A stretch of 64,000 nucleotides of DNA from Haliotis rubra (lineage: Eukaryota). The DNA is taken from the NCBI RefSeq assembly GCF_003918875.1, contig NW_025766975.1, forward strand, positions 994,684-1,058,683, given 5' to 3'. Numbering within the stretch: the first letter of the stretch is position 1; each line of letters starts with the position of its first letter. A model generated the notes under the pieces. That model made no database searches. It had not been told where the DNA came from and saw only the letters and a list, made by a program, of their open reading frames with translations. Positions 1 to 64,000 of the stretch are shown piece after piece. Position numbers and translations under genes: made by a program.

Positions 1-510
1 CAAACAAACAAATGGTAATGTAGGCATGTAGTGCATGTAGTCGTGTCTGTGGTATAGAATTGTATCTGTGGAGCACACAGTCAAATATAATTTTAATATA
101 GTGAATGGACATAACTATATACTTATGATATTGAGAGAATGATTGGTATGTAGACAGGGTTTCCTACTTCACGTGTAAACCATACATTCAGAAATTCAAG
201 TAAAATGCAGGGCCTCTTCTAATAATGATTCTTAGCGTTACAAATATGCATATCTATAAAGCCCCAAACACATGCATCTTGCACAAAACGCCTCATTATT
301 TCCTCGTTCTATGGATCAGCGTGCACTCAGTCAGAGGCCATTTATTATTTTCAGCTCCTTTGAGGGTGTACAATCCAACTTGATGGTTAACCATCACATA
401 AATTAATCTAATACTCCCGGGTACCCATTGGTTGCTATATCAAAGTGACTTGTAATTCGTTTATGGCACAGATATATGAAAAGGGTTTGGAATCAGGTCA
501 TGTCACAACT

Positions 511-676
511 GGGGCGGTGGGATAGCGCAGTGGTCAAAGCGTTCGCTCGCCACGCCGAAGACCCGGGTTCGATTCCCCACATGGGTACATTGTGTGAAGC
601 CCATTTCTGGTGTCCCCACCGTGATATATGGTGGAATATTGCTAAAAGCGGCGTAAAACCCAACTCACTCACTCAT
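511..676 (+). mobile_element. SINE-A, tRNA-derived SINE copy
   Basis: tRNA-like head GGGGCGGTGGGATAGCGCAGTGG...GGGTTCGATTCCCC (A/B boxes), body CCCATTTCTGGTGTCCCC, 3' tail GGAATATTGCTAAAAGCGGCGTAAAAC+(ACTC)n; 10 more copies in window. Confidence 0.8.
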
Positions 677-2144
677 GTCAAAAGTATGCCAAGACTGCTT
701 GTAATCAGATAACATTACATATATATGAAACGTTGTAGACCGGTTATATTATTAATTACATACATATATATATATATATATACTTACATATGTATATATC
801 ATCAATCATGGCTTGAAATCAGGTTATATTACAAATACATGTATATAAGGTGGCTTGTAATCAGCTGATGTCACATGTGTATCAAGACAGATTGTAATCA
901 GATGACATTTACATATATATATGACAAACGATTTGTAAAGAAGTTTGTTGTAATAGTAAATATTACAGTATATGACATGGAGTCCACTCCGGCTATTCCA
1001 CATATATATCGGTGGTTGCATGGATCAGAAACTATAAACTGAACCTGATCTAGTTTATCGATCCACGCTATCGGGGCACAATGACACATTCGCTCGACAA
1101 TATCACTACTGATCGAGCCAGGCACACACGATACCCAGTTCGGGGATCTGACGGGAATCAATTCCCTAGTTACAACAATGTAGAAGTTAGGCATAAACAA
1201 AAGCGGAAAAGTGAGTACACATTATCATGTGACATATGAAAAGGATCGATGCACTGATATGCCCTTTCTTCAACACGTCGCTCGTCACAGTGAAAGAAGC
1301 GCACGTAATAGGTTCGAAAAGCGCACAGATTCGTATAGTAGGGGAAGCAACTCCATTTTGACAGATGCTTTCATCGTATTACGTTATTATCTCCCTTCCT
1401 GTTATGCGCCTGAGTAAAATTTGGCCATTGCCGATCTAACTTACACGTTGAAATTAAACATTAAAGAGCATCGACTTTGGTAGGTGCAATCATATTTCTA
1501 CAGGGATTTAATTTTTCGTCAGCGTGTTTGTGTTCATTACGTATATCATGTGATTCCATGAAATTTACTTGGTTGCCAAATATTGTTTGATTATGTTTCC
1601 ATAAACCCAAAAGAATCAGGCCACTGTCACTTTCAGACTACACATACATTAATGTGTTAAACAATGCCACTTATATCAAATCATTGTCTACAGTATTCGA
1701 GTGTTGATCGTTAAATAAGCAGCCTGAGTTAGTATTGTTTGCACACATATTTATACGGAGTGATTTCAACACAGGTTTAAACAATGTACACATCAGCGTT
1801 TAAGTTTGTAGCTCTGAAACGAAGTACATTCTTAAGTGTGTGACGGGAAAATACAGTATACTAGTATATAAATTGAAATAAAATCATCTGCAAAACCTGA
1901 CTCCAGATACAACCCAATGTAGAAACTACACCTTTGAATGTACCGTTAAACATGAACAATTTATCAGAATTTAATTTCTGCTTCCCTTGGAGTGAAAAGT
2001 GAAAGGCAGTTGACTGACACAGAAAGTACAACAGCCGAGGTCAGCGTTCAGTCAGTGTCTTTAAGTTCTGACATATCGGACACGACGACATCAAAGGACC
2101 CACAGATTTAGTTTGCTACAAAAGGGTGGGTTCAAACTCCCGAT

Positions 2145-2315
2145 GAGTGAGTGAGTGAGTGAGTATGGTTTTACGCCGCTTTTAGCAATATTCCAGCAAT
2201 ATCACGGCGGGGGACACCAGAAATGGGCTTCACACATTGCACCCATGTGGTGAATCGAACCCGGGTCTTCAACGTGTCGAGCGGACGCTTTAACCATTAG
2301 GCTACGCCACCGCCC
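2145..2315 (-). mobile_element. SINE-A copy
   Basis: reverse complement of same consensus, (GAGT)n ... CCACCGCCCC. Confidence 0.8.
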
Positions 2316-2403
2316 CTAATTTCGATGAGCAGCCGTATAATATTACTGAGTTCGCGGCGTTAAACAATCAACCAACCAACCAATCAAACACCCGATAACG
2401 ATA

Positions 2404-2574
2404 GGGGTGGTAGGGTAGCCTAATGGTTAAAGCATCCGTTCGTCACGCTAAAGACCACGGGTCTATTTCCCACATGGGTACAATGATGTAGCCCATTTCT
2501 AGCGTCCCAGCTGTGATACTGACTTGAATCTTGCTTTTAAAAAGCGGCATAAAACCCTACTCACTCACTCACCC
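2404..2574 (+). mobile_element. SINE-A copy (diverged)
   Basis: GGGGTGGTAGGGTAGCCTAATGGTTAAAGC head, ACTCACTCACTCACC tail. Confidence 0.75.
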
Positions 2575-2770
2575 GAGGGACGTTACACATACAACCAACC
2601 ACTTTTGTGTCTGGTTTAGACTGTTCACAACCAGTATGACGTCACTGTTATGTTTCATATTAAACACACACCCTTCCCCCCACCCCACCAACAACAACAT
2701 TTTAAAAAGATTTTTCAAAGATTATATACTGAGGTTAATGCTTTATATCAATGATATAAGAATCATAGTG

Positions 2771-3762
2771 AAATAAATAATAATAATAATGGACATTTGT
2801 TATGCGCTATAATCCACACACTAGTGCATGCTCAAAGCGAAGGGGGAAGAGGGAGGGAGTCAGTTATATACAGGGGAGAAAAGGTAAGTCTTAAGTCGTG
2901 ATTTGAAAGCTGTCATAAAATCAGAGTCTTTGATGTGGACTGGCAGTGAATTCCATAGTCTTGGGGCTGCATGAAAGAACGATCGTTTACCAAATGGGGA
3001 AAGTCGAAAAGTTGGTACAGTAAGTAGGAGCTGGTTCTGAGATCGAAGAGTTCTGGCTGGTGTGTATACAGCGATCAAGTCAGTGAGATAGGATGGGGCC
3101 TGGTTGTGGAGGCATTTGTAGACAGTACAGAGAACTTTAAAGTTGATACGTGATTCGATTGGGAGCCAATGAAGTGATTTGAGAACTGGAGTAATGCGAC
3201 ATGATTTTGACTGTAACGAAATGATGCGGGCGGCCGTATTCTTTACTTTCTGCAGCCTTTTATGCTGAGCCCTGTTAAGACCTACAAGCAGCCCGTTGCA
3301 ATAATCTAATCTGGAGGAAATTAGACATCTGACTAGAATCTTCGTGCTTTCTTCTGTGATGTACTTCCGGATGTTCCCAATCCTGCGCAAATGGAAATAG
3401 CAGGTTTTATAAAGTCTGTCGATATGTACATCCATGGCGAGATCCGACTCTAGCCATACGCCAAGATCCTTCACCAGAGGAGAAAAGGCAACCTGTGAGG
3501 AACCTATTGTTATACTATCACTTGTGATAATCTTCAATTGTTGTGATCTGCCAATAGGTAATACTTCAGTTTTATCATCATTCAGTCTTAAAACTCTACT
3601 TGTCATCCATGTTTTTATCTGGGTTGTGCAGTTTTCAATGTTCTTGAAAGTAGCTGCTTCTGTATCTGTATCTGGTATACAGGAGGAAGAGGACAGGTCC
3701 CATAACGGAGCCTTGAGGGACACCACACGATAGAATGGATTTCTTGGAGAGATTATCAGCAA
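2771..3762 (-). mobile_element. 5'-truncated non-LTR retrotransposon (LINE) 3' fragment: RT C-terminal region plus (ATT)n tail
   Basis: 300-aa ORF with RT C-terminal motifs (LRLNDDKTE..., SRLDYCNGLLVG, AARII, ITPVLKSLHWLP, SRINFK, RSFFHAAPRLWNSLP, FKSRLKTYLF); minus-strand 3' end at (ATT)n 2771-2790. Confidence 0.8.
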
Positions 3763-3959
3763 CTAACACTGCCTGGCTTCTGTCAGGTAAGAGGAAAACC
3801 ATGACAGAGCAATACCACCTATTCCAACGTGATGTTTAGAGTATGTACATATGTTGTGTTCCATACTTTGACTAAGATACCCTCAGCTGTGAGGATTCGG
3901 TTCCAGAGGCGACTAAAATTCATTGGCTTCACTATTTATTTCCAACATATGAGACCAGT

Positions 3960-4201
3960 GAAGGTCCGGGTTAGAATGAGCCTTCAGTAATATAACCCAT
4001 GCTTGTCGTAAGAGGCGACTAACGGGATCGGGTGGTCAGGCTCGCTGGCTTGGTTGACACATGTCATCGGTTCCCAATTGCGCAGATCGATGCTCATGTT
4101 GTTGATCACAGGATTGTCAGGTGCAGACTCGATTATTTACAGACCGCCACCATATAGATGGAATATTGCTGAGTGCGGCGTAAAACTAAACTCACTCACT
4201 C
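3960..4201 (+). mobile_element. SINE-B copy (~240 bp)
   Basis: consensus ...GGTCCGGGTTAGAAT...CATGCTTGTCGTAAGAGGCGACTAACGGGATCGGGTGGTCAGGCTCGCTG...CAGACCGCCACCATATAGATGGAATATTGCTGAGTGCGGCGTAAAAC+(ACTC)n; about 14 copies/fragments in window; shares 3' tail module with SINE-A. Confidence 0.75.
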
Positions 4202-4707
4202 CAACATATGAATCTTCGACCTGAATTGTTTTAGAAACCTGACGGTTAAGAGGTTACAAGAAGAAGTGGTCAGCGCGGTATCACTAGGTACTATACTGTG
4301 TGTGACTGGGGTATCCATGTTATCCATATCAGTAGGCTAGCACACAGGCCCTCGTTTCTTCGCGAGGATGAAAGATTAAAATACATGACCCATGACTCGA
4401 AATGCTTTACAGTACAATAATCATGATTTGTTGTACTGTGAAAGCATTTCGAGTCGGGGATCAGCACAATTTTTTTTATTATAGCCTCCCGATTTCTTCT
4501 ATCTGGTATGTGGCCGCGGAGATTTCGGAGTGTCCGTGGCAGAAAATGCTTGAAACGTTAGTACAATATCGAATGCTGATGTGGGTCAGATTGCCACAAG
4601 CGTTAGAGTTATCTCCCTTGCGTCTTCATATGTAGATGACAGCTCTACCTTTCGAGAAGTTTCGTCATAGGGCAGTTTCAAGTTGGCTGGTTGTATCTAG
4701 ACATGAG

Positions 4708-4845
4708 TGTGTTAGTTTAGTTTAACGCAGCACTCAGCAATATTCCAGCTATATGGCGGCTGTCTGTAAATAATCGAGTCTGGAGCAGACAATCCGTGAT
4801 CAACATCATGAGCACCGTTCTACGCAATATCTATACATGACTGCC
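4708..4845 (-). mobile_element. SINE-B fragment
   Basis: tail module plus partial body in reverse orientation. Confidence 0.6.
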
Positions 4846-5282
4846 TCCCGTTTCCGCAACCTTTTCGAGACATTGTGTTTCCCTTAGGTGAACCTAAATT
4901 TAAAACTGTATTTCAGTATAATCTATTAGTCATTCCTTGATCTTGTGAAGTCATTTAATTACCGATTTCACATTTCTGTACGAACATATCTGTGGGTAAA
5001 CCTCTGCGTCTCGATATGGAAATCACCTCTGAAGGTTTGGCTGAAGGTTGCCCATGTTCCTTAATGAAATCATTCAACAAGTAGAAGAAAAAACAAGCAT
5101 ATTGCTTATAATTTTTTTTGAGTGATCGAGCATTTCTTACAAGTCAGCAGTTTGAAGACTATGTAACATTCAGCTTTAGTAATTTGGTTTATCCAAGGCT
5201 AGTCCAGAGTGCCAGTGTAAAACTTATTCAAACAGTCTTTGCTATTCCTGCTTGAACCTAAATAAACTAATTACTAGGGTTG

Positions 5283-5625
5283 TGAGGTGAGGTGAAATTG
5301 GGTTTTACGTCGTACTTGAGAATATTTCGCTCATATGACGACGTGCATGCGTGTGTATGTGTATGTGCGGTTGCTTGTACTAGCCCAGACTTAAGCTGGT
5401 TTTATAGTGCTAGCCCACTGAGATACCATGCCGCAGTGAAGCATGAATACCCCACTCAGACACATTATACTGACTCCGAGCTGACCAGTCCTTGTTGTAC
5501 CCATTAATGCCGAGCGCCAGGCAGGGACCAACAAGTACCATATTTTAACGTCTTTTGGTATGACGCGGCCGGGGATCGAACCCACGACCTTCCGCTCTCT
5601 ACTAGGGTAGTAAAACCCTCAGATA
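5283..5625 (-). mobile_element. SINE-C copy (tRNA-derived, (GGTGAG)n-tailed)
   Basis: same ~340-bp sequence as 24313-24544(+) and 35471-35837(-); the latter keeps a full tRNA-like head GACCGCCTCCGTGGTGTAGTGGTTAG...GGTTCGATCCCCGAC. Confidence 0.75.
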
Positions 5626-5715
5626 CCATCCATTGACTTTTACTTGTTAACAGCACAACTTAATAATTCCGGACAAGCAGACAAGCATGAATTTCTAAAG
5701 CACTGAAAGTAGCTT

Positions 5716-5840
5716 GTTAAGTTGCTCAATGCTGCATATATTCCAGCTATATGAGGGCAGTCTGTAATAATAAATAATCTAGTCTGGATCAGAACAATCC
5801 AGTGACTTACATCCTGTGAATTGATCTATACATTTGGGAA
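5716..5840 (-). mobile_element. SINE-B fragment
   Basis: tail module AGCAATATTCCAGCTATATGAGGGCAGTCTGTAA... plus partial body. Confidence 0.55.
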
Positions 5841-6234
5841 ACTACGAAATGCATCTACCAAGTCAGGGATCCTGACAACACTATATTGTTGCCTCTGAAG
5901 ACAAGAACTGGTCTCTGACCAAATCTAACACAGATGTTCAGGAGTAATTTCTCAAGTGAAAAATATATTTTACGTTTAAATGTAAACACACCAAAATAAA
6001 ATTTAAAAAAAATACCAACGCCTTGAACATGCACTAGTGCATGGATATGTGCGCTATATAAATATCAATAATAATAATATCCAATAATAAATATAACAAG
6101 AAAATATAGGAAATTGATTTTACTGAAATCTATATATGTACATCAATAGATATGTACATATTGTGTTCTACAGTATCAAAAGAAACAATATAATTTCTAT
6201 AAACATCCACATGGAAATAACATAACAAAGGTGG

Positions 6235-6362
6235 TTGTGGACTGGACTCCCACACAACAAGCCGTGTGTGACAGGACTCCCACACAACAAGCCGTGTGTG
6301 ATAGGACTCACACACAACAAGCCATGTGTGATAGGACTCACACACAACAAGCCGTGTGTGAA
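6235..6362. repeat. 30-bp tandem repeat x about 4.3
   Basis: GACTCCCACACAACAAGCCGTGTGTGACAG repeated; causes overlapping repetitive pseudo-ORFs on both strands. Confidence 0.85.
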
Positions 6363-8529
6363 TATCAGACTCCTTCTTCTCCAAACTCTGGCTCTCAGAT
6401 CTTGTGATTCAATACCCCTAAATATTAAACTTTGTAATTTCGATCACTGGCATCTTCAATTTTTATATCTCAAGCCTGATTGCCTCAAACCTTGCCACAA
6501 GGAATGGTTCAAAAGCAGGTTACTGTGATAAGCGGAGAATTCTCAACAACTCACCTGGCACATCTATACAAAATACCATCATACTAAATACAAAGGTGAA
6601 GATTTCACTGGTGTATATTCATAAGAAAATCATTCTGGCAAAGTGTGTTGGGGATAGATGTAGTTCAGAATCCAAAAAGGTAATTAGAGGGCTATCAACA
6701 AAGTTAGTTCAAATGTTGAAATTAAAGACCCTTATTTTGCAATAGCATATATATACCTGCTGTGCTTTTTCAAGTTAAAAGATAAACAAATGAGAAGAAA
6801 TTAGAGACTGAAAAATGTGGTGTTTATAAATTTAATACATTTACCTAAGGCTAGGCAAGAGGTTTGTATGGGAATAATTTATGGGGGCAGAACACTTAAT
6901 ATAGTGGACACAATATTTAATACCATGTTGTTTTGGATGAAAACTATCTTCCGTAAGTAAGATATGTGATCAACTTTGGTCCTAGGATGGAAACATATAA
7001 TAAACAGCTCTCATATTTATGTAAATATGGTAACATGGACTAAATAGACTCTTCTCCGATCAAAAAAGGTAAAAATGCACAGAAGTATTATGCAAAACTT
7101 TCAGAGATATTGTAAGGCACAAAGTTCAAGTCATGGAGCAGGTATTAAAAACTAACCAGAATAATGGAAACCAAATATGGGGAATATATAGATGCAAAAT
7201 ATGGGATAAACAACTAAACAAAACTGTATACTGGATATCCTGAAATGTTTGTTGTTGGTTCGCTCGCAAAAGGTGTTTGTCTTCTCCGTTCAGTGACAAA
7301 ACTTGAATTTCTTAAAGTGGTGACCGACAAGATATTCTGTTTCATTATATTCACTGTGGACCTGGTAACAAAGATGTTCAAAGTTTTGGTAACAAAATGA
7401 ATTGATTGTATGGCCACTGAACACAGACGTCTTCGTTCCTGTCCTACAAATACTTAGCAACCATACACACAGAAAATAGTGTGAGAAGAACGGTAGTTAT
7501 TCATTTCAGCAGAAGTAAGGTCTGGTGACAACCTTATCTAAAACAGACTCTCATAGGTTCTTCAAAAATCCCTTAACCCATTCATTAGTTTCGTTTGACT
7601 ACATGATATATACACTCTATACACAAAAAAGGAGGTAATTATAGGTAATATAACATGAACAAAAACATATATTTAATATCAAAATAATTTCTGGTGCCAA
7701 ATGGTGTACACATTACAAAGCTGCTTCATTGTCAGATTAACCTTAGAATATTCATTGTTCATATATACAAGTGCAACAACAGTGAACTGTTAACACAATG
7801 CTCATATACATTAATTTGGCGACCTTATATTAACGAAACTATGACAAATTCTGGTACAAAACAGCACTCCAAATATCAACAATCAAAGTGTAATAATTAC
7901 AGATCAATATCACAGACTTATCGCCAAGTACATGTACCAATATAGAAGGTCAATATATTAATAACTCTAAATATTGCCAAGCTATCTCTCACACATAGCT
8001 GCTTCAAAGAATTTGGCAGGAAATAATAATTCCGGAAGGGAGATATATTTGATTCCAAAACAGGCACCCCTTGTACCCAGTTTGAGAAAAAAATTATTTG
8101 TTTAAAAGCAATTGATACATTAAAAAAATACAATAATGTTTACAATAATGTTTAGCATTAACATTTGGGAAAAATTGTTATTTGCTTCAAAATGTTGTCT
8201 TTTCACTTTCAAAAGTTCTTATTTGTCATTTTCCTTTAATCACAGCAATTTTAATAATGCTTTTAATTTATTCAAAAAATACAATAATGGTTAAGCTGTA
8301 TCCAAGCCTCATATTCTACACTTGTCTAGTTATCACTGAGATGCAAGTTACCTCCACATACCCTTAACATTAAATACAACAATATTCATTCCACTTTGGA
8401 AATTTTTACTGAAATTAGCTGAAGACTTGGTTCCATTCATCTGTGCAATACAAGTCAACTCTACAAACCCGTGACATTAGTTTTATTCAAGTCATGTAAT
8501 TCATTTTCCCAGATTTGCTGAAGTCTTGG

Positions 8530-8699
8530 GTGAGTGAGTGAGTGACTTTAGTTTAATGCCGCTTTTAGCAATATTCCAGCAATATCATGGCAGGGGACAC
8601 TAGAAATGGGTTTCACACATTGTACCCATGTGAGGAATCAAACCCGGGTCTTCGACATGGTGAGCCAACGCTTTAACCACTAGGCTAAGCCACCGCCCT
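8530..8699 (-). mobile_element. SINE-A copy
   Basis: (GTGA)n...TTTTAGCAATATTCCAGCAATATCATGGCAGGGGACACTAGAAATGGG...CCACCGCCC. Confidence 0.8.
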
Positions 8700-10264
8700 G
8701 CTGAGACCTTGGGGCAGCTCTACATAAATCCCTGTCCTGCATGATGCAGTCATTTTCACACTGCAGCACATCAATCAAATAGATTTCCATATCAGATAAC
8801 TTACATGTTGTGAATATACTTCTCCATACAAGAATTTTTACTCCAGCATATTTTGTATTACATAGTCATCACATTAATTTCATGACTTACAGTATCTAAA
8901 ACAAGTAAACAATAATTGTCAAACGTGTGTATCATCATCATCATCATGCGCTTTGATCATGCACCTTGTGGATGGATACAGTGCTTTATAAATACTCATC
9001 AATATTATTATTATTATTATTATCTTAGTATGGCTTAATCACTATACTAATATGGAGAAACACCTATGTTTGACAATATTTGGGGAATCCAGCTGCATGT
9101 GATTTCAGGCTATTAAGAAATTTCCATATTTCAAAAGCTGAAGGCATTACATGTCAAAAGAAATCCAAGTAACCAAACTTCAAAATATATCATGGCAATA
9201 TTCACATTAATATCACAGCTGCCTTACTTCTATGAAGGTTATATTGACAGCTGTGGGATATATATACTCTTCAAAAAAAGTAGGGGAACCTGAACTTTCA
9301 ATTTGGATAGGAAGTATTTCAGTGTTAACAAACTTTTCAAAGACAGACATCTTAAGAACGCACCACCCCTACACAGAATGCATGGGATATACGTGCTCAA
9401 CGCAGTAGCCCCATACACATGCATTGAATGTCAGTTTTTTATTTTGATGGTTTTCAAGAAGGTCGATAAATCACTGTAGACTATTAATTTTGACAATCAT
9501 CTTGCATCACACAGTTGTTAGTGTTTGTTTCTAGCCATGTTTTTTTAATTTGAAAATTGTACACATGCAAATAAAACATGTTGAGGGCCAAACTTCACGT
9601 CATACACCAATCATCTTGCAAGATCGATTACTGTACAAACAATTATCATAAGCAAGTGCAAGTGGTGATGCACTCTCAAAACATTTATTATTATCATATC
9701 CACATTGATTGACTTTGATATATCTCCCAGTTGTTTCAATTGTAAATTAAAAATGAAGTTCCCCTAATCTTTTTTAAGAGCATAGTGTGACGAGCGAACG
9801 CTTTAATCACTAGGCAACCCCAACGCCCCTTTCATTTGTGAATGAGTTATATACAGTTAAATCAAACTGCCAGTATAATGTGGAAGAACAACCTGAAGTG
9901 ATGCAGGTCTCAGAACTTTACCACTTCAGTGTTGATATGGTGAGGACAATCACAGAAACAAAATTTCAGATGATCTAAATTTTCTCGCGTGAACAAGGGA
10001 CGGAACTCTGCACAGCAAATAGTGGCATCTTTGATGACTGGGCTACCCATGCCCCTTTGACTTAAGTGTCCTTTCATTTAACTTCATTCAAAATGTCTAC
10101 TTCTTCATCCTATGTTATTTTTTCAAACCTGGGAAACATCTAAAATTTGTAACTTTTGTAAACTTTCAATTGAATTCCTTCAACAGATGATTGTGTTAAA
10201 CTGCATATAAACTGCTGCTATTTTGTGAACTGTTATCTTGTGAAATGGGGCCTGTTTTGCAAAA

Positions 10265-10345
10265 GTGATCGTAGCGCTACGACTGTCGTAAGTCTATGTT
10301 AAAGTATGGGAGTTACGATCACCTTAGCACTACGATCGCTTTGTG
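10265..10345. repeat. short dispersed palindromic repeat (second copy 45113-45190)
   Basis: GTGATCGTAGCGCTACGACTGTCGTAAG...CACCTTAGCACTACGATCGCTTTGTG present twice in window; MITE-like. Confidence 0.5.
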
Positions 10346-10419
10346 AAATGGGGCTCTGCTTGGTAAGCCATGCTTCTAGCAATGACTATCAGAACCAATG
10401 GTGGAGTGGATGCAGCACT

Positions 10420-10545
10420 TCAAGCAGATGTCTGCCTATCTTGTTCCCTGCCTACAAGACCACCTGCTGTGTTGAACAGGTTGAGGGGATTCTTGGCATC
10501 AGTGAACAACACGCTCTGCATCCCGAGAGCCTGCAGCAAGCGGGC
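10420..10545 (-). CDS. MVP: MVP exon 25 (last coding exon, includes TGA stop at 10420-10422)
   Basis: acceptor tttgtttttcag|GCCCGC; encodes ARLLQALGMQSVLFTDAKNPLNLFNTAGGLVGREQDRQTSA*, cf. vertebrate MVP ...[32 protein letters not shown]. Confidence 0.8.
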   Translation of the reverse strand, partial: ARLLQALGMQSVLFTDAKNPLNLFNTAGGLVGREQDRQTSA

Positions 10546-10876
10546 CTGAAAAACAAAGGTAACATTGAAGTTGGTTGGCTGTCGTTTAACACCGCTGAAT
10601 GCAGTGTAAAACTAAACTCACTCACTCATTCGGCTGGAAACCATAGATCTACGAGTTGTTTTAGAAACCGGGAATCTATATTGCTCAGGAATGATCGATT
10701 TTTGTATTTTTCTGGTCACTGATCTTGACCTTGTTAATCTGGATGCCCTGCTCACATGATCAAAATATCGAGCTAAAGAGTCATGAGCTCAGTAAAGTAT
10801 TCACCCACATGAAACTGTTGCTGATGCTACAGAGACAAAAGATCCTATTTGCAAGGATTAACAATTTGTTTGTCTT

Positions 10877-10955
10877 ATTTAACACCATACTCAGCAATAT
10901 TCCAGCCATACAGTAATCTGAACCAGACAATCCAATGACTGACCCTCGATCTATG
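10877..10955 (-). mobile_element. SINE-B fragment
   Basis: CAGCAATATTCCAGCCATACAG...CAGACAATCCAATGA. Confidence 0.45.
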
Positions 10956-11089
10956 CGAATCCATGAAGCTTTTCCTCATTGACAAGGAGCACTGAAGTAC
11001 TTAATGGTGAACCAGTTCTCAATACTTTAAGATTGCTATGAATTGAAACAATAGGTGGCATACACATACTGAACGTTTTGTCCCATTCA

Positions 11090-11308
11090 AGCAGAATGAG
11101 CAATATTCCAGCTATAAGGAGACAGTCTGTAAAAATCAAGTCTGGACCTAGACAATCCAGTGATCAACAGCATGAGCATCGATCTACACAATTGGGATAC
11201 GATGACGTGTGTCAACCAAGTCACGAGTTTGACCACCCTATCCTGTAAGTCGCCTCTTACGACAAGCATGGGTTGCTGAAGATCAATTCTAAGGCGGATC
11301 TTCATGGG
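11090..11308 (-). mobile_element. SINE-B copy
   Basis: near full-length match to SINE-B consensus in reverse orientation. Confidence 0.7.
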
Positions 11309-11348
11309 TTCCTGTGGAGGAACTCCTACAGGGCACAGAATGTCTCAC

Positions 11349-11429
11349 CTGGGTATCTGGGCCAGCTTGGGCCATGGCTGCACATGTCTCTTGGCCAATA
11401 CTCTCAATCATCTCCTGGAATTTGTTCAC
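11349..11429 (-). CDS. MVP: MVP exon 24
   Basis: aatttcag|GTGAAC ... ACCCAG|gtgagaca; encodes VNKFQEMIESIGQETCAAMAQAGPDTQ (cf. [27 protein letters not shown]). Confidence 0.8.
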
Positions 11430-11889
11430 CTGAAATTAGACAGTAACTGTCAACATTTTCAATATCTTCCAATGAACAGTATGGTTTCTCCACAGCCTAA
11501 GACTATTACAGATATAAACTTATATACAGACTCTAAGATGTTATATTTTGTTGAAAATCTGTTTCCTTTGAATTCCTGTGTTGACAGAGCAGGCTACACA
11601 AGAGTTGCTTCCCTTTGGTCATGAGAATGAAGTATTATTTAGTAAAACCGTAATTGTCCATCTTAAAACAATGGCTCTATTGTAATTTCCCTTTATTTAC
11701 ATCTTCAATATTTGAAGGAGAGAATATTCCCCATTAAAACACAGATGTAACTGTTGTTAAATATGTGGAAAAGGATCTAGGAAATATAAAACACAGCTTG
11801 ATGGTTATGACCAAATCATATGGTGATGGAACGTCAGCAAATCAACCCTGCTTGAAACAGGATACAGTGCATATCTGGATTTTGCTCAC

Positions 11890-11970
11890 TTCAATCTCAG
11901 CCTTCCTTCTTTCTTTGTCCAGGTAGAGCTCGTTTTGACCTCGCAGGTAGTTGATCTCGCCCCTCTTCGC
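11890..11970 (-). CDS. MVP: MVP exon 23 (cap-helix)
   Basis: tgtgtgacag|GCGAAG ... ATTGAA|gtgagc; encodes AKRGEINYLRGQNELYLDKERRKAEIE (cf. [27 protein letters not shown]). Confidence 0.75.
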
Positions 11971-12160
11971 CTGTCACACAAGTCACAATACTCTCCTCAC
12001 ACTTAAAAACTCAAACTTTAACTATATGTTAGGGAGAAGGCCTAACAAAATAGATGTGTAAATGAATGCTTCTTAAGCAAAAATATTAAACAATCTATAT
12101 CAATGGAGCCTGTACATAATCAAATCTGGAAATCTGGTCTATGCAAACGAGTGATTGATG

Positions 12161-12311
12161 AGTGAGTGAGTAAGTATGGTTTTATGCCTCTTTTAGCAAT
12201 ATTCCAGCAACATCACGGAGGGGACACCAGAAATGGGCTTCACACATTGTATCCATGTCAGGAATGGAACCCGGCGTCTTGGGCATCACGAGTCAACGCT
12301 ACCCCACCGCC
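12161..12311 (-). mobile_element. SINE-A copy
   Basis: (GAGT)n...CCAGCAACATCACGGAGGGGACACCAGAAATGGGCTTCACACATTG... Confidence 0.75.
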
Positions 12312-12544
12312 AAATTGATAGGAGCAGAGTTGCCTCCTATTAGGGTATAATGACTTGCACTGGGCCTCACCAGCTTAGGTGTCTACTACAAGTCCCACTG
12401 TAAACCGATCGATATGGAGTTTCTTCTGCAGAAATTTAAGCTTGTATAATCTGAGTGATTTCTTGTAGTGTTCTCATACTTTAGTGAGAACAAGTGAGGA
12501 AATTCAGTTACTTAAGCTCTGTGGCAGTCAAGTATTGTATGATA

Positions 12545-13818
12545 TACTTACCAGGCAAGTACTACCCAAATAGTTACCATGATTTGTGGCAATCAAGAAT
12601 CAATATTTAGCATGTTATGTGACAGTCAGGTACCTATATTTACCATGCTCTGTGAAATGCTCAGTGACAGTATAACATCACAGTTAGCATGTTCTGTGAC
12701 AGTCAGGTACCTATATTTACCATGCTCTGTGAAATGCCCAGTGACAGTATAACATCACAGTTAGCATGTTATGTGATGGTCAGGTACCTATATTTACCAT
12801 GCTCTGTGAAATGCTCAGTGACAGTATAACATCACAGTTAGCATGTTCTGTGACAGTCAGGTACCTATATTTACCATGCTCTGTGAAATGCTCAGTGACA
12901 GTATAACATCACAGTTAGCATGTTATGTGACAGTCAGGTACCTATATTTACCATGCTCTGTGAAATGCTCAGTGACAGTATAACATCACAGTTAGCATGT
13001 TCTGTGACAGTCAGGTACCTATATTTACCATGCTCTGTGAAATGCCCAGTGACAGTATAACATCACAGTTAGCATGTTATGTGATGGTCAGGTACCTATA
13101 TTTACCATGCTCTGTGAAATGCTCAGTGACAGTATAACATCACAGTTAGCATGTTCTGTGACAGTCAGGTACCTATATTTACCATGCTCTGTGAAATGCT
13201 CAGTGACAGTATAACATCACAGTTAGCATGTTATGTGACAGTCAGGTACCTATATTTACCATGCTCTGTGAAATGCTCAGTGACAGTATAACATCACAGT
13301 TAGCATGTTATGTGACAGTCAGGTACCTATATTTACCATGCTCTGTGAAATGCTCAGTGACAGTATAACATCACAGTTAGCATGTTATGTGACAGTCAGG
13401 TACCTATATTTACCATGCTCTGTGAAATGCTCAGTGACAGTATAACATCACAGTTAGCATGTTCTGTGACAGTCAGGTACCTATATTTACCATGCTCTGT
13501 GAAATGCTCAGTGACAGTATAACATCACAGTTAGCATGTTATGTGACAGTCAGGTACCTATATTTACCATGCTCTGTGAAATGCTCAGTGACAGTATAAC
13601 ATCACAGTTAGCATGTTCTGTGACAGTCAGGTACCTATATTTACCATGCTCTGTGAAATGCTCAGTGACAGTATAACATCACAGTTAGCATGTTATGTGA
13701 CAGTCAGGTACCTATATTTACCATGCTCTGTGAAATGCTCAGTGACAGTATAACATCACTGTGATGGTCAGTCATCAATAGTAGCCATGTTTTGTGACAG
13801 TTAAGTATCTATATTTAC
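12545..13818. repeat. Satellite D: 77-bp unit x about 16, abutting the donor of MVP exon 22
   Basis: period 77 measured (12681 to 12758); minus-strand unit ...CAGAGCATG|GTAAATATAGGTACCTGACTGTCAC... matches exon 22 end ...CAGGGCATG|GTAAATATAGATACTTAACTGTCAC. Confidence 0.85.
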
Positions 13819-13883
13819 CATGCCCTGTGTCTCCAGTCTAGCTTGATGTTCTATTGCCTCTGCCTCTGCCTTCAGTTTTGCAG
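13819..13883 (-). CDS. MVP: MVP exon 22 (cap-helix)
   Basis: gggttttttccag|CTGCAAAACTG ... GGCATG|gtaaat; encodes (A)AKLKAEAEAIEHQARLETQGM (cf. LQAKLKAQALAIETEAELQRVQK). Confidence 0.75.
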
Positions 13884-14074
13884 CTGGAAAAAACCCACAA
13901 ATTGCAAGAAAGAATGATATGCATAAGGTCAGTGCCCGCTTCAGTCCTCCTCTCCTAATTGTAAGTCATTTATCATTCAAGTCCTCATTCATTCTATGGA
14001 AACCTCAAAACTAAGCCATAGGATTCTGAACACAGCAGAAATCTGATATGAGGGAAATGTTCACTGAGCACTGC

Positions 14075-17000
14075 CCTGAATGACTGTTTGACCAGAAAAC
14101 TTTCTTCCATAAAAATCCATCTGTATCACACACAGCTCACCTTCAATCTCACTCTGACACTCTATAAGCATCCTCTCTGCCTGGGCCTCTATCACACACA
14201 GCTCACCTTCAATCTCACTCTGACACTCTATAAGTATCCTCTCAGCCTGGGCCTGCATCACAGCTCACCTTCAATCTCACTCTGACACTCTATAAGCATC
14301 CTCTCTGCCTGGGCCTGCATCACAACTCACCTTCAATCTCACTCTGACGCTCTATAAGCATCCTCTCAGCCTGGGCCTGTATCACACACAACTCACCTTC
14401 AATCTCACTCTGACACTCTATAAGCATCCTCTCAGCCTGGGCCTGCATCACAGCTCACCTTCAATCTCACTCTGACGCTCTATAAGCATCCTCTCAGCCT
14501 GGGCCTGTATCACACACAACTCACCTTCAATCTCACTCTGGCACTCTATAAGCATCCTCTCAGCCTGGGCCTGTATCACACACAGCTCACCTTCAATCTC
14601 ACTCTGACGCTCTATAAGCATCCTCTCAGCCTGGGCCTGTATCACACACAACTCACCTTCAATCTCACTCTGACGCTCTATAAGCATCCTCTCAGCCTGG
14701 GCCTGTATCACAGCTCACCTTCAATCTCACTCTGACGCTCTATAAGTATCCTCTCAGCCTGGGCCTGCATCACAACTCACCTTCAATCTCACTCTGACGC
14801 TCTATAAGCATCCTCTCAGCCTGGGCCTGCATCACAGCTCACCTTCAATCTCACTCTGATGCTCTATAAGCATCCTCTCAGCCTGGGCCTGTATCGCACA
14901 CAGCTCACCTTCAATCTCACTCTGACGCTCTATAAGCATCCTCTCAGCCTGGGCCTGCATCACAGCTCACCTTCAATCTCACTCTGACACTCTATAAGCA
15001 TCCTCTCAGCCTGGGCCTGTATCACACACAGCTCACCTTTCAATCTCACTCTGGCTCTATATAAGCATCCTCTCAGCCTGGGCCTGCATCACAACTCACC
15101 TCTTCAATCTCACTCTGACACTCTATAAGCATCCTCTCAGCCTGGGCCTGTATCACACACACAACTCACCTTCAATCTCACTCTGCCAGCTCTATAAGTA
15201 TCCTCTCAGCCTGGGCCTGTATCACACACAGCTCACCTTCAATCTCACTCTGACACTCTATAAGTATCCTCTCAGCCTGGGCCTCTATCACACACAGCTC
15301 ACCTTCAATCTCACTCTGACACTCTATAAGTATCCTCTCAGCCTGGGCCTGTATCACACACAGCTCACCTTCAATCTCACTCTGACACTCTATAAGTATC
15401 CTCTCAGCCTGGGCCTCTATCACACACAGCTCACCTTCAATCTCACTCTGACACTCTATAAGTATCCTCTCAGCCTGGGCCTCCTATCACACACAGCTCA
15501 CCTTCAATCTCACTCTGACACTCTATAAGTATCCTCTCAGCCTGGGCCTGTATCACACACAGCTCACCTTCAATCTCACTCTGACACTCTATAAGTATCC
15601 TCTCAGCCTGGGCCTGTATCACACACAGCTCACCTTCAATCTCACTCTGACACTCTATAAGCATCCTCTCAGCCTGGGCCTGCATCACAACTCACCTTCA
15701 ATCTCTCACTCTGACACTCTATAAGCATCCCTCTCAGCCTGGGCCTGTATCACACACAACTCACCTTCAATCTCACTCTGACGCTCTATCAGTATCCTCT
15801 CAGCCTGGGCCTGTATCACACACAGCTCACCTTCAATCTCTCACTCTGACACTCTATAAGTATCCTCTCAGCCTGGGCCTGTATCACACACAGCTCACCT
15901 TCAATCTCACTCTGACACTCTATAAGCATCCTCTCAGCCTGGGCCTGTATCACACACAGCTCACCTTCAATCTCACTCTGACACTCTATAAGTATCCTCT
16001 CAGCCTGGGCCTGTATCACACACAGCTCACCTTCAATCTCACTCTGACACTCTATAAGCATCCTCTCAGCCTGGGCCTCTATCACACACAGCTCACCTTC
16101 CAATCTCACTCTGACACTCTATAAGCATCCTCTCAGCCTGGGCCTCAGCTATCACACACAGCTCACCTTCAATCTCACTCCTGACACTCCTATAGGTATC
16201 CTCTCAGCCTGGGCCTGTATCACACACAGCTCACCTTCAATCCCACTCTGGCACTCTATAAACATCCTCTCAGCCTGGGCCTGTATCACAGCTCACCTTC
16301 AATCTCACTCTGACGCTCTATAAGCATCCTCTCAGCCTGGGCCTGCATCACAACTCACCTTCAATCTCACTCTGACGCTCTATAAGCATCCTCTCAGCCT
16401 GGGCCTGTATCACAGCTCACCTTCAATCTCACTCTGACACTCTATAAGCATCCTCTCTGCCTGGGCCTCTATCACACACAGCTCACCTTCAATCTCACTC
16501 TGGCTGCATCCTCTATAAAGTATCCTCTCAGCCTGGGCCTGTATCACACACAGCTCACCTTCAATCTCACTCTGACACTCTCACACAAGCATCCTCTCTG
16601 CCTGGGCCCTCCTATCACATAATGTCAGCTCACCTTCAATCTCACTCTGACCTCTGTAAGCATCCTCTCTGCCTGGGCCTCTATCACACACGTCTCACCT
16701 TTCAATCTCACTCTGACCTCTATAAGTATCCTCTCAGCCTGGGCCTGTATCACACACAGCCTCACCTTCAATCCTCACTCTGATACTCTATAAGCATCCT
16801 CTCTGCCTGGGCCTCTATCACACACAGCTCACCTTCAATCTCCTCCTGACCTCTATAGGTATCCTCTCAGCCTGGGCCTCTATCACACACAGCTCACCTT
16901 CAATTCTCACTCTCAGCCTGGTCTGTATCCTGTGGCTCTCACTCTGACACTCTATAAGTATCCTCTCTGCCTGGGCCTGTATCACACACAGCTCACCTTC

Positions 17001-20000
17001 AATCTCACTCTGACACTCTATAAGTATCCTCTCGGCCTGGGCCTGTCACACACAGCTCACCTTCAGTCTCACTCTGACACTCTATAGACGTCCTCTCTGC
17101 CTGGGCCTCTATCACACAGCTCACCCTTCACTCTCACTCTGACACTCTCTATGGTATCCTCTCTGCCTGGGCTCTGTATCACACACAGCTCACCTTCAAT
17201 CTCACTCTGACACTCTCTATAGTATCCTCAGCCTGGGCCTGTGTCACAGCTCACCTTCAATCTCACTCTGACACTCCTTATAAGCATCCATCTCTGCCTG
17301 GGCCTCTATCACAGCTCACCTTCATACCATTTTCTCTGACCACTCTGCAATGTCCTCCTCTCAGCCTGAGCCTGTATCACTGGCTCACCTTCCAATCTCA
17401 CTCTGTCCTCTATAAGCATCCCTCTCTGCCTGGGCCTGCATCTAACTCACCTTCCAATCTCACTCTGACGCTCTATAAGCATCCTCTCAGCCTGGGCCTG
17501 TATCCAAAACTCACCTTCAATCTCACTCCTGACACTCTATAAGCATCCTCTCAGCCTGGGCCTGCATCACAGCTCACCTTCAATCTCACTCTGACTCTCT
17601 ATAAAGCATCCTCTCAGCCTGGGCCTGTATCACAGCTCACCTTCAATCTCACTCTGACACTCTATAAGCATCCTCTCTGCCTGGGCCTCTATCACACACA
17701 GCTCACCTTCAATCTCACTCTGGCACTCTATAAGTATCCTCTCAGCCTGGGCCTGTATCACACACAGCTCACCTTCAATGTCACTCTGACACTCTATAAG
17801 TATCCTCTCAGCCTGGGCCTGTATCACACACAGCTCACCTTCAATCTCACTCTGACACTCTATAAGCATCCTCTCAGCCTGGGACTGCATCACAACTCAC
17901 CTTCAATCACTCTGACAATCTATAAAAGCATCCTCTCAGCCTGGGCCTGTATCACAGCTCACCTTCAATCTCACTCTGACACTCTATAGAAGCATCCTCT
18001 CTGCCTGGGCCTCTATCACAGCTCACCTCCAATCTCACTCTGGCTCTATAAGTATGTCCTCTCTGCCTGGGCCTGTATCACAGCTCACCTTCAATCTCAC
18101 TCTGACACTCTATAAGCATCCTCTCTGCCTGGGCCTCTATCACACACAGCTCACCTTCAATCTCACTCTGACACTCTATAAGTATCCTCTCAGCCTGGGC
18201 CTGTATCACAGCTCACCTTCAATCTCACTCTGACTCTCTATAAGTATCCTCTCAGCCTGGGCCTGCATCACAACTCACCTTCAATCTCACTCTGACACTC
18301 TATAAGCATCCTTTCAGCCTGGGACTGCATCACAACTCACCTTCAATCTCTCACTCTCATGACACAGCTCTATAAGCATCCTCTCAGCCTGGGACTGCAT
18401 CACAGCTCACCTTCAATCCTCACTCTGACACTCTATAAGCATCCCTCTCACCTGGGCCTGTATGTCACACAGCTCACCTTCAATCTCACTCTGACACTCA
18501 ATAAGCATCCCCTCAGCCTGGGCCTGTATCACACACAACTCACCTTCAATCCCTCTCTAGGCTCTATAAGGATCCTCTCAGCCTGGGCCTGTATCACACA
18601 GCTCACCTTCAATCCCACTCTGACTCTATAAGCATCCTGGGCCTGGGCCTGTATCACACACAGCTCACCACCTTCAATCTCACTCTGACACTCTATAAGC
18701 ATCCTCTCAGCCTGGGCCTGTATCACACACAGCTCAGCTTCAATCTCCTCTCTGGCTCTATAAGCATCCTCTCAGCCTGGGCCTGTATCACAACTCACCT
18801 TCAATCTCACTCTGACACTCTATAAGCATCCTCTCAGCCTGGGCCTGTATCACAGCTCACCTTCAATCTCACTCTGACGCTCTATAAGCATCCTCTCAGC
18901 CTGGGCCTGTATCACAACTCACCTTCAATCTCACTCTGGCACTCTATAAGCATCCTCTCACCCTGGGCCTGTATCACACACAGCTCACCTTCAATCTCAC
19001 TCTGACACTCAATAAGCATCCCCTCAGCCTGGGCCTGTATCACACACAACTCACCTTCAATCCCACTCTGACACTCTATAAGGATCCTCTCAGCCTGGGC
19101 CTGTATCACACACAGCTCACCTTCAATCCCACTCTGACACTCTATAAGCATCCCCTCAGCCTGGGCCTGTATCACACACAACTCACCTTCAATCCACTCT
19201 GACACTCTATAAGCATCCTCTCAGCCTGGGCCTGTATCACACACAGCTCACCTTCAATCTCACTCTGACGCTCTATAAACATCCTCTCAGCCTGGGCCTG
19301 TATCACAGCTCACCTTCAATCTCACTCTGACGCTCTATAAGTATCCTCTCAGCCTGGGCCTGTATCACACACAGCCTCACAGCTCACCTTCACATCTCAC
19401 TCTGACTCTCTATAAGCATCCTCTCAGCCTGGGCCTGTATCACACACAACTCACCTTCAATCTCACTCTGGCACTCTATAAGTATCCTCTCAGCTGGGCC
19501 TGTGTCACACAACTCACCTTCAATCTCACTCTGACACTCTATAAGTATCCTCTCAGCCTGGGCCTGTATCACACACAGCTCACCTTCAATCTCACTCTGA
19601 CACTCTATCAGCATCCTCTCAGCCTGGGCCTGTGTCACACAGCTCACCTTCCATCCACTGACTGGCTCTATAAGCATCCTCTCAGCCTGGGCCTGTATCA
19701 CACACAGCTTACCTTCAATCTCACTCTGGCAGTCTATAAGTATCCTCTCAGCCTGGGCCTCTATCACCACACAGCTCACCTTCAATCTCACTCCTGGCAC
19801 TCTATAAGCATCCTCTCGGCCCTGGGCCTGTGTCACACACAACTCACCTTCAATCTCGCTCTGGCACTCTATAAGGTATCCTCTCAGCCTGGGCCTCCCT
19901 ATCACACACGCTCTTCACCGTCTCACTCTGACACTCTATAAGTATCCTCTCGGCCTGGGCCTGTATCACACACAGCTCACCTTCAATCTCACTCTGACAC

Positions 20001-20420
20001 TCTATAAGTATCCTCTCAGCCTGGGCCTGTATCACACAGCTCACCTTCAATCTCACTCTGACACTCTAAGCATCCTCTCAGCCTGGGCCTGTATCACACA
20101 CACAAGCTCACCTTCAATCTCACTCCTGGCGCTCTATAAGCATCCTCTCAGCCTGGGCCTGTATCACACACAGCTCACCTTCAATCTCACTCTGACACTC
20201 TATAAACATCCTCTCAGCCTGGGCCTGTATCACAGCTCACCTTCAATCCCACTCTGACACTCTATAAACATCCTCTCAGCCTGGGCCTGTATCACAGCTC
20301 ACCTTCAATCTCACTCTGACACTCTATAAGCATCCTCTCAGCCTGGGCCTGTATCACACACAGCTCACCTTCAATCTCACTCTGGCACTCTATAAGCATC
20401 CTCTCAGCCTGGGCCTGTGC
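14075..20420. repeat. Satellite C: 62/66-bp unit x about 95-100 (~6.3 kb), starting at the donor of MVP exon 21
   Basis: period 66 measured (14131 to 14197); 62-bp variants lack CACA; minus-strand unit ATACAGGCCCAGGCTGAGAGGATGCTTATAGAGTGTCAGAGTGAGATTGAAG|GTGAGCTGTGTGTG = last 47 nt of exon 21 + consensus donor + 19 nt intron; in-frame (22 aa QAQAERMLIECQSEIEGELCVI); degenerate or frameshifted in 16100-17600 and 19390-19900. Confidence 0.9.
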
Positions 20421-20595
20421 TTCAGCTTTGGCTTGCCCAGTTGACTCAACAGCTGCAGCTATAGCACACAGATGCAGCAAGTTGGCCCTCTCCTTCTCTG
20501 CATCCTTCTCATTGGCCAGCTTCTGTCTCTCCAGCTGACCGCGTGCAGCCTGCTCAATCTTGTCAGCCTCATGGGCTGCTGCATTCTCTATGGAC
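20369..20595 (-). CDS. MVP: MVP exon 21 (shoulder/cap-helix start)
   Basis: tactgtacag|GTCCATAGAG ... GATTGAAG|gtgagc; encodes (K)SIENAAAHEADKIEQAARGQLERQKLANEKDAEKERANLLHLCAIAAAVESTGQAKAEAQAQAERMLIECQSEIE (cf. ...[61 protein letters not shown]). Confidence 0.8.
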
Positions 20596-20784
20596 CTGTA
20601 CAGTATTTATGAGGGAATTAGCCGTCATGACTTGCTACTCACTAGTGGTGGGAATTGGTTAAAGTTTCAAGACTAATCATGGTTTAACAAAAGGACTGTT
20701 GATGGTTTAATGAATAATCATAATTGAGAACACAGAAATACAAAGAAATGCAGAGCTGTAATTCTGCATTTGTCCTTAAAAATG

Positions 20785-22880
20785 TAATTTTTGGAGTAAA
20801 ATTGATATTTTATACTTATCCTGACTCATGCTCTTTTTGCTTGTCTTCTTCTTCTTGCGAACATAGTGGAACACTTGTATCTCCCTAATTGAAGCTCCCT
20901 TCAATTTAAAATCACTAATTAGTATTCACCACGAGTTACCTCCTTTCCACAAGCGCGGGAACGAGGGCGCCACCTCTACCCATGTGCCTCACTCTCTCCT
21001 CATATACTGAGCCCAACATTTGAATTTACAGGAAATCCAAAGTGTTATTTGGGGAGGATGGGAGGGGCTGACCTCATGAGTCAGGATAAGTATAAAATAT
21101 CAATTTTACTCCAAAATTACATATTTTCCTTATCCTGACTCATGCTCTTGCTTGTAGCATCCTACGGACGGAGGTGGGAATATCTAATACTTTGGATTTT
21201 TAATAATTAGTGATTTGAACTGTGATGATTGTAATAACCCTATGGGAACTTCATAAAGGCACTGAACTGATGAATTCCTGCTGCTAACTTATCAGCTGCC
21301 ATATATGTTAAAAGGTTATTACCATGTACTTATTATGATAAAGTATATATAACATTAATACAATGCTTAAGACTAATAGACTTAAGCTTGTTAATATGCT
21401 AGTATAAACTCCTTAGAGTTTGTTAGCTAAAATACTTTAAGATATAACATAGTACTAAGCTTAAGATATGATTAAACTTAAGCTAATTATATAATAGCAA
21501 ACTCTTTAGAGTTTGTTAGCTAATCTACTTATATGATATAGATATAGTGCTGAGCTTAAGATATGAATAAGCTTTAGCTACCTATATATATAATAGCAAA
21601 ACTCTGTAGAGTTTGTTAGCTAATATATTTTTATAATATGAGTATAGTACTATGCTTAAGGTATAATTAGCTTAAGTTACCTATATAATAGTAAAACTCC
21701 GTAGAGTTTGTTAGCTTAATTAACTTAAGCTATGTATAAAATAGCCAAAAACTCTGTAGAGTTTGTTAGCTAATGCATTTATCATGTAACCATAGTATTA
21801 CTCTTAAGATATGAATAACTTAAGGTAAATATATATAATAACAAACTCTGTAGAGTTGTTAACTTATATATTGTATGATGTAATAATCATAGTACTGTGA
21901 TGATAAAAGGAACTTAAGTAAATTATATATAGCATGAAGCTATTTAGTATTGTTATAAGATAAGTAAAAATCTGTTAGATTGACTTATCTTCTAAGAGGA
22001 ACTGTCAGCTGTTGTGCGAGGACCATGGGATCGAATTGGTGTATACCTGAGACGTCCTCCTGGTGGTGATATCTCTCAGATAATGGTTTGCAACCACCAT
22101 ATCGATTTCCAGAAATAAACCCTCCATTATTTCAATCACATTTGTGTAGAACAATTGTAGAAGTTAGCGCTATAATATCATGAGTATTAAGCTCATGGAG
22201 GGTCGGAATAGGTCCATCCGCATATGCACGTAGTATGACAGTTCTGATCCAAATGGAGATATAGTACATGAGACTTCACTCTGCGTAAGTTGATGATAGA
22301 GGAAATAATCTGTTGCATTTTTCCTCCTGTTTGGTTTGGTGGAGATAAATTTACAGTGCTCTTGCTGGCCATCTTGATAGAATCATCGTGATCATGGGGT
22401 CCAAGTATGTCATCCAGGCGGTTGTTCATAAACCCGGATCAGCAGCAGCATAAAAACGCAATCTGTAATAGTACAGAATTTTCATCAACGAATCCACTGA
22501 AACAAACACGCGCCCCGTGAATAAACTGTAGAAAAAAACGAATTAAATATCAATATATAATCGCTTGAAGGATACTAGCTAAACCTCTATAGATGTCTAT
22601 ACGAGGTAACTAACTAAATATAATTCAAAGGATATAGTGTGTCGGAGACACAGGCGCTTCTCACGTCCAGCTCACTGGGCGAAGAAGGAGAGAGTGAGGC
22701 ACATGGGTAGAGGTGGCGCCCTCGTTCCCGCGCTTGTGGAAAGGAGGTAACTCGTGGTGAATACTAATTAGTGATTTTAAATTGAAGGGAGCTTCAATTA
22801 GGGAGATACAAGTGTTCCACTATGTTCGCAAGAAGAAGAAGACAAGCAAAAAGAGCATGAGTCAGGATAAGGAAAAATTA
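20785..22880. mobile_element. TE1: ~2.1-kb non-autonomous foldback-like DNA element with ~230-bp terminal inverted repeats
   Basis: 20812-21040 is the reverse complement of 22660-22880 (CTTATCCTGACTCATGCTCTTTTTGCTTGTC...GGCGCCACCTCTACCCATGTGCCTCACTCTCTCC); subterminal hairpin CATGAGTCAGGATAAG...CTTATCCTGACTCATG; internal ~60-bp tandem array 21340-21900; shared with TE2. Confidence 0.75.
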
Positions 22881-23084
22881 ACAGTATGTAGAGTAAAAAA
22901 CATGAGAATGATATCATTCCATATTCTGCAACACAAAATCATCAACAATCAGTGTTTTCAGTAGCAACTGAACCTCCAATGACAGATGTGGTGAGCAAGG
23001 ACCCACTACTGGAGAACAATGACACGCAATAGAGCGAGAAACTGAATGTTCAGTCACCTTGTATGACCAGAAATGTTTGATTTG

Positions 23085-23278
23085 CTTGTTTGTTGTTTAA
23101 CATTGCACTCAGCAATATTCCAGCTGTAAGGTGGATAATTAATAATCAGATCTGGACAAGACAATCCAGTGATCAACATCATGAGCATCGATCTAAGCAA
23201 TTGGGATACGATGACATATGCCAACCAAGTCAGCGAGTCTGATCACCATTCCTCGCCTCTTATGACAAGCATGGGTTG
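23085..23278 (-). mobile_element. SINE-B copy, directly abutted by a SINE-A
   Basis: SINE-B body ends at ...GACAAGCATGGGTTGA then SINE-A begins. Confidence 0.6.
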
Positions 23279-23408
23279 ATATTCCAGCAATATCACAGCA
23301 GTGGACACCTGAAATGGGCTTCAAACATTGTACCCATGTGGGGAATCGAACTCTGGCCTTCAGCGTGACGAGCAAACGCTTAAAGCACTAGGTTACCCCA
23401 CCGCCCCT
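23279..23408 (-). mobile_element. SINE-A copy (tail-truncated)
   Basis: ATTCCAGCAATATCACAGCAGTGGACACCTGAAATGGGCTTCA...CCACCGCCCC. Confidence 0.65.
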
Positions 23409-23467
23409 GGACCACTACATCGGCAGACATAAAAGATGGTTGCTGAAAACAAATGTCAAGAACAAAC

Positions 23468-23568
23468 TTTGTAGCAATCTCTATGGCCATCTGTATTGAC
23501 TTGCTGAGGCTGTCCCTCATCTTCACGTCTGATGGCTCGATGCTCTGAACGTCGATACTGGTAATTAC
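23468..23568 (-). CDS. MVP: MVP exon 20
   Basis: atatcaccag|GTAATTACC ... ACAAA|gtttgt (weak donor); encodes [33 protein letters not shown](K) (cf. [33 protein letters not shown]). Confidence 0.65.
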
Positions 23569-23583
23569 CTGGTGATATAAAGG

Positions 23584-23750
23584 AGTGAGTGAGTGAGGTT
23601 TAGTTTTACACTGCTTTTATCACTATTCCTGCAATATCACCATGGTGGATACAAGAAATGGGCTGCACAAATTTCACGCCTTGGGGAACCAAATCCAAAT
23701 CTTTCGCGTGGCAAGAGAACGCTTTTAACCACTAGGCTACCCTAACGCCC
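23584..23750 (-). mobile_element. SINE-A copy
   Basis: (GAGT)n...CTTTTATCACTATTCCTGCAATATCACCATGGTGGATACAAGAAATGGGCTGCACA... Confidence 0.7.
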
Positions 23751-24312
23751 TGTGTAATATAAGGAAACACAGAATCAGCATTGTACTATTTGTAGAACTA
23801 AGGCCTGCAGAAACAACTGCTGACAGTGTCACAAAAATATACTACTGCCTGGGCAACTTATATCAGTCAACGATTTTTGCTGTGTGGCTATACATTAATA
23901 ACTCTAATCTCACCTCTTGTTGTTGTAAGAGTGAGTGAGTGAGTGAGTGAATGTTTCTCATTCTCTTACCATACAATTTCCCAAGCATCATGTAAGATTC
24001 AGCCTGTAAAAAAGATGCAGCAAAGACCCTTTCTCATTCCATTTCTTCATTTGGTTGCAAAAATTGTTTCGTTTTTTTAGTTTCTACAGAGAAACTGTTT
24101 TGATCAACATCATATAATTATACATCTAAACTTTGCTTACGTCAAAAGCTTACTGCATCAATGTATGTAATATGTGCAGTGAAAGTTCCGGAACTTATGG
24201 CGACATGTTTCTTAAGACACACAAGTGTCTTATGATATCCACAAGTATCTAATGACTTCTTAAGTATCAATCAAAGTTGTTTTAAGTTTAAGAGTCTAAT
24301 CCGTTCAAGGGT

Positions 24313-24544
24313 GCCATCCTATCTATAATGGAGAGCGGAAGGTCGCGGGTTCGATCCCCGACCGCGTCATACCAAAAGACGTTAAAATATGGTACTTGTT
24401 GGTCCCTGCCTGGCGTTCGGCATTAATGGGTACAACAAGGACTGCTCGGCTCGGAGTCAGTATAATGTGTCTGCGCATGCACGTCGTCATATGAGCGTAA
24501 TATTCTCAAGCACGACGTTAAACCCAATTTCACCTCACCTCACC
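24313..24544 (+). mobile_element. SINE-C copy (head-truncated)
   Basis: GAGAGCGGAAGGTCGCGGGTTCGATCCCCGACCGCGTCATACCAAAAGACG...CACCTCACCTCACC. Confidence 0.75.
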
Positions 24545-24681
24545 TATCTATAATCCAATATCAACACCCATCACAGTTTGTTCCATCACAGTGGCTCGAC
24601 AGTAAAAGAGCAGCAAACTAGCTTCAGCATCAGAGACATCAGCGATGGTATTTGATTGTGACGTGACGGTAACCAAAGAAT

Positions 24682-24841
24682 AAGTGAGTGATTTGGTCTT
24701 ATGCCGCTTTTAGCAGTATTCCAGCAATATCACGGCATGGGACACCAGAAATGGGCTTGATGCATTGTACACATGAACGGAATCGAACCCGGGTCTTCGG
24801 CGTGATGCTTAACCCACGACGCAACGCACTCCCACTGCCCG
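24682..24841 (-). mobile_element. SINE-A copy (degenerate)
   Basis: AGTGAGTGATTTGGTCTTATGCCGCTTTTAGCAGTATTCCAGCAATATCACGGCATGGGACACCAGAAATGGGCTTGA... Confidence 0.6.
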
Positions 24842-24904
24842 TAACCGTAAAGGTCACAATGGACAGTAAAAAATGAATCGTGATGCAATTTCATTGCCAC
24901 ATAC

Positions 24905-25050
24905 CAAGTTGTTTTCACTGAATCTGATGTGTGTCCTGAGCTGCTTGTTGACAGGGTTGATACCGAAAACGGCCGTTCGTATGATCTGCAGGGAGTGTCT
25001 GTGGAACTCATCAAAGGGAACCAGGGCAACAGCACCTCTGATCCGGCTTC
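24905..25050 (-). CDS. MVP: MVP exon 19
   Basis: ctttttccag|GAAGCC ... AACTTG|gtatgt; encodes (G)[48 protein letters not shown] (cf. [32 protein letters not shown]...FPQNGLV). Confidence 0.85.
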
Positions 25051-25412
25051 CTGGAAAAAGGTGTTCAGAAGAAATAGTAACAAATTGTGCTACGTTTGAC
25101 AGCTTTCTAAAAAAGTATTGTGTATTCATAGCTTTCGGCTGTGGGAGCCATGCCATTCTTGTGGAAGTGCGATGGCTGAGTGGGTTAGATGGCTGACTTT
25201 GTGATGGCAATTAGGTGCCTGACTCTGAGAGTGTAGGTTCAAATACTTGATTGGACGCAACCCAACAAAAGTACTGGAATCTGTATTTTACTGAGAAAGT
25301 GAAACGGGGCCCTGGATGACATAAAGCTAAAAAGGCAATAAATAGAAAAAAGCGTCACAGAAATTATTTCAGTTACTGAAGAGAATGTTTCTTATTCATA
25401 CATCATACTTAC

Positions 25413-25491
25413 CAACTTGTCGACAGGCAAAGCCAATGAAGTCTGGTACAGCAAACATTTGCTTCAGACTTTCGTCATCTTTTCGATCGTA
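25413..25491 (-). CDS. MVP: MVP exon 18
   Basis: tttgctttcag|TACGAT ... CAAGTTG|gtaagt; encodes YDRKDDESLKQMFAVPDFIGFACRQV (cf. [27 protein letters not shown]). Confidence 0.85.
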
Positions 25492-25656
25492 CTGAAAGCA
25501 AATCAAACATTCATGTTCATCGGCAGTGTACAAGTTATCAACTTTTACAGACTATAAATAAACATATAAATATTAACATACATTATAAAAATAAGCAAAA
25601 AAATCTATATGAATAACTAAAATATATCATCACAAAAATTGTTGAATTGTAATTAC

Positions 25657-37688: not shown

Positions 37689-38375
37689 GGAAAAAATAAG
37701 AGATGTCAAGAGTCATATCATACACTCGCATACCTGTGCATAAATCAAAGAGGTCATATTGTGATTCACATTATTCAACTACAAAGGTGAAATTCTCTTC
37801 CCAGTCTCCACTTAAAAGTCTGATTTGATCGACCTACAATCCCTTCACAATGTCCAAGTTAATAAATGGGTGGATAGATACTCCTCACGATCTTCATTTT
37901 TCACAGTGTGGGATAGAGCTACTTCTCCTCATAATAGGCCCCGTAAGTCTCTCGAGGCGCTACTTCCAGTACTAAGCGACTTCCCGGCTCCCTTTGAGCA
38001 CGACAACGTCCGGGGCCCAGCTTACTTCTGGTACCACATTTCCAGTGACAAACGTATATTCAAGAACCAGGTCTGGTTCCAAATTGTTTGACCGCCAAAT
38101 ATGACTTTACTAGACCAGACCAAGTGTACAACCATGCTTGGCTGTCACAGCTGTTGACAGCCGTAATAGTTGGCTAATGTGGGAATGGTTAGATCGGAGA
38201 TTTGTTATTCCTGCAAGGAGTATCGGTTCCTTAATGTCAACTGACAACCATGAGTCCATTTGAAAAGTTATGAAATGTTGTGCCATAACCTACTTACAGG
38301 CCCTATACATTAGCAGGCTAGTATAGACCTACCAGGCTTTCACAATCTCCATTGCAAACTATGGGATAGCCCTAC

Positions 38376-38466
38376 CTTCTCTTCACAATCTCTACTTCAA
38401 TGGGTGGGATGTACTCCAGTGGTCCTCGGATCAGCCATAAATCACCTGGCTTTCTTTTTGGCTTTC
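38376..38466 (-). CDS. MVP: MVP exon 11
   Basis: ttttttacaacag|GAAAGCC ... AAGAGAAG|gtagggc; encodes (G)[29 protein letters not shown] (cf. [27 protein letters not shown]). Confidence 0.85.
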
Positions 38467-38589
38467 CTGTTGTAAAAAACATCCCAATATGAAAGCTCTT
38501 CACTTTAATAAACAAGTGTTTGCCACTGATATGTCCCCCGCCGCTAAAGAATGGAACATCTATATTTACTACTTTTTATTTTTTGGTCA

Positions 38590-39140
38590 CATACAAATAT
38601 GGAATAACTGGTGTCTGCCTAATCACCCAATGTAGGCCGTCGACATAATTGAAAACATTGGGTGCAATGTTTTATGAGATATCGCATTTAAAAAAGTTTG
38701 AAAAGTGGTAAAAGTGTCGTGGTGACTTTGAAGATAAGGTCAAGGTCACCCAAATCAACAAGTGTCTCTGTAATCCCCCAATGTAGGCTGTCACCAAATT
38801 TGAAGACATTGCATGGCTACAACAGTCCATGAGATGTCGCGTTAACAAGAGTTTGAAAAGTGATCAAACTGTCATGGCGACCTTGAAGATAAGGCCAAGG
38901 TCATCCAAATAATCTGGTGTCTGCGTAATCCCCCAATGTAGGCTGTCACCCAATTTGAAGACGTTGGGTACAACAGTTCATGAGATATTGCATTAACAAG
39001 AGTTTGATAAGTGGTCAAAGTGTTATGTGCCCTTGAAAATAAGGTCAAGGTCACCCAAAATCGACTGGTGTCTGGGAAATCCCCAAATGTAGACTGTCAC
39101 CAAATTTGAAGACATTGGGTATAACAGTTCATGAGATATC
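38590..39140. repeat. 150-160-bp tandem repeat x about 3.5 (intron 11)
   Basis: AATCCCCCAATGTAGGCTGTCACC... recurs at 38621, 38763, 38924, 39075. Confidence 0.8.
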
Positions 39141-39588
39141 GCTTTAAAAAGATCCAGGATGTATGTACATACGTACGGACGCCGCCAAATACATAGTCCC
39201 CTGTTCCGCGTTGTGGAGGGGGACAATAAACAAGCTTCATGTGGCCTTATAATGATAAGTGCATTTGTAATGCGCTAAACTCCATTCCCTAGGTGAATTT
39301 CCAGTCAAGGATATGGATACAGACATTATACAGATTATTGAAAATCTGAAAGGATTGATTTGGAAGGAGTGGTGCATGAAGGATAATGTAACTCTCACAC
39401 CCAGACGTTTTCATTCTCTGTTCACATGTGAACTGAACTGATCGATGTTACAGTCGGTTGTAAGTACATAATTGCTATAGTATTGCTATACATTGTTTAT
39501 GGTAATGTGATGAATTTATGTGTCAGTTACAGTAATAGATGCTTAGCCCTAAAAATCTTAGCTTGGAATAAAGAGTAGTTATCATAAC

Positions 39589-39988
39589 TAGGGGTGTCGC
39601 GATACGCGAATGTATCGATGTATCGATACATTTTTACTGGCGATACGATACGCGATACATGCTTGCATGTATCGATTCCTATTTTAAAACTTTATCGATT
39701 CAAATTTTTATGCTATATCCATCTCCTTCAAAGTCTTGATAGTAAAATTATACGAGATCGCTCCGATAAATAGATGTAGCTAGCTTTACTTAAAAAATAG
39801 GTTGGAAACTAACAGCTTTTGTGATTGGCTAGACTATTTTGATGGACCAATCAGCGAGAGCCGTACGTTGCCGGTAAGGTAATGCTATGAAAAGGCGAGA
39901 AAATTATGTATCGCGATACGTATTGTATCGTGACCTTAAAATCGTGATACGTATCGTATCGTGAGATTGGTGTATCGTGACACCCCTA
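39589..39988. mobile_element. hAT-like MITE (~400 bp) with 8-bp target-site duplication
   Basis: TIRs TAGGGGTGTCGCGATACG / CGTGACACCCCTA (YARNG start); flanked by identical ATCATAAC at 39581-39588 and 39989-39996; internal CGATACG/CGTATCG micro-repeats. Confidence 0.75.
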
Positions 39989-39999
39989 ATCATAACCTT

Positions 40000-40385
40000 C
40001 TGATTCGAAAGTCAGACGACTTGTCCACATGACCAAAGATGTTAACCCCATCAGCAAGCTGACAAGGTAAGGATGTCAGCTATGGGATGATTCAACGCCT
40101 TGCTACATTCGCACCCATTAACAGAAGGCACGTCCCGGACTGCATAGCTGGGTACTGAGACTTATTTTGCTCAAATTTATTATGAACGTGCTCAACCCCA
40201 TGTTGGGCCCCAATATAGCAGCCATAGAATATCAGAATTGATTTGGGATTCGAACCGCAGATCTTCTGATCAGAAGTCGGACATCTTGTCCACATGACAA
40301 AAGAGGTTAACCCTGTTAGCAAGCTGACAAGGTAAGGATGTCATTTGTGGGACTACTCCACGCCCTGCTACACAAACACATGTTA
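40000..40385 (-). mobile_element. two adjacent copies of a tRNA-derived SINE (SINE-E)
   Basis: repeated GGATTCGAA(A/C)...GACTTGTCCACATGAC(C/A)AAAGA(T/G)GTTAACCC...AGCAAGCTGACAAGGTAAGGATGTCA; minus-strand 3' end has a tRNA-like T-arm GGTTCGAATCCC. Confidence 0.55.
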
Positions 40386-40434
40386 TCATGTTATCACTGA
40401 GCATACCTTTAAATAATATCATATCTGTGCATAC

Positions 40435-40536
40435 CTTTAAACATATCGTCAGTGAAGGCTCCCTTGGCCTGGAGGACAAGGCTCTCGTCAGCTGACAAGA
40501 CGTGGGTGTTCTGTATGCCATCCTCAAGCCTCTCGC
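40435..40536 (-). CDS. MVP: MVP exon 10
   Basis: ctatgtttag|GCGAGAGG ... TTTAAAG|gtatgc; encodes (G)ERLEDGIQNTHVLSADESLVLQAKGAFTDDMFK (cf. [36 protein letters not shown]). Confidence 0.8.
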
Positions 40537-41119
40537 CTAAACATAGAAAGAAACACAATGTTCTTCAGGTCATTACAAACAACAACAGGGTCAGCAAAAA
40601 CAGGAAAGGAAAAGTCATATATTCAATAAAAGTAGGGGAAACGAAAATTCTAGATTATGATTAAATGACCATGATGTTGCTTGATGCTGCTTACAGGGGT
40701 AGTATGAATGAAAAAAATAAACCTTTTAATATGAAATGAAACAGGCTTTTAGAATGAGTTGAGGTAAAAAAAGAGTGAAATTGGTCTTATAAGGTGTAAC
40801 GATGTTATTCGCTTATCAGTTGGCACGTGTCACATATTACAATCGTCATCAGCCAACGCGTGTTCATTACAGAAACAGAGTTCTCGATAAATGTGAAACA
40901 TTTGAATCGATATAATGCAAAAAATAAACAAGTTACTTTTAATATCTGTACTGTTCTGTCACTGAAATTACTAGAAAACTTTTTATGTTGAAAAGAGCAA
41001 GACAAAAAGGCATATTTATGAGCAAACTTGTCCTATAAGGTGATGAAATAATACAACTCACTCAATCATTATGATTGTGTGAAAAATACAGAGTAGGTAT
41101 ATGTGAAGCTTTTGTTTAC

Positions 41120-41261
41120 CTGGGTGTAGGAAAAATGTACACAACCCTTTCTTCAGCACCCGCTTCCCAAGGCATGGCCTCTTGTCCTCGTCTACTGGGT
41201 CCAGGACAACACAGTACTGACCCTTGCTGACCACCTCCTTCTTCACCTGCTTGACAACCTC
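41120..41261 (-). CDS. MVP: MVP exon 9
   Basis: cctgctgcag|GAGGTT ... CACCCAG|gtaaac; encodes EVVKQVKKEVVSKGQYCVVLDPVDEDKRPCLGKRVLKKGLCTFFLHP (cf. [48 protein letters not shown]). Confidence 0.85.
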
Positions 41262-41334
41262 CTGCAGCAGGAAGAGTCACAGTTGTTGACTACATCAACA
41301 TCGTCTACAGCTATTTCATGTGCATCACTAACAC

Positions 41335-41497
41335 AGTGAGTGAGTTTTGTTTTACGCTGCTTTTAGCAATATTCCAGCAATATCACGGCAGGAGACATCA
41401 GAAATGGGCTTCACACATTATACTCATGTGGGGAATCGAACCCGGTTCTTCGGTGTGACAAGTGAACGCTTTAGCTACTAGGCACTACCCCACCACC
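41335..41497 (-). mobile_element. SINE-A copy
   Basis: (GTGA)n TTTTGTTTTACGCTGCTTTTAGCAATATTCCAGCAATATCACGGCAGGAGACATCAGAAATGGGCTTCACACATT... Confidence 0.75.
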
Positions 41498-41519
41498 CCA
41501 CCAACACAGACTGCACCTA

Positions 41520-42440
41520 CAATACCTACATGCAAAGCATCTACACCAACATCATGTATCTTCACTACCTACACCATCAACATCGACATTGTTAAAAACA
41601 CTTACATCAACATCATGGGCATCAACATCAACATCTGTCAGGCAACATCAACTTTATTTATACTTACACGAACATTATCTACACCAACAGCATTGTCTGT
41701 ACCCATACTGTCTTCACCAACAGCAATGACGGCACCCACACTGTCTACACCAACAGCATCTACACCTACATCATCTATATCAACAGCATTGACGGCACCT
41801 ACACCAACAGCATCTACACCTACATCATCTATATCAACGGCAATGACGGCACCTACACCAACAGCATCTACACCTACATCATCTATATCAACAGCAATGA
41901 CTGCACCCACACTGCCTTCACCAACAGCAATGACGGCACCTACACTGTCTAGACCAACATCATCTACACCTACATCATCTATATCAACAGCAATGACTGC
42001 TACCACAGTGGTAAAAAATATCAATGAATATTGGGTCAACACCATTATCATCTACAGCAACAGCATTGACTGCACCCAGATTGTCTACATCAACAGCATC
42101 AACAGCTTCCACATCTACACCAACTGCACTGACTGCACCCACACTTTCTTCACCAACTGCATCTACACCTACATCACCAATATCAACCGCACTGACTGGG
42201 CACACACTGTATCAACAGCACCTACACCTACATTAACTACACCAACAAAATTGTCTACAACAGCAGCATCTACATCTTCATCATCTACACCAACAGCATT
42301 GACTGAACCCAAATTGTCCACAACAACAGCATCCACATGTACATCAACAACAGTGAATGCATCAACATTGTCTACAACAGCATCTACATCAACTTCAGTA
42401 ACATTATTTAAAACTTTACATTCTCTACAGGTATAATCAC
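41520..42440. repeat. 54-bp CA-rich minisatellite (intron 8)
   Basis: period 54 measured (ACGGCACCTA at 41801 and 41855); unit ACACCAACAGCATCTACACCTACATCATCTATATCAACAGCAATGACGGCACCT; produces a spurious 324-aa Thr/Pro/Ser-rich ORF on +. Confidence 0.8.
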
Positions 42441-42883
42441 TGATCACATCCATAAAACATTGATCTTGTTAATCACAACAACATCAATAATAATGTCCAC
42501 AACAACAACATCATGTGGTGATGACTCCACCCCTCTAGCCCCCATCCTCCTATCCCCCTGTTGTTACAAGCCACTAGAGCTCAGGTCACAAATCAGTTAA
42601 GTTGGGCATGGAGAGTCCTTGAATTGGTGACCATGTTTGGCAGCTTGACCTCTGAGAGTTTCTTGCATTTCAGTCCTGCCCCATTTACAGCAACAGCATT
42701 GACTGCACCCTCATTGTCTACATCAGCAGCAGAGGGTGTACACAAGGACGGAAATACAACTACAGTACATATTAACATACACCTTCCCATTACTGATCAC
42801 ACCAACATCACTAAGGAACCGTTCATAATTTATGGCTTGGGGCATTGATGATTATTTTTAGGGAATCATGTACAATGGGAATG

Positions 42884-42911
42884 ACACACACACACACACA
42901 CACACACACAC
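42884..42911. repeat. (AC)n microsatellite
   Basis: acacacacacacacacacacacacacac. Confidence 0.9.
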
Positions 42912-43274
42912 CCCTAAGATTTATGTACAAAGTAAGTGACCCCTCCCGCACGTCAAGTACAAAATCAATGATCCCCCTTCCCTTTCCATAATTTTTAAGC
43001 ATAAATTTTAATAATATTTACGCACAAAATTGCTGACACCCCCAAACATTTGTACAAAAATCCTGGCCCCCACACAATTTAAAAAAAAAGAAATGGGTGA
43101 CCCCACCTTAATATCAACATTATCCCCCCTTAGCCATAAATTAAGAATGATCACTAATAACATCATATTGTCTACTACATATGTCAATGACTACACATAC
43201 ATCCCATATCACATCAAAATCATTTCCACATACATTACCAACACATCTGTGAACTAAGACTCAGGCTGACTTAC

Positions 43275-43341
43275 CACTCCAACTTCAGGAAAATAACTAT
43301 CAGTTTCTTCTCCAGTCAGCAGCCATTCTTCTCCAGCCAAC
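43275..43341 (-). CDS. MVP: MVP exon 8
   Basis: ttgttgcag|GTTGGC ... GGAGTG|gtaagt; encodes (R)LAGEEWLLTGEETDSYFPEVGV (cf. [24 protein letters not shown]). Confidence 0.85.
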
Positions 43342-43776
43342 CTGCAACAAAAACATCACATCTTCACCACTGAGGCTATTTCACATCAGTATTTGCTACA
43401 TTTATTTAACATGTTTACTGTTTTAGCCACATTCGAGTTCTAAGAGCTCTAAATTAGCAGTCCAGGGCCAGACAATCCTGTGATTGATTTTTGTGAGCAA
43501 CGATTATCAGGGTACAAAGACAAGCCATCACCTGCTGCTTTTAGTGGCCTCTTGCAAGATAGGTTGCTGGGAAACTATTTTAGTGGAACAGTTAGCGAAT
43601 GTTGCAACATTCTGGCAACAAAATGGCCATCTCTAAATAGCCAACTGACTGCATTTATGACAAGCATAGGGTACTGTAATCATCTTTTGAAAAACACATA
43701 AGAGTCTGATGAGAAGAATTAATGCAACTATAAATATGAATACAGTCAGTGGATGGGACTCAACTCAACAAAAGTG

Positions 43777-43965
43777 CCCGTGAAGATCCGGGTTAGATTT
43801 AGTCTTCAGGAACCCATGCCTGTCGTAAAAGGTGACTAACGAGATCGGGTGGTCAGACTCGATGACTTGGTTGACACATGTCATCGTATCCCAGTTGCGT
43901 AGATTGATGCTCATGCTGTTGATCACTACAGACCGCCGCGATACAGATGGCATAAAACAACAAAC
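43777..43965 (+). mobile_element. SINE-B copy
   Basis: CCCGTGAAGATCCGGGTTAGATT...GACTAACGAGATCGGGTGGTCAGACTCGATGACTTGGTTGACACATGTCATCG... Confidence 0.7.
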
Positions 43966-44100
43966 CAAACCTAGCCCAACAAAATCACTGGAATCTATAC
44001 TTTACTGAGAAAGTGTAATCACAATAGAACACGTATTACATGTATCGCAGCTGCACAGTTACCCTAATGGTCAAATGGATGATTTTACAACTCAATTTAC

Positions 44101-44195
44101 CTGCTGTCACCATACGCATCAGTTAATGTCCGAGTGGCTCGAAGGTGCAGGCCAGCATCATGGGTCAAGGTTATCTTCGATTTCACATCGAGTAC
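44101..44195 (-). CDS. MVP: MVP exon 7
   Basis: cactgtag|GTACTC ... GACAGCAG|gtaaattg; encodes VLDVKSKITLTHDAGLHLRATRTLTDAYGDS (cf. [31 protein letters not shown]). Confidence 0.8.
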
Positions 44196-45233
44196 CTACA
44201 GTGAAGCACAATACAACTGAAGTGAAATCACATTATTAGAGATTTAATAAAAAAGTTATGAGTAAAAGAAATTGGTCAATGCTGACAGTAGTTATGAAAA
44301 TATGAGAAACAAATCCATGTCACCATGGATAACGTCATAATTTGTACATTTGTTTTAGAATGTTAATAAGTATGTGCCTTAATTATTACACTAAATTACA
44401 CCACACCATTCCACACACATGGACATTTTGTGTACACCGCTCTCTTCAAACATCATTGCCACCGACAAACATCTATATACACCTCACTCTCTTCTCTTTG
44501 CCCTTCCCTTAGCCACACACACACCAGTGCCAACTCATAACTGAATTATGTATGTCAACAGTTTCCAACATGGCACTACGTGTACTTATAACTAGTGTTG
44601 AGAATTAGTTGAAATCTCACTATTGATGATTGGTTCATTATCAACGGGTAATCATCGAAAAAAATTGGTTCGTGTCATTCTTCAGATTTTATTGTTCAGG
44701 TTGCTAAGGCAGATAAGTTAAAAACCAAAACGTATGGTTTTCTGTAGGTTTTTGTTTTATTTAAGAACTGCACAAATTTCACATCCAATGTAAAATGATG
44801 CAACTTGCTCCTTTAAAGTGATGACTTATATATCATGAACTTCCCAGAGTCTTCAAGAAATACTGAGTCATGACTTTTCAGTATGTGAAAGTGAGTTTTG
44901 TAAGAATTAAACACGTTTTCAGGCCCTGATGACTTATAAGAAATGTCAAGTGTTTCAAACACTAAACAGTAGTTCAAAATTCGTTTGTGATTATGAGAAA
45001 ATGAGATTGACTGCTTGATCGTTTGGTCACTGCGGCCAATCTTTGAATATTTCAATTAAACAGAAAACCACTACTTATAAAATCAAGCCCTGTGTGCTGG
45101 TGTACAAGGCAACCTTAGCGCTACGACTGTTGTAAGTCCATGTTAAGGTAAGAGAGTTATGGTCACCTTAGTGCAAAGATCACTTTGTACGATGGCATAC
45201 TGTACTAGAGAAAGTAAACAGACTGTGTCTCAC

Positions 45234-45303
45234 CTCTTCAAACACTCCTGGAACATAAGCCCCTGGTGTTGACACAAGCCATTCCTCGCCAGTCACACGA
45301 TCG
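45234..45303 (-). CDS. MVP: MVP exon 6
   Basis: tttttcag|CGATCG ... GAAGAG|gtgagac; encodes (N)[23 protein letters not shown] (cf. [23 protein letters not shown]). Confidence 0.9.
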
Positions 45304-45454
45304 CTGAAAAATGCATCCAAACTATGAACCTGTTCTTGTTCACTTGAAGCTTCATGAATATCAATTTTTTTCCTCTTCCAAAATCTAGATACATACAAAG
45401 AACTTTTACCAACAGATTCGTAGTAATATAACAATGGTAAGTAATTAATCGTCT

Positions 45455-45600
45455 TTGGACCACACAATTCAGTGATTAACATCCTGAGGATCAACCTAAG
45501 CAATTGGAATACAATGACAGTGAGCCCGACCACCTGATCCTGTTAGTCGCCTCTTACTATAAGCATGGTTGTTTAAGAAAAATTCTAAATCGCATCCTCA
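45455..45600 (-). mobile_element. SINE-B fragment
   Basis: CCACACAATTCAGTGATTAACATCCTGAGGATCAACCTAAGCAATTGGAATACAATGACAGTGAGCCCGACCACCTGATCCTGTTAGTCGCCTCTTAC. Confidence 0.65.
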
Positions 45601-45845
45601 ACTCTTTGCATCCAGGATGCCAAATTTAATTGAAGATAATTTCTCAGCTCAACAATGGCATAATTCTGGGAATAAGTATAAAGTTTCATGAACATAGACA
45701 CTCAGCCATACACTTAAAATTCATCCAATCAGAACACTTGACATCAGTAACATCTAAATAGATATTCACGTACAGATCATATCTTAGTGGATTGCAGACT
45801 TTATTCCAATACAAAAAAACATTCACAGGAAATATAGCCACATGA

Positions 45846-46004
45846 CTGAGTGAGTGAGTGAGTTTAGTTCTATCCCGCTCTTAGCAATATTCCAGCAATA
45901 TCATAGCAGGGGACACCAGAAAAGGGCTTCACACTGTGCTCATGTGGGGAAACGAAACCGGATCTCAGCATGTTGAGTGACCGCCTAAGCACTAGTCTAC
46001 CCAA
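45846..46004 (-). mobile_element. SINE-A copy
   Basis: (GAGT)n TTTAGTTCTATCCCGCTCTTAGCAATATTCCAGCAATATCATAGCAGGGGACACCAGAAAAGGGCTTCACAC... Confidence 0.75.
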
Positions 46005-46730
46005 CCACTATAGCAACATGAACTAAAGGGACTTAATACAGTCATCTGTAGATTTTAATCGACTGGTATTGATAATGGCCCAAATATGAGCTTTAAGTGT
46101 TCAATAGTGGATGCTGCCCTACTTAATTTAGAAACTGGGTTCTGAAATAACTGTCCTTGTAAATGTGCTTGAGGTAATTCAAAATTCATTTGTCTGCTCA
46201 CGTAGATGCCATGATGTACAAAGTGTGTGTAACTTGATACAGAGGAGTCTTACACTGGGCACTATAACCTGTGGAAAGGGACTCTTGACAGGGGAGGTAA
46301 TATGGTTTCATGGAGAGTTATTTCCCTTTAGTCATATGAAACATCCAGTCATGTCCTTAACATACTAATCTTAATTATCAAACTCAAAAGAAAACATTAA
46401 TTTCTAATTGGCAAGTACATTTACAAACAGAGAAAACATATCCTACAAGGTAAGAGTGACATCTATTTGAACGTACAAGAAAAAAACAAGGACTATTCCA
46501 AAAATGGGTTATTTTTTTAATCACCTCTTCATGTTAAATTTGTGATTACAGAGTACAGAGTGTAGTACCTTTGGGTTGAGTCCCACCTAGGATTTGAATT
46601 CCCACTCTCAAAGAGAAGCACATAAGCGCCAGCACACAGAGTAAAGCATTAGAATCTGGACCTCAGAAAGTGTAATCACAAACAGGTTACATTTGACCAC
46701 TTTCTAAAAGGCATTGGTAACCATCCTTAC

Positions 46731-46822
46731 TTTCCTTCGTTATCATAACAGTCCTGAATGGCCCGTAGATTGAGGGAATCTCCATTCCTGATGATGAACG
46801 GCTGCACAATCTTCACAACCTC
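46731..46822 (-). CDS. MVP: MVP exon 5
   Basis: tcctacag|GAGGTT ... GGAAA|gtaagg; encodes EVVKIVQPFIIRNGDSLNLRAIQDCYDNEG (cf. [30 protein letters not shown]). Confidence 0.85.
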
Positions 46823-47024
46823 CTGTAGGATGACAACAATCATAACAATTACTGATCAGGTTTACTGAACATGATACTTGATGACATATATGAAAGTATG
46901 TGAAATCAAATAATTAATATATAATAACATCACACTTTGGGTGTATGAACTGGTCAGTACTAACAGCTATCTGCTTCAATTACCTTAACAATTAGGACAA
47001 AATCTAATGATGTTTCAGTCTTCT

Positions 47025-49665
47025 CACCATTGCAGCTCTAGAAATGTGGTCTACTCGCCACATCAGCTCTAGCAATGTGGTCTACTCGCCACATCAGCTC
47101 TAGGAATGTGGCCTACTCAACACATCAGCTCTAGGAATGTAGGTTACTCAACACATAAGCTCTAGGAATGTAGGCAACTCGCCACATCAGCTCTAGGAAT
47201 GTGGTGTACTCAACAGCTCAGCTCTAGGAATTTGGTCTACTTGCCACATCAGCTCTAGGAATGTGGTCTCTCGCCACATCAGCTCAACACATAGGCTCTA
47301 GGAATGTGGTCTACTCGCCACATCAGCTCTAGGAATGTGGTCTACTCAACATATCAGCTCTAGGAATGTGGTCTACTCAACACATAGGCTCTAGGAATGT
47401 GGTCTACTCAACACATCAGCTCTAGGAATGTGGCCACATCAGCTCTAGGAATGTGGTCTACTCAACATATCAGCTCTAGGAATGTGGTCTACTCACCACA
47501 TCGGCTCTAGGAATGTGGTCTACTCAACACATCAGCTCTAGGGATGTAGCTTAGTCACCACATCAGCTCTAGGGATGTAGCCTACTCAGCTCTAGGAATG
47601 TAGGTTACTCACAACATCAGCTCTAGGAATGTGGCCTACTCACCACATCAGCTCTAGGGATGTAGGCTACTCACATCAGCTCTAGTAATGTGGGTTACTC
47701 ACCACATCAGCTCCAGGAATGTAGGCTACTCACCACATCATCTCTAGGAATGTAGGCTACTCACCACATTAGCTCCAGTGATGTAGGCTACTCACCACAT
47801 CATATCTCTAGGAATGTGGGTTACTCACCACATCAGCTCTAGGAATGTGGGTTACTCACCACATCAGCTGTAGGGATGTAGGTTACTCACCACGTCAGCT
47901 CTAGGAATGCAGGCTACTCACCACATCAGCTCTAGGCATGTAGGCTACTCACCACATCAGCTCTAGGGATGTAGGCTACTCACCACATCAGCTCTAGGAA
48001 TGTGGGTTACTCACCACATCAGCTCTAGGAATGTGGGTTACTCACCACATCAGCTCCAGGAATGTAGGCTACTCGACACATCAGCTGTAGGTATGAAGGT
48101 TACTCACCACATCAGCTCTAGGAATGTAGGCTACTCACCCACATCAGTTCTAGGAATGTAGGCTACTCACCACATCAGCTCTAGGAATGTGGGTTACTCA
48201 CCACATCAGCTGTAGGGATGTAGGTTACTCACCACATCAGCTCTAGGAATGCAGGCTACTCACCACATCATCTCTAGGCATGTAGGCTACTCACCACATC
48301 AGCTCTAGGGATGTAGGCTACTCACCACATCAGCTCTAGGAATTTGGGTTACTCACCACATCAGCTCTAGGAATGTGGGTTACTCACCACATCAGCTCCA
48401 GGAATGTAGGCTACTCGACACATCAGCTGTAGGGATGAAGGTTACTCACCACATCAGCTCTAGGGATGTAGGCTACTCACCACATCAGCTCTAGGAATGT
48501 AGGCTACTCACCACATCAGTTCTAGGAATGTGGTTTACTCACCACATCAGCTCTAGGAATGTGGTTTACTCACCACATCAGCTCTAGGAATGTGGGTTAC
48601 TCAACACATCAGCTCTAGGAATGTAGGCTACTCACCACATCAGCTCTAGGAATGTGGGTTACTCACCACATCAGCTCTAGGAATGTAGGCTACTCACCAC
48701 ATCAGTTCTAGGAATGTAGGCTAATCACCACATCAGCTCTAGGAATGTAGCCTACTCACCACATCAGCTCCAGGCTACTCACCACATCAGCTAGGAATGT
48801 AGGCTACTCATCACATCAGCTCTAGGAATGTAGGCTACTCACCACATCAGCTCTAGGAATGTAGGCTACTCACCACATCAGCTCTAGGGATGTAGGCTAC
48901 TCAACACATCAGCTCTAGGAATGTAGGCTACTCACCACATCAGCTCTAGGAATGTAGGCTACTCACTACGTCAGGTCTAGGAATGTGGGTTTCTCACCAC
49001 ATCATCTCTAGGAATGTAGGCTACTCACCACATCAGCTCTAGGAATGTAGCCTACTCACCACATCAGCTCTAGAAATGTAGGCTACTCATCACATCAGCT
49101 CTAGGAATGTAGGCTACTCACCACATCAGCTCTAGGAATGTAGGCTACTCACCACATCAGCTCTAGGGATGTAGGCTACTCACCACATCAGCTCTAGGAA
49201 TGTAGGCTACTCACCACATCAGCTCTAGGAATGTAGGCTACTCACCACATCAGCTCTAGGGATGTAGGCTACTCACCACATCAGCTCTAGGGATGTAGGC
49301 TACTCACCACATCAGCTCTAGGAATGCAGGCTACTCACCACATCAGCTCTAGGGATGCAGGCTACTCCCCACATCAGCTCTAGGTATGTAGGCTACTCAC
49401 CACATCAGCTCTAGGAATGTGGGTTTCTCACGTCAGCTCTAGGGATGTAGGCTACTCACCACATCAGCTGTAAGGATGTAGGCTACTCACCACGTCAGCT
49501 CTAGGGATGTAGCCTACTCAACACATCAGTTCTAGGAATGTAGCCTACCCCAATCAGCTCTAGGAATGTAGGCTCATCACCACGTCAGCTCTAGGGATGT
49601 AGGCTCATCACCACATCAGCTCTAGGGATGTAGGCTACTCACCACATCAGCTCTAGGGATGTAGG
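47025..49665. repeat. Satellite B: 31-bp unit x about 85 (~2.6 kb), starting at the donor of MVP exon 4
   Basis: period 31 measured (48841 to 48872); minus-strand unit CCTACATYCCTAGAGCTGATGTG|GTGAGTAG = last 23 nt of exon 4 (..YIPRADV) + GTGAGTAG donor. Confidence 0.9.
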
Positions 49666-49867
49666 TCAGTGGTCCAGGCAGCTGCCACATCTCCTCTTCC
49701 TTCCTCTTCACCCCAGAGTCCTCCAGGTCAAAGAGGGCACGGAGGCGGATTGCATGGTTGGCATTGATAACAGGGAGGGGACGGACAGCCTTCTGGTACT
49801 GACCTCTCTGCTGGACGTATTCTGGGGCCAGCGTGAGTGATTCTCCTGGGTAGAGAGGGAATGGGTC
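49643..49867 (-). CDS. MVP: MVP exon 4 (vault repeat)
   Basis: ttcttccttgcag|GACCCA ... GATGTG|gtgagtag; encodes [75 protein letters not shown] (cf. [63 protein letters not shown]). Confidence 0.9.
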
Positions 49868-50143
49868 CTGCAAGGAAGAAGAGAGATTCAGGCTATCATG
49901 AAGACATAAAGTATCTGCAGTATGTTGTGAACAAAAAAGAAGAGAATAGTAAAGAGGACTGTTTCTGTTTGACTCATTTTGTCCTCCATCACTGAAAACA
50001 TTTGTCCATAAATATATCCACAAGCATGACCCCAGATGATTCAGCAACATGCAAGACTCATGACGACGCATATCATGTACCGTGCCAAGATAAGATAAAG
50101 TATAATTCAACACCACAGTCAGATGCAGGACTTTGGATAATGC

Positions 50144-50380
50144 CAGTGTATGAAATAAGGCCCGTCCGACCGCCCGAGACGGGCTAGATTTCAGCCGGAC
50201 AGTCTAATTTTACAGCTAGCCAGCCCGATGGACGGGTGGAAAAAACTATTCAAATAACATGTCCACTGATGCTGTCTATCTAGTATTTAAGAAGGACTGG
50301 TTAAATCTCTTCTGGGTTGGTAAGTTTTTGGAGTTACCAGCCCAGATGTCGGGCTGGGTTTTGGGCTTATTTCATACACT
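50144..50380. mobile_element. hAT-like MITE (~237 bp) with 8-bp target-site duplication
   Basis: TIRs CAGTGTATGAAATAAGGCCC / GGGCTTATTTCATACACT(G); flanked by GATAATGC at 50136-50143 and 50381-50388. Confidence 0.7.
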
Positions 50381-50803
50381 GATAATGCACTTCAATGCTA
50401 GACTTGTTTGATGTCTGACACCACACCATACAACAGAATTCATTCCACAACTAGAGGACAGAAACTGGTTTACTTAAATTATGTAGTAATAATGTACCTA
50501 CTTAATATGAAGTTGGACATGCTCAAGTTACATGGAATTATCTCCAATCAACCAATCACACACACTAATTGTTTTAAGGTACCACTCTCAGAATATCCCT
50601 ATCAAATGTTCTGTAGTAAATATGAAAATCAATTCCAGCAATTAGTGCTAGATCATTTTTCACACAGGTCCTCACTTTTCAAGAAGGTCCATTGCTGAAG
50701 TTAAATTTGGCAATTTTGTAATAATGTCACTTTGACCTATGTGTCTTGGAGGAGGCACCATGGTATCTAAAGGCAAATGTGTCATTTGATTGAAGTCACC
50801 TAC

Positions 50804-50867
50804 CTGATGAAGTCTTACTTCCTTGTGTCCAAGTTTGAGCTCACATGCCTTGCCTGCCTCATAGTGG
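50804..50867 (-). CDS. MVP: MVP exon 3
   Basis: gtttctcttctag|CCACTAT ... CATCAG|gtaggt; encodes (S)HYEAGKACELKLGHKEVRLHQ (cf. [29 protein letters not shown]). Confidence 0.75.
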
Positions 50868-51040
50868 CTAGAAGAGAAACAGCAAAGCATTAAACAAAAC
50901 CCATCTTCATCAACACCTAGAAATATGCTTGTGTATAGCCAGGTCAAAAGCAATGGCTCAGAGATTGTGATTAGTCTTGCTAGATTACCTACCAGACTTG
51001 ATGCAAACATTTAGTAGGAGTACATATATTGGGAGATCAA

Positions 51041-53265
51041 CACCTGTTAGGTGACCGAGATGACCTCACCTCATGGGGTCTGTGATGATGTTATGGTGAC
51101 CGAGATGACCTCACCTCATGGGGTCTGTGATGATGTTATGGTGACCAAGACTACCTCACCTGATGGGGTCTGTGATGGTGTTATGGTGACTGAGATTACC
51201 TCACCTGATGGGGTCTGTGATGGTGTTATCGTGGCTGAGATGACCTCACCTGATGGGGTCTGTGACACTGTTATCGTGACTGAGATGACCTCACCTGATT
51301 GGGTCTGTGATGCTGTTATGTTGACCGAGATGACCTCACCTGATGGGGTCTGTGATGCTGTTATGGTGACCGAGATGACCTCACCTGATGGGGTCTGTGA
51401 TGGTGTTATGGTGACCGAGATTACCTCACCTGATGGGGTCTGTGATGCTGTTAGGGTGACCGAGATGACCTCACCTCATGGGGTCTGTGATGCTGTTATC
51501 GTGACTGAGATGACCTCACCTGATGGGGTCTGTGATGTGTAATCATGACCGAGATGACCTCACCTGATGGGGTCTGTGACGGTGTTATCGTGACTGAGAT
51601 GACCTCACCTGATGGGGTCTGTGATGCTGTTATGGTGACCGAGATGACCTCACCTGATGGGGTCTGTGATGCTGTTGAAGTGACTGAGATGACCTCACCT
51701 GATGGGGTCTGTGATGCTGTTATTGTGACTGAGATGACCTCACCTGATGGGGTCTGTGATGCTGATGAAGTGATCTGAGATGACCTCACCTGATGGGGTC
51801 TGTGATGCTATTATAGTGACTGAGATGACCTCATCTGATGGGGTCTGTGTGATGCTGTTATCGTGGACCAAGATTACCCTCACCTGATGGGGTCTGTGAT
51901 GCTGTACCTATCGGACTGAGATGACCTCACCTGATGGGGTCTGTGATGTATTATCATGACTGAGATGACCTCACCTGATGGGGTCTGTGATGCTATTATG
52001 ATCGTGACTGACCTCACCTGATGGGGTCTGTGATGCTGTTATGGTGACTGAGATGACCTCACCTGATGGGGTCTGTGACACTGATGAAGTGATCAAGATG
52101 ACCTCACCTGATGGGGTCTGTGATGATGTTATGGTGACCGAGATGACCTCACCTGATGGGGTCTGTGATGATGTTATGGTGACTGAGATGACCTCACCTG
52201 ATGGGGTCTGTAATGCTGTTATCATGACCAAGATGACCTCACCTGATGGGGTCTGTGATGCTGTTATGGTGACTGAGATGACCTCACCTGATGGGGTCTG
52301 TGATGCTGTTATCGTGACTGAGATGACCTCACCTGATGGGGTCTGTGATGCTGTTATCGTGACCAAGATGACCTCACCTGATGGGGTCTGTGATGCTGTT
52401 ATCATGACCAAGATGACCTCACCTGATGGGGTCTGTAATGCTGTTATCGTGACTGAGATGACCTCACCTCATGGGGTCTGTAATGCTGGTGACTACCTTA
52501 TGCTATTATGGTGACTGAGATGACCTCACCTGATGGGGTCTGTGATGCTGTTATCGTGACCGAGATGACCTCACCTGATGGGGTCTGTGATGCTATTATG
52601 GTGACTGAGATGACCTCACCTCATGGGGTCTGTGATGCTGTTATCGTGACCAAGATGACCTCACCTGATGGGGTCTGTGATGCTGTTATGGTGACTGAGA
52701 TGACCTCACCTGATGGGGTCTGTGATGATGTTATGGTGACCGAGATGACCTCACCTGATGGGGTCTGTGATGATGTTATGGTGACCGAGATTACCTCACC
52801 TGATGGGGTCTGTGATGCTATTATGGTGACCGAGATTACCTCACATGATGGGGTCTGTGATGGTGTTATGGTGACCGAGATGACCTCACCTGATGGGGTC
52901 TGTGATGCTGTTATCGTGACTGAGATGACCTCACCTGATGGGGTCTGTGATGATGTTATGGTGACCGAGATGACCTCACCTGATGGGGTCTGTGATGATG
53001 TTATGGTGACCGAGATTACCTCACCTGATGGGGTCTGTGATGCTGTTATGGTGACCGAGATGACCTCACCTGATGGGGTCTGTGATGATGTTATGGTGAC
53101 CGAGATGACCTCACCTGATGGGGTCTGTGATGATGTTATGGTGACCGAGATTACCTCACCTGATGGGGTCTGTGATGCTATTATGGTGACCGAGATTACC
53201 TCACATGATGGGGTCTGTGATGCTGTTATCGTGACCAAGATGACCTCACCTGATGGGGTCTGTGA
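51041..53265. repeat. Satellite A: 45-bp unit x about 49 (~2.2 kb), starting at the donor of MVP exon 2
   Basis: period 45 measured (52741 to 52786); minus-strand unit TCACAGACCCCATCAG|GTGAGGTCATCTCGGTCACCATAACAKCA = last 16 nt of exon 2 (..VTDPI) + CAG|GTGAGG donor + 29 nt intron; irregular segment 51780-52040. Confidence 0.9.
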
Positions 53266-53383
53266 CACTGATGTAGTGACCAGGAGGGACAACGATCATA
53301 GGTAAAGGTCCAGCCTCAAGACGTTCATTACTCTTCAGGACGAGGGTCTGTGGCCCGACCTCTAGCCGTGTGATGTTCGTTGT
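53250..53383 (-). CDS. MVP: MVP exon 2
   Basis: cctgtgttgcag|ACAACG ... CCCATCAG|gtgagg; encodes TTNITRLEVGPQTLVLKSNERLEAGPLPMIVVPPGHYISVTDPI (cf. [44 protein letters not shown]). Confidence 0.85.
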
Positions 53384-53581
53384 CTGCAACACAGGACACG
53401 ACCAGTATGTATTTGTCATATCAAACATAAAACTAACTTGATCATCTCGCAATGGTTTGACAAATAGAGACATATCAAGTAGCATCCTGAGTTTCAGGAA
53501 TATCACATCAAATCACAAAGGTCATACTTGGATTATAAGCAAATATGTAAGGGTTATCAAGTTTGCAAGAAAAAGCTAAAG

Positions 53582-53990
53582 ACTCAGGGGTTCAAATGTT
53601 TTTTTAAAAGCCACTTGCCACAGGGCAAGTGACTTTAAGAAAGTAACTTGTCCTGGCTAATTTTCCACTTGCCATGATTTTTATGACATAATCGTCATGA
53701 TGTAATTATGAAAGAATAAATCAACATGGCATTTGATGTTAATGTCCACTGGACTATTTGAGAAGTGATAAATGGCACAGAAGAATAACTCTACTTAATT
53801 ATCATTGCAAAATTTAATAGCTACATTTTGAGCAGATATGAAATGAAATCCAAGCTTATTTGCAGTTTGAAACCGAAAGCAGAGATTATCTAGTAGCCCA
53901 CGGACAAGTAAGATACCATTATTTGATTGCCCGAAATGAAAACTGACTTGTCCCGGGCGTCGGGCTATGGGAGTTTTGAACCCCTGCAGA
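53582..53990. mobile_element. MITE (~410 bp) in MVP intron 1
   Basis: TIRs CTCAGGGGTTCAAATG / GTTTTGAACCCCTGCAG; internal GGGCTAGC/CCCGGGCGTCGGGCT-type motifs. Confidence 0.55.
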
Positions 53991-54238
53991 CGCATGGTAA
54001 AACTTAGCCGAGAGCCGCGATGCGGTCAACATTTTTTATGCGGGATTTATAACGATTACATTACACTTGTGTAGTAGAAACATATACATAATTCGAAACA
54101 GGTCAGCAGGCTTGCAGATCATGGTCAAATTTGTAACGTGCTGGTTGATTGCTCATGACCTAGTGAATTGAGCGATCGACAAAGACCCGTCCGAGGTGAC
54201 GGGCACCTGTCAATAACTGGACCTGTCAAATAGCTCAC

Positions 54239-54307
54239 CAGATCCAATACGTGGACGTATTGGTAGGGCATCAACCCAATAATGGACCCTTCCTTGTTGT
54301 GATTCAT
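54239..54307 (-). CDS. MVP: MVP exon 1 (coding part; ATG at 54305-54307)
   Basis: first ATG downstream of an in-frame TAG; encodes MNHNKEGSIIGLMPYQYVHVLDL then GATCTG|gtgagc donor (cf. [21 protein letters not shown]); the ORF-track GTG start at 54328 is not an ATG. Confidence 0.75.
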
Positions 54308-54855
54308 GACACCCGTTTGTATGTGCACTCGTTGCGGATAACTTTGAGACTAATTCTCCAGGTTCGCTGTTTACAATAAAACCCGGAAGCGTTGCGACTG
54401 CTGGGGATACTATTACCCACATAACATATATTCGTTTCTCAGATCTTGATGTAACCGTCTGTTGAAAGAACCAGATATTTCGTTTCTCTTTGTAATTGGT
54501 CGAGTTACTGATTGTTGTTTCAGAGCAGTGTGCGAAATAGTTTCTAAATATTGCTTGCCAGTCGGACTAGCTATGCCTGAAAGTTACTAGCCAACAAAAT
54601 AATTCACTAGTCCGAAATTTGAATGTGGACACGGGTTTCATCATTAAGCTGCTAATATGATGAATATTTTTATCAGGCCATAATCTTGCATGCTTTAAAA
54701 GTGTGTTATAACTTAATAAGTCGGAGAGACTGATATGTCACAAAATGACCCCATGAAAATTTACTAGCCACTTGGGATTTTTACTAGCCACGGGCTAGCG
54801 GGCCAGTGGCTATTTTGTTGCCTGTGATGATGCGAGAGCATCAACGTCTTCTCTT

Positions 54856-55215
54856 GTGATCCATGAGAAGATTCGAGTGAAGGAGCATGCGAAGATTTTC
54901 AGAGCGCTTCCATGGATATCATATGTTTTTATCTTCTTGCTTGTGAAAGTATTAATACTAATTTTCACTGTGAAACTTATTAAAGTACCATATGAGAAGT
55001 TCAAAGCCTCTACATACTACAACTATCTGGGAATACTCTTCTCTACACAACTGTCATGGACTAAATGTACAGAAACACTATCAACCAAAGCAAACAAGGC
55101 ATTATTTTCTATTAAGAAGTTAATCTACAAGTATTTAAATATTCCAGTTAATATTCTTTTTAAGCTCTTTAATACCAAAATGAAGCCAGTATTACATTAT
55201 GGTGCAGAAGTGTGA
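54856..55215 (+). mobile_element. LINE reverse-transcriptase C-terminal fragment
   Basis: ORF ...NYLGILFSTQLSWTKCTETLSTKANKALFSIKKLIYKYLNIPVNILFKLFNTKMKPVLHYGAEV matches the non-LTR RT region KYLGV..D..L.W..HI......KA...L..L.R........L..LY.ALVRP.LEYGA.VW. Confidence 0.6.
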
Positions 55216-56424
55216 GGTTATCATTATCAAGAGCGATAGATAATTCATTCATTCAGTTGACGTCCCACATAAGACCATATTCAAATTTGATGCATTTCTT
55301 TTTTTTAAAATGTATGAAATACGTTATCTTCTCATGGATGACCTATTATCAAACGGTAAATATGGCTGATGTGCTTAGGCGCTGGTAACATTTTTATAAT
55401 ATTCCATAGGACATTCAAGACGTATTTACTATCAGTTTCGAAGTATGTGTTATAAGTCGGTGGAAAGTAGTATACGGAGTACGGTTGAGCAACCTGGCCT
55501 ATCGGCACTTGGACGTGACGGAGATGAATTATCACTCCAACCTACGTCAGTAAATATCTTTGTTGGGTCTATACTTATACATTAGTCACAGGCAGGAAAT
55601 TCTACAGTAGCGAGTGATAAAACTTTAAGTTTCTTAAATTAATAGAGGTTGGAAATCAGCCATAAAGGGGCCCTGATCTCCGACAATTCGCTGAGGCTGG
55701 TTGTTATTATTTTTCCCCCGTGCATACCCGGATGATATCCCATAAATATGATTTGCGATCTATGTTGCGCCTTCAAGCGCAGATAATCGGGTATCCTGAC
55801 TTTGATCAACAGAAATGAAAAACAGGTTTGTCTTTGAATTAATTGGGAAATGTAGTCATCTTTGTGACCCCTTTCATTATTTTATAAACTAGCTGCAAAA
55901 TATATCCATCTGGTTTATCATGTAGTTTACTTGCATCCCCCCAGTGACAATAATTGTTAGTATTGAAAGAAAACGGCCACTGCACATCGTTTCATTTGTT
56001 ACCTTACTTAACACTATGATTAATTAATGTATTATTATGTTTTATGCATTTTATGTTTTTATGCTCAATAAGCTTGCGTGGCGAGTGCATTGATTAATAA
56101 AAGTAAACTAATACCTAGCATTTGAGTTTAAATGACGAGTGTACAACGAATAATAGCAGAGAGGAATAATCTCTGTTAGTTACGGAAAGACGATAACGAA
56201 ACTCACTCGGCACATATCAATCGGAATGACTCGGTATGAGAATGACGTTCGAGGTACTTGTACTAATGAAATACTTGTTTGTATGTTCCAATCAATTATA
56301 TTCAGATATTAGATACAAGTAGATATCACATACGAACTTGTTCAAGATACAGCATGTAAACCAATTTAATATGTACTTTACTTCTTTTATAAATTGATAA
56401 GCCCATTGGTAAGCCTATTCAGCC

Positions 56425-56525
56425 CTGTGGTATGATCCCCGACCACGCCTACCAAAAATAGTGTAAGATGGTACTTCTTGTTCCCCTGCCTTGCTCTCAA
56501 CATCGAGGGGTTTAAATAAGGACTG
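56425..56525 (+). mobile_element. SINE-C fragment
   Basis: GATCCCCGACCACGCCTACCAAAAATAGTGTAAGATGGTACTTCTTGTTCCCCTGCCTTGCTCTCAACATCGAGGGGTTTAAATAAGG. Confidence 0.5.
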
Positions 56526-56559
56526 TAAATAAGGTGAGTAAATGTTAACTGGTTGATGG

Positions 56560-56625
56560 TTTGTTGTTTAACGATGCACTCAGCAATATTCCAGCTGTAT
56601 GGCGGCAGGCTGTAAATATACTATG
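56560..56625 (-). mobile_element. SINE-B tail fragment
   Basis: TTGTTGTTTAACGATGCACTCAGCAATATTCCAGCTGTATGGCGGCAGGCTGTAAATA. Confidence 0.5.
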
Positions 56626-56877
56626 CAGCAAAAATACGTCAGTTTGGAATTTTCCTTCGCAGAAACGGATAACTGTAAACTCATTTAATGTTTTGATTGT
56701 ATATTTTTGACAACATCTCCAACTTTACCTGAGCAAAGACATTTATTTCCAAACTCAGAATGGAACCCAGGAAATGGTCTCAAAAACGCAACCTGATCTC
56801 GGAGATGGTACGGTGTTCTCCATGTTTTTCATGCAACTCATGCTGCACGTGCTGTTTACAAGGACCAGCCCTATAAA

Positions 56878-57800
56878 ATGCACCCCCAAACCTGGTTGAA
56901 ACATTCACATTATAACGTCAGCAGGATGCCCCTTCTCACGACAGCTCAGGGGAACAAGGCGCAAAGAAGACTTGAAGCTGGCCTCACTGCACAAACCGTT
57001 GCCAATCACTTCCAGGTCAACGTTTGGACCATCTACAGGCTGCAGCAACGTTTCCGGGCCACCAACACCACAAATGATTCCCCCCGTACTGGCAGACCAA
57101 GGGTGACCACAAGACGACAAGACCGCCATGTTGTGCGACAGCAAGTACAGAATCTCTTCATGCAGGCATCCGAAACAGCACGCCAGACAGTGGGAACACA
57201 CGGAAGACCAATCAGTACTGATACAGTACGACGACGTCATAACAGCGGGAACCTCCATTGCCGTAGACCTTACCGTGGACCTATCCTCATCCCTCGTCAT
57301 CGGCGTGAACGTCTGCAGTTTGCCCTACAACACGAAAACTGGCGACACAGGCAATAGTGAACTGTTCTGTTCAAAGATGAGAGTCGGTACTGCGTATCAA
57401 GTGCAGATGGCAGAACAAGAATATGGCGACGACGTGGCCAGCGTCACTCAGACCAATGTGTTATGGAAAGAGACTCATGGGGAGGTGCAAGCATCAATGT
57501 ACTTGAAGGGGCTGGCAATATAATACCGACATTATCAGGAGTAGTACAAGCACCGCACGCACCGTGTGGCTTTTTTCAGTTTAGGAAAGCAATGTGCCAC
57601 AGATGCCTTAGACGGAACGCGCCTTGCAGAGTTGCGTCCCTTAGCCTCTTACGTCGGATTCGCAGAACCGCCACGGAACCATCCCTTTACCGAAACATCA
57701 AGGCTTTCATGCAGAAACACCAAAGCTTACTACATGATTACCGCCAGCACAGCTGCAGACCTTTAAACCGGTCACTATTCAGACCTTTCCAAGCGTGTTA
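56878..57800 (+). mobile_element. degenerate Tc1/mariner-family transposase remnant (frameshifted)
   Basis: 159-aa ORF with paired-like HTH ...RTGRPRVTTRRQDRHVVRQ...GRPISTDTVRRRHNSGNLHCRRPYRGPILIPRHRRERLQFALQHENW; downstream frames continue catalytic-domain-like segments (RVGTAYQVQMAEQEYGDDV..., WGGASINVLEGAGNIIP...) across frameshifts. Confidence 0.7.
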
Positions 57801-58871
57801 AGAATATTGTAAATCCATTATCGGATTATATAGGAACTCTGGTTGAAATGTATGTCACCTTGTGTTTTGTACAGGTTGATATTGCTTTGTAATAAAGTCT
57901 ACAAAATAAAGTTCTGTCGTTTCTAATTCGTCAGATTAAATAGACATTATCGCTCGTTGTGGAAGAAATATGCTATGCAGAAGCTAAAAAGATCGCGAAT
58001 ACAGACATCTGACGATGTCCACACTCGATATTTGGCGAAAACATGAAATCTTAAAAGTTGCGGTAACTGATACTTTGTGGTTTAATAATTCTAACATTTC
58101 ACCAACAAGTTTTCTTCTGTGACCTTTTTGTGAGTAAATGACACACCAATTTAGTATTGCAGTACATCGACAAAGGATGAGATACGCCAGATGTTCTAAG
58201 CGAAGACGAGCAATGTTGCTTTTCACTCACGTTTTCAGTGTAACGCTACTTAGAATGTACACGTAATTTGATTCACATTCATTAACCTTTTTAGATTCTT
58301 CTGATATTATTTTAATAATTTTATTCTCTGAAACACTTTATTACAGCTTTGGAGTACAGGTTTGTGTTACGGATCAAATGCTCTATTATTTACTATCATA
58401 CAATATATGTTTATAGTTACTAAGTTTATTTAATATTTTCGCGGAAATATAGAGGACACACTCCTAGCTTAATTTTCTGATTCAGATCTGTTATTTGGAA
58501 ATTCCGACTGCATTTACACTGCATTTTCGTGGCGTTGTTCAAAAGGCTGAGTTTACCCAGTGCTGAGCTGTTGAAGTTAAGATTCGTAATCCGAATCACC
58601 CGAGGAGCGTTGAGGACCAAAACCTTACCACTCGAGTAAGGCAGGATTATACCATGAGATGTGACCCGTGTTATAAAACTATATTTTTAGATTTTAGATT
58701 TTTAGATTTTAAATATGGAATTCATGGTTTCTTGGAAAATGTCATTGCAGACTACTCGTTTACAAACCCTATTAATTTGGATCCGATGTGCATAATGAAA
58801 CATGCCCATTAAGCTGTTGGATGACCTAACTGTGGCACCAGCAATCATTAAGATCTATACCCGCGAAGAAC

Positions 58872-59110
58872 CAAGGTTAGAATTGATCTTCAGTAACCCA
58901 TGCTTGTCGTAAGAGGCGACTAACGGGATCAGGTGGTCAGACTCGCTGACTTGGTTGACACATGTCATCTATCCCAGTTGCGTACATCGATGCTCGTGCT
59001 GTTGATCACTGGATTGTCTGGTGGAGACTCGATTAATTACAGACCGCCGCCACATAGCTGGAATACTGCTGAGTGCGGCGTTAAACAACAAACCAACCAA
59101 CCAACCAACG
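58872..59110 (+). mobile_element. SINE-B copy
   Basis: CAAGGTTAGAATTGATCTTCAGTAACCCATGCTTGTCGTAAGAGGCGACTAACGGGATCAGGTGGTCAGACTCGCTGACTTGG...GGAATACTGCTGAGTGCGGCGTTAAACAACAAACCAACC. Confidence 0.75.
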
Positions 59111-60644
59111 TTAAGATCTACATCAGAATATAGACGTATGCCCACCTCGCGTGCGTTTGGTTGCATACCCATGCACATGAACGTAAAGTATTAACACGTG
59201 TATTTTGTCATGCAAACGCATTGACGCATCCTGCACGTCTGCAAAGCAGGAGGAATACATTTACAAGTATGTGCTAATGGTAATTTGTATATGTGCAGTT
59301 TTGCAAGCTGTGTAATGCATTATGTCATGTCGTGCTGAAGATTTAACTTTTGCGTTTACAACCCTCAATTACCAACACCTGTCTTAAACCTTTCGAACGC
59401 CTATATGTTTGCAGATTAAACATAGGACTGAGCTTACATTAGTGACAGAATGCTGTCTTGTGCAACAGTTCTTAACTATTACAGTCAGGCTAATTGGTAT
59501 ATACTTTGTTGTAGCCTCTAAGTTAACCCTGCCACACAATCCTACTCTCATTGCGTCTCCTTGAACCGGATCCTTGAGTCGTCGATATTGTGAAACCGGG
59601 AAATAAACACAACTACTGTAGACACACACAGACACAGACGCAGACACACAGACATTCTCATACTTAAACAGCTTTATTATACCATATGAAAATTAAATGG
59701 ACGAAGCTTCACAAGTTCATCGTATTTACTTTTCATCTGACACTATCTCTGAAGTAAGTGGTAATAACACAAAAGACTGCTTCGATGTTGAGGATAGCCT
59801 AATGGACAGGATTTAAAGACTGGGGAAAAACACATTTCATCATTAGGAACGAGTACTGAGCAGCACTATCGCAGCGTCTGTTGTTCAGGAACACGCTGTC
59901 ACACGTGCGGATCAAACTCTTATCACAGGTGATCTATGAGGAGAAATAAAGGGACCCGTAAAGACGTATATTAAATAGCTACTGCACGCTTTGGTTGATA
60001 ATGCTAACGTTTTAGGACCATGTTTTAGGTTTGTTCTATACGTGTGGTAGATAACCACCCACATCATTGCGCCACTACAATCATATCTGACATTATGCAG
60101 GGATGCATTCTGCATTTCTTGCTAAAACTTTCATAGAGACGTCGGTAAACTCACATTCCCCGATCATCACCTCGATGCAGCACGAATTGTTGCTGAAACA
60201 CACAGCTATCGCACGATGCCGCTGACGTTGCAGTTGATAGCTGGTACCACCCAACATTGTTTGTTCTCCAGGAATCGTTTCTTCTGAGTGGATGTTGTTG
60301 TACACCTTTTCTTTGAAAACGGTCTTTGGATGACGTTGTAAATAACACTTATTTACCTGGCCTATGTCGGTGACGTGACGTACCATGCTGTTTGTACTGA
60401 TGTGTGCAGAGGAATTAAAAATGGTCGTAAACTATGGACCAAAATTGATTTGAATTTTTCATACCAAGCAATGCCCCATCAGCTCCAGGGCACTAACAGT
60501 TGAGCATGTACATATTAATCAAAAGTCACAGAATCGCATATTTTGCTGACAACGAAGCCTTTCGATCAATGTTTCACCACCAGAGGCCTGTTTAAGTAAC
60601 TCCAGAATTTGTACAACCGCCATCCAGTGTGTACTACGTATGGA

Positions 60645-60888
60645 CCCGTGAATGTCCGGGTTAGAATTCTTCTTCAGCAACTCATGCTTGTCGTAAGAGG
60701 CGACTAACGGGTCAGGCTCGCTGATTGGGTTGACACATGTCATCGTATCCTAATTGCGCAGATCGATGTCCATGCTGTTGATCCCTGGATTGACTGGTTC
60801 AGACACGATTATTTACAGACCGCCACCATATAGCTGGAATATTGCTGAGTGCGGCGTAAAACTAAACTCACTCACTCACTCGCTACGT
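60645..60888 (+). mobile_element. SINE-B copy
   Basis: CCCGTGAATGTCCGGGTTAGAATTCTTCTTCAGCAACTCATGCTTGTCGTAAGAGGCGACTAACGGGTCAGGCTCGCTGATTGGG...GGAATATTGCTGAGTGCGGCGTAAAACTAAACTCACTCACTCACTCGC. Confidence 0.75.
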
Positions 60889-61249
60889 ATGACTGTCTAT
60901 ATGATGTGTGGCGCTATCTCGTACTACGACCTTCACATCGAGATTTTACTGTTTATTCTCTGGCCAGCATTTATTTACTGTTATGAAATCTGTGTGAGTA
61001 TTGGATGCAAACTTACCGTATTTGCAAACATCAGGTGCCAGCACTGATTTTCAGGGACTTGTTGTATTTTCAAACATGTATAACTCGTCCACAAATAGAC
61101 TTTAGTACATGGATTTTTACATCAGTTTAGGAGAAGGAAATGTCTATACAACCAAGTGGATAATGTTAGATAACAGAGAAGTTGAGCGCCATGGTGACGA
61201 CGTAGCGCGGGCCCGACGTCAGGTCTCCTGGCTCTCAGTCCAATCTCTC

Positions 61250-61654
61250 TCAACCTGTTCCGTACAGTTTACTGGATATCCTCAGAAGTCCAGGCACACT
61301 GGCTGCTGTGCTCTCACACGTGGCAGTACGATCACGCAAATGTAGTACCCGGATGTACCGATCTTGGGCTACAGTGGTGACTCGAGGTCTGCCTGTACGG
61401 GGACGGGCATTTGTTATGCCTGTTTTGTTGTAACGAGCTGCAAGCAGTGATATCGTGCTCATACTAACATTCAGGCTCCCGGCAACGGAAGATTGGTAAT
61501 CGCCAGCGTGCATTCTTTCAATAGCGATGTTCCGTGTCGCAGCGTCAAGACGTGGCGTAGTGATTTGACCTTGAAACTTCTTCAAAACGAATGCCGATTT
61601 CCGAAAGTCATCTGCATGTTTAGACAGTGCATGCTCTTTGCTGCACAATTTCAA
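61250..61654 (-). mobile_element. Tc1/mariner transposase N-terminal fragment (second, different copy)
   Basis: ORF ...RLDAATRNIAIERMHAGDYQSSVAGSLNVSMSTISLLAARYNKTGITNARPRTGRPRVTTVAQDRYIRVLHLRDRTATCESTAA: paired-like HTH and GRPR motif; no DDE domain follows. Confidence 0.65.
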
Positions 61655-64000
61655 GTGGAAGGTGATTTCTGTTGCGTTGTGGCGATGCAGCTTTAATCCT
61701 TGTAAGAAATCTCATCAAAATCTACATTTTCAGGTAAAATCGATTTTTCACTTATGCAATTGTGTAAATCATGTTAGCAACACTTTTATTGCATATTTTG
61801 ACGATTGTTTGAACACAATAGGTAATGTATTAGATTTTGAAAAATACAAAATGCCTATGCGTTTCCTTTTTTGGATAGTATATTTTGTCTTTTAAAGGAG
61901 AATACGAGTGAATTGCAATAATTTGCTGGGTGAAAGATAAAGTCATCAGAAACATATTCCCAAATTTTCAATTAAAAAATATGTATAATTATGTTTTAAT
62001 CGCGAAAACAGTTTCTGTAAATCTCAGCTTCGGCCATTATGCATATTTCGCTTGAACCCACGGGACCTTTCCGCTCGTGACGTCAATGTGCCTGGAGTCC
62101 GCCATATTGCAAAATGACCAAGCGCTACGGTAGTACAAATCGTGTTGTTTCTGTCGTTTTTGTAAATGGTACGATGGTGTATTCTGTTGCCTGGGGATGC
62201 ACGGAATCATCGAACAATGGAAAGCCACCATTTCTTCTGTTTTCCATGTAAAGAGATAGACTTAGGCAGGAGAAATGCTCCGATCATTCCGAGTCTGACG
62301 CATATGAAAGAGACAAGCACACATGGGGCATACAAATCCCAAAGCTAGGCTGAAGAAGGAAGAATTACCCACGAGATTCATTTCTACTCCATCATTCCCT
62401 GTTACAGCTTATTGTCAGTGGTATTTTTAACATAAATTAAATCAAGTACGATTGCCAGTCGAATTGCCCCAGCAAAATTTGGTCAAATTGCTCCGGAGTT
62501 TTGGTCAAATTGCCCAAGAGGGGTAGTTAAAATGCCCCAATTTATTTTAAATGATTAAATATAGGCCATAAATGCATAGTTTTGTCAACTTTGATAATAT
62601 GTTCTTCATATAAAAGTATATACATAGTTATGAGTTTACTGATGGAACATTTATCAGAAATATTACTTCTTAATAACTTTTATATGAAGAACATAACATC
62701 AAAGTTGACAAAAACTATGCATTTACGGCATATGTTTAATCATTTTAAATAAATGTGACCAAATTAGAATGAATGACCAAATTTGCTGGGGCATTTTGTA
62801 ACTGGGGCAGTTCCACAGGTACCTATGAGATGTATATTAAGAAAATCAGTAAGAGATTTTACATGAGCTTGAAAATGTTCCGCTTTGACGTTCTTTTCGG
62901 TTTGGAGCCCTAAATGCTGCAGACTGCCCGAAACATTGCCGAATACAACGGCAAATCATGAAGTACTTGTTGCTTTCATTGTTTTCCATTTTGTCCAGTT
63001 ACGCACGTCGGCATCAGACTCGCTATTTGTCAGTAGTGTGTGCCGTGAAAGTTGTTCTGTGTTCTGTGTTGGCTGACAGGGTGTCATTCTAAGGCTATGA
63101 CCATAACCAAACAAATGGGAAACATACGTTGTCCTGACAAGTATTTTATAATTCACCAGTTTTCGGGGAATAACTTATCTGCGTTGCGAATATTATCTCT
63201 GCTCGACTTGGCTGGGATTTTGTGTGGAGACTTGCTACGTTATTTATGAGAACTAGGATCCTAATTTTTTTTCAACGAAATAACTCCAGTGTAATTTTTG
63301 TAGCAGATAATTTCTATTTTCCCCTGTCTGAAGCATAATTATTGTTTTTTTAAATCCCAGACATCCTACAGTCACCCATTTGACACAAAAGGAACTGCAA
63401 TCGCATTGCCAAAAATATAATTCTTAGGGACTGGTCATATACTTATAGGGCTGGGTTTGCTGGCTGGAGCTGTATCACATTTTGCTGTCAAATAGTATTC
63501 TTGTTAAATGATATGGTATATTTTAAAATTTATTTTGAACTCAAGCCGTGCCTCTGTTTCGCTTGATTTTTCTCCATCTTCACTGGAAGATTGTCTTGCA
63601 AGATGTAAAATCGGATCGTATTGATACGGTCTAACATCCATTTCAGAAATGACATCAGGATCACCTTTTACTGCTTCAGAATCCATGGACACTGTTAAGT
63701 TGTGAGGTAAAATCAAAGAGGCAGCCATCAGCAACAGGCACATATGACGTCATGTCACGTGATACCCCCTCTGCTCATTAACTGTCGGGTGTTTCCGTAA
63801 AAGGCGGAAATACGAGTACGTTTTTTGTGTTTTTATTGCCATTTTACAAACTTTTTGTTCAATTTTAATCACGGAAGGTGACTTTTAGAATATCCTTTAC
63901 AATATATCAATTTTTTTGTTTTCGTTCGGATTCTCCTTTAAGCCCTGTGATAGATATTTTAGACTTATTATTCAGTCTCTAAAATTTGACAGCAAGACTC

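Follow-up and report, generated by a model that had tools for sequence, protein, structure and literature searches.

Minisatellites whose first monomer lies across an exon-intron boundary, with identical pseudo-sites downstream, are known from the 37-bp VNTR in intron 7 of the human F7 gene and its kin, which include repeats in IFI6/6-16 intron 2, CBS IVS13, LMNB2 and PDGF intron 4; for F7, selection of the upstream-most donor of the array has been established experimentally (PMC1557585). Minisatellite-like tandem duplications of exon-intron boundaries have also been described in an invertebrate, as the 'mirages' of amphioxus (Adh3 and the globin genes BflGb6 and BflGb9), which vary in unit length, undergo concerted evolution and are apparently harmless to splicing (PMC3087553). 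A major vault protein (MVP)-like gene of the blacklip abalone, Haliotis rubra, carries minisatellites of this known 'mirage'/human F7 IVS7 type, here unusually dense: the donor junctions of exons 2, 4, 22 and 23 are amplified in tandem, 15-81 times each, within their own intron. In total there are 222 pseudo-donors, and the arrays take up 12.3 kb (28% of the gene). The minisatellite-sized units are arranged head to tail, and the first unit spans the exon-intron boundary. F7-type arrays have 5-25 copies with, in F7, 4 nt of exon sequence per unit (PMC1557585), whereas the abalone gene has four arrays of 15-81 copies with 11-48 nt of exon per unit; moreover, arrays are retained or reappear at the same junctions in different species. 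The mirages of amphioxus involve both 5' and 3' boundaries in small copy numbers (3-6 in the globins; PMC3087553), while the abalone gene amplifies donor boundaries only, up to ~96 units. We report here the structure, identity and conservation of this gene, together with the anatomy of its arrays and their comparative distribution, as direct observations.

The window that we analyzed comprises 64,000 nt of the H. rubra contig NW_025766975.1. On its minus strand, the MVP-like gene runs from the A of an ATG at 54307, the first in-frame ATG past a stop at 54352, to a TGA at 10422-10420, and thereby spans 43,888 nt with introns rich in repeats. Exactly these end coordinates for a complete MVP-family gene had been proposed in a sequence-only reading of the same DNA, which had also ascribed the span of about 44 kb to repeat-filled introns; the repeats are indeed present, but it had been missed that four arrays among them copy the gene's own exon-end and splice-donor sequence. 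The coding sequence of 2586 nt is divided into 26 coding exons and specifies 861 amino acids; 25 of the 25 introns are of the GT-AG type, the ORF is unbroken and the translation is an exact match to RefSeq XP_046574866.1, "major vault protein-like [Haliotis rubra]", in a search of a protein collection. The exon junctions were placed by homology, canonical signals and identity with this predicted RefSeq protein. The gene is already annotated in RefSeq and is in itself nothing new. In agreement with the earlier statement that no second protein-coding gene is evident, no other cellular genes were detected in the window, only transposon fragments. The exons are as follows.

Exon 1: 54239..54307, minus strand, aa 1-23, ATG at 54307, donor GTGAGCTA
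Exon 2: 53250..53383, minus strand, aa 24-68, donor CAG/GTGAGGTC, final ~18 nt serve as unit 1 of the 45-bp array
Exon 3: 50804..50867, minus strand, aa 68-89
Exon 4: 49643..49867, minus strand, aa 90-164, donor GTG/GTGAGTAG, final ~21-23 nt serve as unit 1 of the 31-bp array
Exon 5: 46731..46822, minus strand, aa 165-195
Exon 6: 45234..45303, minus strand, aa 195-218
Exon 7: 44101..44195, minus strand, aa 219-250
Exon 8: 43275..43341, minus strand, aa 250-272
Exon 9: 41120..41261, minus strand, aa 273-320
Exon 10: 40435..40536, minus strand, aa 320-354
Exon 11: 38376..38466, minus strand, aa 354-384, one decayed copy, at the intron start, of a unit amplified in H. rufescens and H. cracherodii
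Exon 12: 37496..37556, minus strand, aa 384-404
Exon 13: 36778..36872, minus strand, aa 405-436
Exon 14: 35871..35949, minus strand, aa 436-462
Exon 15: 28650..28706, minus strand, aa 463-481
Exon 16: 28110..28206, minus strand, aa 482-514
Exon 17: 26489..26568, minus strand, aa 514-540
Exon 18: 25657..25716, minus strand, aa 541-560
Exon 19: 25413..25491, minus strand, aa 561-587
Exon 20: 24905..25050, minus strand, aa 587-635
Exon 21: 23468..23568, minus strand, aa 636-669, weak donor AAA/GTTTGT, GTTTGT kept in four abalone species
Exon 22: 20369..20595, minus strand, aa 669-745, cap-helix, donor AAG/GTGAGCTG, final ~46-48 nt serve as unit 1 of the 66-bp array
Exon 23: 13819..13883, minus strand, aa 745-766, donor ATG/GTAAATAT, last ~11 nt recur in the 77-bp array
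Exon 24: 11890..11970, minus strand, aa 767-793
Exon 25: 11349..11429, minus strand, aa 794-820
Exon 26: 10420..10545, minus strand, aa 821-861 and TGA at 10422-10420

The H. asinina orthologue (XP_067656927.1) is identical at 827 of the 861 positions (96%) in a gap-free alignment, and identity to H. rufescens XP_048249354.1 and H. cracherodii XP_071089644.1 is ~90%. We mapped 26 exons in H. asinina and 25 each in H. rufescens and H. cracherodii, where exon 1 was without a blastn match; all mapped exons are conserved in position and in their AG/GT edges in these three genomes, and for H. asinina, conceptual translation of the mapped exons reproduces the RefSeq protein exactly. Gigantopelta shares the exon structure of the four abalones. 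Among the abalone orthologues it is gene length that differs (43.9 kb in H. rubra versus 22.5 kb in H. asinina), the roughly doubled length in H. rubra being due to intronic arrays and transposons. Comparison with H. asinina yielded a dN/dS of 0.063 at a dS of 0.32, which argues that the gene is functional.

Pfam searches detected Vault at 176.3 bits in four stretches (cut-off 27), Vault_2 at 76.1 bits (23.6), Vault_3 at 127.9 bits (28.8), Vault_4 at 39.4 bits (22.9) and, at residues 531-649, MVP_shoulder at 154.1 bits (25; profile positions 1-118 of 118). When PDB was searched with phmmer, residues 7-856 aligned in one continuous stretch with residues 5-854 of human MVP (E = 9.3e-252), which bears out the colinearity with vertebrate MVP noted earlier; rat MVP was matched at E ~1e-242. 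Since the alignment takes in human MVP 647-854, the cap-helix and cap-ring region is covered, and the C-terminal fragment in PDB chain 9z5n_B matches residues 754-858. Any top match other than MVP had been named beforehand as grounds for giving up the assignment; the best 120 of 2286 matches in a homologue search (E <= 1e-10) all possess MVP Pfam domains and are MVP where named. Judged by these matches, the protein is a member of the MVP family in which N-terminal vault repeats, shoulder, cap-helix and cap-ring are all present, and by homology it is expected to form the barrel-shaped vault shell (78-mer). The domain order is that of vertebrate MVP (rat and human; 4V60, 4HL8, 2QZV, 7PKZ, 11DR), whereas the abalone protein is only ~48% identical to it, belongs to the other paralogue lineage and is encoded by 26 coding exons.

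Abalones have two MVP paralogue lineages, and on sequence similarity this gene belongs to the more divergent one. Against the solved rat and human MVP chains in PDB it scores 808-841 bits, whereas the second abalone paralogue (P0096 type) reaches 1228-1238 bits, and identity to human MVP is ~48% versus ~65%. In a rough NJ tree, which is distance-based, midpoint-rooted and biased in its sampling toward matches of this protein, human MVP clusters with the lophotrochozoan 'copy 2' sequences, away from this gene; the human MVP sequence used for the identity comparison and the tree agrees with the PDB alignment. A vertebrate-MVP orthologue would be expected to be the most similar copy in the genome and to group with vertebrate MVP in the tree, and this gene does neither.

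These data allow several readings of the locus to be weighed. The sequence-only reading had proposed 25 exons and 843 residues, that is, one exon too few and 18 residues missing. Its start and stop coordinates were exact, its order of blocks was correct and the AG/GT edges that it claimed hold for every exon of the 26-exon model; however, the gap-free fit to the orthologue and the RefSeq identity demand 26 exons and 861 residues, and the same exon positions with AG/GT edges are kept in three other species, so that the 25-exon model, taken literally, has next to no chance of being correct. The weak donor that it placed at exon 20 fits that of exon 21 in the 26-exon model, which suggests that the missed exon lies upstream of exon 21. 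The exon 14 and exon 3 regions, which it had described as shorter than in vertebrate MVP, lack nothing relative to the abalone orthologues. Could the gene instead be a decaying, non-functional MVP copy, with the donor arrays as a symptom of relaxed constraint? The 222 pseudo-donors near authentic donors, the one weak donor and the second, better-conserved paralogue in the genus would fit, but the uninterrupted ORF, the canonical splice sites throughout, the low dN/dS and the exon structure common to four abalones and Gigantopelta do not, and the weak GTTTGT donor is itself conserved; we consider a pseudogene highly improbable. Direct orthology to vertebrate MVP, which would make this gene 'the' abalone MVP, is suggested by the gene's full domain set, its colinearity with human and rat MVP and the match to vertebrate MVP made by the earlier reader; given the far closer match of the other paralogue and the position of human MVP with that copy in the tree, we regard direct orthology as unlikely. 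We are confident that the locus is an intact, functional MVP family gene of 26 exons and 861 residues with the full MVP architecture, in which the donor arrays are presumably tolerated.

The four arrays and two further repeats in the introns are listed below.

Intron 2 array: 51044..53265, minus strand, 45-bp unit (135-bp higher order), 48 pseudo-donors, 47 with GT
Intron 4 array: 47033..49665, minus strand, 31-bp unit, 78 pseudo-donors, 57 with GT
Intron 22 array: 14121..20418, minus strand, 66-bp unit (62-68), ~96 units (TRF), 81 pseudo-donors, 80 with GT
Intron 23 array: 12607..13818, minus strand, 77-bp unit, 15 pseudo-donors, all identical to ATG/GTAAAT
TIR element in intron 14: 29189..35397, no strand assigned, 6.2 kb with ~190-nt terminal inverted repeats (98%), takes up most of the 7.2-kb intron, with a 95-bp satellite at 29791-31145
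TIR element in intron 21: 20803..22883, no strand assigned, 2.1-kb copy of the intron-14 TIR element, 95-bp satellite at 21406-21931

In the order of introns 2, 4, 22 and 23, TRF reported periods of 45, 31, 66 and 77 with 49, 78, 96 and 15 copies (85-97% matches), and 20-mer probes across the exon junctions (12+8 nt) found 48, 76, 79 and 15 extra copies, which are confined to the junction's own intron and lie on the same strand. Of the 25 acceptor junctions, 0 recur within the adjoining intron, and extra matches are limited to exons 5 and 9, which hit each other. For three arrays the TRF start lies 15-49 nt inside the exon; at exon 23 the TRF start is 60 nt downstream, although copies of the junction occur from the donor itself onward. 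The 9-mer of the authentic intron 2 donor, CAG/GTGAGG, is found unchanged in 40 pseudo-donors of that array. We modelled the use of the first seven pseudo-donors of each array. Any of those in intron 2 leads to a stop at codon 69, those in intron 4 to a stop at codon 171 and those in intron 23 to a stop at codon 772; in intron 22 the first (+66 nt) is in frame and adds 22 residues (GELCVIQAQAERMLIECQSEIE), while the six after it each run into a stop at codon 770. It is thus probably the authentic, most upstream donor that is used, since the first-donor model reproduces the RefSeq protein and the orthologues and the modelled downstream copies, with one exception, bring premature stops.

Junction copies in H. 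rubra, H. asinina, H. rufescens and H. cracherodii number 76, 6, 13 and 3 at the exon-4 donor, 79, 0, 0 and 0 at exon 22, 15, 0, 82 and 28 at exon 23, and 0, 0, 24 and 44 at exon 11. Arrays at exons 2 and 4 are present in all four abalones; the exon-22 array is specific to H. rubra among the four Haliotis species, and the same junction has been amplified independently in Gigantopelta. Five junctions are affected across the four Haliotis species, in which acceptors are never amplified. Copy-number instability is apparent in this interspecies comparison, as is a difference in period at exon 23 (77 versus 33), and the decayed remnants at exon 11 indicate that arrays can be lost. Relative to the 240-nt intron 22 of H. 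asinina, the exon-22 array is a clean insertion in which ACAG microhomology brackets the duplicated unit.

Each of the four arrays was most probably born by tandem duplication of an exon 3' end together with its 5' splice site, in the case of exon 22 of a unit bracketed by the ACAG microhomology, and then grew by slippage or unequal exchange. They would be tolerated because the spliceosome presumably takes the most upstream donor, as it does in human F7, and nearly any downstream copy, if used, would introduce a premature stop codon. Neutrality of the arrays is in this scheme an assumption; that the exon-2 and exon-4 arrays persist in all four abalones and that the exon-22 junction is independently amplified in Gigantopelta could also mean a mutational hotspot or a function. 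A functional array might, for instance, offer U1 snRNP sites that aid definition of the upstream exon or block premature cleavage in long introns, or serve as a source of in-frame repeat isoforms. GT is kept in ~200 of the 222 pseudo-donors and the authentic 9-mer in 161, the first exon-22 pseudo-donor is in frame, and GT conservation in the exon-2 array is clearly higher than that of the rest of the unit (0.958 versus 0.720; 24 units only). However, when units are anchored off the junction, GT conservation is not consistently above that of the rest of the unit, being lower in the exon-4 array (0.825 versus 0.886), and concerted evolution alone predicts high unit identity (PMC3087553). Moreover, copy number, period and presence vary freely (79 versus 0 copies at exon 22), far fewer copies suffice for the H. 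asinina gene, and the decayed remnants at exon 11 point to array loss. Function of the arrays therefore seems quite improbable to us. We are just as doubtful of the broader proposition that the MVP-like gene is a hotspot in which 5'-splice-site minisatellites arise repeatedly and persist at the same donors over a dS of ~0.3 or more through a mutational mechanism tied to donors or exon ends, or through a selected role of U1-binding pseudo-donors, and not through simple neutral tolerance.

Mainly, our analysis corrects the exon model to 26 exons and 861 residues and places the gene as a divergent MVP paralogue; the donor arrays are a noteworthy side observation of modest interest in an ordinary annotated gene. 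Nevertheless, a gene in which 15-81 near-identical 5' splice sites are lined up in each of four natural arrays, and whose orthologues have other copy numbers or none, provides a ready comparative system in which to study how, among many identical donors, the spliceosome settles on the first, as well as the birth (in the exon-22 array traceable to the ACAG microhomology), homogenisation and loss of boundary-spanning minisatellites.

Coding blocks for an MVP-like protein occupy the minus strand between 54307 and 10420 in colinear order, as seen in tblastn searches with human MVP as the first probe and then with the best database homologue; database sequences were used from then on. An initial concatenation of 758 residues was dropped, as intron read-through had left it with only 79% identity to the best match. 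For the choice of junctions, all frame-open pairs of GT or GC donors and AG acceptors between neighboring blocks were considered, and each joined peptide was scored against the H. asinina protein (P0001); a canonical GT-AG pair was found for every junction. At exon 22, semi-global junction scoring preferred the second donor copy, with the exon ending at 20303; this was rejected for 20369, because the orthologue and the RefSeq protein are matched without gaps only when the exon ends there. The resulting model comprises 26 coding exons with a CDS of 2586 nt, encoding 861 amino acids. The start codon is the ATG at 54307, with no earlier in-frame ATG after a stop at 54352, and the TGA stop codon occupies 10422-10420. 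The sequence-only reading had placed both gene ends exactly at these positions, while its count of 25 exons and 843 residues was one exon and 18 residues too low. The weak donor that it had flagged at exon 20 fits that of exon 21 (AAA/GTTTGT; GTTTGT is kept in four abalone species), which suggests that the missed exon sits upstream of the weak exon 21 donor.

The database search recovered 2286 proteins at E <= 1e-10; the best 120 of these all carry MVP Pfam domains, and the named ones among them are MVP. The best match is the H. asinina "major vault protein-like" protein, with which the finished model shares 827 of 861 residues with zero gaps. An exact-sequence look-up returned XP_046574866.1, "major vault protein-like [Haliotis rubra]"; the window thus comes from the blacklip abalone, and the NCBI annotation had reached the same protein. 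The Pfam domains Vault (in four stretches), Vault_2, Vault_3, Vault_4 and shoulder each score far over their cut-offs, and in a phmmer search against the PDB, residues 7-856 align to residues 5-854 of human MVP (E = 9.3e-252), with rat MVP found at about 1e-242.

For comparison, the exons were placed on three orthologous loci: L001 (H. asinina), L002 (H. rufescens) and L003 (H. cracherodii). All 26 exons could be mapped in H. asinina, and exons 2-26 in the other two species, in whose loci exon 1 gave no blastn match. Every mapped splice boundary in the three abalones carries AG/GT, and the H. asinina exons mapped from H. rubra translate exactly to the H. asinina RefSeq protein. Between H. rubra and H. 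asinina, dN/dS is 0.063 at a dS of 0.32. Given the conserved exons, the AG/GT boundaries and this dN/dS ratio, we rejected the reading of the locus as a pseudogene; the MVP-like gene is intact and under strong purifying selection.

Abalones possess a second MVP gene (the P0096 type; L004 3001-16813), which spans 13.8 kb and has fewer and larger exons. This copy scores 1228-1238 bits against solved vertebrate MVP chains, and the window protein 808-841 bits; identity to human MVP, for which the sequence used agrees with the PDB alignment from the phmmer search, is about 65% and about 48%, respectively. In a rough, midpoint-rooted neighbor-joining tree of 42 sequences, with sampling biased toward matches of the window protein, human MVP clusters with lophotrochozoan "copy 2" proteins, and the window gene falls with "copy 1" of molluscs, an annelid and a brachiopod, a group that also holds echinoderm, hemichordate, cnidarian and sponge sequences. 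Both paralogue lineages are present in molluscs, a brachiopod and an annelid. The lower bit scores and identity to vertebrate MVP, together with the grouping in the tree, argue that the window gene, a true member of the MVP family, is the more divergent of the two abalone paralogues. It is an ordinary, already annotated gene, which the sequence-only reading had identified correctly apart from the one-exon error and the nuance of paralogy.

The H. asinina orthologue is 22.5 kb long, versus 44 kb in the window. The sequence-only reading had attributed the span of about 44 kb to repeat-filled introns; the repeats are there, and it had left undescribed that four of the arrays consist of copies spanning splice donors. 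Four large arrays detected with Tandem Repeats Finder overlap, or start just downstream of, exon 3' ends:

Donor-junction arrays in the H. rubra MVP-like gene
51044-53265, minus strand: exon 2 array, 45-bp period, 48 pseudo-donors, about 18 nt of exon sequence per unit
47033-49665, minus strand: exon 4 array, 31-bp period, 78 pseudo-donors, about 21-23 nt of exon sequence per unit
14121-20418, minus strand: exon 22 array, 66-bp period, 81 pseudo-donors, about 46-48 nt of exon sequence per unit
12607-13818, minus strand: exon 23 array, 77-bp period, 15 pseudo-donors, about 11 nt of exon sequence per unit

Every unit also takes in 8-20 nt from the start of the intron, with a copy of the 5' splice site (a pseudo-donor). 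Junction probes (20-mers of the last 12 exon and first 8 intron bases, with up to 3 mismatches) recurred 48 times for exon 2, 76 times for exon 4, 79 times for exon 22 and 15 times for exon 23, with all copies confined to the junction's own intron and to the coding strand. The remaining 21 donors are not repeated, nor is any of the 25 acceptor junctions of H. rubra within its own intron. Altogether there are 222 pseudo-donors in the four arrays, about 200 of them with GT and 161 with the authentic 9-mer. The arrays occupy 12,276 nt (28% of the gene), and four of its six large arrays have their start between -70 and +60 nt relative to a donor (P = 4e-4 under random placement).

Splicing from each of the first seven pseudo-donors was modelled for every array. 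A premature stop results in all cases but one: the copy that comes first after exon 22 (20303, 66 nt downstream of the donor at 20368/20369) keeps the frame, and its use would insert 22 amino acids, predicted as GELCVIQAQAERMLIECQSEIE, in the cap-helix region. The protein cluster has five members, none of them an isoform with this insert. Conservation of the pseudo-donor GT was assessed on units anchored away from the junction. Relative to the rest of the unit, the GT is clearly better kept in the exon 2 array (24 units) and slightly worse in the exon 4 array; for exon 22, the motif search hit an internal GTGAG, and the conservation string was judged by eye instead. Across the arrays there was no consistent signal of selection on the pseudo-donor GT.

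Donor junctions are amplified in the other abalones as well, at partly the same exons and in widely differing copy number:

Junction-probe copies in four abalones
Exon 2 (period 45): H. rubra 48, H. asinina about 24 degenerate units (Tandem Repeats Finder), H. rufescens 32, H. cracherodii 28
Exon 4 (period 31): H. rubra 76, H. asinina 6, H. rufescens 13, H. cracherodii 3
Exon 11 (period 34): H. rubra 0, H. asinina 0, H. rufescens 24, H. cracherodii 44
Exon 22 (period 66): H. rubra 79, H. asinina 0, H. rufescens 0, H. cracherodii 0
Exon 23: H. rubra 15 (period 77), H. asinina 0, H. rufescens 82, H. cracherodii 28 (both period 33)

Positions of donor-junction arrays in other species
H. asinina, L001: 11180-12254, 13045-13341
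H. rufescens, L002: 9140-10649, 12460-13060, 22358-23257, 38833-41666
H. cracherodii, L003: 8596-10059, 12400-12664, 21376-23375, 42450-43581
Gigantopelta aegis, L005: 44879-46405, at the orthologue of the exon 22 junction

H. rubra and H. asinina each retain one decayed remnant of the exon 11 unit, and tandem amplification of acceptor junctions was found in none of the four abalones. The origin of the exon 22 array is visible: the sequence that follows the final unit in H. rubra is the orthologue of the 240-nt intron of H. asinina from its position +21 on, and the unit consists of exon positions -46 to -1 and intron positions +1 to +20, with ACAG microhomology on both sides. In Gigantopelta aegis, the orthologous junction was independently amplified to 21 copies, and one other junction was duplicated once. 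The Patella and Ostrea MVP genes have two-copy junction duplications at donor sides and arrays ending at acceptors, with one acceptor duplication in Ostrea too; in the Littorina MVP gene, none of these was found. The L004 paralogue has similar-looking arrays close to the 5' ends of introns, which were not counted as boundary-spanning because they lack the donor.

In H. asinina, the authentic exon 2 donor (L001 11200) has become CAG/GTCAGT, and the downstream array copies retain CAG/GTGAGG, presumably the ancestral and stronger form; the nearest of these copies is 46 nt beyond the donor and not in frame. A degenerate GATG/GTTG-rich array in intron 8 (41678-42210; also L002 19212-20269 and L003 18195-18448) faintly resembles the exon 8 end, GAAGTTGGAGTG/GTAAG. 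It may be what is left of an old boundary array; it was not called as such, since the likeness by eye is too weak and the complexity too low.

The remaining extra gene length is mostly due to a 6.2-kb element with terminal inverted repeats (TIRs), its 2.1-kb copy and two SINE-like families:

Other repeats in the window
29189-35397: TIR element, large copy (6.2 kb), intron 14, 95-bp satellite at 29791-31145
20803-22883: TIR element, small copy (2.1 kb), intron 21, 95-bp satellite at 21406-21931
3945-4201, 5738-5940, 11099-11309, 23074-23278, 28791-29025, 37011-37263, 58854-59107, 60636-60877: dispersed short repeat, about 220 nt
2144-2317, 2403-2572, 8527-8698, 23583-23750, 26251-26430, 41335-41506: dispersed short repeat, about 170 nt
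38606-39152: tandem array, 151 bp x 3.6, intron 10, unrelated to splice junctions
6236-6361: tandem array, 30 bp x 4.2, downstream of the gene, unrelated to splice junctions
56878-57357, plus strand, and 61250-61654, minus strand: Tc1/mariner-type transposase N-terminal fragments, upstream of the gene

Both TIR element copies have terminal inverted repeats of about 190-200 nt with arms 98% identical; the larger makes up most of the 7.2-kb intron 14, and its GC-rich core (about 32-35.4 kb) holds no ORF recognized by Pfam. The two short-repeat families (75-88% identity, both orientations) are probably SINE- or MITE-like; ARAGORN found no tRNA in them. A Pfam scan of ten larger ORFs in flanks and introns, including intron 14, yielded only the Tc1/mariner-type helix-turn-helix fragments (HTH_Tnp_Tc3_2, 40.9 bits; HTH_29 and HTH_32, weak). 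A 300-aa ORF at 2860-3762 (minus strand) has no Pfam match; judged by eye, it resembles a LINE reverse transcriptase in its C-terminal part. Rfam and tRNA scans of the window were empty, and the recorded gene calls in the fetched loci of three abalones place no neighbor within 5-10 kb of the orthologue. These results are consistent with the earlier impression that no other gene is evident.

Minisatellites that span exon-intron boundaries have been described before. In the human F7 gene, the first monomer of the 37-bp VNTR of intron 7 crosses the boundary, and IFI6/6-16, CBS, LMNB2 and PDGF are given as further cases (Borensztajn et al., 2006; PMC1557585); in the amphioxus Adh3 and globin genes, tandem duplications of exon-intron boundaries were named "mirages" (PMC3087553). 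The abalone arrays fit this class and are distinguished by the number of arrays per gene, their copy number and their recurrence at the same junctions. Since extra conservation of the GT is not consistent and the arrays vary freely from one species to another, they are most economically read as tolerated by-products evolving in concert, a reading that leaves room for a function of the arrays or for a mutational bias linked to the 5' splice site. The four donor-spanning minisatellites of the H. rubra gene are a side observation worth having, of a known kind.

Follow-up and report, generated by a model that had tools for sequence, protein, structure and literature searches.

Tandem arrays that amplify a splice donor at the DNA level form a known class, already described in single human genes (F7, IFI6, CBS, LMNB2 and PDGFA). 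In intron 7 of human F7, the first monomer of a 37-bp VNTR spans the exon-intron boundary, and downstream of the authentic donor lie identical pseudo-donors, giving 5-9 identical donors; only the most upstream of these is used, and the pseudo-sites work once the first has been destroyed (Borensztajn et al. 2006, PMC1557585). A passage of the same paper cites the 12-bp minisatellite at exon 2/intron 2 of human IFI6 (6-16; Turri et al. 1995), a tandem array that repeats the splice donor about 25 times from the authentic site. It also lists the 31-bp VNTR in CBS intron 13, the 100-bp repeat of LMNB2 and the 81-bp repeat in PDGF intron 4, in each of which, as that passage has it, an exon-intron junction is reiterated, with one array per gene and in a mammal (PMC1557585). 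Our literature search found no multi-junction or cross-species pattern for CBS, LMNB2 or PDGF, and no genome-wide or molluscan account of donor-anchored arrays. A polymorphic 27-bp x 62 minisatellite has been described in intron 3 of an abalone TSSK1-like gene, in an account that does not state its anchoring.

Two other phenomena are related. Intron gain by tandem duplication of AGGT segments (Hellsten et al. 2011, PMC3265369; potato RdRp, PMC4974935) has the same starting mutation, in which splice signals are copied and splicing makes the change harmless, but in those cases the duplicated segment is exonic and a new intron results. In genes of primate segmental duplications, tandem repeats overlap exon-intron boundaries and change intron structure, altering the mature transcript and giving young paralogues novel introns (De Grassi and Ciccarelli 2009, PMC2812944). 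In abalone MVP, by contrast, the introns are ancient on comparison of sequences, the duplication merely lengthens an existing intron, and the coding sequence is unchanged.

The window analysed here, 64,000 nucleotides of Haliotis rubra DNA, contains the MVP gene with arrays of 45, 31, 66 and 77 bp in the introns after exons 2, 4, 22 and 23, respectively. As in F7, the first monomer spans the boundary, with identical pseudo-donors after the authentic site. In F7 a single intron is affected, with 5-9 copies whose units take in only 4 nt of exon. Abalone MVP has arrays at four junctions, of 15-96 copies and with 11-46 nt of exon in each unit, and these arrays are shared or recurrent across species. 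Each MVP array is thus a further example of a known curiosity; the set taken together is unusual.

10420..54307, minus strand: MVP gene from start to stop codon, 26 coding exons, 861 aa, built from orthologous exons.

In this model every intron is GT-AG, the open reading frame is intact, and the protein is 100% identical to H. rubra XP_046574866.1; Vault domains (Pfam) are on record for MVP homologues. The ends of exons 2, 4, 22 and 23 fall at 53250, 49643, 20369 and 13819, and the residues encoded by these array-bearing exon tails are conserved. Comparison of gene models showed that intron positions are kept in nine mollusc MVP genes, which, together with the protein identity, bears out the exon ends predicted by a first-pass annotation of the window. 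The flanks of the H. rubra window and the H. asinina locus contained transposon fragments only, with no called genes. The neighbouring gene in Patella carries a START domain; with this gene as query, no abalone protein was among the protein-search matches.

The array-bearing exons and their arrays are as follows.

53250..53383, minus strand: exon 2; the 45-bp unit derives from its last ~40 nt (TCCCTCCTGGTCACTACATCAGTGTCACAGACCCCATCAG) plus GTGAG; authentic donor CAG/GTGAGG at 53249 (the slash marks the splice junction).
51044..53265, minus strand: 45-bp array, ~49 copies, starting 16 nt within exon 2 and ending 176 nt short of exon 3.
49643..49867, minus strand: exon 4; the 31-bp unit is its last 23 nt (CCTACATCCCTAGAGCTGATGTG) plus GTGAGTAG.
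47033..49665, minus strand: 31-bp array, ~86 copies, starting 23 nt within exon 4 and ending 210 nt short of exon 5.
20369..20595, minus strand: exon 22; the 66-bp unit joins its last 46 nt to the first 20 nt of the intron (GTGAGCTGTGTGTGATACAG).
14121..20418, minus strand: 66/62-bp array, 96-97 copies, 6.3 kb, starting 50 nt within exon 22 and ending 237 nt short of exon 23.
13819..13883, minus strand: exon 23, whose last 11 nt (CACAGGGCATG) and donor GTAAAT open a 33-bp junction unit.
12517..13829, minus strand: exon-23 junction array; at 12607-13759 a 77-bp higher-order unit in 15 copies, and on either side of it degenerate 33-bp-type units.

Array detection with TRF recovered all four satellites where the first-pass annotation had placed them, with periods of 45, 31, 66 and 77 (33) bp, 15-97 copies and 85-97% matches. 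Because part of the H. rubra assembly rests on noisy long reads (PMC6774278), the copy numbers may be inexact, as may the 62/66-bp variation. The four arrays sum to 12.3 kb, or 28% of the MVP gene, and are the largest in it. Their anchoring at donors also held: at exons 2, 4 and 22 the first monomer contains the exon 3' end and the authentic 5' splice site, the 77-bp array is linked to exon 23 via degenerate copies, and the donors at the four junctions read CAG/GTGAGG, GTG/GTGAGT, AAG/GTGAGC and ATG/GTAAAT. The 45-, 31- and 66-bp arrays have an exon-like GC content of 0.49-0.50, compared with 0.40 in the remaining intron sequence. Like the human LMNB2 repeat, the arrays take up the greater part of an intron. 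All four stop before the acceptor, 176-636 nt away in H. rubra; the corresponding distance in the other abalone species is 123-415 nt, the short H. asinina intron-4 array excepted.

The composition of the units differs in part from the first reading, which took each to be an exon tail, a donor and the start of the intron. That description fits the 66-bp unit, but in the 45-bp unit the supposed intron start is a diverged exon tail, the unit consisting of ~40 nt of exon plus GTGAG. The 77-bp unit is junction-derived, as had been proposed, yet it is not the basic unit; it comprises 33+32+12 nt of an ancestral 33-bp junction unit, and is thus a higher-order repeat (z = 16).

How such an array may begin can be seen at exon 22. 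The 66-bp array is specific to H. rubra, being absent from the three other abalone species, and the orthologous H. asinina intron 22 is 240 nt long, lacks an array, and matches the sequence beyond the array of H. rubra. The H. rubra array repeats the exon tail and the first 20 nt of that intron, which upholds the original suggestion of an amplification spanning the junction. ACAG stands at both borders of the unit, and at the level of sequence the birth step is shown for this array, with ACAG in exon and intron bounding the amplified segment.

These observations also bear on a more mundane explanation, that the units are members of a dispersed family of satellites or transposons, with the predicted exon ends inside an inserted copy and the resemblance incidental, or that the arrays are an assembly artefact. 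The noisy reads noted above would be in keeping with an artefact, and the 95-bp family described below really is dispersed, occurring in two introns. However, nine mollusc MVP genes agree in where exons end and introns lie, the residues encoded by the exon tails are conserved as well, the H. asinina junction is unexpanded, and the arrays recur in four independent assemblies of four species. Moreover, when unit dimers were compared with the masked window and all fetched loci, they matched their cognate junctions only, with no units elsewhere in the window or in the non-cognate parts of the loci, so that in these sequences the check for dispersed copies that the first-pass annotation had called for gave no sign of a dispersed family. 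We therefore regard a dispersed family or an artefact as extremely improbable.

Further copies of junctions, and arrays that serve as controls, are found in the same gene.

40397..40447, minus strand: exon-10 junction with one extra tandem copy, GATATGTTTAAAG/GTATGCACAGATAT then GATATTATTTAAAGGTATGCTCAG.
37793..38410, minus strand: exon-11 junction with degenerate relic copies in intron 11.
29791..31151, no strand assigned: control, 95-bp AT-rich array, 14 copies, intron 14, 1.4 kb, not junction-derived.
38606..39152, no strand assigned: control, 151-bp x 3.6 array, intron 10, not junction-derived.
41678..42299, no strand assigned: control, 15/33/54-bp arrays, intron 8, ~1 kb from the donor.

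The extra copy of the exon-10 junction is present in all four abalone species, with a similar copy in Patella. Among the exon-11 relics, the first (38323-38357) adjoins the donor and the others lie at 37793-37935. The 95-bp array has relatives at 21406-21931 in intron 21, making it a family in two introns of the window, and donor/acceptor query scores for these control arrays were 12/19 and 17/11. No similarity was detectable between the intron 8 arrays, which have an ortholog in H. rufescens and H. cracherodii, and the exon 8 junction; a junction origin was rejected for the intron 8 and intron 17 arrays, neither of which resembles its own junction. The first-pass annotation had set apart two other arrays (54-bp and 155-bp) as unanchored; its count of four anchored among four large arrays becomes four of five, the fifth array longer than 1 kb being the unanchored 95 bp x 14 array of intron 14.

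Even so, chance is an unlikely source of the pattern, as had been supposed: at least 4 anchored among 8 arrays of at least 250 bp in H. rubra MVP has P = 5.6e-4, and 4 of 12 arrays of any size P = 0.0018, with 0.6 donor-anchored arrays expected under uniform placement. Donors are likewise enriched in MVP of H. rufescens (P = 8e-5) and H. cracherodii (P = 5e-5), and in that of non-abalone molluscs (6 observed, 2.3 expected, P = 0.026), whereas acceptor-anchored arrays are not (3 against 2.3 expected in the same analysis). All of these tests rest on one gene, MVP.

Comparison of orthologous introns, with one assembly per abalone species, repeated the pattern in three other abalone genomes and four other mollusc lineages. 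The exon 2 array has orthologs in H. asinina, H. rufescens and H. cracherodii, and the exon 4 array is found in all four abalone species. At the exon-23 junction, H. cracherodii and H. rufescens carry a 33-bp array of 34-86 copies that is almost lost in H. asinina, while at the exon-11 junction H. rufescens and H. cracherodii have 26-52 copies of a 34/43-bp unit, with relics only in the other two species. Anchored arrays begin 11-50 nt within exons across the four species, and copy numbers differ strongly between them. Divergence among 45-bp units is 0.07-0.08 within species compared with 0.26-0.28 between clades; on these comparisons, the exon 2, 4 and 23 arrays are common to the genus and evolve in concert, rather than being four independent recent events. 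Beyond abalone, the MVP genes of Gigantopelta, Patella, Ostrea and a chiton have donor-anchored arrays too, and these frequently sit at the same orthologous junctions; MVP of Littorina and of the annelid Owenia had none.

The arrays place many decoy donors in the gene, as the first-pass annotation stated: about 200 units keep GT, so that the four arrays repeat the authentic donor ~200 times, 160 of them with the exact authentic 9-mer. That 9-mer (CAGGTGAGG in the 45-bp array) is exact in 37 of 47 units there and in 47 of 79 units of the 31-bp array, and the share of units keeping GT in the four H. rubra arrays is 94%, 68%, 96% and 100%. Use of a later donor would add an in-frame stop within 3-75 nt of intron sequence, and the transcript should then go to nonsense-mediated decay; only the first decoy of the 66-bp array departs from this, since its use would lengthen the protein by 22 in-frame residues. 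In this respect the gene differs from IFI6, since nearly all of its decoys would lead to a premature stop. Models that use the first donor give intact proteins, and the RefSeq/GenBank proteins of four abalone species agree. From the human F7 experiments and these annotated proteins, we infer that the first donor is used in abalone MVP.

Might the reiterated donors be useful, and the arrays kept for that reason? Roles that could be proposed include recruitment of U1 snRNP against premature cleavage and polyadenylation, a boost to the authentic donor, recursive splicing, and tuning of MVP output by decoy splicing and decay. Arrays do stay at the same junctions throughout the genus, 68-100% of H. 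rubra units keep GT, and AG/GT, the core of a recursive site, is present in the 45- and 66-bp units and at the exon 10 and 11 copies, making four of the six reiterated junctions; the 31- and 77-bp units read TG/GT instead, and pyrimidine tracts are poor. The donor core, however, is not better conserved than the rest of the unit (0.92-0.95 vs 0.90-0.93), leading us to reject selection on the decoys. Presence and size are also free to vary: three species lack the 66-bp array, two have only relics of the exon-11 array, and the exon-23 array is almost lost in H. asinina, where the gene is half as long (22 kb vs 44 kb in H. rubra) and the protein still intact. We consider a function for the arrays improbable.

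Instead, we think it probable that these are junction-spanning minisatellites. In the proposed sequence of events, an exon 3' end, its 5' splice site and the first intron bases would be duplicated head to tail, probably via slippage or microhomology-mediated repair, and the duplication would then grow by unequal exchange or replication slippage, as in any minisatellite; the concerted evolution, higher-order repeat and species-specific copy numbers point to such turnover. The arrays would be tolerated because no donor but the first adjoins the exon body and, among identical donors, the spliceosome picks the most upstream one. Decoys that read AG/GT could also work as zero-length recursive splice sites, with no change to the mRNA. 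Selection would clear like duplications inside exons. The exon 2, 4, 11 and 23 arrays would predate the divergence of the sampled abalone, and the exon 22 array would be new in the H. rubra lineage.

Ordinary minisatellite dynamics and first-donor use account for tolerance, but not fully for the enrichment at donors. The observed excess over uniform birth followed by a tolerance filter calls for some further bias at donors, whether in birth, growth or retention. Nor is it a prediction of this simple model that distant lineages should be struck at the same orthologous junctions. One source of such bias could be junction-targeted mutation, in which the 5' splice site itself makes donors hot spots in molluscs and especially in abalone, through polymerase pausing, R-loops, transcription-replication conflict at spliceosome-bound DNA or some sequence property of the donor region. 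Donor-anchored and not acceptor-anchored arrays are enriched, the gene's largest arrays are the anchored ones, and J10, J11, J22 and J23 have each been struck in two or three lineages with differing unit borders, so the origins look independent (post hoc P = 0.006-0.02 for recurrence of the same orthologous junctions in distant lineages). Against this, coding-strand GC skew differs in sign and size among the arrays (-0.23, +0.13, +0.50 and 0.01), which led us to reject an R-loop or G-skew origin. Hairpin-driven slippage was rejected as well: folding of unit multimers as single-stranded DNA was no better than that of shuffles (z from -2.6 to +1.3), the 33-bp unit being weakly better. Authentic donors are of ordinary strength, with match scores of 6.67 at array junctions and 6.74 elsewhere (of 9), and exon tails at struck junctions are no richer in internal direct repeats than others; neither weak donors in need of help nor pre-existing repeats mark these junctions. 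Littorina and Owenia are without donor-anchored arrays, a single gene was sampled, and the recurrence test was post hoc. We find junction-targeted mutation rather unlikely, and the splicing- or transcription-coupled event raised in the first-pass annotation receives no pointer from GC skew, hairpins, donor-core conservation or donor strength. In the sequences compared, no evidence was found for a splicing-coupled mechanism or function. A broader proposition, that donor junctions are minisatellite hot spots in molluscs, most strongly in abalone, through a genome-wide junction-linked bias in mutation or retention that has acted repeatedly at the same orthologous junctions in lineages apart since the mollusc classes arose, is one we offer tentatively and hold to be a little less doubtful; if true, such a bias could double a gene in length and load single pre-mRNAs with hundreds of decoy donors.

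In conclusion, one gene carries four such arrays and about 200 decoy donors, with the pattern present in MVP of five mollusc lineages. In genes of this kind, gene predictors and RNA aligners can put exon ends on the wrong repeat copy. The arrays offer a natural test bed for how the spliceosome chooses one of up to 96 identical donors, and they may reveal that minisatellites arise or survive in some places more readily than in others. By this route alone, the length of introns and of a whole gene can double between congeners.

The MVP gene of the window was first mapped roughly by tblastn, which placed it on the minus strand; a database search had the Haliotis asinina MVP-like protein as its top match, and the exact exon layout of that species' gene (locus L001) was then transferred. 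The resulting protein shares 100% identity with H. rubra XP_046574866.1, 96% with its H. asinina counterpart and 90% with those of both H. rufescens and H. cracherodii, which makes the window blacklip abalone DNA and not that of a vertebrate. Nine mollusc MVP genes have their introns at identical positions, and thus the exon ends are ancient. The first-pass annotation had described four large intronic satellites as reiterations of an exon tail plus its 5' splice site; TRF calls agree with its positions, and in the gene model each array follows the end of exon 2, 4, 22 or 23.

MVP gene, its four donor-anchored arrays (TRF) and a control array; a slash marks the exon-intron boundary, and the copy counts and 62/66-bp alternation given here may not be exact, since H. 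rubra has a long-read hybrid assembly.
54307 to 10420, minus strand: MVP gene, 26 coding exons, all introns GT-AG, intact 861-aa frame
53250, minus strand: exon 2 end, ...GACCCCATCAG/GTGAGG, precedes 45-bp array
51044-53265, minus strand: 45 bp x 49
49643, minus strand: exon 4 end, ...GCTGATGTG/GTGAGT, precedes 31-bp array
47033-49665, minus strand: 31 bp x ~86
20369, minus strand: exon 22 end, ...GAGATTGAAG/GTGAGC, precedes 66/62-bp array
14121-20418, minus strand: 66/62 bp x 96-97
13819, minus strand: exon 23 end, ...CAGGGCATG/GTAAAT, precedes 77-bp array
12607-13759, minus strand: 77 bp x 15
29791-31151, intron 14: control, 95 bp x 14 (>1 kb), unrelated to any junction

Together the four arrays make up 12.3 kb, or 28% of the 43.9-kb gene, and three of them have an exon-like GC content (0.49-0.50 vs 0.40 in the rest of the intron sequence). 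Three begin 16, 23 and 50 nt within the exon, and the 77-bp array is bridged to exon 23 by degenerate copies; its unit is a higher-order repeat (33+32+12) of a 33-bp junction unit, CACAGAGCATG/GTAACTATTGATGCTTGACTGT (z = 16), which is present in 34-86 copies at the exon 23 junction of H. rufescens and H. cracherodii, both North Pacific species. The supposed intron start within the 45-bp unit is instead a copied exon tail that has diverged: in H. rubra the unit matches the authentic exon + GTGAG segment at 35/45 positions, with the 5' 24 nt alignable alone (p = 0.008), and in H. rufescens and H. cracherodii it is plainly 40 nt of exon + GTGAG. The expectation of hundreds of decoy donors is borne out, as GT is kept at the donor position in ~200 units and the exact authentic 9-mer in 160. 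The 66-bp unit also stays open in the reading frame of exon 22 (QAQAERMLIECQSEIEGELCVI repeated), which is why tblastn gives dozens of alignments to MVP residues 729-783 within the intron; the frame is broken by the 62-bp variants.

That such anchoring is unlikely by chance holds under two tests, although "four of four" large arrays becomes four of five above 1 kb and 4/12 when arrays of any size are counted. When the eight arrays of at least 250 bp were placed randomly in gene sequence outside arrays, at least four spanned a donor in 5.6e-4 of trials. Under a uniform criterion (every array of period 10 or longer with 2.5 or more copies, anchored if the junction query -30..+8 scored at least 30 inside it), H. 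rubra has four donor-anchored arrays vs 0.60 expected (P = 0.0018), H. rufescens 4/9 (P = 8e-5) and H. cracherodii 4/10 (P = 5e-5), three tests that are not independent because of shared ancestry; all our enrichment figures come from one gene family, MVP. An all-junction scan gave a donor query that outscored all 24 non-cognate introns at junctions 2, 4, 10, 11, 22 and 23, while the acceptor query did so at 0/100 abalone junctions.

The junction units are absent elsewhere in the window and from non-cognate parts of every fetched locus. Unlike them, the AT-rich 95-bp family (GC 0.26), found in MVP introns 14 (29791-31151) and 21 (21406-21931), is probably a transposon-borne dispersed satellite. 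Intron 14 also holds a short 12-bp array, CCTTCGCGAACG (33769-33837 and 33955-33980), based on the palindrome TTCGCGAA. A short dispersed repeat with plus-strand ORFs, probably a SINE-like element, has at least four copies (4054-4224, 10306-10722, 58933-59133 and 60754-61047; translation ...LLITGLSG.DSIIYRPPPY.WNIAECGVKLNSLT...), one of which overlaps the region of the last MVP exon on the opposite strand. Transposon remnants lie on both sides of MVP (2860-3762, minus; 56878-57357, plus; 61250-61654, minus): one 300-aa ORF looks like a non-LTR reverse transcriptase fragment, and another two, with an RTGRPRVTT motif, are similar to the N-termini of Tc1/mariner-type transposases. Neither flank within the window yielded a host gene. 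Outside MVP, a 30-bp x 4 array (6236-6361) carries the donor-like motif GTGTGAGTCC on its minus strand, with no adjoining exon or homologue assignable.

The original observation is confirmed, and the pattern extends further than first described. All four abalone species compared have the exon 2 and exon 4 arrays; three have the exon 23 array, of which H. asinina keeps a relic. Behind exon 11, H. rufescens and H. cracherodii have 26-52 copies of a 34/43-bp unit, ATCCCACCTATTGAAGTGGAGATAGTGAAGAGAAG/GTAGGTCT, where H. rubra and H. asinina retain degenerate relics, the first in H. rubra directly after the donor; behind exon 10, exactly one additional junction copy is found in all four species. The 66-bp array is found in H. 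rubra alone. The 240-nt intron 22 of H. asinina reads gtgagttgtatatgatacag/agggacttttatggaag and the H. rubra array terminates ...gtgagctgtgtgtgatacag/atggatttttatggaag, indicating ~96-fold amplification of 46 nt of exon together with the first 20 nt of intron; ACAG stands at both borders of the unit. Divergence among 45-bp units is 0.07-0.08 within each of H. rubra, H. rufescens and H. cracherodii and 0.26-0.28 between the two clades, and these units do not distinguish H. rufescens from its sister species H. cracherodii: they evolve in concert. In H. rufescens, a second RefSeq isoform, X2 (P0121, 759 aa), starts at Met102, which lies in exon 4 and so beyond the exon 2 array; an internal promoter may account for it, or else mis-splicing of transcripts within the arrays upstream.

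Such free appearance and loss between species makes it very improbable that the arrays are kept for a selected function: the H. asinina gene is half as long, without the intron 22 array.

Exact MVP gene models were also built for five further molluscs and one annelid (Owenia), and neither Littorina nor Owenia has donor-anchored arrays in its MVP gene.

Junction copies in other molluscs (J, orthologous exon-intron junction).
Gigantopelta, intron 23 (J22): donor-anchored 78/156-bp units, ~10 copies of the 156-bp period
Patella, intron 6 (J6): donor-anchored 50 bp x 11
Patella, intron 10 (J10): single additional junction copy
Ostrea, intron 8 (J8): donor-anchored 37/74-bp units
Ostrea, intron 11 (J11): donor-anchored 58 bp x 2.5
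Ostrea, intron 13 (J13): single additional junction copy
Liolophura (chiton), intron 11 (J11): donor-anchored 77 bp x 37
Liolophura (chiton), intron 22 (J23): donor-anchored 36 bp x 6

Among 44 arrays in the non-abalone molluscs, six are donor-anchored vs 2.3 expected (P = 0.026) and three acceptor-anchored vs 2.3 expected (not significant); acceptor-anchored arrays are real, yet without enrichment. In the clearest case, Liolophura intron 19, the units carry a pyrimidine tract, AG and 28 nt of exon head, and in such arrays the last copy would need to be used to yield the annotated mRNA. Further arrays reiterating a 3' splice site lie in Ostrea introns 9, 18 and 19 and in Owenia intron 9, where a 426-bp x 3 repeat extends 72 nt into the next exon. 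Post hoc, 5/8 strong non-abalone events fall on the six abalone-hit junctions (P = 0.023), or 7/11 with weak events included (P = 0.006); recurrent birth is favoured over inheritance because unit borders differ between lineages. Large non-anchored intronic arrays also exist in the family, as Gigantopelta intron 11 has a 3.4-kb array (21337-24782; 82 copies of a 40-bp unit) that starts 140 nt past the donor and has no similarity to either junction.

Uniform birth of arrays followed by a tolerance filter explains why donor-spanning arrays are permitted, but not their excess share, their being the largest arrays or their recurrence at the same junctions. We regard a junction-linked mutational bias as rather unlikely, though it stays a candidate because the simple causes that we tested (coding-strand GC skew, hairpin potential of the units, weak authentic donors, extra conservation of the decoy donor core and internal direct repeats in exon tails) gained no support.

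The four arrays are most likely junction-spanning minisatellites, a kind of repeat known already from individual human genes and listed in the introduction of Borensztajn et al. 2006 (F7 intron 7, IFI6 (6-16), CBS intron 13, LMNB2 and PDGF intron 4; PMC1557585), whose experiments showed that among identical donors in a run the most upstream alone is used. The annotated abalone proteins match a first-donor model, suggesting that the first donor would be used here, and mis-spliced products would presumably be cleared by nonsense-mediated decay. Read-through past each authentic donor meets a stop within 3-75 nt, and among the decoys only the first of the 66-bp array would give an in-frame product, with exactly 22 residues added to the coiled-coil region. 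Recursive splicing at AG/GT decoys is possible and would be harmless. Intron 3 of an H. discus hannai TSSK1-like gene contains a length-polymorphic 27-bp minisatellite of ~62 copies, its start relative to the exon 3 donor being unstated (PMC6905558), and our literature search, of incomplete coverage, found no genome-wide or molluscan account of donor-anchored arrays.

In conclusion, the junction-seeded amplification proposed by the first-pass annotation is supported in part: a junction-spanning segment was amplified at the DNA level, with later turnover by concerted evolution and higher-order repeat formation. Each array is another case of a known class; the interest lies in how dense, persistent and recurrent the pattern is, and this is directly testable on existing abalone genomes.

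What the first reader, a model, noticed from the sequence alone, without database searches (positions are those of the whole stretch)
12545..13818. The 77-bp satellite repeats the exon 22 GTAAAT donor region
The minus-strand unit ...CAGAGCATG|GTAAATATAGGTACCTGACTGTCACAGAACATGCTAACTGTGATGTTATACTGTCACTGAGCATTTCA matches the exon 22 end CAGGGCATG|GTAAATATAGATACTTAACTGTCACAAAACATGGCTACT. This is the fourth donor-anchored array. Unlike Satellite C, only about 9 nt of exon are included.
Basis: seen in the sequence. Interest (0 to 1): 0.5.

Follow-up and report, generated by a model that had tools for sequence, protein, structure and literature searches.

The report
Splice-donor minisatellite in abalone vault gene
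A 77-base intronic tandem repeat in the blacklip abalone major vault protein gene is built from copies of the exon/intron junction just upstream of it, a known kind of "mirage" minisatellite that is probably harmless but gives 15 exact decoy splice sites.

Summary
The window carries the major vault protein (MVP) gene of Haliotis rubra on the minus strand. My spliced 26-exon model is identical to RefSeq XP_046574866.1.

It ends CACAGGGCATG|GTAAAT. Intron 23 opens with degenerate copies of this junction, followed by 15 near-identical 77-bp units. Each unit carries CACAGAGCATG|GTAAAT. The junction-versus-unit alignment scores 65, against 14±2.4 for shuffles.

The 77-mer is a higher-order unit of 33+32+12 nt. 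It derives from a 33-bp repeat that sits on the same junction in H. rufescens (about 85 copies) and H. cracherodii (about 34 copies). H. asinina keeps only a relic. The units preserve the ancestral AGC codon, which the H. rubra exon has changed to GGC.

Three other arrays in the gene also derive from their upstream donor junction (z = 23-24). None derives from an acceptor. Using any decoy donor would hit a stop after 5 codons.

This is a new member of a known kind: boundary-spanning minisatellites such as human F7 IVS7 and the amphioxus "mirages". It is most likely neutral. The clustering of five independent donor-derived arrays in this one gene remains unexplained.

The parts
10423..54307 (-). 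Major vault protein (MVP) gene of Haliotis rubra. It has 26 coding exons, a 2583-nt CDS, and GT-AG at every intron.
   Evidence: Exon model built by homology to the exact H. rufescens model. The spliced 861-aa product is identical to XP_046574866.1. Vault and MVP_shoulder Pfam domains are recorded for the homologues.
13819..13883 (-). It encodes (A)AKLKAEAEAIEHQARLETQGM and ends in phase 0.
   Evidence: The intron position is conserved in all four Haliotis species, Patella and Gigantopelta.
13813..13821 (-). Authentic 5' splice site ATG|GTAAAT. The G of GT is at 13818.
   Evidence: This is the only donor that yields the RefSeq protein. Read-through of the intron hits TAA after 5 codons.
13797..13829 (-). 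Junction monomer: 11 nt of exon plus the first 22 nt of the intron (CACAGGGCATG|GTAAATATAGATACTTAACTGT). It is the first copy of the repeat.
13733..13796 (-). Old, degenerate monomers (33 + 19 + 12 nt) linking the junction copy to the homogeneous array.
   Evidence: CACAAAACATGGCTACTATTGATGACTGACCAT resembles the 33-mer of H. rufescens.
12607..13732 (-). Homogeneous array of 15 units of 77 bp. Each unit consists of sub-unit a (33 nt, CACAGAGCATG|GTAAAT..., an intact decoy donor), sub-unit b (32 nt, CATG|CTAACT, donor lost) and sub-unit c (12 nt, truncated). Decoy donor G+1 positions run from 13721 to 12643 at 77-nt steps. Variants show a 308-bp super-unit.
12491..12606 (-). Relic 33-bp-type monomers at the 3' edge of the array (for example CACAAATCATGGTAACTATTT...).
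11971..12490 (-). Non-repeat remainder of intron 23, ending in the acceptor CTTGTGTGACAG|. It contains a fragment of a dispersed SINE-like element at 12160-12208.
11890..11970 (-). Coding exon 24 (81 nt, AKRGEINYLRGQ...), the acceptor partner of the authentic donor.
14121..20418 (-). Context: a 66-bp array of about 96 copies derived from the exon 22 donor junction (exon ends at 20369; unit = 46 nt exon + 20 nt intron). Among the Haliotis loci examined it is present only in H. rubra.
   Evidence: z = 23.1.
47033..49665 (-). Context: a 31-bp array of about 86 copies derived from the exon 4 donor junction (exon ends at 49643). It is present in all four Haliotis species.
   Evidence: z = 24.3.
51044..53265 (-). 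Context: a 45-bp array of about 49 copies derived from the exon 2 donor junction (exon ends at 53250). It is present in all four Haliotis species.
   Evidence: z = 24.4.

Best explanation
The feature is an intronic minisatellite whose first unit spans the exon 23 / intron 23 boundary of the Haliotis rubra MVP gene. It belongs to the 'mirage' or F7-IVS7 type of array.

Shown:
- A 33-bp segment (the last 11 nt of the exon plus the first 22 nt of the intron) is tandemly repeated on this junction in H. rufescens and H. cracherodii.
- In H. rubra the same 33-bp phase is visible at both edges of the array and inside each 77-mer, which breaks down as 33 + 32 + 12 nt.
- The H. rubra array is therefore a higher-order repeat of diverged 33-mers that was amplified recently (97% identity, with a 308-bp super-unit).
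- The intron position is older than the array, because it is conserved in Patella and Gigantopelta.
- The units keep the ancestral AGC codon, which the H. rubra exon has since changed to GGC.
- The array therefore came from the junction, not the reverse.

Inferred:
- The first duplication arose by slippage or a microhomology-mediated tandem duplication.
- Growth, shrinkage and homogenisation then proceeded by unequal exchange and gene conversion. This also explains the less homogenised edges and the collapse to a single relic in H. asinina.
- The array is tolerated because the spliceosome uses the most upstream donor, so all copies are removed with the intron.
- The 15 exact decoy donors stay silent. 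If one is used, it produces a transcript with a stop 5 codons into the intron, which is presumably degraded.
- No function needs to be invoked.
For: - Array and junction match.
- The 77-mer aligns to tandem 33-mers of H. rufescens with score 80, against 12 +/- 2.3 for shuffles, with the same unit boundaries (exon -11 to intron +22).
- Orthologous arrays start 11 nt inside exon 23 in L002 (35833-38666, 85.5 copies) and L003 (39450-40581, 34.4 copies).
- H. asinina has no array but has a junction relic at +102, where 0.002 is expected by chance.
- The exon ends CAG AGC ATG in three species and CAG GGC ATG in H. rubra, while all H. rubra units have AGC.
- All 25 intron positions are shared with Patella and Gigantopelta.
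- The model using the first donor at all four arrays is identical to RefSeq XP_046574866.1.
- Read-through gives VNIDT*.
- The unit has stops in all sense frames.
- There is no Rfam match and no unusual RNA folding, z = -0.59.
- Decoy donors are not better conserved than the rest of the unit in the 33-bp arrays (ranks 22/33 and 28/33; GT kept in 70/88 and 24/36 copies). Two of every three ancestral monomers in H. rubra have lost the GT.
- Precedents show silent but functional pseudo-donors: PMC1557585. Amphioxus mirages: PMC3087553 and PMC3902484.
Against: - No transcript data were available. Use of the first donor rests on identity with a predicted RefSeq protein and on the stop codon argument.
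- Neutral tolerance explains why donor-spanning arrays are allowed and acceptor-spanning ones are absent. It does not explain why 4 of 8 array loci in this gene's introns derive from a donor junction (P about 5e-5 under uniform placement).
- It also does not explain why five independent donor-derived arrays arose in this one gene across the genus, while the Haliotis paralogue has none.
- In the intron 2 and intron 22 arrays the donor 9-mer is somewhat better conserved than the unit average (ranks 4-11 of 45 and 5 of 66).
Confidence: 0.8

Rival explanations
1. The array is maintained because it works. Its reiterated 5' splice sites act as extra U1 snRNP binding sites inside the intron. They could reinforce definition of the short 65-nt exon, suppress premature cleavage and polyadenylation, or serve as back-up donors.
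For: - Donor-derived arrays are strongly over-represented in this gene.
- They persist at the same junctions across species (introns 2 and 4 in all four Haliotis; intron 23 in three).
- All 15 units in H. rubra carry a 9-mer identical to the real donor.
- An independent array sits on the orthologous exon 22 junction in Gigantopelta.
- U1 telescripting is established in other animals (own knowledge, not tested here).
Against: - In the 33-bp arrays on this junction the donor 9-mer is less conserved than the unit average, and the +2 T is among the most variable positions.
- In H. rubra two of the three sub-units per 77-mer have lost the GT.
- H. asinina does without this array, and three species do without the 66-bp array.
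- Back-up use would give a premature stop.
- Copy number varies from 0 to 85 between species.
Confidence: 0.1
2. A mutational process tied to the 5' splice site, such as transcription- or splicing-associated breakage or template switching at donor junctions, generates such arrays preferentially. The array is then a by-product of a site-specific mutational hot spot rather than of random duplication.
For: - There is roughly a 26-fold excess of arrays at donors compared with the rest of the introns of this gene.
- None derives from an acceptor.
- Five independent origins occur in one gene in the genus, plus one convergent origin in Gigantopelta.
Against: - Unit boundaries differ freely between arrays (exon part 11-50 nt, intron part 5-22 nt), so no fixed breakpoint is visible.
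- The Haliotis MVP paralogue (0 of 3 arrays) and Patella MVP (0 of 9) show no such arrays.
- Survivorship could mimic a hot spot: the exon-anchored copy cannot decay and can re-seed the array.
Confidence: 0.07
3. The array is removed stepwise by recursive splicing. Each unit would offer an acceptor-like TTTCACAG 6 nt upstream of a regenerated donor.
For: Each unit reads CATTTCACAG AGCATG GTAAAT, with a pyrimidine-rich CAG just upstream of the decoy donor. The other donor-derived arrays also have a CAG or TAG 6-46 nt upstream of their decoy donor (consensus units).
Against: The AG and GT are not juxtaposed (6 nt apart). A recursive step would therefore leave AGCATG in the mRNA and break the frame. 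The CAG is simply inherited from the exon sequence ACACAG. No transcript evidence is available.
Confidence: 0.02
4. The resemblance is due to chance, an assembly artefact, or a mobile-element-borne satellite that landed next to the exon.
For: Long arrays are error-prone in long-read assemblies. Mollusc genomes hold many satellite-like arrays carried by Helentrons and MITEs (PMC7492417, PMC3879986; abstracts seen).
Against: - The alignment lies about 21 sd above shuffles.
- The same junction carries arrays in two independently assembled species.
- The unit motif occurs nowhere else in the window or in seven loci.
- The unit starts inside the exon.
Confidence: 0.01

Closest known systems
Amphioxus 'mirage' minisatellites (Adh3, Canestro et al. 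2002; globins BflGb6 and BflGb9, Ebner et al. 2010, PMC3087553; TnC and PGBD5, PMC3902484)
   Same: These are minisatellite-like tandem duplications of an exon/intron boundary that reiterate splice signals without disturbing the mRNA. Units are 10-160 bp. They show concerted evolution inside the array with less homogenised edges, and copy number differs between haplotypes or species.
   Different: The organism here is a gastropod mollusc, not a cephalochordate. All arrays here derive from donors, whereas amphioxus has both 5' and 3' boundary cases. Here the array is a higher-order (33+32+12) derivative, and several large arrays (up to about 96 copies, 6.3 kb) sit in one gene.
Human F7 intron 7 37-bp VNTR, with the similar CBS IVS13 31-bp, IFI6 (6-16) intron 2, LMNB2 100-bp and PDGFA 81-bp minisatellites (Borensztajn et al. 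2006, PMC1557585)
   Same: The first monomer spans the exon/intron boundary (4 nt exon + 33 nt intron in F7). The authentic donor is followed by identical pseudo-donors. Only the most upstream donor is normally used.
   Different: In F7 the silence and latent competence of the pseudo-sites were shown by experiment. Here they are only inferred. F7 has 5-9 copies. Here there are 15 compound units, of which only every first sub-unit keeps the donor.
Intron creation or alternative introns from tandem arrays and internal duplications (Zhuo et al. 2007 PNAS, cited in PMC3087553 and PMC2812944; Rogers 1989 model)
   Same: Tandem duplication of a segment carrying splice signals places extra splice sites in a transcript.
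   Different: No new intron or isoform is created here. Intron 23 is ancient, and any decoy use gives a premature stop.

Membership tests
Exon/intron boundary-spanning minisatellite ('mirage', F7-IVS7 type) | Head-to-tail array of units in the minisatellite size range | tested here: met
   TRF reports period 77, 15.0 copies, 97% matches. The underlying period is 33.
Exon/intron boundary-spanning minisatellite ('mirage', F7-IVS7 type) | The first unit spans an exon/intron boundary, so the splice site sequence is reiterated in the intron | tested here: met
   The first monomer is 13829-13797: 11 nt of exon 23 plus 22 nt of intron. Fifteen units carry a 9-mer identical to the real donor ATG|GTAAAT.
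Exon/intron boundary-spanning minisatellite ('mirage', F7-IVS7 type) | The boundary predates the array (the array is a copy of the junction, not its source) | tested here: met
   The intron position is conserved in Patella and Gigantopelta. H. asinina has the junction without an array. The units keep the ancestral AGC.
Exon/intron boundary-spanning minisatellite ('mirage', F7-IVS7 type) | Normal mRNA is made from the authentic (most upstream) site; repeats are spliced out | tested here: inconclusive
   The first-donor model equals RefSeq XP_046574866.1, and decoy use gives a stop after 5 codons. No transcript reads could be examined.
Exon/intron boundary-spanning minisatellite ('mirage', F7-IVS7 type) | Rapid turnover: copy-number change, concerted evolution, less homogenised edges | tested here: met
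   Copy numbers between species are 85.5, 34.4, 15 compound units, and a single relic. Degenerate monomers sit at both edges. Within-population polymorphism is not testable here.
Recursive splice site (ratchet point) | Juxtaposed 3' and 5' splice site motifs (polypyrimidine-AG|GTRAGT) that regenerate a donor | tested here: not met
   The unit reads TTTCACAG-AGCATG-GTAAAT. AG and GT are 6 nt apart.
Mobile-element-borne satellite-like arrays of molluscs (Helentron or MITE associated) | The same unit is dispersed at other loci, or the array is flanked by element termini | tested here: not met
   The unit motif is confined to exon 23 end / intron 23 in the window and in all seven loci held. The array starts inside the exon. 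A whole-genome search was not possible.
Coding tandem repeat or array of alternative exons | Open reading frame maintained across units | tested here: not met
   77 is not a multiple of 3. There are stops in all three sense frames, and the longest open stretch is 21 codons.
Known structured RNA family | Match to an Rfam covariance model, or folding clearly better than shuffles | tested here: not met
   There are no Rfam matches in the whole window at gathering thresholds. Folding three units gives z = -0.59.

The most novel reading that the evidence does not exclude
Donor-derived arrays in this gene may not be random tolerated junk. They could be the product of a process linked to the 5' splice site. 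That process could be a junction-specific mutational mechanism, or selection for reiterated U1-binding sites in introns. This would explain three things: five independent donor-derived arrays in the Haliotis MVP orthologue, the absence of any acceptor-derived array, and a convergent array on the orthologous exon 22 junction of Gigantopelta. If so, abalone would offer a natural system, like the amphioxus 'mirages', in which 5' splice sites seed minisatellites genome-wide.
Probability: 0.15. Interest if true: 0.65.

Novelty: new member of a known kind. Interest (0 to 1): 0.33.

Why it matters
On its own the 77-bp array is an ordinary, probably neutral intronic minisatellite of a kind described in the literature searched here since at least 1995 in human genes (Turri et al. 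1995) and since 2002 in amphioxus. Its value is as a clean natural experiment. Fifteen decoy donors, identical to the real one over 9 nt and with 11 nt of shared exon context, lie 97-1175 nt downstream of it. Three further such arrays sit in the same gene, and orthologous arrays of different period and copy number occur in sister species. That makes it a good test bed for how the spliceosome picks the first of many identical 5' splice sites. It also allows the turnover of boundary-anchored minisatellites to be dated, because the units fossilise the ancestral exon base. For annotation, such arrays can mislead gene predictors and repeat maskers at exon ends. The open question worth a genome-wide scan is why donor junctions are so over-represented as array seeds in this gene.

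Tried and rejected
- Rfam scan of the whole window found nothing.
- RNA folding of three units was no better than shuffles, so pseudo-donor masking by structure is not supported.
- Coding repeat was rejected because of stops in all frames.
- Mobile-element origin was rejected because the unit occurs nowhere else in the sequences held.
- H. rufescens isoform X2 (P0195) was checked as possible evidence of decoy-donor use. It is only an N-terminal truncation starting at Met102.
- A test for selection on decoy donors compared per-position conservation in 14 arrays. It gave no consistent signal.
- Near-donor arrays in the control loci do not contain the junction. These are the H. cracherodii MVP paralogue introns 6 and 11, Gigantopelta introns 11 and 14, and Patella intron 13.
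- An attempt to widen the sample to neighbouring Haliotis genes failed. No other gene lies within 10 kb of MVP in H. rufescens.
- The H. rubra protein itself has no contig on record.
- The original 'mirage' paper (PMC117041) and Zhuo et al. 2007 (PMC1783408) are not held. They are cited only through papers that describe them.
It was replaced by exact models from database proteins.

Full report
**What is in the window.** The window is eukaryotic. Its minus strand carries a major vault protein (MVP) gene. Database searches confirmed MVP (Vault and MVP_shoulder domains) and gave abalone proteins as the closest relatives. I derived exact 26-exon models for the H. asinina, H. rufescens and H. cracherodii orthologues from their genomic loci L001-L003. 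Each model translates exactly to its RefSeq protein. I then transferred the exon boundaries to the window. The resulting CDS is 2583 nt, has GT-AG at every intron, and encodes 861 aa. Its product is identical to XP_046574866.1, 'major vault protein-like [Haliotis rubra]'. The window is therefore H. rubra. The annotated protein is obtained only if the exon-proximal donor is used at every array.

**Checking the observation.** TRF reports a 77-bp array at 12607-13759 with 15.0 copies and 97% matches. It encodes (A)AKLKAEAEAIEHQARLETQGM and ends in phase 0 with CACAGGGCATG|GTAAATATAG. Fifteen further GTAAATATAG sites follow at 77-nt steps from 13721 to 12643, each preceded by CACAGAGCATG. Local alignment of the junction to the unit scores 65 over 58 columns. 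Shuffles give 13.9 +/- 2.4, with a maximum of 27. The 15-mer CACAGAGCATGGTAA with up to 2 mismatches occurs 23 times, all within 12574-13829, against 0.3 expected. The shared exon part is 11 nt (10 identical), slightly more than the 'about 9' stated.

**Anatomy.** Cutting intron 23 at every CAC[A/T]N[A/T]NC[A/T]T anchor shows a hidden 33-nt phase.
- The first monomer (13829-13797) is the junction itself.
- Next come 64 nt of degenerate monomers.
- Then come 15 compound units. Each has sub-unit a (33 nt, CACAGAGCATG|GTAAAT..., donor intact), sub-unit b (32 nt, CACATAACATG|CTAACT..., GT lost) and sub-unit c (12 nt, CACTGAGCATTT, truncated).
- About 130 nt of relic monomers follow, down to about 12491.
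- Variant positions repeat every four units, giving a 308-bp super-unit. This indicates recent multi-unit duplication.
- The remainder of the 1848-nt intron (to 11971) is non-repeat and includes a SINE-like fragment.

**Comparative evidence.**
- In H. rufescens and H. cracherodii, a 33-bp array (CACAGAGCATGGTAACTATTGATGCTTGACTGT) starts 11 nt inside the orthologous exon and runs for 85.5 and 34.4 copies.
- The H. rubra 77-mer aligns to tandem copies of that 33-mer with score 80, against 12 +/- 2.3 for shuffles, and has the same unit boundaries. The arrays therefore share an origin, and the 77-mer is a higher-order derivative.
- H. asinina has the MVP closest to H. rubra (96% identity, against 90% for the Californian pair). 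It has no array but keeps one junction-like relic at +102, where 0.002 is expected by chance. The simplest history is origin before these species split, followed by collapse in H. asinina.
- The exon ends CAG AGC ATG in the three other species and CAG GGC ATG in H. rubra. Every H. rubra unit has AGC, so the array fossilises the ancestral exon end.
- All 25 intron positions of the gene are conserved in Patella vulgata and Gigantopelta aegis. The donor is therefore far older than the array, and the array was copied from the junction.

**The other arrays.** I scored each TRF unit against the upstream donor junction and the downstream acceptor junction. This splits all intronic arrays of seven gastropod MVP loci cleanly into two groups: donor-derived (z 8.6-28) and unrelated (z at most 3.4). 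None derives from an acceptor.
- In the window the donor-derived arrays are the 45-bp (exon 2), 31-bp (exon 4), 66-bp (exon 22) and 77-bp (exon 23) arrays. Together they make up 12.5 kb, or 30% of the gene's intron sequence.
- The exon 2 and exon 4 arrays occur in all four species.
- A 34-bp array on the exon 11 donor occurs only in the Californian pair.
- The 66-bp array occurs only in H. rubra.
- That makes five independent origins in this one orthologue.
- With 25 donors in 41.3 kb of intron, 4 of 8 array loci spanning a donor has P of about 5e-5 under uniform placement.
- Controls: the Haliotis MVP paralogue has 0 of 3, Patella 0 of 9 and Gigantopelta 1 of 6. The single Gigantopelta case is a 156-bp array on the junction orthologous to the H. 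rubra 66-bp array.

**How it most likely works.** The reading frame after exon 23 runs into TAA after five codons (VNIDT*). Decoy donors would add 97 + 77k nt, so none can give a functional product. The unit has stops in all sense frames, no Rfam match and no unusual fold. I therefore read the array as a tolerated, probably neutral by-product that is removed with intron 23. The first duplication and later expansion by slippage and unequal exchange are inferred from the array structure: a higher-order repeat, degenerate edges, and large copy-number differences between species. The silence of the decoys is inferred from the RefSeq identity and from the human F7 precedent. In F7 the pseudo-donors are functional but the most upstream site always wins (PMC1557585). 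Preference for the first donor would also explain why donor-spanning duplications survive and acceptor-spanning ones do not.

**Test for selection on the decoys.** I aligned every copy of 14 arrays to its consensus and ranked the conservation of the donor 9-mer among all 9-nt windows of the unit.
- For the intron 23 arrays the ranks are 22/33 and 28/33, with GT kept in 70/88 and 24/36 copies. The H. rubra array is too homogeneous to be informative.
- Across the other arrays the ranks scatter from 4/45 to 24/31.
- In H. rubra two of every three ancestral monomers have lost their GT.
- There is thus no consistent sign that decoy donors are preserved or purged.

**Comparison with what is known.** Minisatellites whose first unit spans an exon/intron boundary are described for human F7, CBS, IFI6, LMNB2 and PDGFA (PMC1557585). 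In amphioxus they are known as 'mirages' in Adh3, globins, TnC and PGBD5 (PMC3087553 and PMC3902484). The present array meets the structural criteria of that class. Splicing behaviour could only be checked indirectly. My searches of the held literature found no report of such arrays in molluscs. There, dispersed satellite-like arrays are usually attributed to Helentrons and MITEs. That explanation does not fit here, because the unit is local and starts inside the exon. The recursive splice site criterion (juxtaposed AG|GT) is not met.

**Verdict.** The finding is correct and well explained as a new member of a known kind. What remains unexplained is the concentration of donor-derived arrays in this gene, which deserves a genome-wide test.

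Noticed in passing
window 20303-20368 (minus strand), start of the 66-bp array: The 66-bp unit (46 nt exon + 20 nt intron) is 22 codons long. Read-through after exon 22 stays open for 25 codons (GELCVIQAQAERMLIECQSEIEGEL*). Use of the first decoy donor would therefore insert exactly 22 residues in frame, repeating part of the coiled-coil region. This differs from the 77-bp array, where any decoy use gives a stop.
   Followed up: partly
L006 42891-44467 (Gigantopelta aegis MVP, intron 23 of its 27-exon model): A 156-bp array of 10 copies has a unit containing 19 nt of exon plus 12 nt of intron from the junction orthologous to H. rubra exon 22 (score 57, against 13 +/- 2.3). This is an independent donor-derived array on the same ancient junction in a distant gastropod.
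   Followed up: partly
L002 19358-20257 and L003 18528-20375: H. rufescens and H. cracherodii carry a 34-bp donor-derived array on the exon 11 junction (..EIVKRR, aag|GTAGGT). It is absent from H. rubra and H. asinina.
   Followed up: partly
L001 4200 (H. asinina exon 2 donor): The annotated authentic donor is cag|GTCAGT, while the consensus decoy donor of the 45-bp array behind it is cag|GTGAGG. No decoy is identical to the real site, and the decoys look closer to the usual consensus.
   Followed up: no
window, about 20 places, e.g. 60754-61044, 4078-4201, 37570-37688, 58978-59086, 12160-12208: A dispersed short element occurs in both orientations at 77-93% identity (blastn). Its translation reads ..LLITGLSGPDS..YRPPPYSWNIAECGVK.. 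It is probably a SINE or MITE-like repeat. One fragment lies in intron 23 downstream of the array.
   Followed up: partly
window 56797-57354 (+) and 61253-61711 (-): These are transposase remnants upstream of MVP. The first ORF matches Pfam PF01498 (Tc3-type transposase HTH) above its cut-off. The second gives only weak HTH matches.
   Followed up: partly
window 29791-31151 and 21406-21931: The same AT-rich 95-bp satellite family occurs in two different MVP introns (14 and 21). It is unrelated to either splice junction (z below 1.5) and is possibly carried by a mobile element.
   Followed up: no
window 41678-42299; L002 16272-17242; L003 15195-15448: Intron 8 holds a GATG-rich array (periods 15, 33, 54, 57 and 159) in three species. 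It is not derived from a splice junction, which shows that unanchored arrays can also persist across species.
   Followed up: no

Follow-up and report, generated by a model that had tools for sequence, protein, structure and literature searches.

The major vault protein (MVP)-like gene of the abalone Haliotis rubra contains, at the start of intron 22, a ~6.3-kb minisatellite whose 66-bp unit repeats the end of the preceding exon together with its splice donor. We consider it highly probable that this array is an intronic structure of the type described as 'mirages' in amphioxus, and that it is spliced out as a whole from the most upstream of its many donors. It is most likely a very large new case of a known kind, the minisatellites at exon-intron boundaries, and silent; we infer that it serves no function. 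The window analyzed here is a stretch of 64,000 nucleotides (NW_025766975.1, positions 994,684 to 1,058,683), to which all coordinates below refer.

The gene lies on the minus strand. Its exons in the window match H. rubra XP_046574866.1 ('major vault protein-like') at 100% identity, its protein matches carry PF01505, PF17794-6 and PF11978, and its vault repeats, its shoulder and cap-helix architecture and its orthology to annotated MVP identify it as an MVP gene. The exon before the array (20369..20595), numbered 21 in the initial annotation, is coding exon 22 of ~26 by our own count. It encodes cap-helix sequence (...SIENAAAHEADK...AQAERMLIECQSEIE), and its translation matches residues 670-739 of MVP in the PDB (E 5e-13). 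The authentic 5' splice site that follows (GT at 20367..20368; GAAG/GTGAGC, with slashes marking splice junctions) is the most upstream of ~94 near-identical donors. On the other side, exon 23 (13819..13883, starting at 13883) encodes AAKLKAEAEAIEHQARLETQGM and has a phase-1 acceptor (G/CT = Ala); it is preceded by the unique remainder of intron 22 (13884..14120), which includes the 3' splice site (ttttttccag/). The resulting junction, ...ECQSEIE/AAKLKAEAE..., is found in the predicted RefSeq models of four Haliotis species, including H. rubra, and requires the GT at 20367..20368. At the corresponding position, the Gigantopelta and Patella proteins read SEIE-A(A/V/R)(K/T/R)LKAEA.

Tandem Repeats Finder reports a single array (14121-20418, period 66, 96 copies, 85% matches), which wrap-around alignment resolves into 97 units of 66 bp, 62 bp and other lengths; together with the unit table and column statistics, this places the array at 14121..20414 on the minus strand. 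The start at 14075 given previously is ~46 nt too far out and falls into unique intron sequence. Each unit combines 46-48 nt of the exon 22 tail with 14-18 nt of the intron head, including the donor (minus-strand consensus GCCCAGGCTGAGAGGATGCTTATAGAGTGTCAGAGTGAGATTGAAG/GTGAGCTGTGTGTGATACAG). Unit 1 is the real exon 22 tail (...AQAERMLIECQSEIE), represented by its final 46 nt, followed by 18 nt of intron, GTGAGCTGTGTGTGATACAG. The initial annotation had described this anatomy correctly: a unit made of exon tail and donor, a period that is a multiple of three, and a phase-1 acceptor downstream. The donor GT at +1/+2 is kept in 93 of 96 units, the motif AAG/GTGAG(C/T) in ~89, and in at least ten units the donor reads GTGAGT, which fits U1 better than the GTGAGC of the authentic site. 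Successive donors are 66 nt apart in 27 of 94 cases and 62 nt apart in 24, a distinction that depends on a (TG)n run, where the unit is most prone to assembly error. The common 62-bp variants, in which the minus-strand TGTG (plus-strand CACA) is missing, are interspersed as had been noted before. Degenerate stretches, also noted before, are present too, but are mild: of 66 positions, 58-63 agree in most units and 44-48 in two units near 16900-17000.

The origin of the unit can be read from a comparison with H. asinina, where ...GATCGAAG/GTGAGTTGTATATGATACAG occurs in single copy and is directly followed by AGGGACTTTTATGGAAGAAAG..., so that the two species align on both sides of the array; the stretch 13884..14120 has its homologue in the H. 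asinina intron immediately after GTGAGTTGTATATGATACAG. This collinearity indicates that the unit derives from single-copy exon and intron sequence, rather than from an inserted transposon or satellite, and that the array is a young expansion of the H. rubra lineage. No 66-bp array was found in H. rufescens or H. cracherodii, which leaves H. rubra as its only carrier among the four Haliotis species compared. The duplicated segment is bounded by two ACAG microhomologies. In the scenario we propose, a 66-bp segment (48 nt of exon 22 tail and 18 nt of intron) would have been tandemly duplicated between these microhomologies, and slippage or unequal exchange would then have raised the copy number to 97, with unit 1 remaining the real exon end and the other 96 coming to lie inside the intron. 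A splice between the GT at 20368 and the acceptor at 13884/13883 would remove the entire array and yield the ...SEIE/AAKLK... cap-helix, while the ~93 reiterated donors would be silent or at most minor. The unit boundary bears on recursive splicing, which we tried as a further candidate and rejected: the units contain no juxtaposed YAG/GTRAGT, as the boundary reads ACAG/GCCCAGG with the donor 46 nt further on, and splicing to ACAG/ would bring in 48 nt that read GGC CCA GGC TGA.

Comparable arrays are known from other animals. In amphioxus, mirages are tandem units of exon end plus splice signal, located in the intron beside the authentic junction; they reportedly leave normal splicing undisturbed, vary in copy number between haplotypes and species, undergo concerted evolution and are more divergent in their edge units (PMC3087553, PMC3902484). 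The abalone array likewise is a head-to-tail array with a unit in the 10-160-bp range, whose unit 1 covers the authentic junction, so that the intron holds repeated copies of the splice signal. It differs in occurring in a vetigastropod mollusc rather than a cephalochordate, in its size (97 units and 6.3 kb, compared with 2-6 units in amphioxus globin mirages), and in belonging to a gene with five affected junctions, at two of which the arrays are conserved across the genus; moreover, amphioxus also has acceptor-side mirages, whereas only donor-side arrays were found in the abalone gene. A second parallel is the 37-bp VNTR in intron 7 of human F7, whose first monomer spans the boundary and is followed by identical pseudo-donors; there, the most upstream donor alone is used, and the pseudo-sites work if it is destroyed (Borensztajn et al. 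2006, PMC1557585). F7 has 5-9 repeats of 4 nt exon and 33 nt intron, against 97 repeats of 48 + 18 nt in abalone, and its donor choice was measured, whereas that of abalone is a prediction from the sequence. LMNB2 and PDGFA, with 10-18 donor-spanning repeats of 81-100 bp, also use only the authentic donor (PMC1557585), at much lower copy number than the abalone gene and with one array each. By contrast, IFI6 (6-16), with 25 pseudo-sites in intron 2, and CBS, with 15-20 repeats in intron 13, use the two pseudo-sites that lie most proximal (PMC1557585).

By analogy with F7 intron 7, and given the conservation of the protein, use of the first donor would be expected in vivo, be it through exon definition or 5'-to-3' commitment. 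Three features of the array weigh on the other side. The GTGAGT of the ten or more units noted above outdoes the authentic donor in its fit to U1. The last pseudo-donor (GT at 14139..14140, minus strand) lies, as judged from H. asinina, in precisely the setting of the ancestral short intron, with the acceptor ~255 nt downstream, and could compete under intron definition or proximity rules. The first pseudo-donor (GT at 20301..20302, minus strand) is intact and in frame, and could give rise to a rare form extended by 22 amino acids, for which the proximal sites of IFI6 and CBS set a precedent; unlike in these genes, the second pseudo-site of the abalone array would already lead to a premature stop.

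The 66-bp array, referred to as array C in the following, has relatives in the same gene. Three further introns of the H. rubra gene begin with donor-spanning arrays, all on the minus strand, and their periods of 45, 31 and 77 bp show that a multiple of three is not a general property. Array A (51040..53264; 49 units of 45 bp) begins in the tail of exon 2 (...HYISVTDPI), which ends at 53250, and has CATCAG/GTGAGG in every unit. Array B (47033..49664; 87 units of 31 bp) combines in its unit the final 22 nt of exon 4 (...TYIPRADV), which ends at 49643, and GTGAGTAGC; the GT is kept in only 60 of 85 units. Array D (12607..13826; 16 units of 77 bp, 97% alike) begins at the exon 23 donor, GGCATG/GTAAATATAG, and repeats CATG/GTAAATATAG in every unit. 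Finally, a relic at the exon 11 junction, array E (approximately 38324..38375, minus strand), consists of one degenerate extra copy of exon tail and donor (...GTGAAAGCCTG/GTAGGTCT).

Across the four Haliotis species, these arrays are unstable in copy number. Arrays A and B are kept in all four, with 49/34/24/30 and 87/19/10/8.5 copies, respectively (H. rubra first). Array D, with ~15-16 units of 77 bp in H. rubra, has 85 and 34 units of 33 bp elsewhere and is absent in H. asinina, and array E comprises 26-70 units in H. rufescens and H. cracherodii, compared with relics in H. rubra and H. asinina; its unit length differs by lineage (43 vs 34 bp). The match between array A and the exon spans 40 nt in H. 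rufescens and H. cracherodii; in H. rubra and in H. asinina it is limited to 15-21 nt. At least the first nine array A units of H. rufescens show a perfect CAG/GTGAGT. Altogether, 5 of ~25 donors of the Haliotis MVP-like gene carry such arrays. The window's gene has eight independent arrays, of which four cross a donor and none crosses an acceptor; the enrichment over random placement (P ~2e-4 to 3e-3) was computed post hoc for one gene family. No donor-spanning array was found in the clathrin heavy-chain gene (~30 exons) or in the Haliotis MVP paralogue. Beyond the genus, Gigantopelta has an independent array at its exon-22 donor, and Patella has arrays at other MVP donors. The clustering at donors of this gene hints at more than neutral chance.

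These data bear on several other explanations of array C. The initial annotation had suggested that reiterated in-frame donors insert k x 22 amino acids and thereby create MVP isoforms or alleles with variable cap helices. The consensus period of 22 codons, the absence of a stop from the intron-derived 18 nt (GELCVI) in this phase, the intact first pseudo-donor and the behavior of IFI6 and CBS speak for this idea, yet we judge it very improbable. Use of the first pseudo-donor would add 66 nt, encoding GELCVIQAQAERMLIECQSEIE, and is the sole frame-preserving and stop-free alternative; unit 2, one of the 62-bp variants, reads GGT GAG CTG TGA, and its in-frame TGA (20292..20294, minus strand) places a stop at codon 25 for every pseudo-donor with k>=2. 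Counted outward from the first donor, the frame is broken at the second unit, which by the initial annotation's own standard refutes the proposal for k>=2; the ORF that runs out of exon 22 ends at 20295. The long open frames cited for this proposal do exist on the minus strand (67-174 aa), but the plus strand has stop-free stretches of 150-220 aa as well, which marks them as a by-product of repetition. Variant types in the exon-derived part number 8 synonymous to 35 non-synonymous, against a neutral expectation of 23:112, and two variant types create stops, so that there is no synonymous excess and no coding constraint on the units. Furthermore, the sister periods of 45, 31 and 77 bp do not follow the pattern, and array A reads directly into AG/G TGA. 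The predicted protein with 22 additional residues is neither annotated in the four Haliotis species nor present in a collection of 15 billion sequences (90% cluster, exact look-up), which does contain the canonical protein; as congeners lack the array, such an isoform would be new and dispensable. The vault cap is 39-fold (PDB 4V60 family), and mixed helix lengths would be expected to disturb the cap. Peptides containing GELCVIQAQAER would be the signature of array-unit translation. Besides the anatomy, what holds of the earlier interpretation is its fallback, a simply intronic array, which is also our preferred reading.

Slightly less improbable, but still unlikely, is a role at the RNA level, in which runs of U1 snRNP sites enhance splicing or transcription, serve as telescripting sites or, as U1 decoys, adjust MVP expression. 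Five donor-anchored arrays in one gene, the retention of A and B in four species, the independent array at the Gigantopelta exon-22 junction, the perfect donors of H. rufescens array A and the enrichment at donors could be taken to favor it; against it, rare variants are no scarcer in the donor 9-mer than in other unit columns (1.22 vs 0.59 per column in array B, 0.78 vs 0.68 in array C), array B has lost many of its GTs, arrays C, D and E appear or vanish between species, unit length and copy number vary 10-fold, and homogenisation alone can explain persistence. A bias in origin without function is possible, but less likely than not: donors, or the constrained exon copy that is never lost, would serve as hotspots, or as a seed that persists, for the birth and re-expansion of arrays that are neutral but non-randomly placed. 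The excess of donor-spanning over acceptor-spanning arrays would fit, as would the same junctions bearing different unit lengths by lineage (D, E), the species-dependent exon match of array A, which looks like re-seeding, and the arrays of Gigantopelta and Patella. Yet the statistics are post hoc and from one gene family, the clathrin heavy-chain gene and the MVP paralogue do not share the pattern, acceptor-spanning duplications are expected to be selected against, and given ancestral introns as short as ~200-300 nt, a donor would lie within 15-25% of the tolerated duplications in any case. Lastly, a collapsed or mis-polished long-read repeat is hardly credible: while units differ mainly by (TG)n indels and a few recurrent substitutions, and long-read assemblies are error-prone in such arrays, the variation is structured, with shared variants and higher-order patterns, the junctions to unique sequence are clean and alignable with H. 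asinina, and homologous arrays A, B, D and E occur in four independently assembled species.

A broader and tentative possibility, less likely than not, is that minisatellites arise repeatedly at the splice donors of MVP genes in molluscs, and that these donors are long-lived birthplaces of such arrays. If so, this would point to a donor-linked mutational or retention bias, in one version with the selectively frozen exon copy as a permanent seed, or, less likely, to a function of runs of U1 sites. In either case, mirages would be a general phenomenon that reaches beyond cephalochordates to molluscs, and the H. rubra array would represent an extreme test, set up by nature, of how a 5' splice site is chosen: the authentic donor competes with 96 identical sites, the final one placed as in the ancestral short intron.

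On the minus strand of the major vault protein (MVP)-like gene, coding exon 22 is directly followed by array C, a minisatellite that repeats the exon tail together with its splice donor and is an unusually large member of the known class of boundary minisatellites. Tandem Repeats Finder reports a single array at 14121–20418 (period 66, 96 copies, 85% matches), beginning about 46 nt inside the start given in the initial annotation, and wrap-around alignment resolves it into 97 units, the first being the exon tail itself. On the minus strand, the exon end ...GCACAGGCCCAGGCTGAGAGGATGCTTATAGAGTGCCAGAGTGAGATTGAAG is followed by GTGAGCTGTGTGTGATACAG and then by the reiterated 66-nt unit GCCCAGG...GATACAG. 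Exon 22 translates upstream of the array as ...STGQAKAEAQAQAERMLIECQSEIE and covers roughly residues 671–744; its product aligns with residues 670–739 of solved major vault protein structures (E 5e-13). Exon 23 starts at 13883, is preceded by ttttttccag, completes the split codon as G/CT (slashes mark junctions and borders) and encodes AAKLKAEAEAIEHQARLETQGM, giving the canonical junction ...GAGATTGAAG/CTGCAAAACTG. The annotated architecture of exon tail plus donor, facing a phase-1 acceptor, is thus accurate. GT at +1/+2 is retained in 93 of 96 units, and about 89 read AAG/GTGAG(C/T). An Rfam search of the window returned no known RNA family.

The exons were first mapped by tblastn with an approximate human MVP sequence, a probe used for exon location only, which placed about 26 coding exons on the minus strand, from 54292 down to 10423; for the final exon map, the H. 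rubra protein took its place as query. The draft protein from the joined exons matched a 'major vault protein-like' sequence of Haliotis asinina, which shares one 90% cluster with its counterparts from H. rubra, H. rufescens and H. cracherodii. Identity between the window exons and H. rubra XP_046574866.1 is 100%, so the DNA comes from blacklip abalone or an indistinguishable source, and a fish origin, the initial assumption, is rejected. A first protein search had returned only exon-sized open reading frame matches with at most 78% identity. In the word-indexed protein search, a 119-aa query (exons 22 and 23) missed the 100%-identical full-length Haliotis proteins that a 729-aa query found, and short-query negatives from this search are therefore weak evidence.

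It had been proposed that splicing from the k-th pseudo-donor, counted from the authentic donor, inserts k × 22 aa and so varies the length of the cap helix. Reading in frame from exon 22 through each successive donor of array C, we found a single in-frame, stop-free insertion, that of the first pseudo-donor (k = 1, GT at 20302), whose 66 nt encode GELCVIQAQAERMLIECQSEIE and lead to the predicted junction ...GATTGAAGGTGAGCTGTGTGTGATACAGGCCCAGG...GATTGAAG/CTGCAAAACTG. Every product with k ≥ 2 contains a premature stop, because TGTG is missing from the second unit, a 62-bp variant in which the frame runs GGT GAG CTG TGA with the stop at 20294–20292. Counted as donor spacings, 66-nt and 62-nt units are represented 27 and 24 times, respectively, and the remaining spacings are 61–75 nt or compound. 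The long open frames are indeed present (67–174 aa), but the opposite strand has frames of 150–220 aa, and they are thus a by-product of repetition. In the 45 coding columns that derive from the exon, 8 variant types are synonymous and 35 non-synonymous, where 23:112 is expected under neutrality, and two of the types create stops; this gives no sign of coding constraint on the units. In all four Haliotis RefSeq proteins, which are predicted models, ...ECQSEIE/AAKLKAEAE... is joined, and the equivalent of the SEIE/AAKLK junction is also found in Gigantopelta and Patella. A collection of 15 billion sequences contains the canonical H. rubra protein and lacks the predicted +22-aa version. Variable vault cap length, if true as posed, would have mattered for vault architecture; the sequence itself largely refutes this functional interpretation and leaves no form but the single +22-aa one, while a minor or rare +22-aa form from the first pseudo-donor may exist.

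In its reiteration of a splice donor from the exon-intron boundary, array C is like the human minisatellites of the F7 IVS7 type and the 'mirages' of amphioxus. Human minisatellites whose first monomer covers the exon-intron boundary contain repeated copies of the donor. Splicing at those of F7 IVS7, LMNB2 and PDGFA uses the authentic, most upstream donor alone, and mutational analysis of F7 favours a 5'-to-3' preference under which identical downstream sites are ignored (PMC1557585). The same structures in amphioxus, originally described as 'mirages' by Canestro 2002 (as cited in PMC3087553), are reported to leave splicing undisturbed (PMC3087553, PMC3902484). From the analogy with these cases, and from what the conserved protein demands, we infer that the authentic first donor of exon 22 is the one in use; it would be joined to exon 23, and array C would leave with the intron. 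Use of the first pseudo-donor could yield the +22-aa form at low frequency, and that of any other would end in a premature stop. The literature that was searched yielded no report of a boundary minisatellite in abalone. To our knowledge, such 'mirages' have not previously been described in molluscs.

To trace the origin of array C, we compared the orthologous loci of H. rufescens (L004), H. asinina (L005) and H. cracherodii (L006), none of which contains the 66-bp array; in the related contig L001, the orthologous donor is likewise free of any array. In H. asinina, ...GATCGAAG/GTGAGTTGTATATGATACAG is followed directly by AGGGACTTTTATGGAAGAAAGTTGCCAGGTCAAAC..., and the H. rubra equivalent reads GTGAGCTGTGTGTGATACAG, array C and then ATGGATTTTTATGGAAGAAAGTTTTCTGGTCAAAC...; intron 22 of H. 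asinina shows the ancestral single-copy state. The duplicated segment has ACAG at both borders (gcACAG/GCCC in the exon, gatACAG/ATGG in the intron), the signature of microhomology-mediated tandem duplication. Minus the array, intron 22 would measure about 250–300 nt. The expansion looks younger than the split between H. rubra and H. asinina, because the units depart from their own consensus by about 3.5% substitutions, and the two species have diverged by roughly 16% in the flanking intron (manual count on the alignment).

Altogether, four of the approximately 25 introns of the H. rubra gene open with a 'mirage'-type array. Besides array C, these are, all on the minus strand, array A (45 bp × 49, 51040–53264; ...HYISVTDPI, CATCAG/GTGAGG), array B (31 bp × 87, 47033–49664; ...TYIPRADV, GATGTG/GTGAGTAGC) and array D (77 bp × 16, 12607–13826; ...ETQGM, GGCATG/GTAAATATAG). 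When the ends of all 24 located exons were screened by k-mers, downstream copies turned up at these four donors and nowhere else. All four Haliotis species share arrays A and B, with 49/34/24/30 and 87/19/10/8.5 copies, respectively. Array D is absent in H. asinina; H. rufescens and H. cracherodii have it with a 33-bp unit, in 85 and 34 copies, respectively. A further array, E, with 34/43-bp units at the exon-11 donor (...GTGAAGAGAAG/GTAGATCT), is expanded in H. rufescens (L004 19358–20257) and H. cracherodii (L006 18376–20375), and only degenerate relics are found in H. asinina and H. rubra (about 38324–38375). In array A of H. rufescens (L004 6140–7649, about 33 units), the first nine units, which we checked, are all perfect CAG/GTGAGT at 45-nt spacing directly behind the authentic donor, and the unit combines 40 exon nucleotides with no more of the intron than GTGAG. 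The distal 25 nt of the H. rubra and H. asinina units have drifted away from the exon sequence, a difference that points to re-seeding or lineage-specific homogenisation.

Outside Haliotis, the MVP-like gene of Gigantopelta aegis, a distantly related gastropod, carries an array of about 20 units of 74 bp at the same exon-22 donor (L008 43886–45467; ...CACAGCGAGATCGAAG/GTAAACAGG, in a longer reading ...GAGATCGAAG/GTAAACAGG), which is independent of array C, as well as a two-copy, 100%-identical duplication across the ...NNHFE donor (35226–35383). In Patella vulgata (L010), about 10 units of TACCTGGAGTTTGTGAAC(T)AG/GTAAAC lie behind the ...YLPGVCEE exon (14241–14775) and a two-copy duplication at ...DDMFK/GTATTTT (16664–16758). 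A candidate in Ostrea edulis, a two-copy duplication over the ...EELLK exon end (L011 13954–14044), has an unclear donor. Other arrays lack a donor yet begin 9–34 nt into introns, both in the H. cracherodii MVP paralogue (L007 8069–9388 and 12840–13377) and in Gigantopelta (L008 28676–29128), and our impression is that intron 5' ends are favoured array sites in MVP-type genes. The placement of at least four of eight arrays across a donor has P ~2e-4 for uniform seeds along the gene and ~3e-3 under a compact-gene null, both post hoc and without tolerance correction. Donor-spanning arrays were found in neither of two control genes, the Haliotis MVP paralogue and a clathrin heavy-chain gene (about 30 exons), and acceptor-spanning arrays in none of the loci examined; an 'acceptor-spanning' label on array E of H. 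cracherodii was an automatic mis-tag caused by exon-like copies within the array.

A G-rich coding strand or R-loop as the common cause of the arrays was discarded, as array A is skewed oppositely to the strongly G-skewed array C. Selection maintaining the pseudo-donors was dropped as well, since rare variants are equally frequent inside the donor 9-mer, their density there being not below that of the rest of the unit; in array B, 25 of 85 units have lost the GT. Weakened pseudo-donors occur in H. rubra at the first position of array A and the first four positions of array B, a pattern that selection against proximal frame-breaking donors might have produced, but the proximal pseudo-donors are intact in the other species, and the weakening is probably due to chance or edge degeneration. 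Nothing we could read from these units supports a function of the pseudo-donors.

The window also contains repeats of other kinds. Intron 8 holds a degenerate GT-rich array without exon anchor (41650–42500, minus strand; GATGTTGATGTAGATGCTGTTG-like, periods 15–69), whose position is kept in three Haliotis species (also L004 16212–17269 and L006 15195–15526). Two MVP introns share an AT-rich satellite of about 95 bp (21406–21931, 3 copies; 29791–31151, 14 copies), for which a dispersed element is the probable carrier. A 151-bp × 3.6 tandem repeat in another stretch of MVP intron (38606–39152) may be mobile-element-borne, because the clathrin heavy-chain locus contains a superficially similar 156-bp × 3.4 repeat (L009 12985–13517). 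A likeness between the tails of intron 9 and exon 9, considered as a relic duplication, came down to a pyrimidine tract only. Downstream of the gene, a 300-aa open reading frame (2860–3762, minus strand) has C-terminal hallmarks of a LINE reverse transcriptase (...RLWNSLP...FKSRLKTYLF), and no other host gene was recognised in 1–10400. A 30-bp × 4 array at 6236–6361, with TGT/GTGAGTCC and a GTGAGT-like motif on the minus strand, adjoins no exon-like open reading frame and is probably an unrelated small minisatellite.

The interest of these arrays is modest and lies in the multi-array, multi-species pattern and in the natural experiment on splice-site choice that array C provides. They add molluscs to the range of the 'mirage' phenomenon, which had so far been described in amphioxus and a few human genes; for the abalone example, the ancestral state is resolved and a series across species is available. 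With about 94 near-identical donors over 6.3 kb, the last of which sits in the original short-intron context, array C is a natural substrate for the study of donor choice and is relevant to the debate on scanning versus proximity for which the F7 gene has been used.

Follow-up and report, generated by a model that had tools for sequence, protein, structure and literature searches.

A mirage-type minisatellite at the exon 4/intron 4 boundary of a major vault protein gene

How is the end of an exon kept when its 5' splice site is followed, within the same intron, by a long row of copies of itself? The question is raised by an array of 31-bp units at positions 47025–49665 of the window (the whole stretch of 64,000 nucleotides analysed here), which a preliminary description had taken to be a tandem repeat of the end of exon 4 of the gene for the major vault protein (MVP) together with its donor. 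The tandem array itself was confirmed by TRF, which calls it in two parts, 47033–47285 (8.2 copies) and 47283–49665 (77.9 copies), with a score of 3430, 87% matches and a period of 31 bp, and by an anchored parse, which divides it into 85 units. The unit matches the exon junction with E = 5e-20 (blastn-short); on the TRF score and this match the array is far beyond chance. The authentic 31-mer, CCTACATCCCTAGAGCTGATGTG|GTGAGTAG (the bar marks the junction), is composed of 23 nt of exon tail (T-YIPRADV) and 8 nt of intron, in line with the composition that had been proposed, and its length is indeed not divisible by 3. The first unit (49665–49635) is the real exon 4 tail with the real donor, and the remaining units are intronic. 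Intron 4 measures 2,820 nt, of which the array takes up 93%; the unique 3' part, some 200 nt (46823–47024), ends in the acceptor ttgttgtcatcctacag|.

The array is a "mirage" minisatellite, a class that has already been described and of which it is an unusually large member (~85 units by unit parses, TRF and the junction match). Its units are arranged head to tail and are of minisatellite size (the published range is 10–160 bp), each holds exon and intron of one and the same boundary with the outermost copy as the working boundary, and the splice signal is kept in many, not all, copies. To our knowledge, all mirages named so far are cephalochordate; the host group is not part of the structural definition. 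Neither the mirage class nor the three sister arrays described below (45, 66 and 77 bp) figured in the preliminary description.

That the host protein is MVP is borne out by the Pfam domains of the translated gene (MVP_shoulder 1.6e-45, Vault 3.8e-45 and Vault_2/3/4, all above the cut-offs) and by a PDB match to the major vault protein (E = 6.8e-62, residues 95–313); the vault repeats and the shoulder domain stand in the MVP order. The conclusions on the gene rest on these Pfam and PDB matches and not on the human MVP probe. The gene, and with it every feature given here, lies on the minus strand. MVP coding exon 4 (49643–49867, 225 nt, DPFPLYPGE...GPLTYIPRADV), identified by translation, junction scan and Pfam/PDB, ends in phase 0 at 49643, and the authentic 5' splice site is the 9-mer GTG|GTGAGT (positions −3 to +6, 49637–49645) with its first intron base at 49642. 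The label "exon 4" is fair, as a frame-consistent exon 3 is present at 50804–50867; it was found by frame inspection, tblastn having failed to find it. Exon 5 (EVVKIVQPFIIRNGDSLNLRAIQDCYDNEG) occupies 46731–46822 according to the junction scan, the PDB alignment and the coding sequences. An Rfam gathering scan and a tRNA scan of the whole window gave no matches. The GC content is ~40%.

In the scan of donors and acceptors, the top junction connects the exon 4 end at 49643 (GCTGATGTG|gtgagtag) with exon 5 at 46822 (tcctacag|GAGGTTGTG), and the peptide across this join, GPLTYIPRADV|EVVKIVQPFIIRNG, can be aligned to solved MVP structures without a gap. Thirty uninterrupted coding sequences of MVP from other organisms likewise share the register of the first-donor join (YIPRADV|EVVKIV), and three read-through fragments, also from other organisms, place the exon end at the matching position. 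Junction scan, PDB alignment and the 30 coding sequences thus agree with the earlier proposal that exon 4 ends at the first copy. The metagenome scan for orthologous junctions yielded 80 loci, 79 of which are coding sequences free of interruption, either transcripts or intronless genes; these 79 are uninformative on intron arrays and were used only for the register of the coding join. When exons 4 and 5 were used as query against a database of 5.8 billion proteins, only six fragments were found (41–55% identity), none above 55%. The use of the first donor in MVP is thus a prediction from homology and reading frame.

How many of the copies could compete with the first donor? The preliminary description had counted about 85 GTGAGT donors, a number that has to be lowered: the hexamer GTGAGT is found in 54 of the ~85 units, the real donor included, and the 9-mer GTG|GTGAGT in 50 copies, which are the real donor and 49 decoys. 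Seven copies are exact across all 31 nt. These counts rest on exact 9-mer identity rather than on the donor weight matrix. The choice is therefore one among about 50 competent decoys instead of ~85 donors, and the most competitive positions are mutated. Units 2–5 (49514–49634), which follow the true donor directly, are all disabled in the unit parses and counts (GTGATG twice, a 3-nt deletion and GTTGAG) and form a buffer of 152 nt, so that the first intact decoy is met at 49490, +152 nt from the true donor. From there the series of decoys continues by way of 49459 as far as 47496 and 47027. At the distal, degenerate end of the array (47025–47635) the last ~20 units have an identity to the consensus of 0.87, and ~17 of these 20 are without a GT donor as a result of +1 G>T (GTGTTGAGT) or +2 T>C (GTGGCGAGT). 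Across the units the non-consensus rate is 19% at +1 and 11% at +2, as compared with roughly 0–8% at most other positions; four positions (−23, −21, −16 and +8) are hypervariable with 27–33%. The GT positions of the decoys are hence not preferentially conserved.

Reading through the first donor gives ...ADV-VSSLHP-stop, with the stop seven codons beyond the exon end, in agreement with the immediate stop reported earlier, and all downstream donors in the 31-bp array inherit this one premature stop. It follows that the use of any of these decoys would truncate MVP, as had been stated. The further claim that the first donor must be selected consistently is too strong, since RNAs spliced at a decoy would have many junctions downstream of their premature stop, which should make them targets of nonsense-mediated decay. 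Fair, on the other hand, is the view of the locus as a natural case of proximal versus distal 5' splice-site choice, for mammalian model substrates that carry a pair of strong sites separated by 45 nt or more make almost exclusive use of the downstream one (PMC3413131). A productive MVP mRNA requires the opposite preference.

Two features of the RNA were considered that could bear on the choice. No masking RNA structure was detected in the exon tail with the first units or in eight core units, whose folds do not exceed those of shuffled sequences in stability (z = −0.76 and +0.64, respectively); the idea that the decoys are hidden by an RNA fold was rejected on these scores. The other is a purine-rich tract in exon 4, GGGTGAAGAGGAAGGAAGAGGAGA (49690–49713), with 23 of 24 positions purines, which lies 47 nt upstream of the true donor, is absent from the units and is a candidate exonic splicing enhancer.

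The array bears the marks of turnover. Two adjacent blocks of 342 nt (11 units) at 47811–48494 are 97.1% identical in a sliding-block comparison, which indicates a recent segmental duplication within the array by unequal exchange. Identity is 0.92 and 0.87 at the edges versus 0.93–0.96 in the core, and the degenerate edges together with the 97%-identical 11-unit duplication indicate turnover by unequal exchange. Simple autocorrelation found no higher-order period, indels breaking the register. At the orthologous junction there is no array in two other organisms and a decayed small array in a third. A 21-bp repeat in one of the loci (L006) was considered as a second junction array and rejected as purely intronic.

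The 31-bp array is not the only one of its kind in the gene. A 45-bp array of ~49 units (51044–53265) repeats ~33 nt of the tail of exon 2 (53250–53383) with 12 nt of intron (..CACAGACCCCATCAG|GTGAGGTCATCT) and contains 40 decoys identical to CAG|GTGAGG. A third array, ~96 units of 66 bp (14121–20418), fills most of a 6,483-nt intron; its unit comprises 46 nt of the tail of the exon at 20369–20596 and 20 nt of intron (..GAGATTGAAG|GTGAGCTGTGTGTGATACAG), and the donor sequence AAG|GTGAGC recurs unchanged in 64 decoys. The fourth, at 12607–13830, has 15 units of 77 bp (TRF 12607–13759) and, next to the junction, a founding unit that has diverged; here ~11 nt of the tail of the exon at 13820–13885 are followed by 66 nt of intron (CACAGRGCATG|GTAAATATAG), and there are 15 identical decoys. 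Combined, the four arrays, in introns 2, 4, 22 and 23, account for about 33% of the gene and for 168 perfect decoys. All four sit at 5' junctions, three of the four units reach only 8–20 nt into the intron, and the decoy choices examined across the arrays lead to a premature stop in all but one. The sole decoy product that would be in frame and free of stops comes from the 66-bp array, as an isoform longer by 66 nt. Of seven sizeable arrays in the gene, four have a 5' splice site as their anchor (P = 3e-5 to 1e-3 by a crude binomial). Arrays accompany 3 of 8 GTGAG-type donors versus 1 of 16 others, a hand count from the donor list of the junction scan that is too small for inference. Other arrays of the window (95-bp, 151-bp, 33/54/63-bp, 30-bp and 12-bp) were also considered as junction arrays and rejected, as they match no exon junction.

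With a probability of roughly 80%, we consider the array to be of the mirage type, expanded from the exon-4/intron-4 boundary and tolerated as a by-product, with the first donor as the productive one. A 31-bp boundary segment (23 exon and 8 intron nt) would have been duplicated in tandem, and slippage during replication or unequal exchange would then have raised the number of copies to ~85. The first copy would have stayed the working exon end and donor, and the later copies would be intronic and removed with the intron. The array is then most likely functionless, its neutrality being presumed. The first donor is probably chosen as the sole one attached to a properly defined exon: the 225-nt exon has its own 3' splice site and the strong purine-rich tract 47 nt upstream, which may together define it, and decoys in units of 31 nt would be too short for exon definition. 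That exon definition plus an enhancer is the basis of the donor choice is, it should be stressed, an assumption. Transcripts spliced at a decoy, with a stop seven codons into the insert, would probably be cleared by nonsense-mediated decay. The anatomy of the array, the decoy counts, the consequences for the frame, the homology support for the first donor, the signs of turnover and the sister arrays are direct observations. Against this explanation it can be said that, going by mammalian model substrates, the strong site lying downstream should win (PMC3413131), and that purely random duplication leaves four of seven arrays on 5' splice sites unexplained.

The second of these points leads to a tentative alternative that we think unlikely, namely that in this genome the 5' splice sites act as seeds for minisatellites, or that multi-donor arrays are favoured as U1-loading platforms. 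Such seeding could occur if a G/T-rich motif of the GTGGTGAG type were a hotspot of slippage or recombination, or if nascent RNA bound by U1 promoted R-loops and template switching. It would fit that four of the seven sizeable arrays start on a donor, that three of the four units end 8–20 nt into the intron, and that an unrelated organism has a small array at the identical MVP junction, which we read as independent.

Clearly unlikely is that the arrays are functional platforms which recruit U1 snRNP and are kept by selection, and the same holds for the effects by which they would act, i.e., a firmer definition of the upstream exon, the suppression of premature cleavage/polyadenylation or a faster removal of the intron. 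The sheer number of decoys with the true 9-mer (49 in the 31-bp array and 168 over the four), the anchoring on junctions, which is non-random under the crude null, and the small array at the same MVP junction of a second organism could all be read in favour of such platforms. However, the GT belongs to the more variable positions of the unit and not to the most conserved; the donors have been lost at both edges of the array, two of three orthologous junctions are without an array and the third has a decayed one. The high identity of the units, in turn, is explained by homogenisation, as seen in the 11-unit block duplication, and published mirages are unstable in length and are treated as neutral (PMC3087553).

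We regard it as decidedly improbable that the decoys are used appreciably for regulation, either to tune MVP via unproductive splicing and nonsense-mediated decay or to produce a truncated N-terminal fragment. The decoys would be suited to this in being identical to the true site across 9–31 nt and in sharing one defined stop in all their products, and the mammalian proximity rule favours downstream sites (PMC3413131). But the copies nearest to the true donor and nearest to the acceptor, which are the most competitive, are just those that are mutated, and this fits decay or selection against the use of decoys, not selection for it. In addition, neither a conserved regulatory element nor a special RNA structure was found, and RT-PCR of the amphioxus mirages revealed no aberrant mRNAs (PMC3087553, PMC3902484). 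Functional alternative tandem 5' splice sites are recognised by distinct functional, in-frame products or by a conserved regulatory outcome; with one shared premature stop, a GT that is not conserved and an array that is absent or decayed at orthologous junctions, the decoys do not belong among them.

An assembly artefact, by which the array or its copy number would result from mis-assembly of short repeats, is hardly credible: long minisatellites are often mis-sized in assemblies and one mirage in the amphioxus draft genome was aberrantly assembled (Ebner et al., PMC3087553), but the array has structured, position-specific variants, distinct subfamilies at its edges and the higher-order 11-unit duplication, which is not how a collapsed or inflated repeat would look, and four independent arrays with different units have a common geometry. 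The copy number could still be wrong, which would not change the identity of the feature.

The locus does not represent a new kind of element, mirages having been described in 2002, 2010 and 2013. It is an unusually clean and extreme mirage, with 49 decoys in one intron and 168 over four introns of a conserved gene with a single function, and it provides a natural substrate for the study of 5' splice-site commitment among many equivalent sites. The clustering of four arrays on donors raises the possibility of donor-seeded repeats, which would bear on intron growth and on the suggested origin of new introns from mirages. If a donor bias were found genome-wide, this would mean splice-site-directed birth of repeats and inflation of introns, and there would be hundreds of natural many-decoy substrates contradicting the rule by which the strong donor located downstream prevails.

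The closest known systems are the mirages of amphioxus, found in Adh3 (Canestro et al. 2002, NAR 30:2871, as referred to in PMC3087553), in the globin genes BflGb6/9 (Ebner et al. 2010, PMC3087553) and in PGBD5 and TnC (Pavelitz et al. 2013, PMC3902484). There, too, an exon-intron boundary lies within the unit, GT/AG is kept in many copies though not in all, the first or outermost copy serves as the working boundary, the edges appear to stand outside homogenisation and the copies are presumed to be spliced out. The amphioxus mirages are spliced normally (PMC3087553, PMC3902484) and undergo concerted evolution from which the cluster boundaries are excluded (Ebner et al., PMC3087553); their mutational origin has been called unclear (PMC3087553). 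The MVP gene differs in scale and in placement: the amphioxus globin mirages have 3–6 copies whereas here there are 85, ~96, ~49 and 15; four arrays are found in one gene, of which they make up ~33%; and all four are at 5' junctions, whereas the published mirages include 3' junctions.

Other systems share single features with the MVP array. For example, human variable internal tandem repeats (De Grassi and Ciccarelli 2009, PMC2812944) also have units of minisatellite size (~30 bp) that overlap exon-intron boundaries, and they can alter intron length and splice-site choice. These, however, have ~4 copies on average, are found in recently duplicated, primate-specific paralogs within segmental duplications and often yield alternative transcripts or new introns, whereas MVP is a conserved gene with huge arrays and an unchanged coding join. 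The gain of introns by duplication of an AG|GT proto-splice site (the Rogers model; potato RdRp, PMC4974935; discussed in PMC3087553) likewise involves duplicated splice signals and intronic copies, but in MVP no new intron has arisen; a positionally conserved intron has been enlarged from ~0.2 kb to 2.8 kb. The mouse mo-2 arrays (bioRxiv 10.1101/2022.03.26.485930) resemble the MVP array in having ~31-bp units, in filling most of an intron and in being attributed to unequal crossover, but the units of these pseudoautosomal arrays are unrelated to the adjacent exon, whereas the MVP unit is three-quarters exon plus donor. The mo-2 arrays and the earthworm metallothionein repeats were considered as precedents and set aside, as they are intronic and copy no junction. 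The substrates C174C and Ad1CC (Hodson et al. 2012, PMC3413131), finally, are comparable in the question itself, since in them, too, strong donors of identical sequence are in competition in cis for a single acceptor; they have two sites, of which the downstream one wins, whereas MVP has 49 perfect decoys and it is the most upstream site that is needed.

Intron 4 of the major vault protein (MVP) gene consists almost entirely of copies of the exon tail and splice donor at which it begins. The 31-bp tandem array on the minus strand at 47025–49665 was recovered by Tandem Repeats Finder (8.2 + 77.9 copies, 85–87% matches, score 3430) and resolves into 85 units in an anchored parse. In minus-strand order the sequence runs ...GGACCACTGA CCTACATCCCTAGAGCTGATGTG|GTGAGTAG, followed by repeated CCTACATYCCTAGAGCTGATGTG GTGAGTAG, and the first unit is therefore the true coding-exon end plus 8 nt of intron. 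The preliminary description was correct in the unit, its period and the read-through, which translates as VSSLHP-stop; its figure of about 85 GTGAGT donors was too high. There are 54 such hexamers including the authentic one, and the 9-mer GTG|GTGAGT (positions −3 to +6) occurs 50 times, as the authentic donor and 49 perfect decoys, i.e., later copies with the identical 9-mer; identity over all 31 nt is found in 7 copies. That observation thus holds for the most part, the number of competent decoys being about 50 and not 85.

The gene comprises some 25 minus-strand exons between about 54.3 kb and 10.4 kb (tblastn with a human MVP probe). Its joined exons match Pfam MVP_shoulder (1.6e-45), Vault (3.8e-45) and Vault_2/3/4, all beyond the curated cut-offs, and exons 4–9 match "Major vault protein" chains in the PDB (E = 6.8e-62); both confirm, at the level of the predicted protein and independently of the tblastn probe, that the host gene is MVP. 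Since a frame-consistent exon 3 lies at 50804–50867 (minus strand), the 225-nt exon at 49643–49867 (minus strand; junction scan and homology) is the fourth coding exon, as it had been labeled. Compared with vertebrate MVP, exon 4 has a 13-residue insertion in the repeat domain at 49805–49845 (LTLAPEYVQQRGQYQKAVRPLPVINANHAIRL vs. EKDITPLQVVLPNTALHL) and reads WQLPGPLTY in place of WLFEGPGTY, a type common to the three closest metagenomic fragments (P0001, P0002, P0005).

To place the exon 4–exon 5 junction, the intervals between neighboring exon matches were scanned for every GT/GC donor and AG acceptor, with scoring against MVP. The result was a donor at 49643 (GCTGATGTG|gtgagtag) joined to an acceptor at 46822 (tcctacag|GAGGTTGTG), which defines intron 4 as 49642–46823 (minus strand, 2,820 nt). 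The spliced peptide GPLTYIPRADV|EVVKIVQPFIIRNG aligns without gaps to GPGTYIPRKEV EVVEIIQATIIRQN of solved MVP, and the join agrees, exactly in register, with 30 uninterrupted MVP coding sequences taken from metagenome and metatranscriptome contigs; of these, contig L008 comes closest (GPLTYHPKAEV|EIVTFVKPHVISHNQALRLRA). The exon ends at this point also in three single-exon fragments that read through on contigs of other eukaryotes (GPLTYxPxPxxV, then intron). The array makes up 93% of intron 4, and the unique stretch between it and the acceptor is only about 200 nt long. Since the VSSLHP-stop sits within the first of the intronic units, use of any later donor would include it. In the predicted transcript the array is intronic for productive mRNA, and each decoy choice there would be non-productive.

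Disabled copies are unevenly spread over the array, the core of which retains intact donors (donor-state map: Dww..DD.D.DDDDDDDD.DDdDD.DD.DwDDD.DDDDD.DDDDDDDD.D.DDDDDDDDDDD.DDcw.D.c...c.cc.c..ccd). All four units adjoining the true donor (49490–49642) are damaged, so that 152 nt separate the true donor from the closest intact decoy. At the acceptor-side end (47025–47635) about 17 of the last 20 copies have lost GT to a +1 G>T or a +2 T>C change, two independent variants that have each spread. Measured against the consensus, identity falls from 0.93–0.96 in the core to 0.92 on the exon-proximal side and 0.87 on the distal side. A pair of adjoining 342-nt blocks, each with 11 units (48494–48153 and 48152–47811), shows 97.1% identity, well above the similarity between neighboring units. 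Degenerate edges together with an 11-unit duplication form a pattern typical of turnover by unequal exchange in which the edges escape homogenization. Amphioxus junction repeats behave likewise, as described by Ebner et al. (PMC3087553). Among 75 in-register units, +1 is non-consensus in 19% and +2 in 11%, other positions mostly in 0–8% (exceptions are −23, −21, −16 and +8 with 27–33%); the decoy donors are thus not preserved beyond the rest of the unit. Loss of GT beside the true donor and near the acceptor, the most competitive positions, fits mild selection against decoy use, and could also be neutral edge decay. The pattern is suggestive only, since subfamily spread leaves no more than a handful of independent events.

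Three further arrays in MVP, all on the minus strand and identified by junction match, have the same geometry of exon tail plus donor: 45 bp × ~49 after exon 2 (51044–53265; ~33 exon nt + 12 intron nt), 66 bp × ~96 after the exon ending at 20369 (14121–20418; 46 + 20 nt) and 77 bp × 15 after the exon ending at 13820 (12607–13830; ~11 + 66 nt). Scored against their own authentic 9-mers, the 45-, 31-, 66- and 77-bp arrays hold 40, 49, 64 and 15 perfect decoys, 168 in total. When every kind of array is counted, they take up about 33% of the gene's 43.8 kb. If array starts are taken as uniform in non-array intron sequence, a crude null, the probability that 4 of 7 arrays overlap one of ~27 donors lies between 3e-5 and 1e-3, and there is a modest chance that this clustering reflects real splice-site-directed repeat birth. 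It should be noted that the first intronic unit of the 66-bp array (20303–20368, minus strand) has a length divisible by 3. Its decoy (+66 nt) is in frame and stop-free and would add 22 residues (GELCVIQAQAERMLIECQSEIE-like) in the cap-helix region; it is the only decoy of the gene with the potential for a full-length variant protein, later 66-bp decoys all reaching stops because of indels.

None of the other arrays in the window resembles an exon junction in sequence. An AT-rich ~95-bp repeat (TAGAGTTTGTTAGCTAATATA...) in two MVP introns (21406–21931, 3 copies; 29791–31151, 14 copies) is a dispersed satellite-like family unrelated to junctions. A complex array with 15/33/54/63-bp periods (TCTACACCAACAGCA...; 41678–42299), in the intron flanked by an exon that ends at 43275 and one that starts at 41261, begins about 1 kb from the donor and matches no exon junction. 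Downstream of MVP, a 30-bp × 4.2 repeat (6236–6361) contains a donor-like GTGTGAGTCC in its minus-strand unit, with no adjacent exon identified. Upstream of the gene lie two ORFs for Tc1/Tc3-type transposase fragments (56878–57357, plus strand, Pfam HTH_Tnp_Tc3_2 2.6e-10, over the cut-off; 61250–61654, minus strand, weak HTH matches only). The 300-residue ORF at 2860–3762 (minus strand) has no Pfam match; its C-terminal motif (LHWLPIESRINFKVL...APSYL...RSF..AAPRLWNSLP) presumably resembles a non-LTR retrotransposon ORF2 tail. Four ORFs (476–712, 2531–2776, 10306–10722, 60754–61047) have a translated motif in common (GVKPNSLTH, GIKPYSLTH, VKLNSLTHS), which suggests a dispersed SINE- or MITE-like short repeat.

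Exon-4 junctions were recovered from three other organisms, and one of them carries an array. Contig L007 (47% protein identity; ENA ERZ23487774 scaffold_23225, source of fragment P0002) has at 733–862, starting at the orthologous exon end, a decayed 23-bp repeat of ~6–8 copies, whose units derive from the exon tail and donor of L007 itself (..CCTGAAGTG|GTAAGT.., AACATGAAGTGGTAAGTATCA, TCAATTTGAAGTGGTATAG..); it is an independent array on the junction of the corresponding intron. The orthologous junctions of L001 and L006 are without an array.

How is the first donor chosen? Hodson et al. (2012, PMC3413131) describe mammalian substrates in which two strong donors lie 45 nt or more from each other and splicing goes almost exclusively to the downstream one; first-donor selection is therefore not trivial. 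We infer that the first donor is chosen since it alone would terminate a definable exon, one of 225 nt with its own 3′ splice site and a purine tract upstream of the donor (23 of 24 purines at 49690–49713, 47 nt from the true donor; the repeat units have no such tract), the 31-nt units of the decoys being much too short for exon recognition. Products of missplicing would be cleared by NMD. RNA structure offers no explanation, as folds of the array were no better than those of shuffles. The proximal-versus-distal logic proposed in the preliminary description is sound, with stops in the decoys and the first join in MVP register, but unproven. That the array is instead a functional platform for loading U1, or that its decoys serve regulated unproductive splicing, is disfavored in both cases by the absence of preferential GT conservation, by decay at both array edges and by orthologous junctions with no array or a decayed one. 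An assembly artifact is unlikely in view of the structured unit variants and four independent arrays, and the exact copy number may be wrong.

The interest of the locus lies mainly in its being a natural many-decoy substrate for splice-site choice. The class is already described: tandem repeats spanning exon-intron boundaries were named "mirages" in amphioxus Adh3 (Canestro et al., 2002, as cited in PMC3087553), and later ones were found in amphioxus RDH, presenilin, troponin C, globin and PGBD5 genes, with AG/GT signals retained in many but not all copies, normal splicing by RT-PCR and a generating mechanism that the authors called unclear (PMC3087553, PMC3902484). In human segmental-duplication genes, variable internal tandem repeats occur at exon-intron boundaries, with 27 curated cases of ~30-bp units × ~4 (PMC2812944). 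The 31-bp array agrees with mirages in all structural criteria examined and is a new and extreme member of this little-studied class.

Follow-up and report, generated by a model that had tools for sequence, protein, structure and literature searches.

The window, a stretch of 64,000 nucleotides from the blacklip abalone, Haliotis rubra, carries the gene for the major vault protein (MVP) on its minus strand, where a tblastn search with a human MVP query places it from approximately 54.3 kb to 10.4 kb. Protein threading shows the gene to be intact and divided into 26 coding exons, and the translated first-donor gene model is identical to the H. rubra protein XP_046574866.1 at 861 of 861 residues. 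The same 26-exon structure threads the respective loci of H. asinina, H. rufescens, and H. cracherodii and reproduces the annotated protein of each exactly. A protein search with a 762-aa model returned a "major vault protein-like" entry of H. asinina at 84% identity and all others at no more than 59%; the 90% cluster of the H. asinina protein also includes the proteins of H. rufescens, H. cracherodii, and H. rubra. A second gene was sought in the flanks of the window, where only LINE, Tc1/mariner, and SINE debris was found. Threading against Haliotis MVP proteins places coding exon 2 (134 nt, ...PPGHYISVTDPI, ending in phase 2) at 53250..53383 and coding exon 3 (SHYEAGKACELKLGHKEVRLHQ) at 50804..50867, both on the minus strand. 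An earlier reading made from the sequence alone (hereafter the sequence-only reading) had named different exon 2 and exon 3 boundaries in transcript data as the finding that would overturn it, and the agreement of the model with the RefSeq protein of H. rubra and with the three other Haliotis proteins supports the boundaries that it assumed.

Intron 2 (53249-50868; 2.4 kb) is occupied over 93% of its length by a minisatellite of 49 units of 45 bp at 51044..53265 on the minus strand, as defined by TRF, a unit table, column statistics, and a unit-type map. The sequence-only reading had put the array at 51041-53265 and had described about 49 tandem donors following the donor of MVP exon 2, and the observation is confirmed here. 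TRF reports the array in rows with periods of 45, 90, and 135 and 83-93% matches, and a fuzzy search finds 49 CCCCATCAGGTGAGG cores on the minus strand, with a core-to-core spacing of exactly 45 bp in 42 of 48 intervals. Unit 1 is the true exon 2/intron 2 junction and contains the authentic 5' splice site GT (CAG|GTGAGG) at 53248..53249 on the minus strand, while the remaining 48 units are pseudo-donors. The core reads CAG|GTGAGG in 41 units, GAG|GTGAGG in five, and CAT|GTGAGG in two, and a single core lacks the GT (CAG|ATGAGG, at 51843); GT is kept in 48 of the 49 units and AG|GTGAGG in 46. The exact 9-mer CAGGTGAGG of the authentic site is common to 41 units, which are identical to it at the positions that pair with U1. 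A 20-nt sequence taken across the exon 2 donor junction recurs 48 times within intron 2 and not at all in a control intron. The consensus unit, TCACAGACCCCATCAGGTGAGGTCATCTCGGTCACCATAACAGCA, equals the unit given by the sequence-only reading. There are 35 distinct unit sequences, and the unit-type map shows the variants in an ordered structure. Variable columns of the unit include CpG sites with CG to TG/CA changes, which is consistent with decay of methylated CpG. The 3' part of the intron (176 nt, 50868..51043, minus strand), ending in the acceptor TTCTCTTCTAG|, is unique and is orthologous to the tail of H. asinina intron 2.

No open frame runs through the units in the frame of the gene, as every unit carries a TGA two codons past the exon end. 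The read-through ATC AGG TGA had been expected to terminate, and on translation it does so as ...VTDPIR*. Splicing from a pseudo-donor to exon 3 has the same outcome, each of the first six pseudo-donors tested giving ...VTDPIR and then a stop at codon 69. Repetitive ORFs, MTSPDGVCDAVMVTE on the plus strand and TITASQTPSGEVISV on the minus strand, are present as the sequence-only reading described them, and long ORFs arise on both strands because of the 15-codon period. Both strands are also free of stops in some frames. Matches of the repetitive ORFs to Pfam (YajR_YAM and others) are sums of sub-threshold repeats with no passing stretch; they were rejected as artefacts of periodicity, in keeping with the earlier view of these ORFs as byproducts. 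Use of the first donor is read from annotation and protein conservation, the first-donor model being equal to the RefSeq proteins in four Haliotis species. Isoform X2 of H. rufescens was considered as evidence for the use of a pseudo-donor and was set aside as uninformative, as it begins at Met102 in exon 4.

A period divisible by three would be in keeping with coding repeats or alternative exon extensions, and assemblies are known to err on long tandem arrays, so that a spurious expansion might also be proposed. We consider this the least credible of the readings weighed here. The in-frame TGA comes right after each donor and animal MVP proteins have no such insert, which argues against a coding role, while the recurrence of the array at the matching junction in three other species, each with its own independent assembly, together with the diversity and ordered arrangement of the units, argues against an artefact of assembly.

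The AG that directly precedes GTGAGG in every intact unit raises the question of whether the copies act as zero-length recursive splice sites of the Rogers type (AG|GT), each CAG|GTGAGG serving as acceptor for a donor farther upstream and re-creating that donor, so that the array would be removed stepwise and any pairing of donor and acceptor would restore the end of exon 2. A branch-point-like motif, ATAAC, can be read from the sequence approximately 22 nt upstream of the unit AG, and recursive splicing would by construction leave no trace in the mature mRNA. Recursive splice sites, or ratcheting points, occur in long introns of Drosophila and vertebrates, and the abalone units share with them a juxtaposed AG|GTRAG, which, once used as an acceptor, could restore a donor. 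We nonetheless hold recursive removal to be very unlikely here. The tract before the unit AG is weak, at 50% pyrimidine compared with a mean of 67% at the 25 authentic acceptors, the 45-nt spacing of units lies under the usual minimum intron sizes, and the sites stand in tandem rather than singly and conserved. Known recursive splice sites moreover serve very long introns, and intron 2 is just 2.4 kb. In the Rogers model itself, to the extent that it is recounted in PMC3087553 (as ref. 72), introns are gained via tandem duplication of an AGGT-containing segment. The abalone duplication resembles that scheme, so far as it is described there, in carrying AG|GT and in that splicing between copies restores the message, but it lies on an existing junction and lengthens an intron, with no new intron position among the 26 exons of four species.

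The sequence-only reading held that the unit copies the tail and donor of exon 2, and this stands with a wider homology than it had seen: beyond the 16-nt tail, the whole unit traces to 40 nt at the end of exon 2 together with 5-6 intronic nt. The 24 exonic nucleotides that precede this tail, TCCCTCCTGGTCACTACATCAGTG, are similar to the 3' part of the unit, TCATCTCGGTCACCATAACAGCA. The arrays of H. rufescens and H. cracherodii have a consensus that matches TCCCTCCTGGTCACTACATCAGTGTCACAGACCCCATCAG|GTGAG exactly and comprises 40 exonic nt followed by 5 nt of intron. Unit period and register are alike in all four species, and it is the tail of the window unit that has diverged. The exon-derived half of the unit is GACCCCATCAG in every species, even where the species' own exon differs from it (CCG in H. 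rufescens and H. cracherodii, CCAGTC in H. asinina). From these sequence comparisons we infer that the arrays probably descend from a single ancient 45-bp duplication that spanned the junction and from which the lineages have since diverged. An origin in the host gene's own exon, and not in a transposon, also bears on a further reading, in which the array would give rise to small RNAs or be targeted by them, as a piRNA or siRNA locus; the sequence-only reading had suggested looking for mapped small RNAs. What recommends that reading is the repetitive nature of the array alone, since stop-free frames on the two strands say nothing about small RNAs; the array has neither inverted repeats nor structure and lies on the sense strand within an expressed gene of housekeeping type, and we regard such a role as extremely unlikely.

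Copy number of the intron 2 array differs considerably among the species, at 49 in the window, approximately 24 in H. asinina, 33.6 in H. rufescens, and approximately 32 in H. cracherodii. The H. asinina array is degenerate (74% matches), with the core kept in 12 of 18 detectable units, and it contains an apparent higher-order duplication of approximately 655 bp, read by eye from the sequence. Mean pairwise identity of units within a species is 0.86-0.93, and between species it is 0.83 for the window and H. asinina, 0.91 for H. rufescens and H. cracherodii, and 0.72-0.74 between these two clades; the higher identity within species than between clades indicates concerted evolution. Identical copies of the authentic junction unit stand at positions 14 and 20 of the window array, and a block of three units is repeated eight units farther on, which indicates that block duplication or exchange has been recent and has included the real junction. 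In the three species with complete detection (the window, H. rufescens, and H. cracherodii), the donor core, taken as columns -3..+6, shows 0.017-0.042 substitutions per site compared with 0.056-0.092 in the rest of the unit, and is thus 2-3 times less variable. The low variability of the exon-derived part and of the core is explicable by exchange with a first unit that is under selection; selection on the pseudo-donors themselves predicts the same pattern.

Three other large arrays lie in the same gene, all on the minus strand, and the sequence-only reading had taken them to be of the same kind. Units of 31 bp at 47033..49665 copy the exon 4 tail and donor (CTACATCCCTAGAGCTGATGTG|GTGAGTAGC), a junction that recurs 76 times. 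At 14121..20418 are approximately 96 units of 66 bp that comprise 48 nt from the end of exon 22 together with its donor (..GAGATTGAAG|GTGAGC), an array that is absent in H. asinina, H. rufescens, and H. cracherodii. Finally, approximately 15 units of 77 bp at 12607..13829 follow a diverged first unit with the exon 23 donor (CACAGGGCATG|GTAAAT); the 77-bp unit appears to be a higher-order derivative of a 33-bp unit found in H. rufescens and H. cracherodii. The four arrays of the window sum to 12.3 kb, or 28% of the 43.9-kb gene.

The recurrence of these junctions was assessed by searching for 20 nt (12 of exon and 8 of intron) with up to three mismatches inside the junction's own intron. Donor junctions recur in the window in introns 2 (48 times), 4 (76), 22 (79), and 23 (15); in H. 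rufescens in introns 2 (32), 4 (13), 11 (24), and 23 (82); in H. cracherodii in introns 2 (28), 4 (3), 11 (44), and 23 (28); and in H. asinina in intron 4 (6). The intron 2 array of H. asinina goes uncounted in this strict search because the authentic donor there has changed to CAG|GTCAGT. Orthologous arrays, with unit variants specific to each lineage, are present at matching junctions in all three of the other species, and at exon 11 the window has just a two-copy relic of an array that both H. rufescens and H. cracherodii carry in expanded form. Acceptor junctions showed no recurrence in 100 Haliotis introns, and junctions sought in a different intron of their own gene gave zero matches at every mollusc locus. 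When the eight arrays of the gene are placed at random, the probability that at least four have a donor in their first unit is approximately 1.4e-4 (four of eight were observed). Intron interiors, which are a target approximately 30 times larger, hold no more arrays than the donors.

Comparable structures were found in the MVP loci of other molluscs. Gigantopelta aegis has an array of approximately 20 units of 74 bp at the homologous ..SEIE|GTAAAC junction and a perfect two-copy junction duplication of 76 bp in another intron, and Patella vulgata has approximately 11 units of 50 bp at the exon 6 donor as well as a two-copy duplication. In Ostrea edulis there are donor duplications in three introns and an acceptor-side array of eight copies, the last of which is the real acceptor. 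Littorina saxatilis yielded one single-copy acceptor recurrence, which is unconvincing. The junction test found no recurrence at the MVP loci of Lingula anatina or at the Haliotis MVP paralog, and in the annelid Owenia fusiformis matches were no higher than in its own control. The arrays of Gigantopelta, Patella, and Ostrea arose independently and mostly on the donor side; across molluscs, independent events number approximately 12-13 on the donor side and two on the acceptor side.

We conclude that the intron 2 array is probably a junction-spanning intronic minisatellite of the type described as "mirages" and in human F7 IVS7, and that it most likely arose, with little or no effect on fitness, as a by-product of tandem duplication and unequal exchange and is tolerated through use of the first donor. 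Under this model, a 45-bp tandem duplication that took in the final 40 nt of exon 2 and 5-6 nt from the start of intron 2 would have occurred in an ancestor of the living abalones, and unequal exchange or replication slippage would have expanded the repeat downstream into the intron. Continuing block duplication and conversion would hold the units alike within each lineage, and the exon-derived half would stay uniform because the first unit, a party to these exchanges, is under purifying selection both as coding sequence and as a splice site. The array itself is expected to yield no product. By analogy with F7, the most upstream of the equivalent 5' splice sites would be chosen, so that the 48 copies would remain intronic and be removed with intron 2; a transcript leaking through a pseudo-donor would meet the TGA two codons on and become a target of nonsense-mediated decay. 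No RNA structure signal that could mask the pseudo-donors was detected (fold z = 0.13 versus shuffled sequences), and an Rfam scan of the whole window at gathering thresholds gave 0 hits.

Tolerance explains the survival of arrays on the donor side and why those at acceptors or within exons mostly would not survive. The excess of donor-anchored arrays over random placement means that tolerance alone does not account for why arrays start at donors, and the repeated hits at the same or homologous junctions also go beyond it, making junction-linked mutation or selection possible contributors. Taken jointly with the other non-neutral readings, a process tied to the junction (breaks that accompany transcription or splicing, or template switching where U1 occupies the donor) or selection in favour of several U1 sites is in our judgment unlikely, with a small but appreciable chance of being correct. 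If true, it would explain the approximately 30-fold higher density of arrays per base at donors than in intron interiors, the bias of donors over acceptors, the recurrence at homologous junctions in distant gastropods, and the fact that variability within the unit is lowest in the donor core. The persistence of arrays at set junctions across the genus and the separate array at the Gigantopelta ..SEIE| junction are observations that count against pure neutrality.

The selective form of this idea holds that the approximately 48 U1 snRNP binding sites are a functional platform maintained by selection. U1 binding has established roles outside splicing, and such a platform might boost transcription or elongation, suppress premature cleavage and polyadenylation in introns rich in transposable elements, or supply decoy donors that send an adjustable share of transcripts to decay in regulated unproductive splicing. 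The reduced variability of the donor core in three species, the near-complete retention of GT, the maintenance of arrays at introns 2, 4, and 23 in divergent Haliotis lineages, and the strong excess of donor-anchored arrays would all fit this proposal. Against them stand the swings in copy number (49/24/33/32 for this array, and 96 versus 0 for the 66-bp array), the decay of the H. asinina array, and the lack of such arrays in the Haliotis MVP paralog, Littorina, and Lingula. The low variability of the core is also predicted by exchange with a constrained first unit, and the units are not independent observations. We therefore judge a maintained U1 platform to be improbable and retain the near-neutral minisatellite as the preferred explanation.

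The class to which we assign the array was first recognized elsewhere. In amphioxus, mirages have been described in Adh3, TnC, the globins BflGb6/9, and PGBD5 (Canestro et al. 2002, as reported in PMC3087553 and PMC3902484), and they are characterized by undisturbed splicing, unstable length, and concerted evolution (PMC3087553, PMC3902484). The abalone arrays resemble them in many respects: units fall within the minisatellite size range (approximately 10-160 bp), are arranged head-to-tail, and span an exon-intron boundary, copies carry AG/GT, copy number is unstable between species, units evolve in concert, and several genes or introns are affected. Mirage-bearing genes still give normal mRNA, as abalone MVP would under use of its first donor. 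The differences lie in the host, a gastropod mollusc and not a cephalochordate; in array size (49-96 copies compared with approximately 2-6 in amphioxus globins); in the occurrence of four arrays in one gene; in the side of the junction, which is the donor only in Haliotis and both sides in amphioxus; and in the sharing of arrays across a genus.

The second precedent is the 37-bp VNTR in intron 7 (IVS7) of human F7, for which experiments showed that identical pseudo-donors are functional but silent, the choice falling on the site farthest upstream (Borensztajn et al. 2006, PMC1557585). As in F7, the first abalone monomer holds the exon-intron junction, and behind it come pseudo-5' splice sites with the sequence of the authentic one. 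F7 has 5-9 copies compared with 49 in abalone, and some F7 pseudo-sites would keep the reading frame while those of abalone would all give an immediate TGA. Within the genus, a minisatellite of approximately 62 copies of 27 bp in intron 3 of a TSSK1-like gene of H. discus hannai (PMC6905558) is comparable in size class, intronic location, and length variability, although an exon-intron junction was not reported within that array.

Full-text literature searches turned up no description of minisatellites that span a junction in molluscs, and those for arrays of U1 or pseudo-splice sites gave nothing relevant. To a class known from amphioxus and human F7, the abalone gene adds a mollusc case that is very large and affects four introns, and the presence of arrays across a genus as well as in limpets, a vent snail, and an oyster shows that mirages are not confined to amphioxus. 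The intron 2 array provides an extreme natural counterpart of the F7 model for the choice of a 5' splice site by the spliceosome. In H. rufescens each pseudo-site repeats the whole -40..+5 context of the real one, and position alone can therefore distinguish them. Should the non-neutral reading be correct, the pseudo-donors of MVP (48, 76, 79, and 15) would form a large-scale natural test bed for 5' splice-site choice. The association of arrays with splice junctions lends itself to study across whole mollusc genomes. Arrays of this kind also inflate intron length and present gene predictors with dozens of equally good donors by which they may be misled, and they are likely to serve as hypervariable markers.

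The intron 2 array of H. asinina preserves an older version of the exon 2 end than the one now carried by the exon itself. At the exon 2/intron 2 junction of this species (4195-4215 of its MVP locus, L001), the authentic donor has changed to CAG|GTCAGT and the end of the exon to ..DPV, whereas the ancestral GACCCCATCAG|GTGAGG is still kept in the array downstream of the diverged donor, which therefore retains the earlier exon-end sequence.

The 66-bp array at the exon 22 donor (window 14121-20418, on the minus strand, beginning with units at approximately 20368-20240) repeats 48 coding nt of exon 22. Splicing from its first pseudo-donor would keep the reading frame and add 22 amino acids (GELCVIQAQAERMLIECQSEIE), an addition that would fall in the C-terminal helical region of MVP. 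The later pseudo-donors lead to stops, owing to a second unit of 62 nt. H. asinina, H. rufescens, and H. cracherodii do not have this array, and an independent 74-bp array is present in Gigantopelta at the junction homologous to the exon 22 donor. At the exon 23 donor, the window carries an array with a 77-bp unit (12607-13829), and the arrays of H. rufescens (85 copies; 35833-38666 of its MVP locus, L002) and H. cracherodii (34 copies; 39450-40581 of its MVP locus, L003) are built of a 33-bp unit, CACAGAGCATG|GTAA...TGACTGT, from which the 77-bp unit seems to derive as a higher-order form. The exon 11 donor (..GTGAAGAGAAG|GTAGG) is followed in the window by just a degenerate two-copy relic (38376-38300, minus strand); its 34/43-bp junction unit is present in about 26 copies in H. 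rufescens (L002 19358-20257) and about 52 in H. cracherodii (L003 18376-20375), and H. asinina lacks an array at this donor.

About 1 kb into intron 8, three species have a degenerate array of 15/33/36-bp units that contains ..GATGTTGATGTGGGTGTAGAT.. on the gene strand, at window 41678-42299, L002 16212-17262 (H. rufescens), and L003 15195-15526 (H. cracherodii). Its sequence bears a faint likeness to the end of exon 8 with its donor, GAAGTTGGAGTG|GTAAGT, and thus it may be an old junction array that has since been displaced. In the H. cracherodii MVP paralog (L004), a 34-bp array of 40 copies in intron 6 (7057-8410) starts 12 nt past the donor, which is not copied, and the junction (ATCAAG|GTAA.CACGTTCC) is found once more at the 3' end of the array, a layout that would fit duplication of the junction and expansion of the array between the two copies.

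In contrast to the exon-derived arrays, an AT-rich satellite of approximately 95 bp (TAGAGTTTGTTAGCTAATA...) is a dispersed, non-junction repeat family, with the same repeat occurring in two different introns, 21 (window 21406-21931) and 14 (29791-31145). Intron 14, the longest intron, spans 7.2 kb in the window as against 0.5-1.3 kb in the other Haliotis species compared, and therefore probably contains a lineage-specific insertion. It is unusually GC-rich at 32-36 kb, and a 12-bp CpG-rich short repeat (CCTTCGCGAACG; 33769-33980) sits within this part.

No second host gene was seen in the window. The flanks carry transposon debris (2860-3762, minus strand; 56878-57357, plus strand; 61250-61654, minus strand), read by eye from ORF translations as a 300-aa LINE reverse-transcriptase C-terminal ORF and two fragments of Tc1/mariner-like transposases. 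SINE-like heads, GTGTAAAACTAAAC[T]CACTCACTCACTC (translated ..GVK[LP]NSLTH..), recur in the flanks and a short way upstream of several of the exons (approximately 37600-37570, 23600-23575, 10640-10610, and 60800-60900, and within ORFs at 476-712 and 2531-2776); at corresponding places H. asinina has ACTC/TCAC microsatellites (L001 13280, 15724, and 18119).
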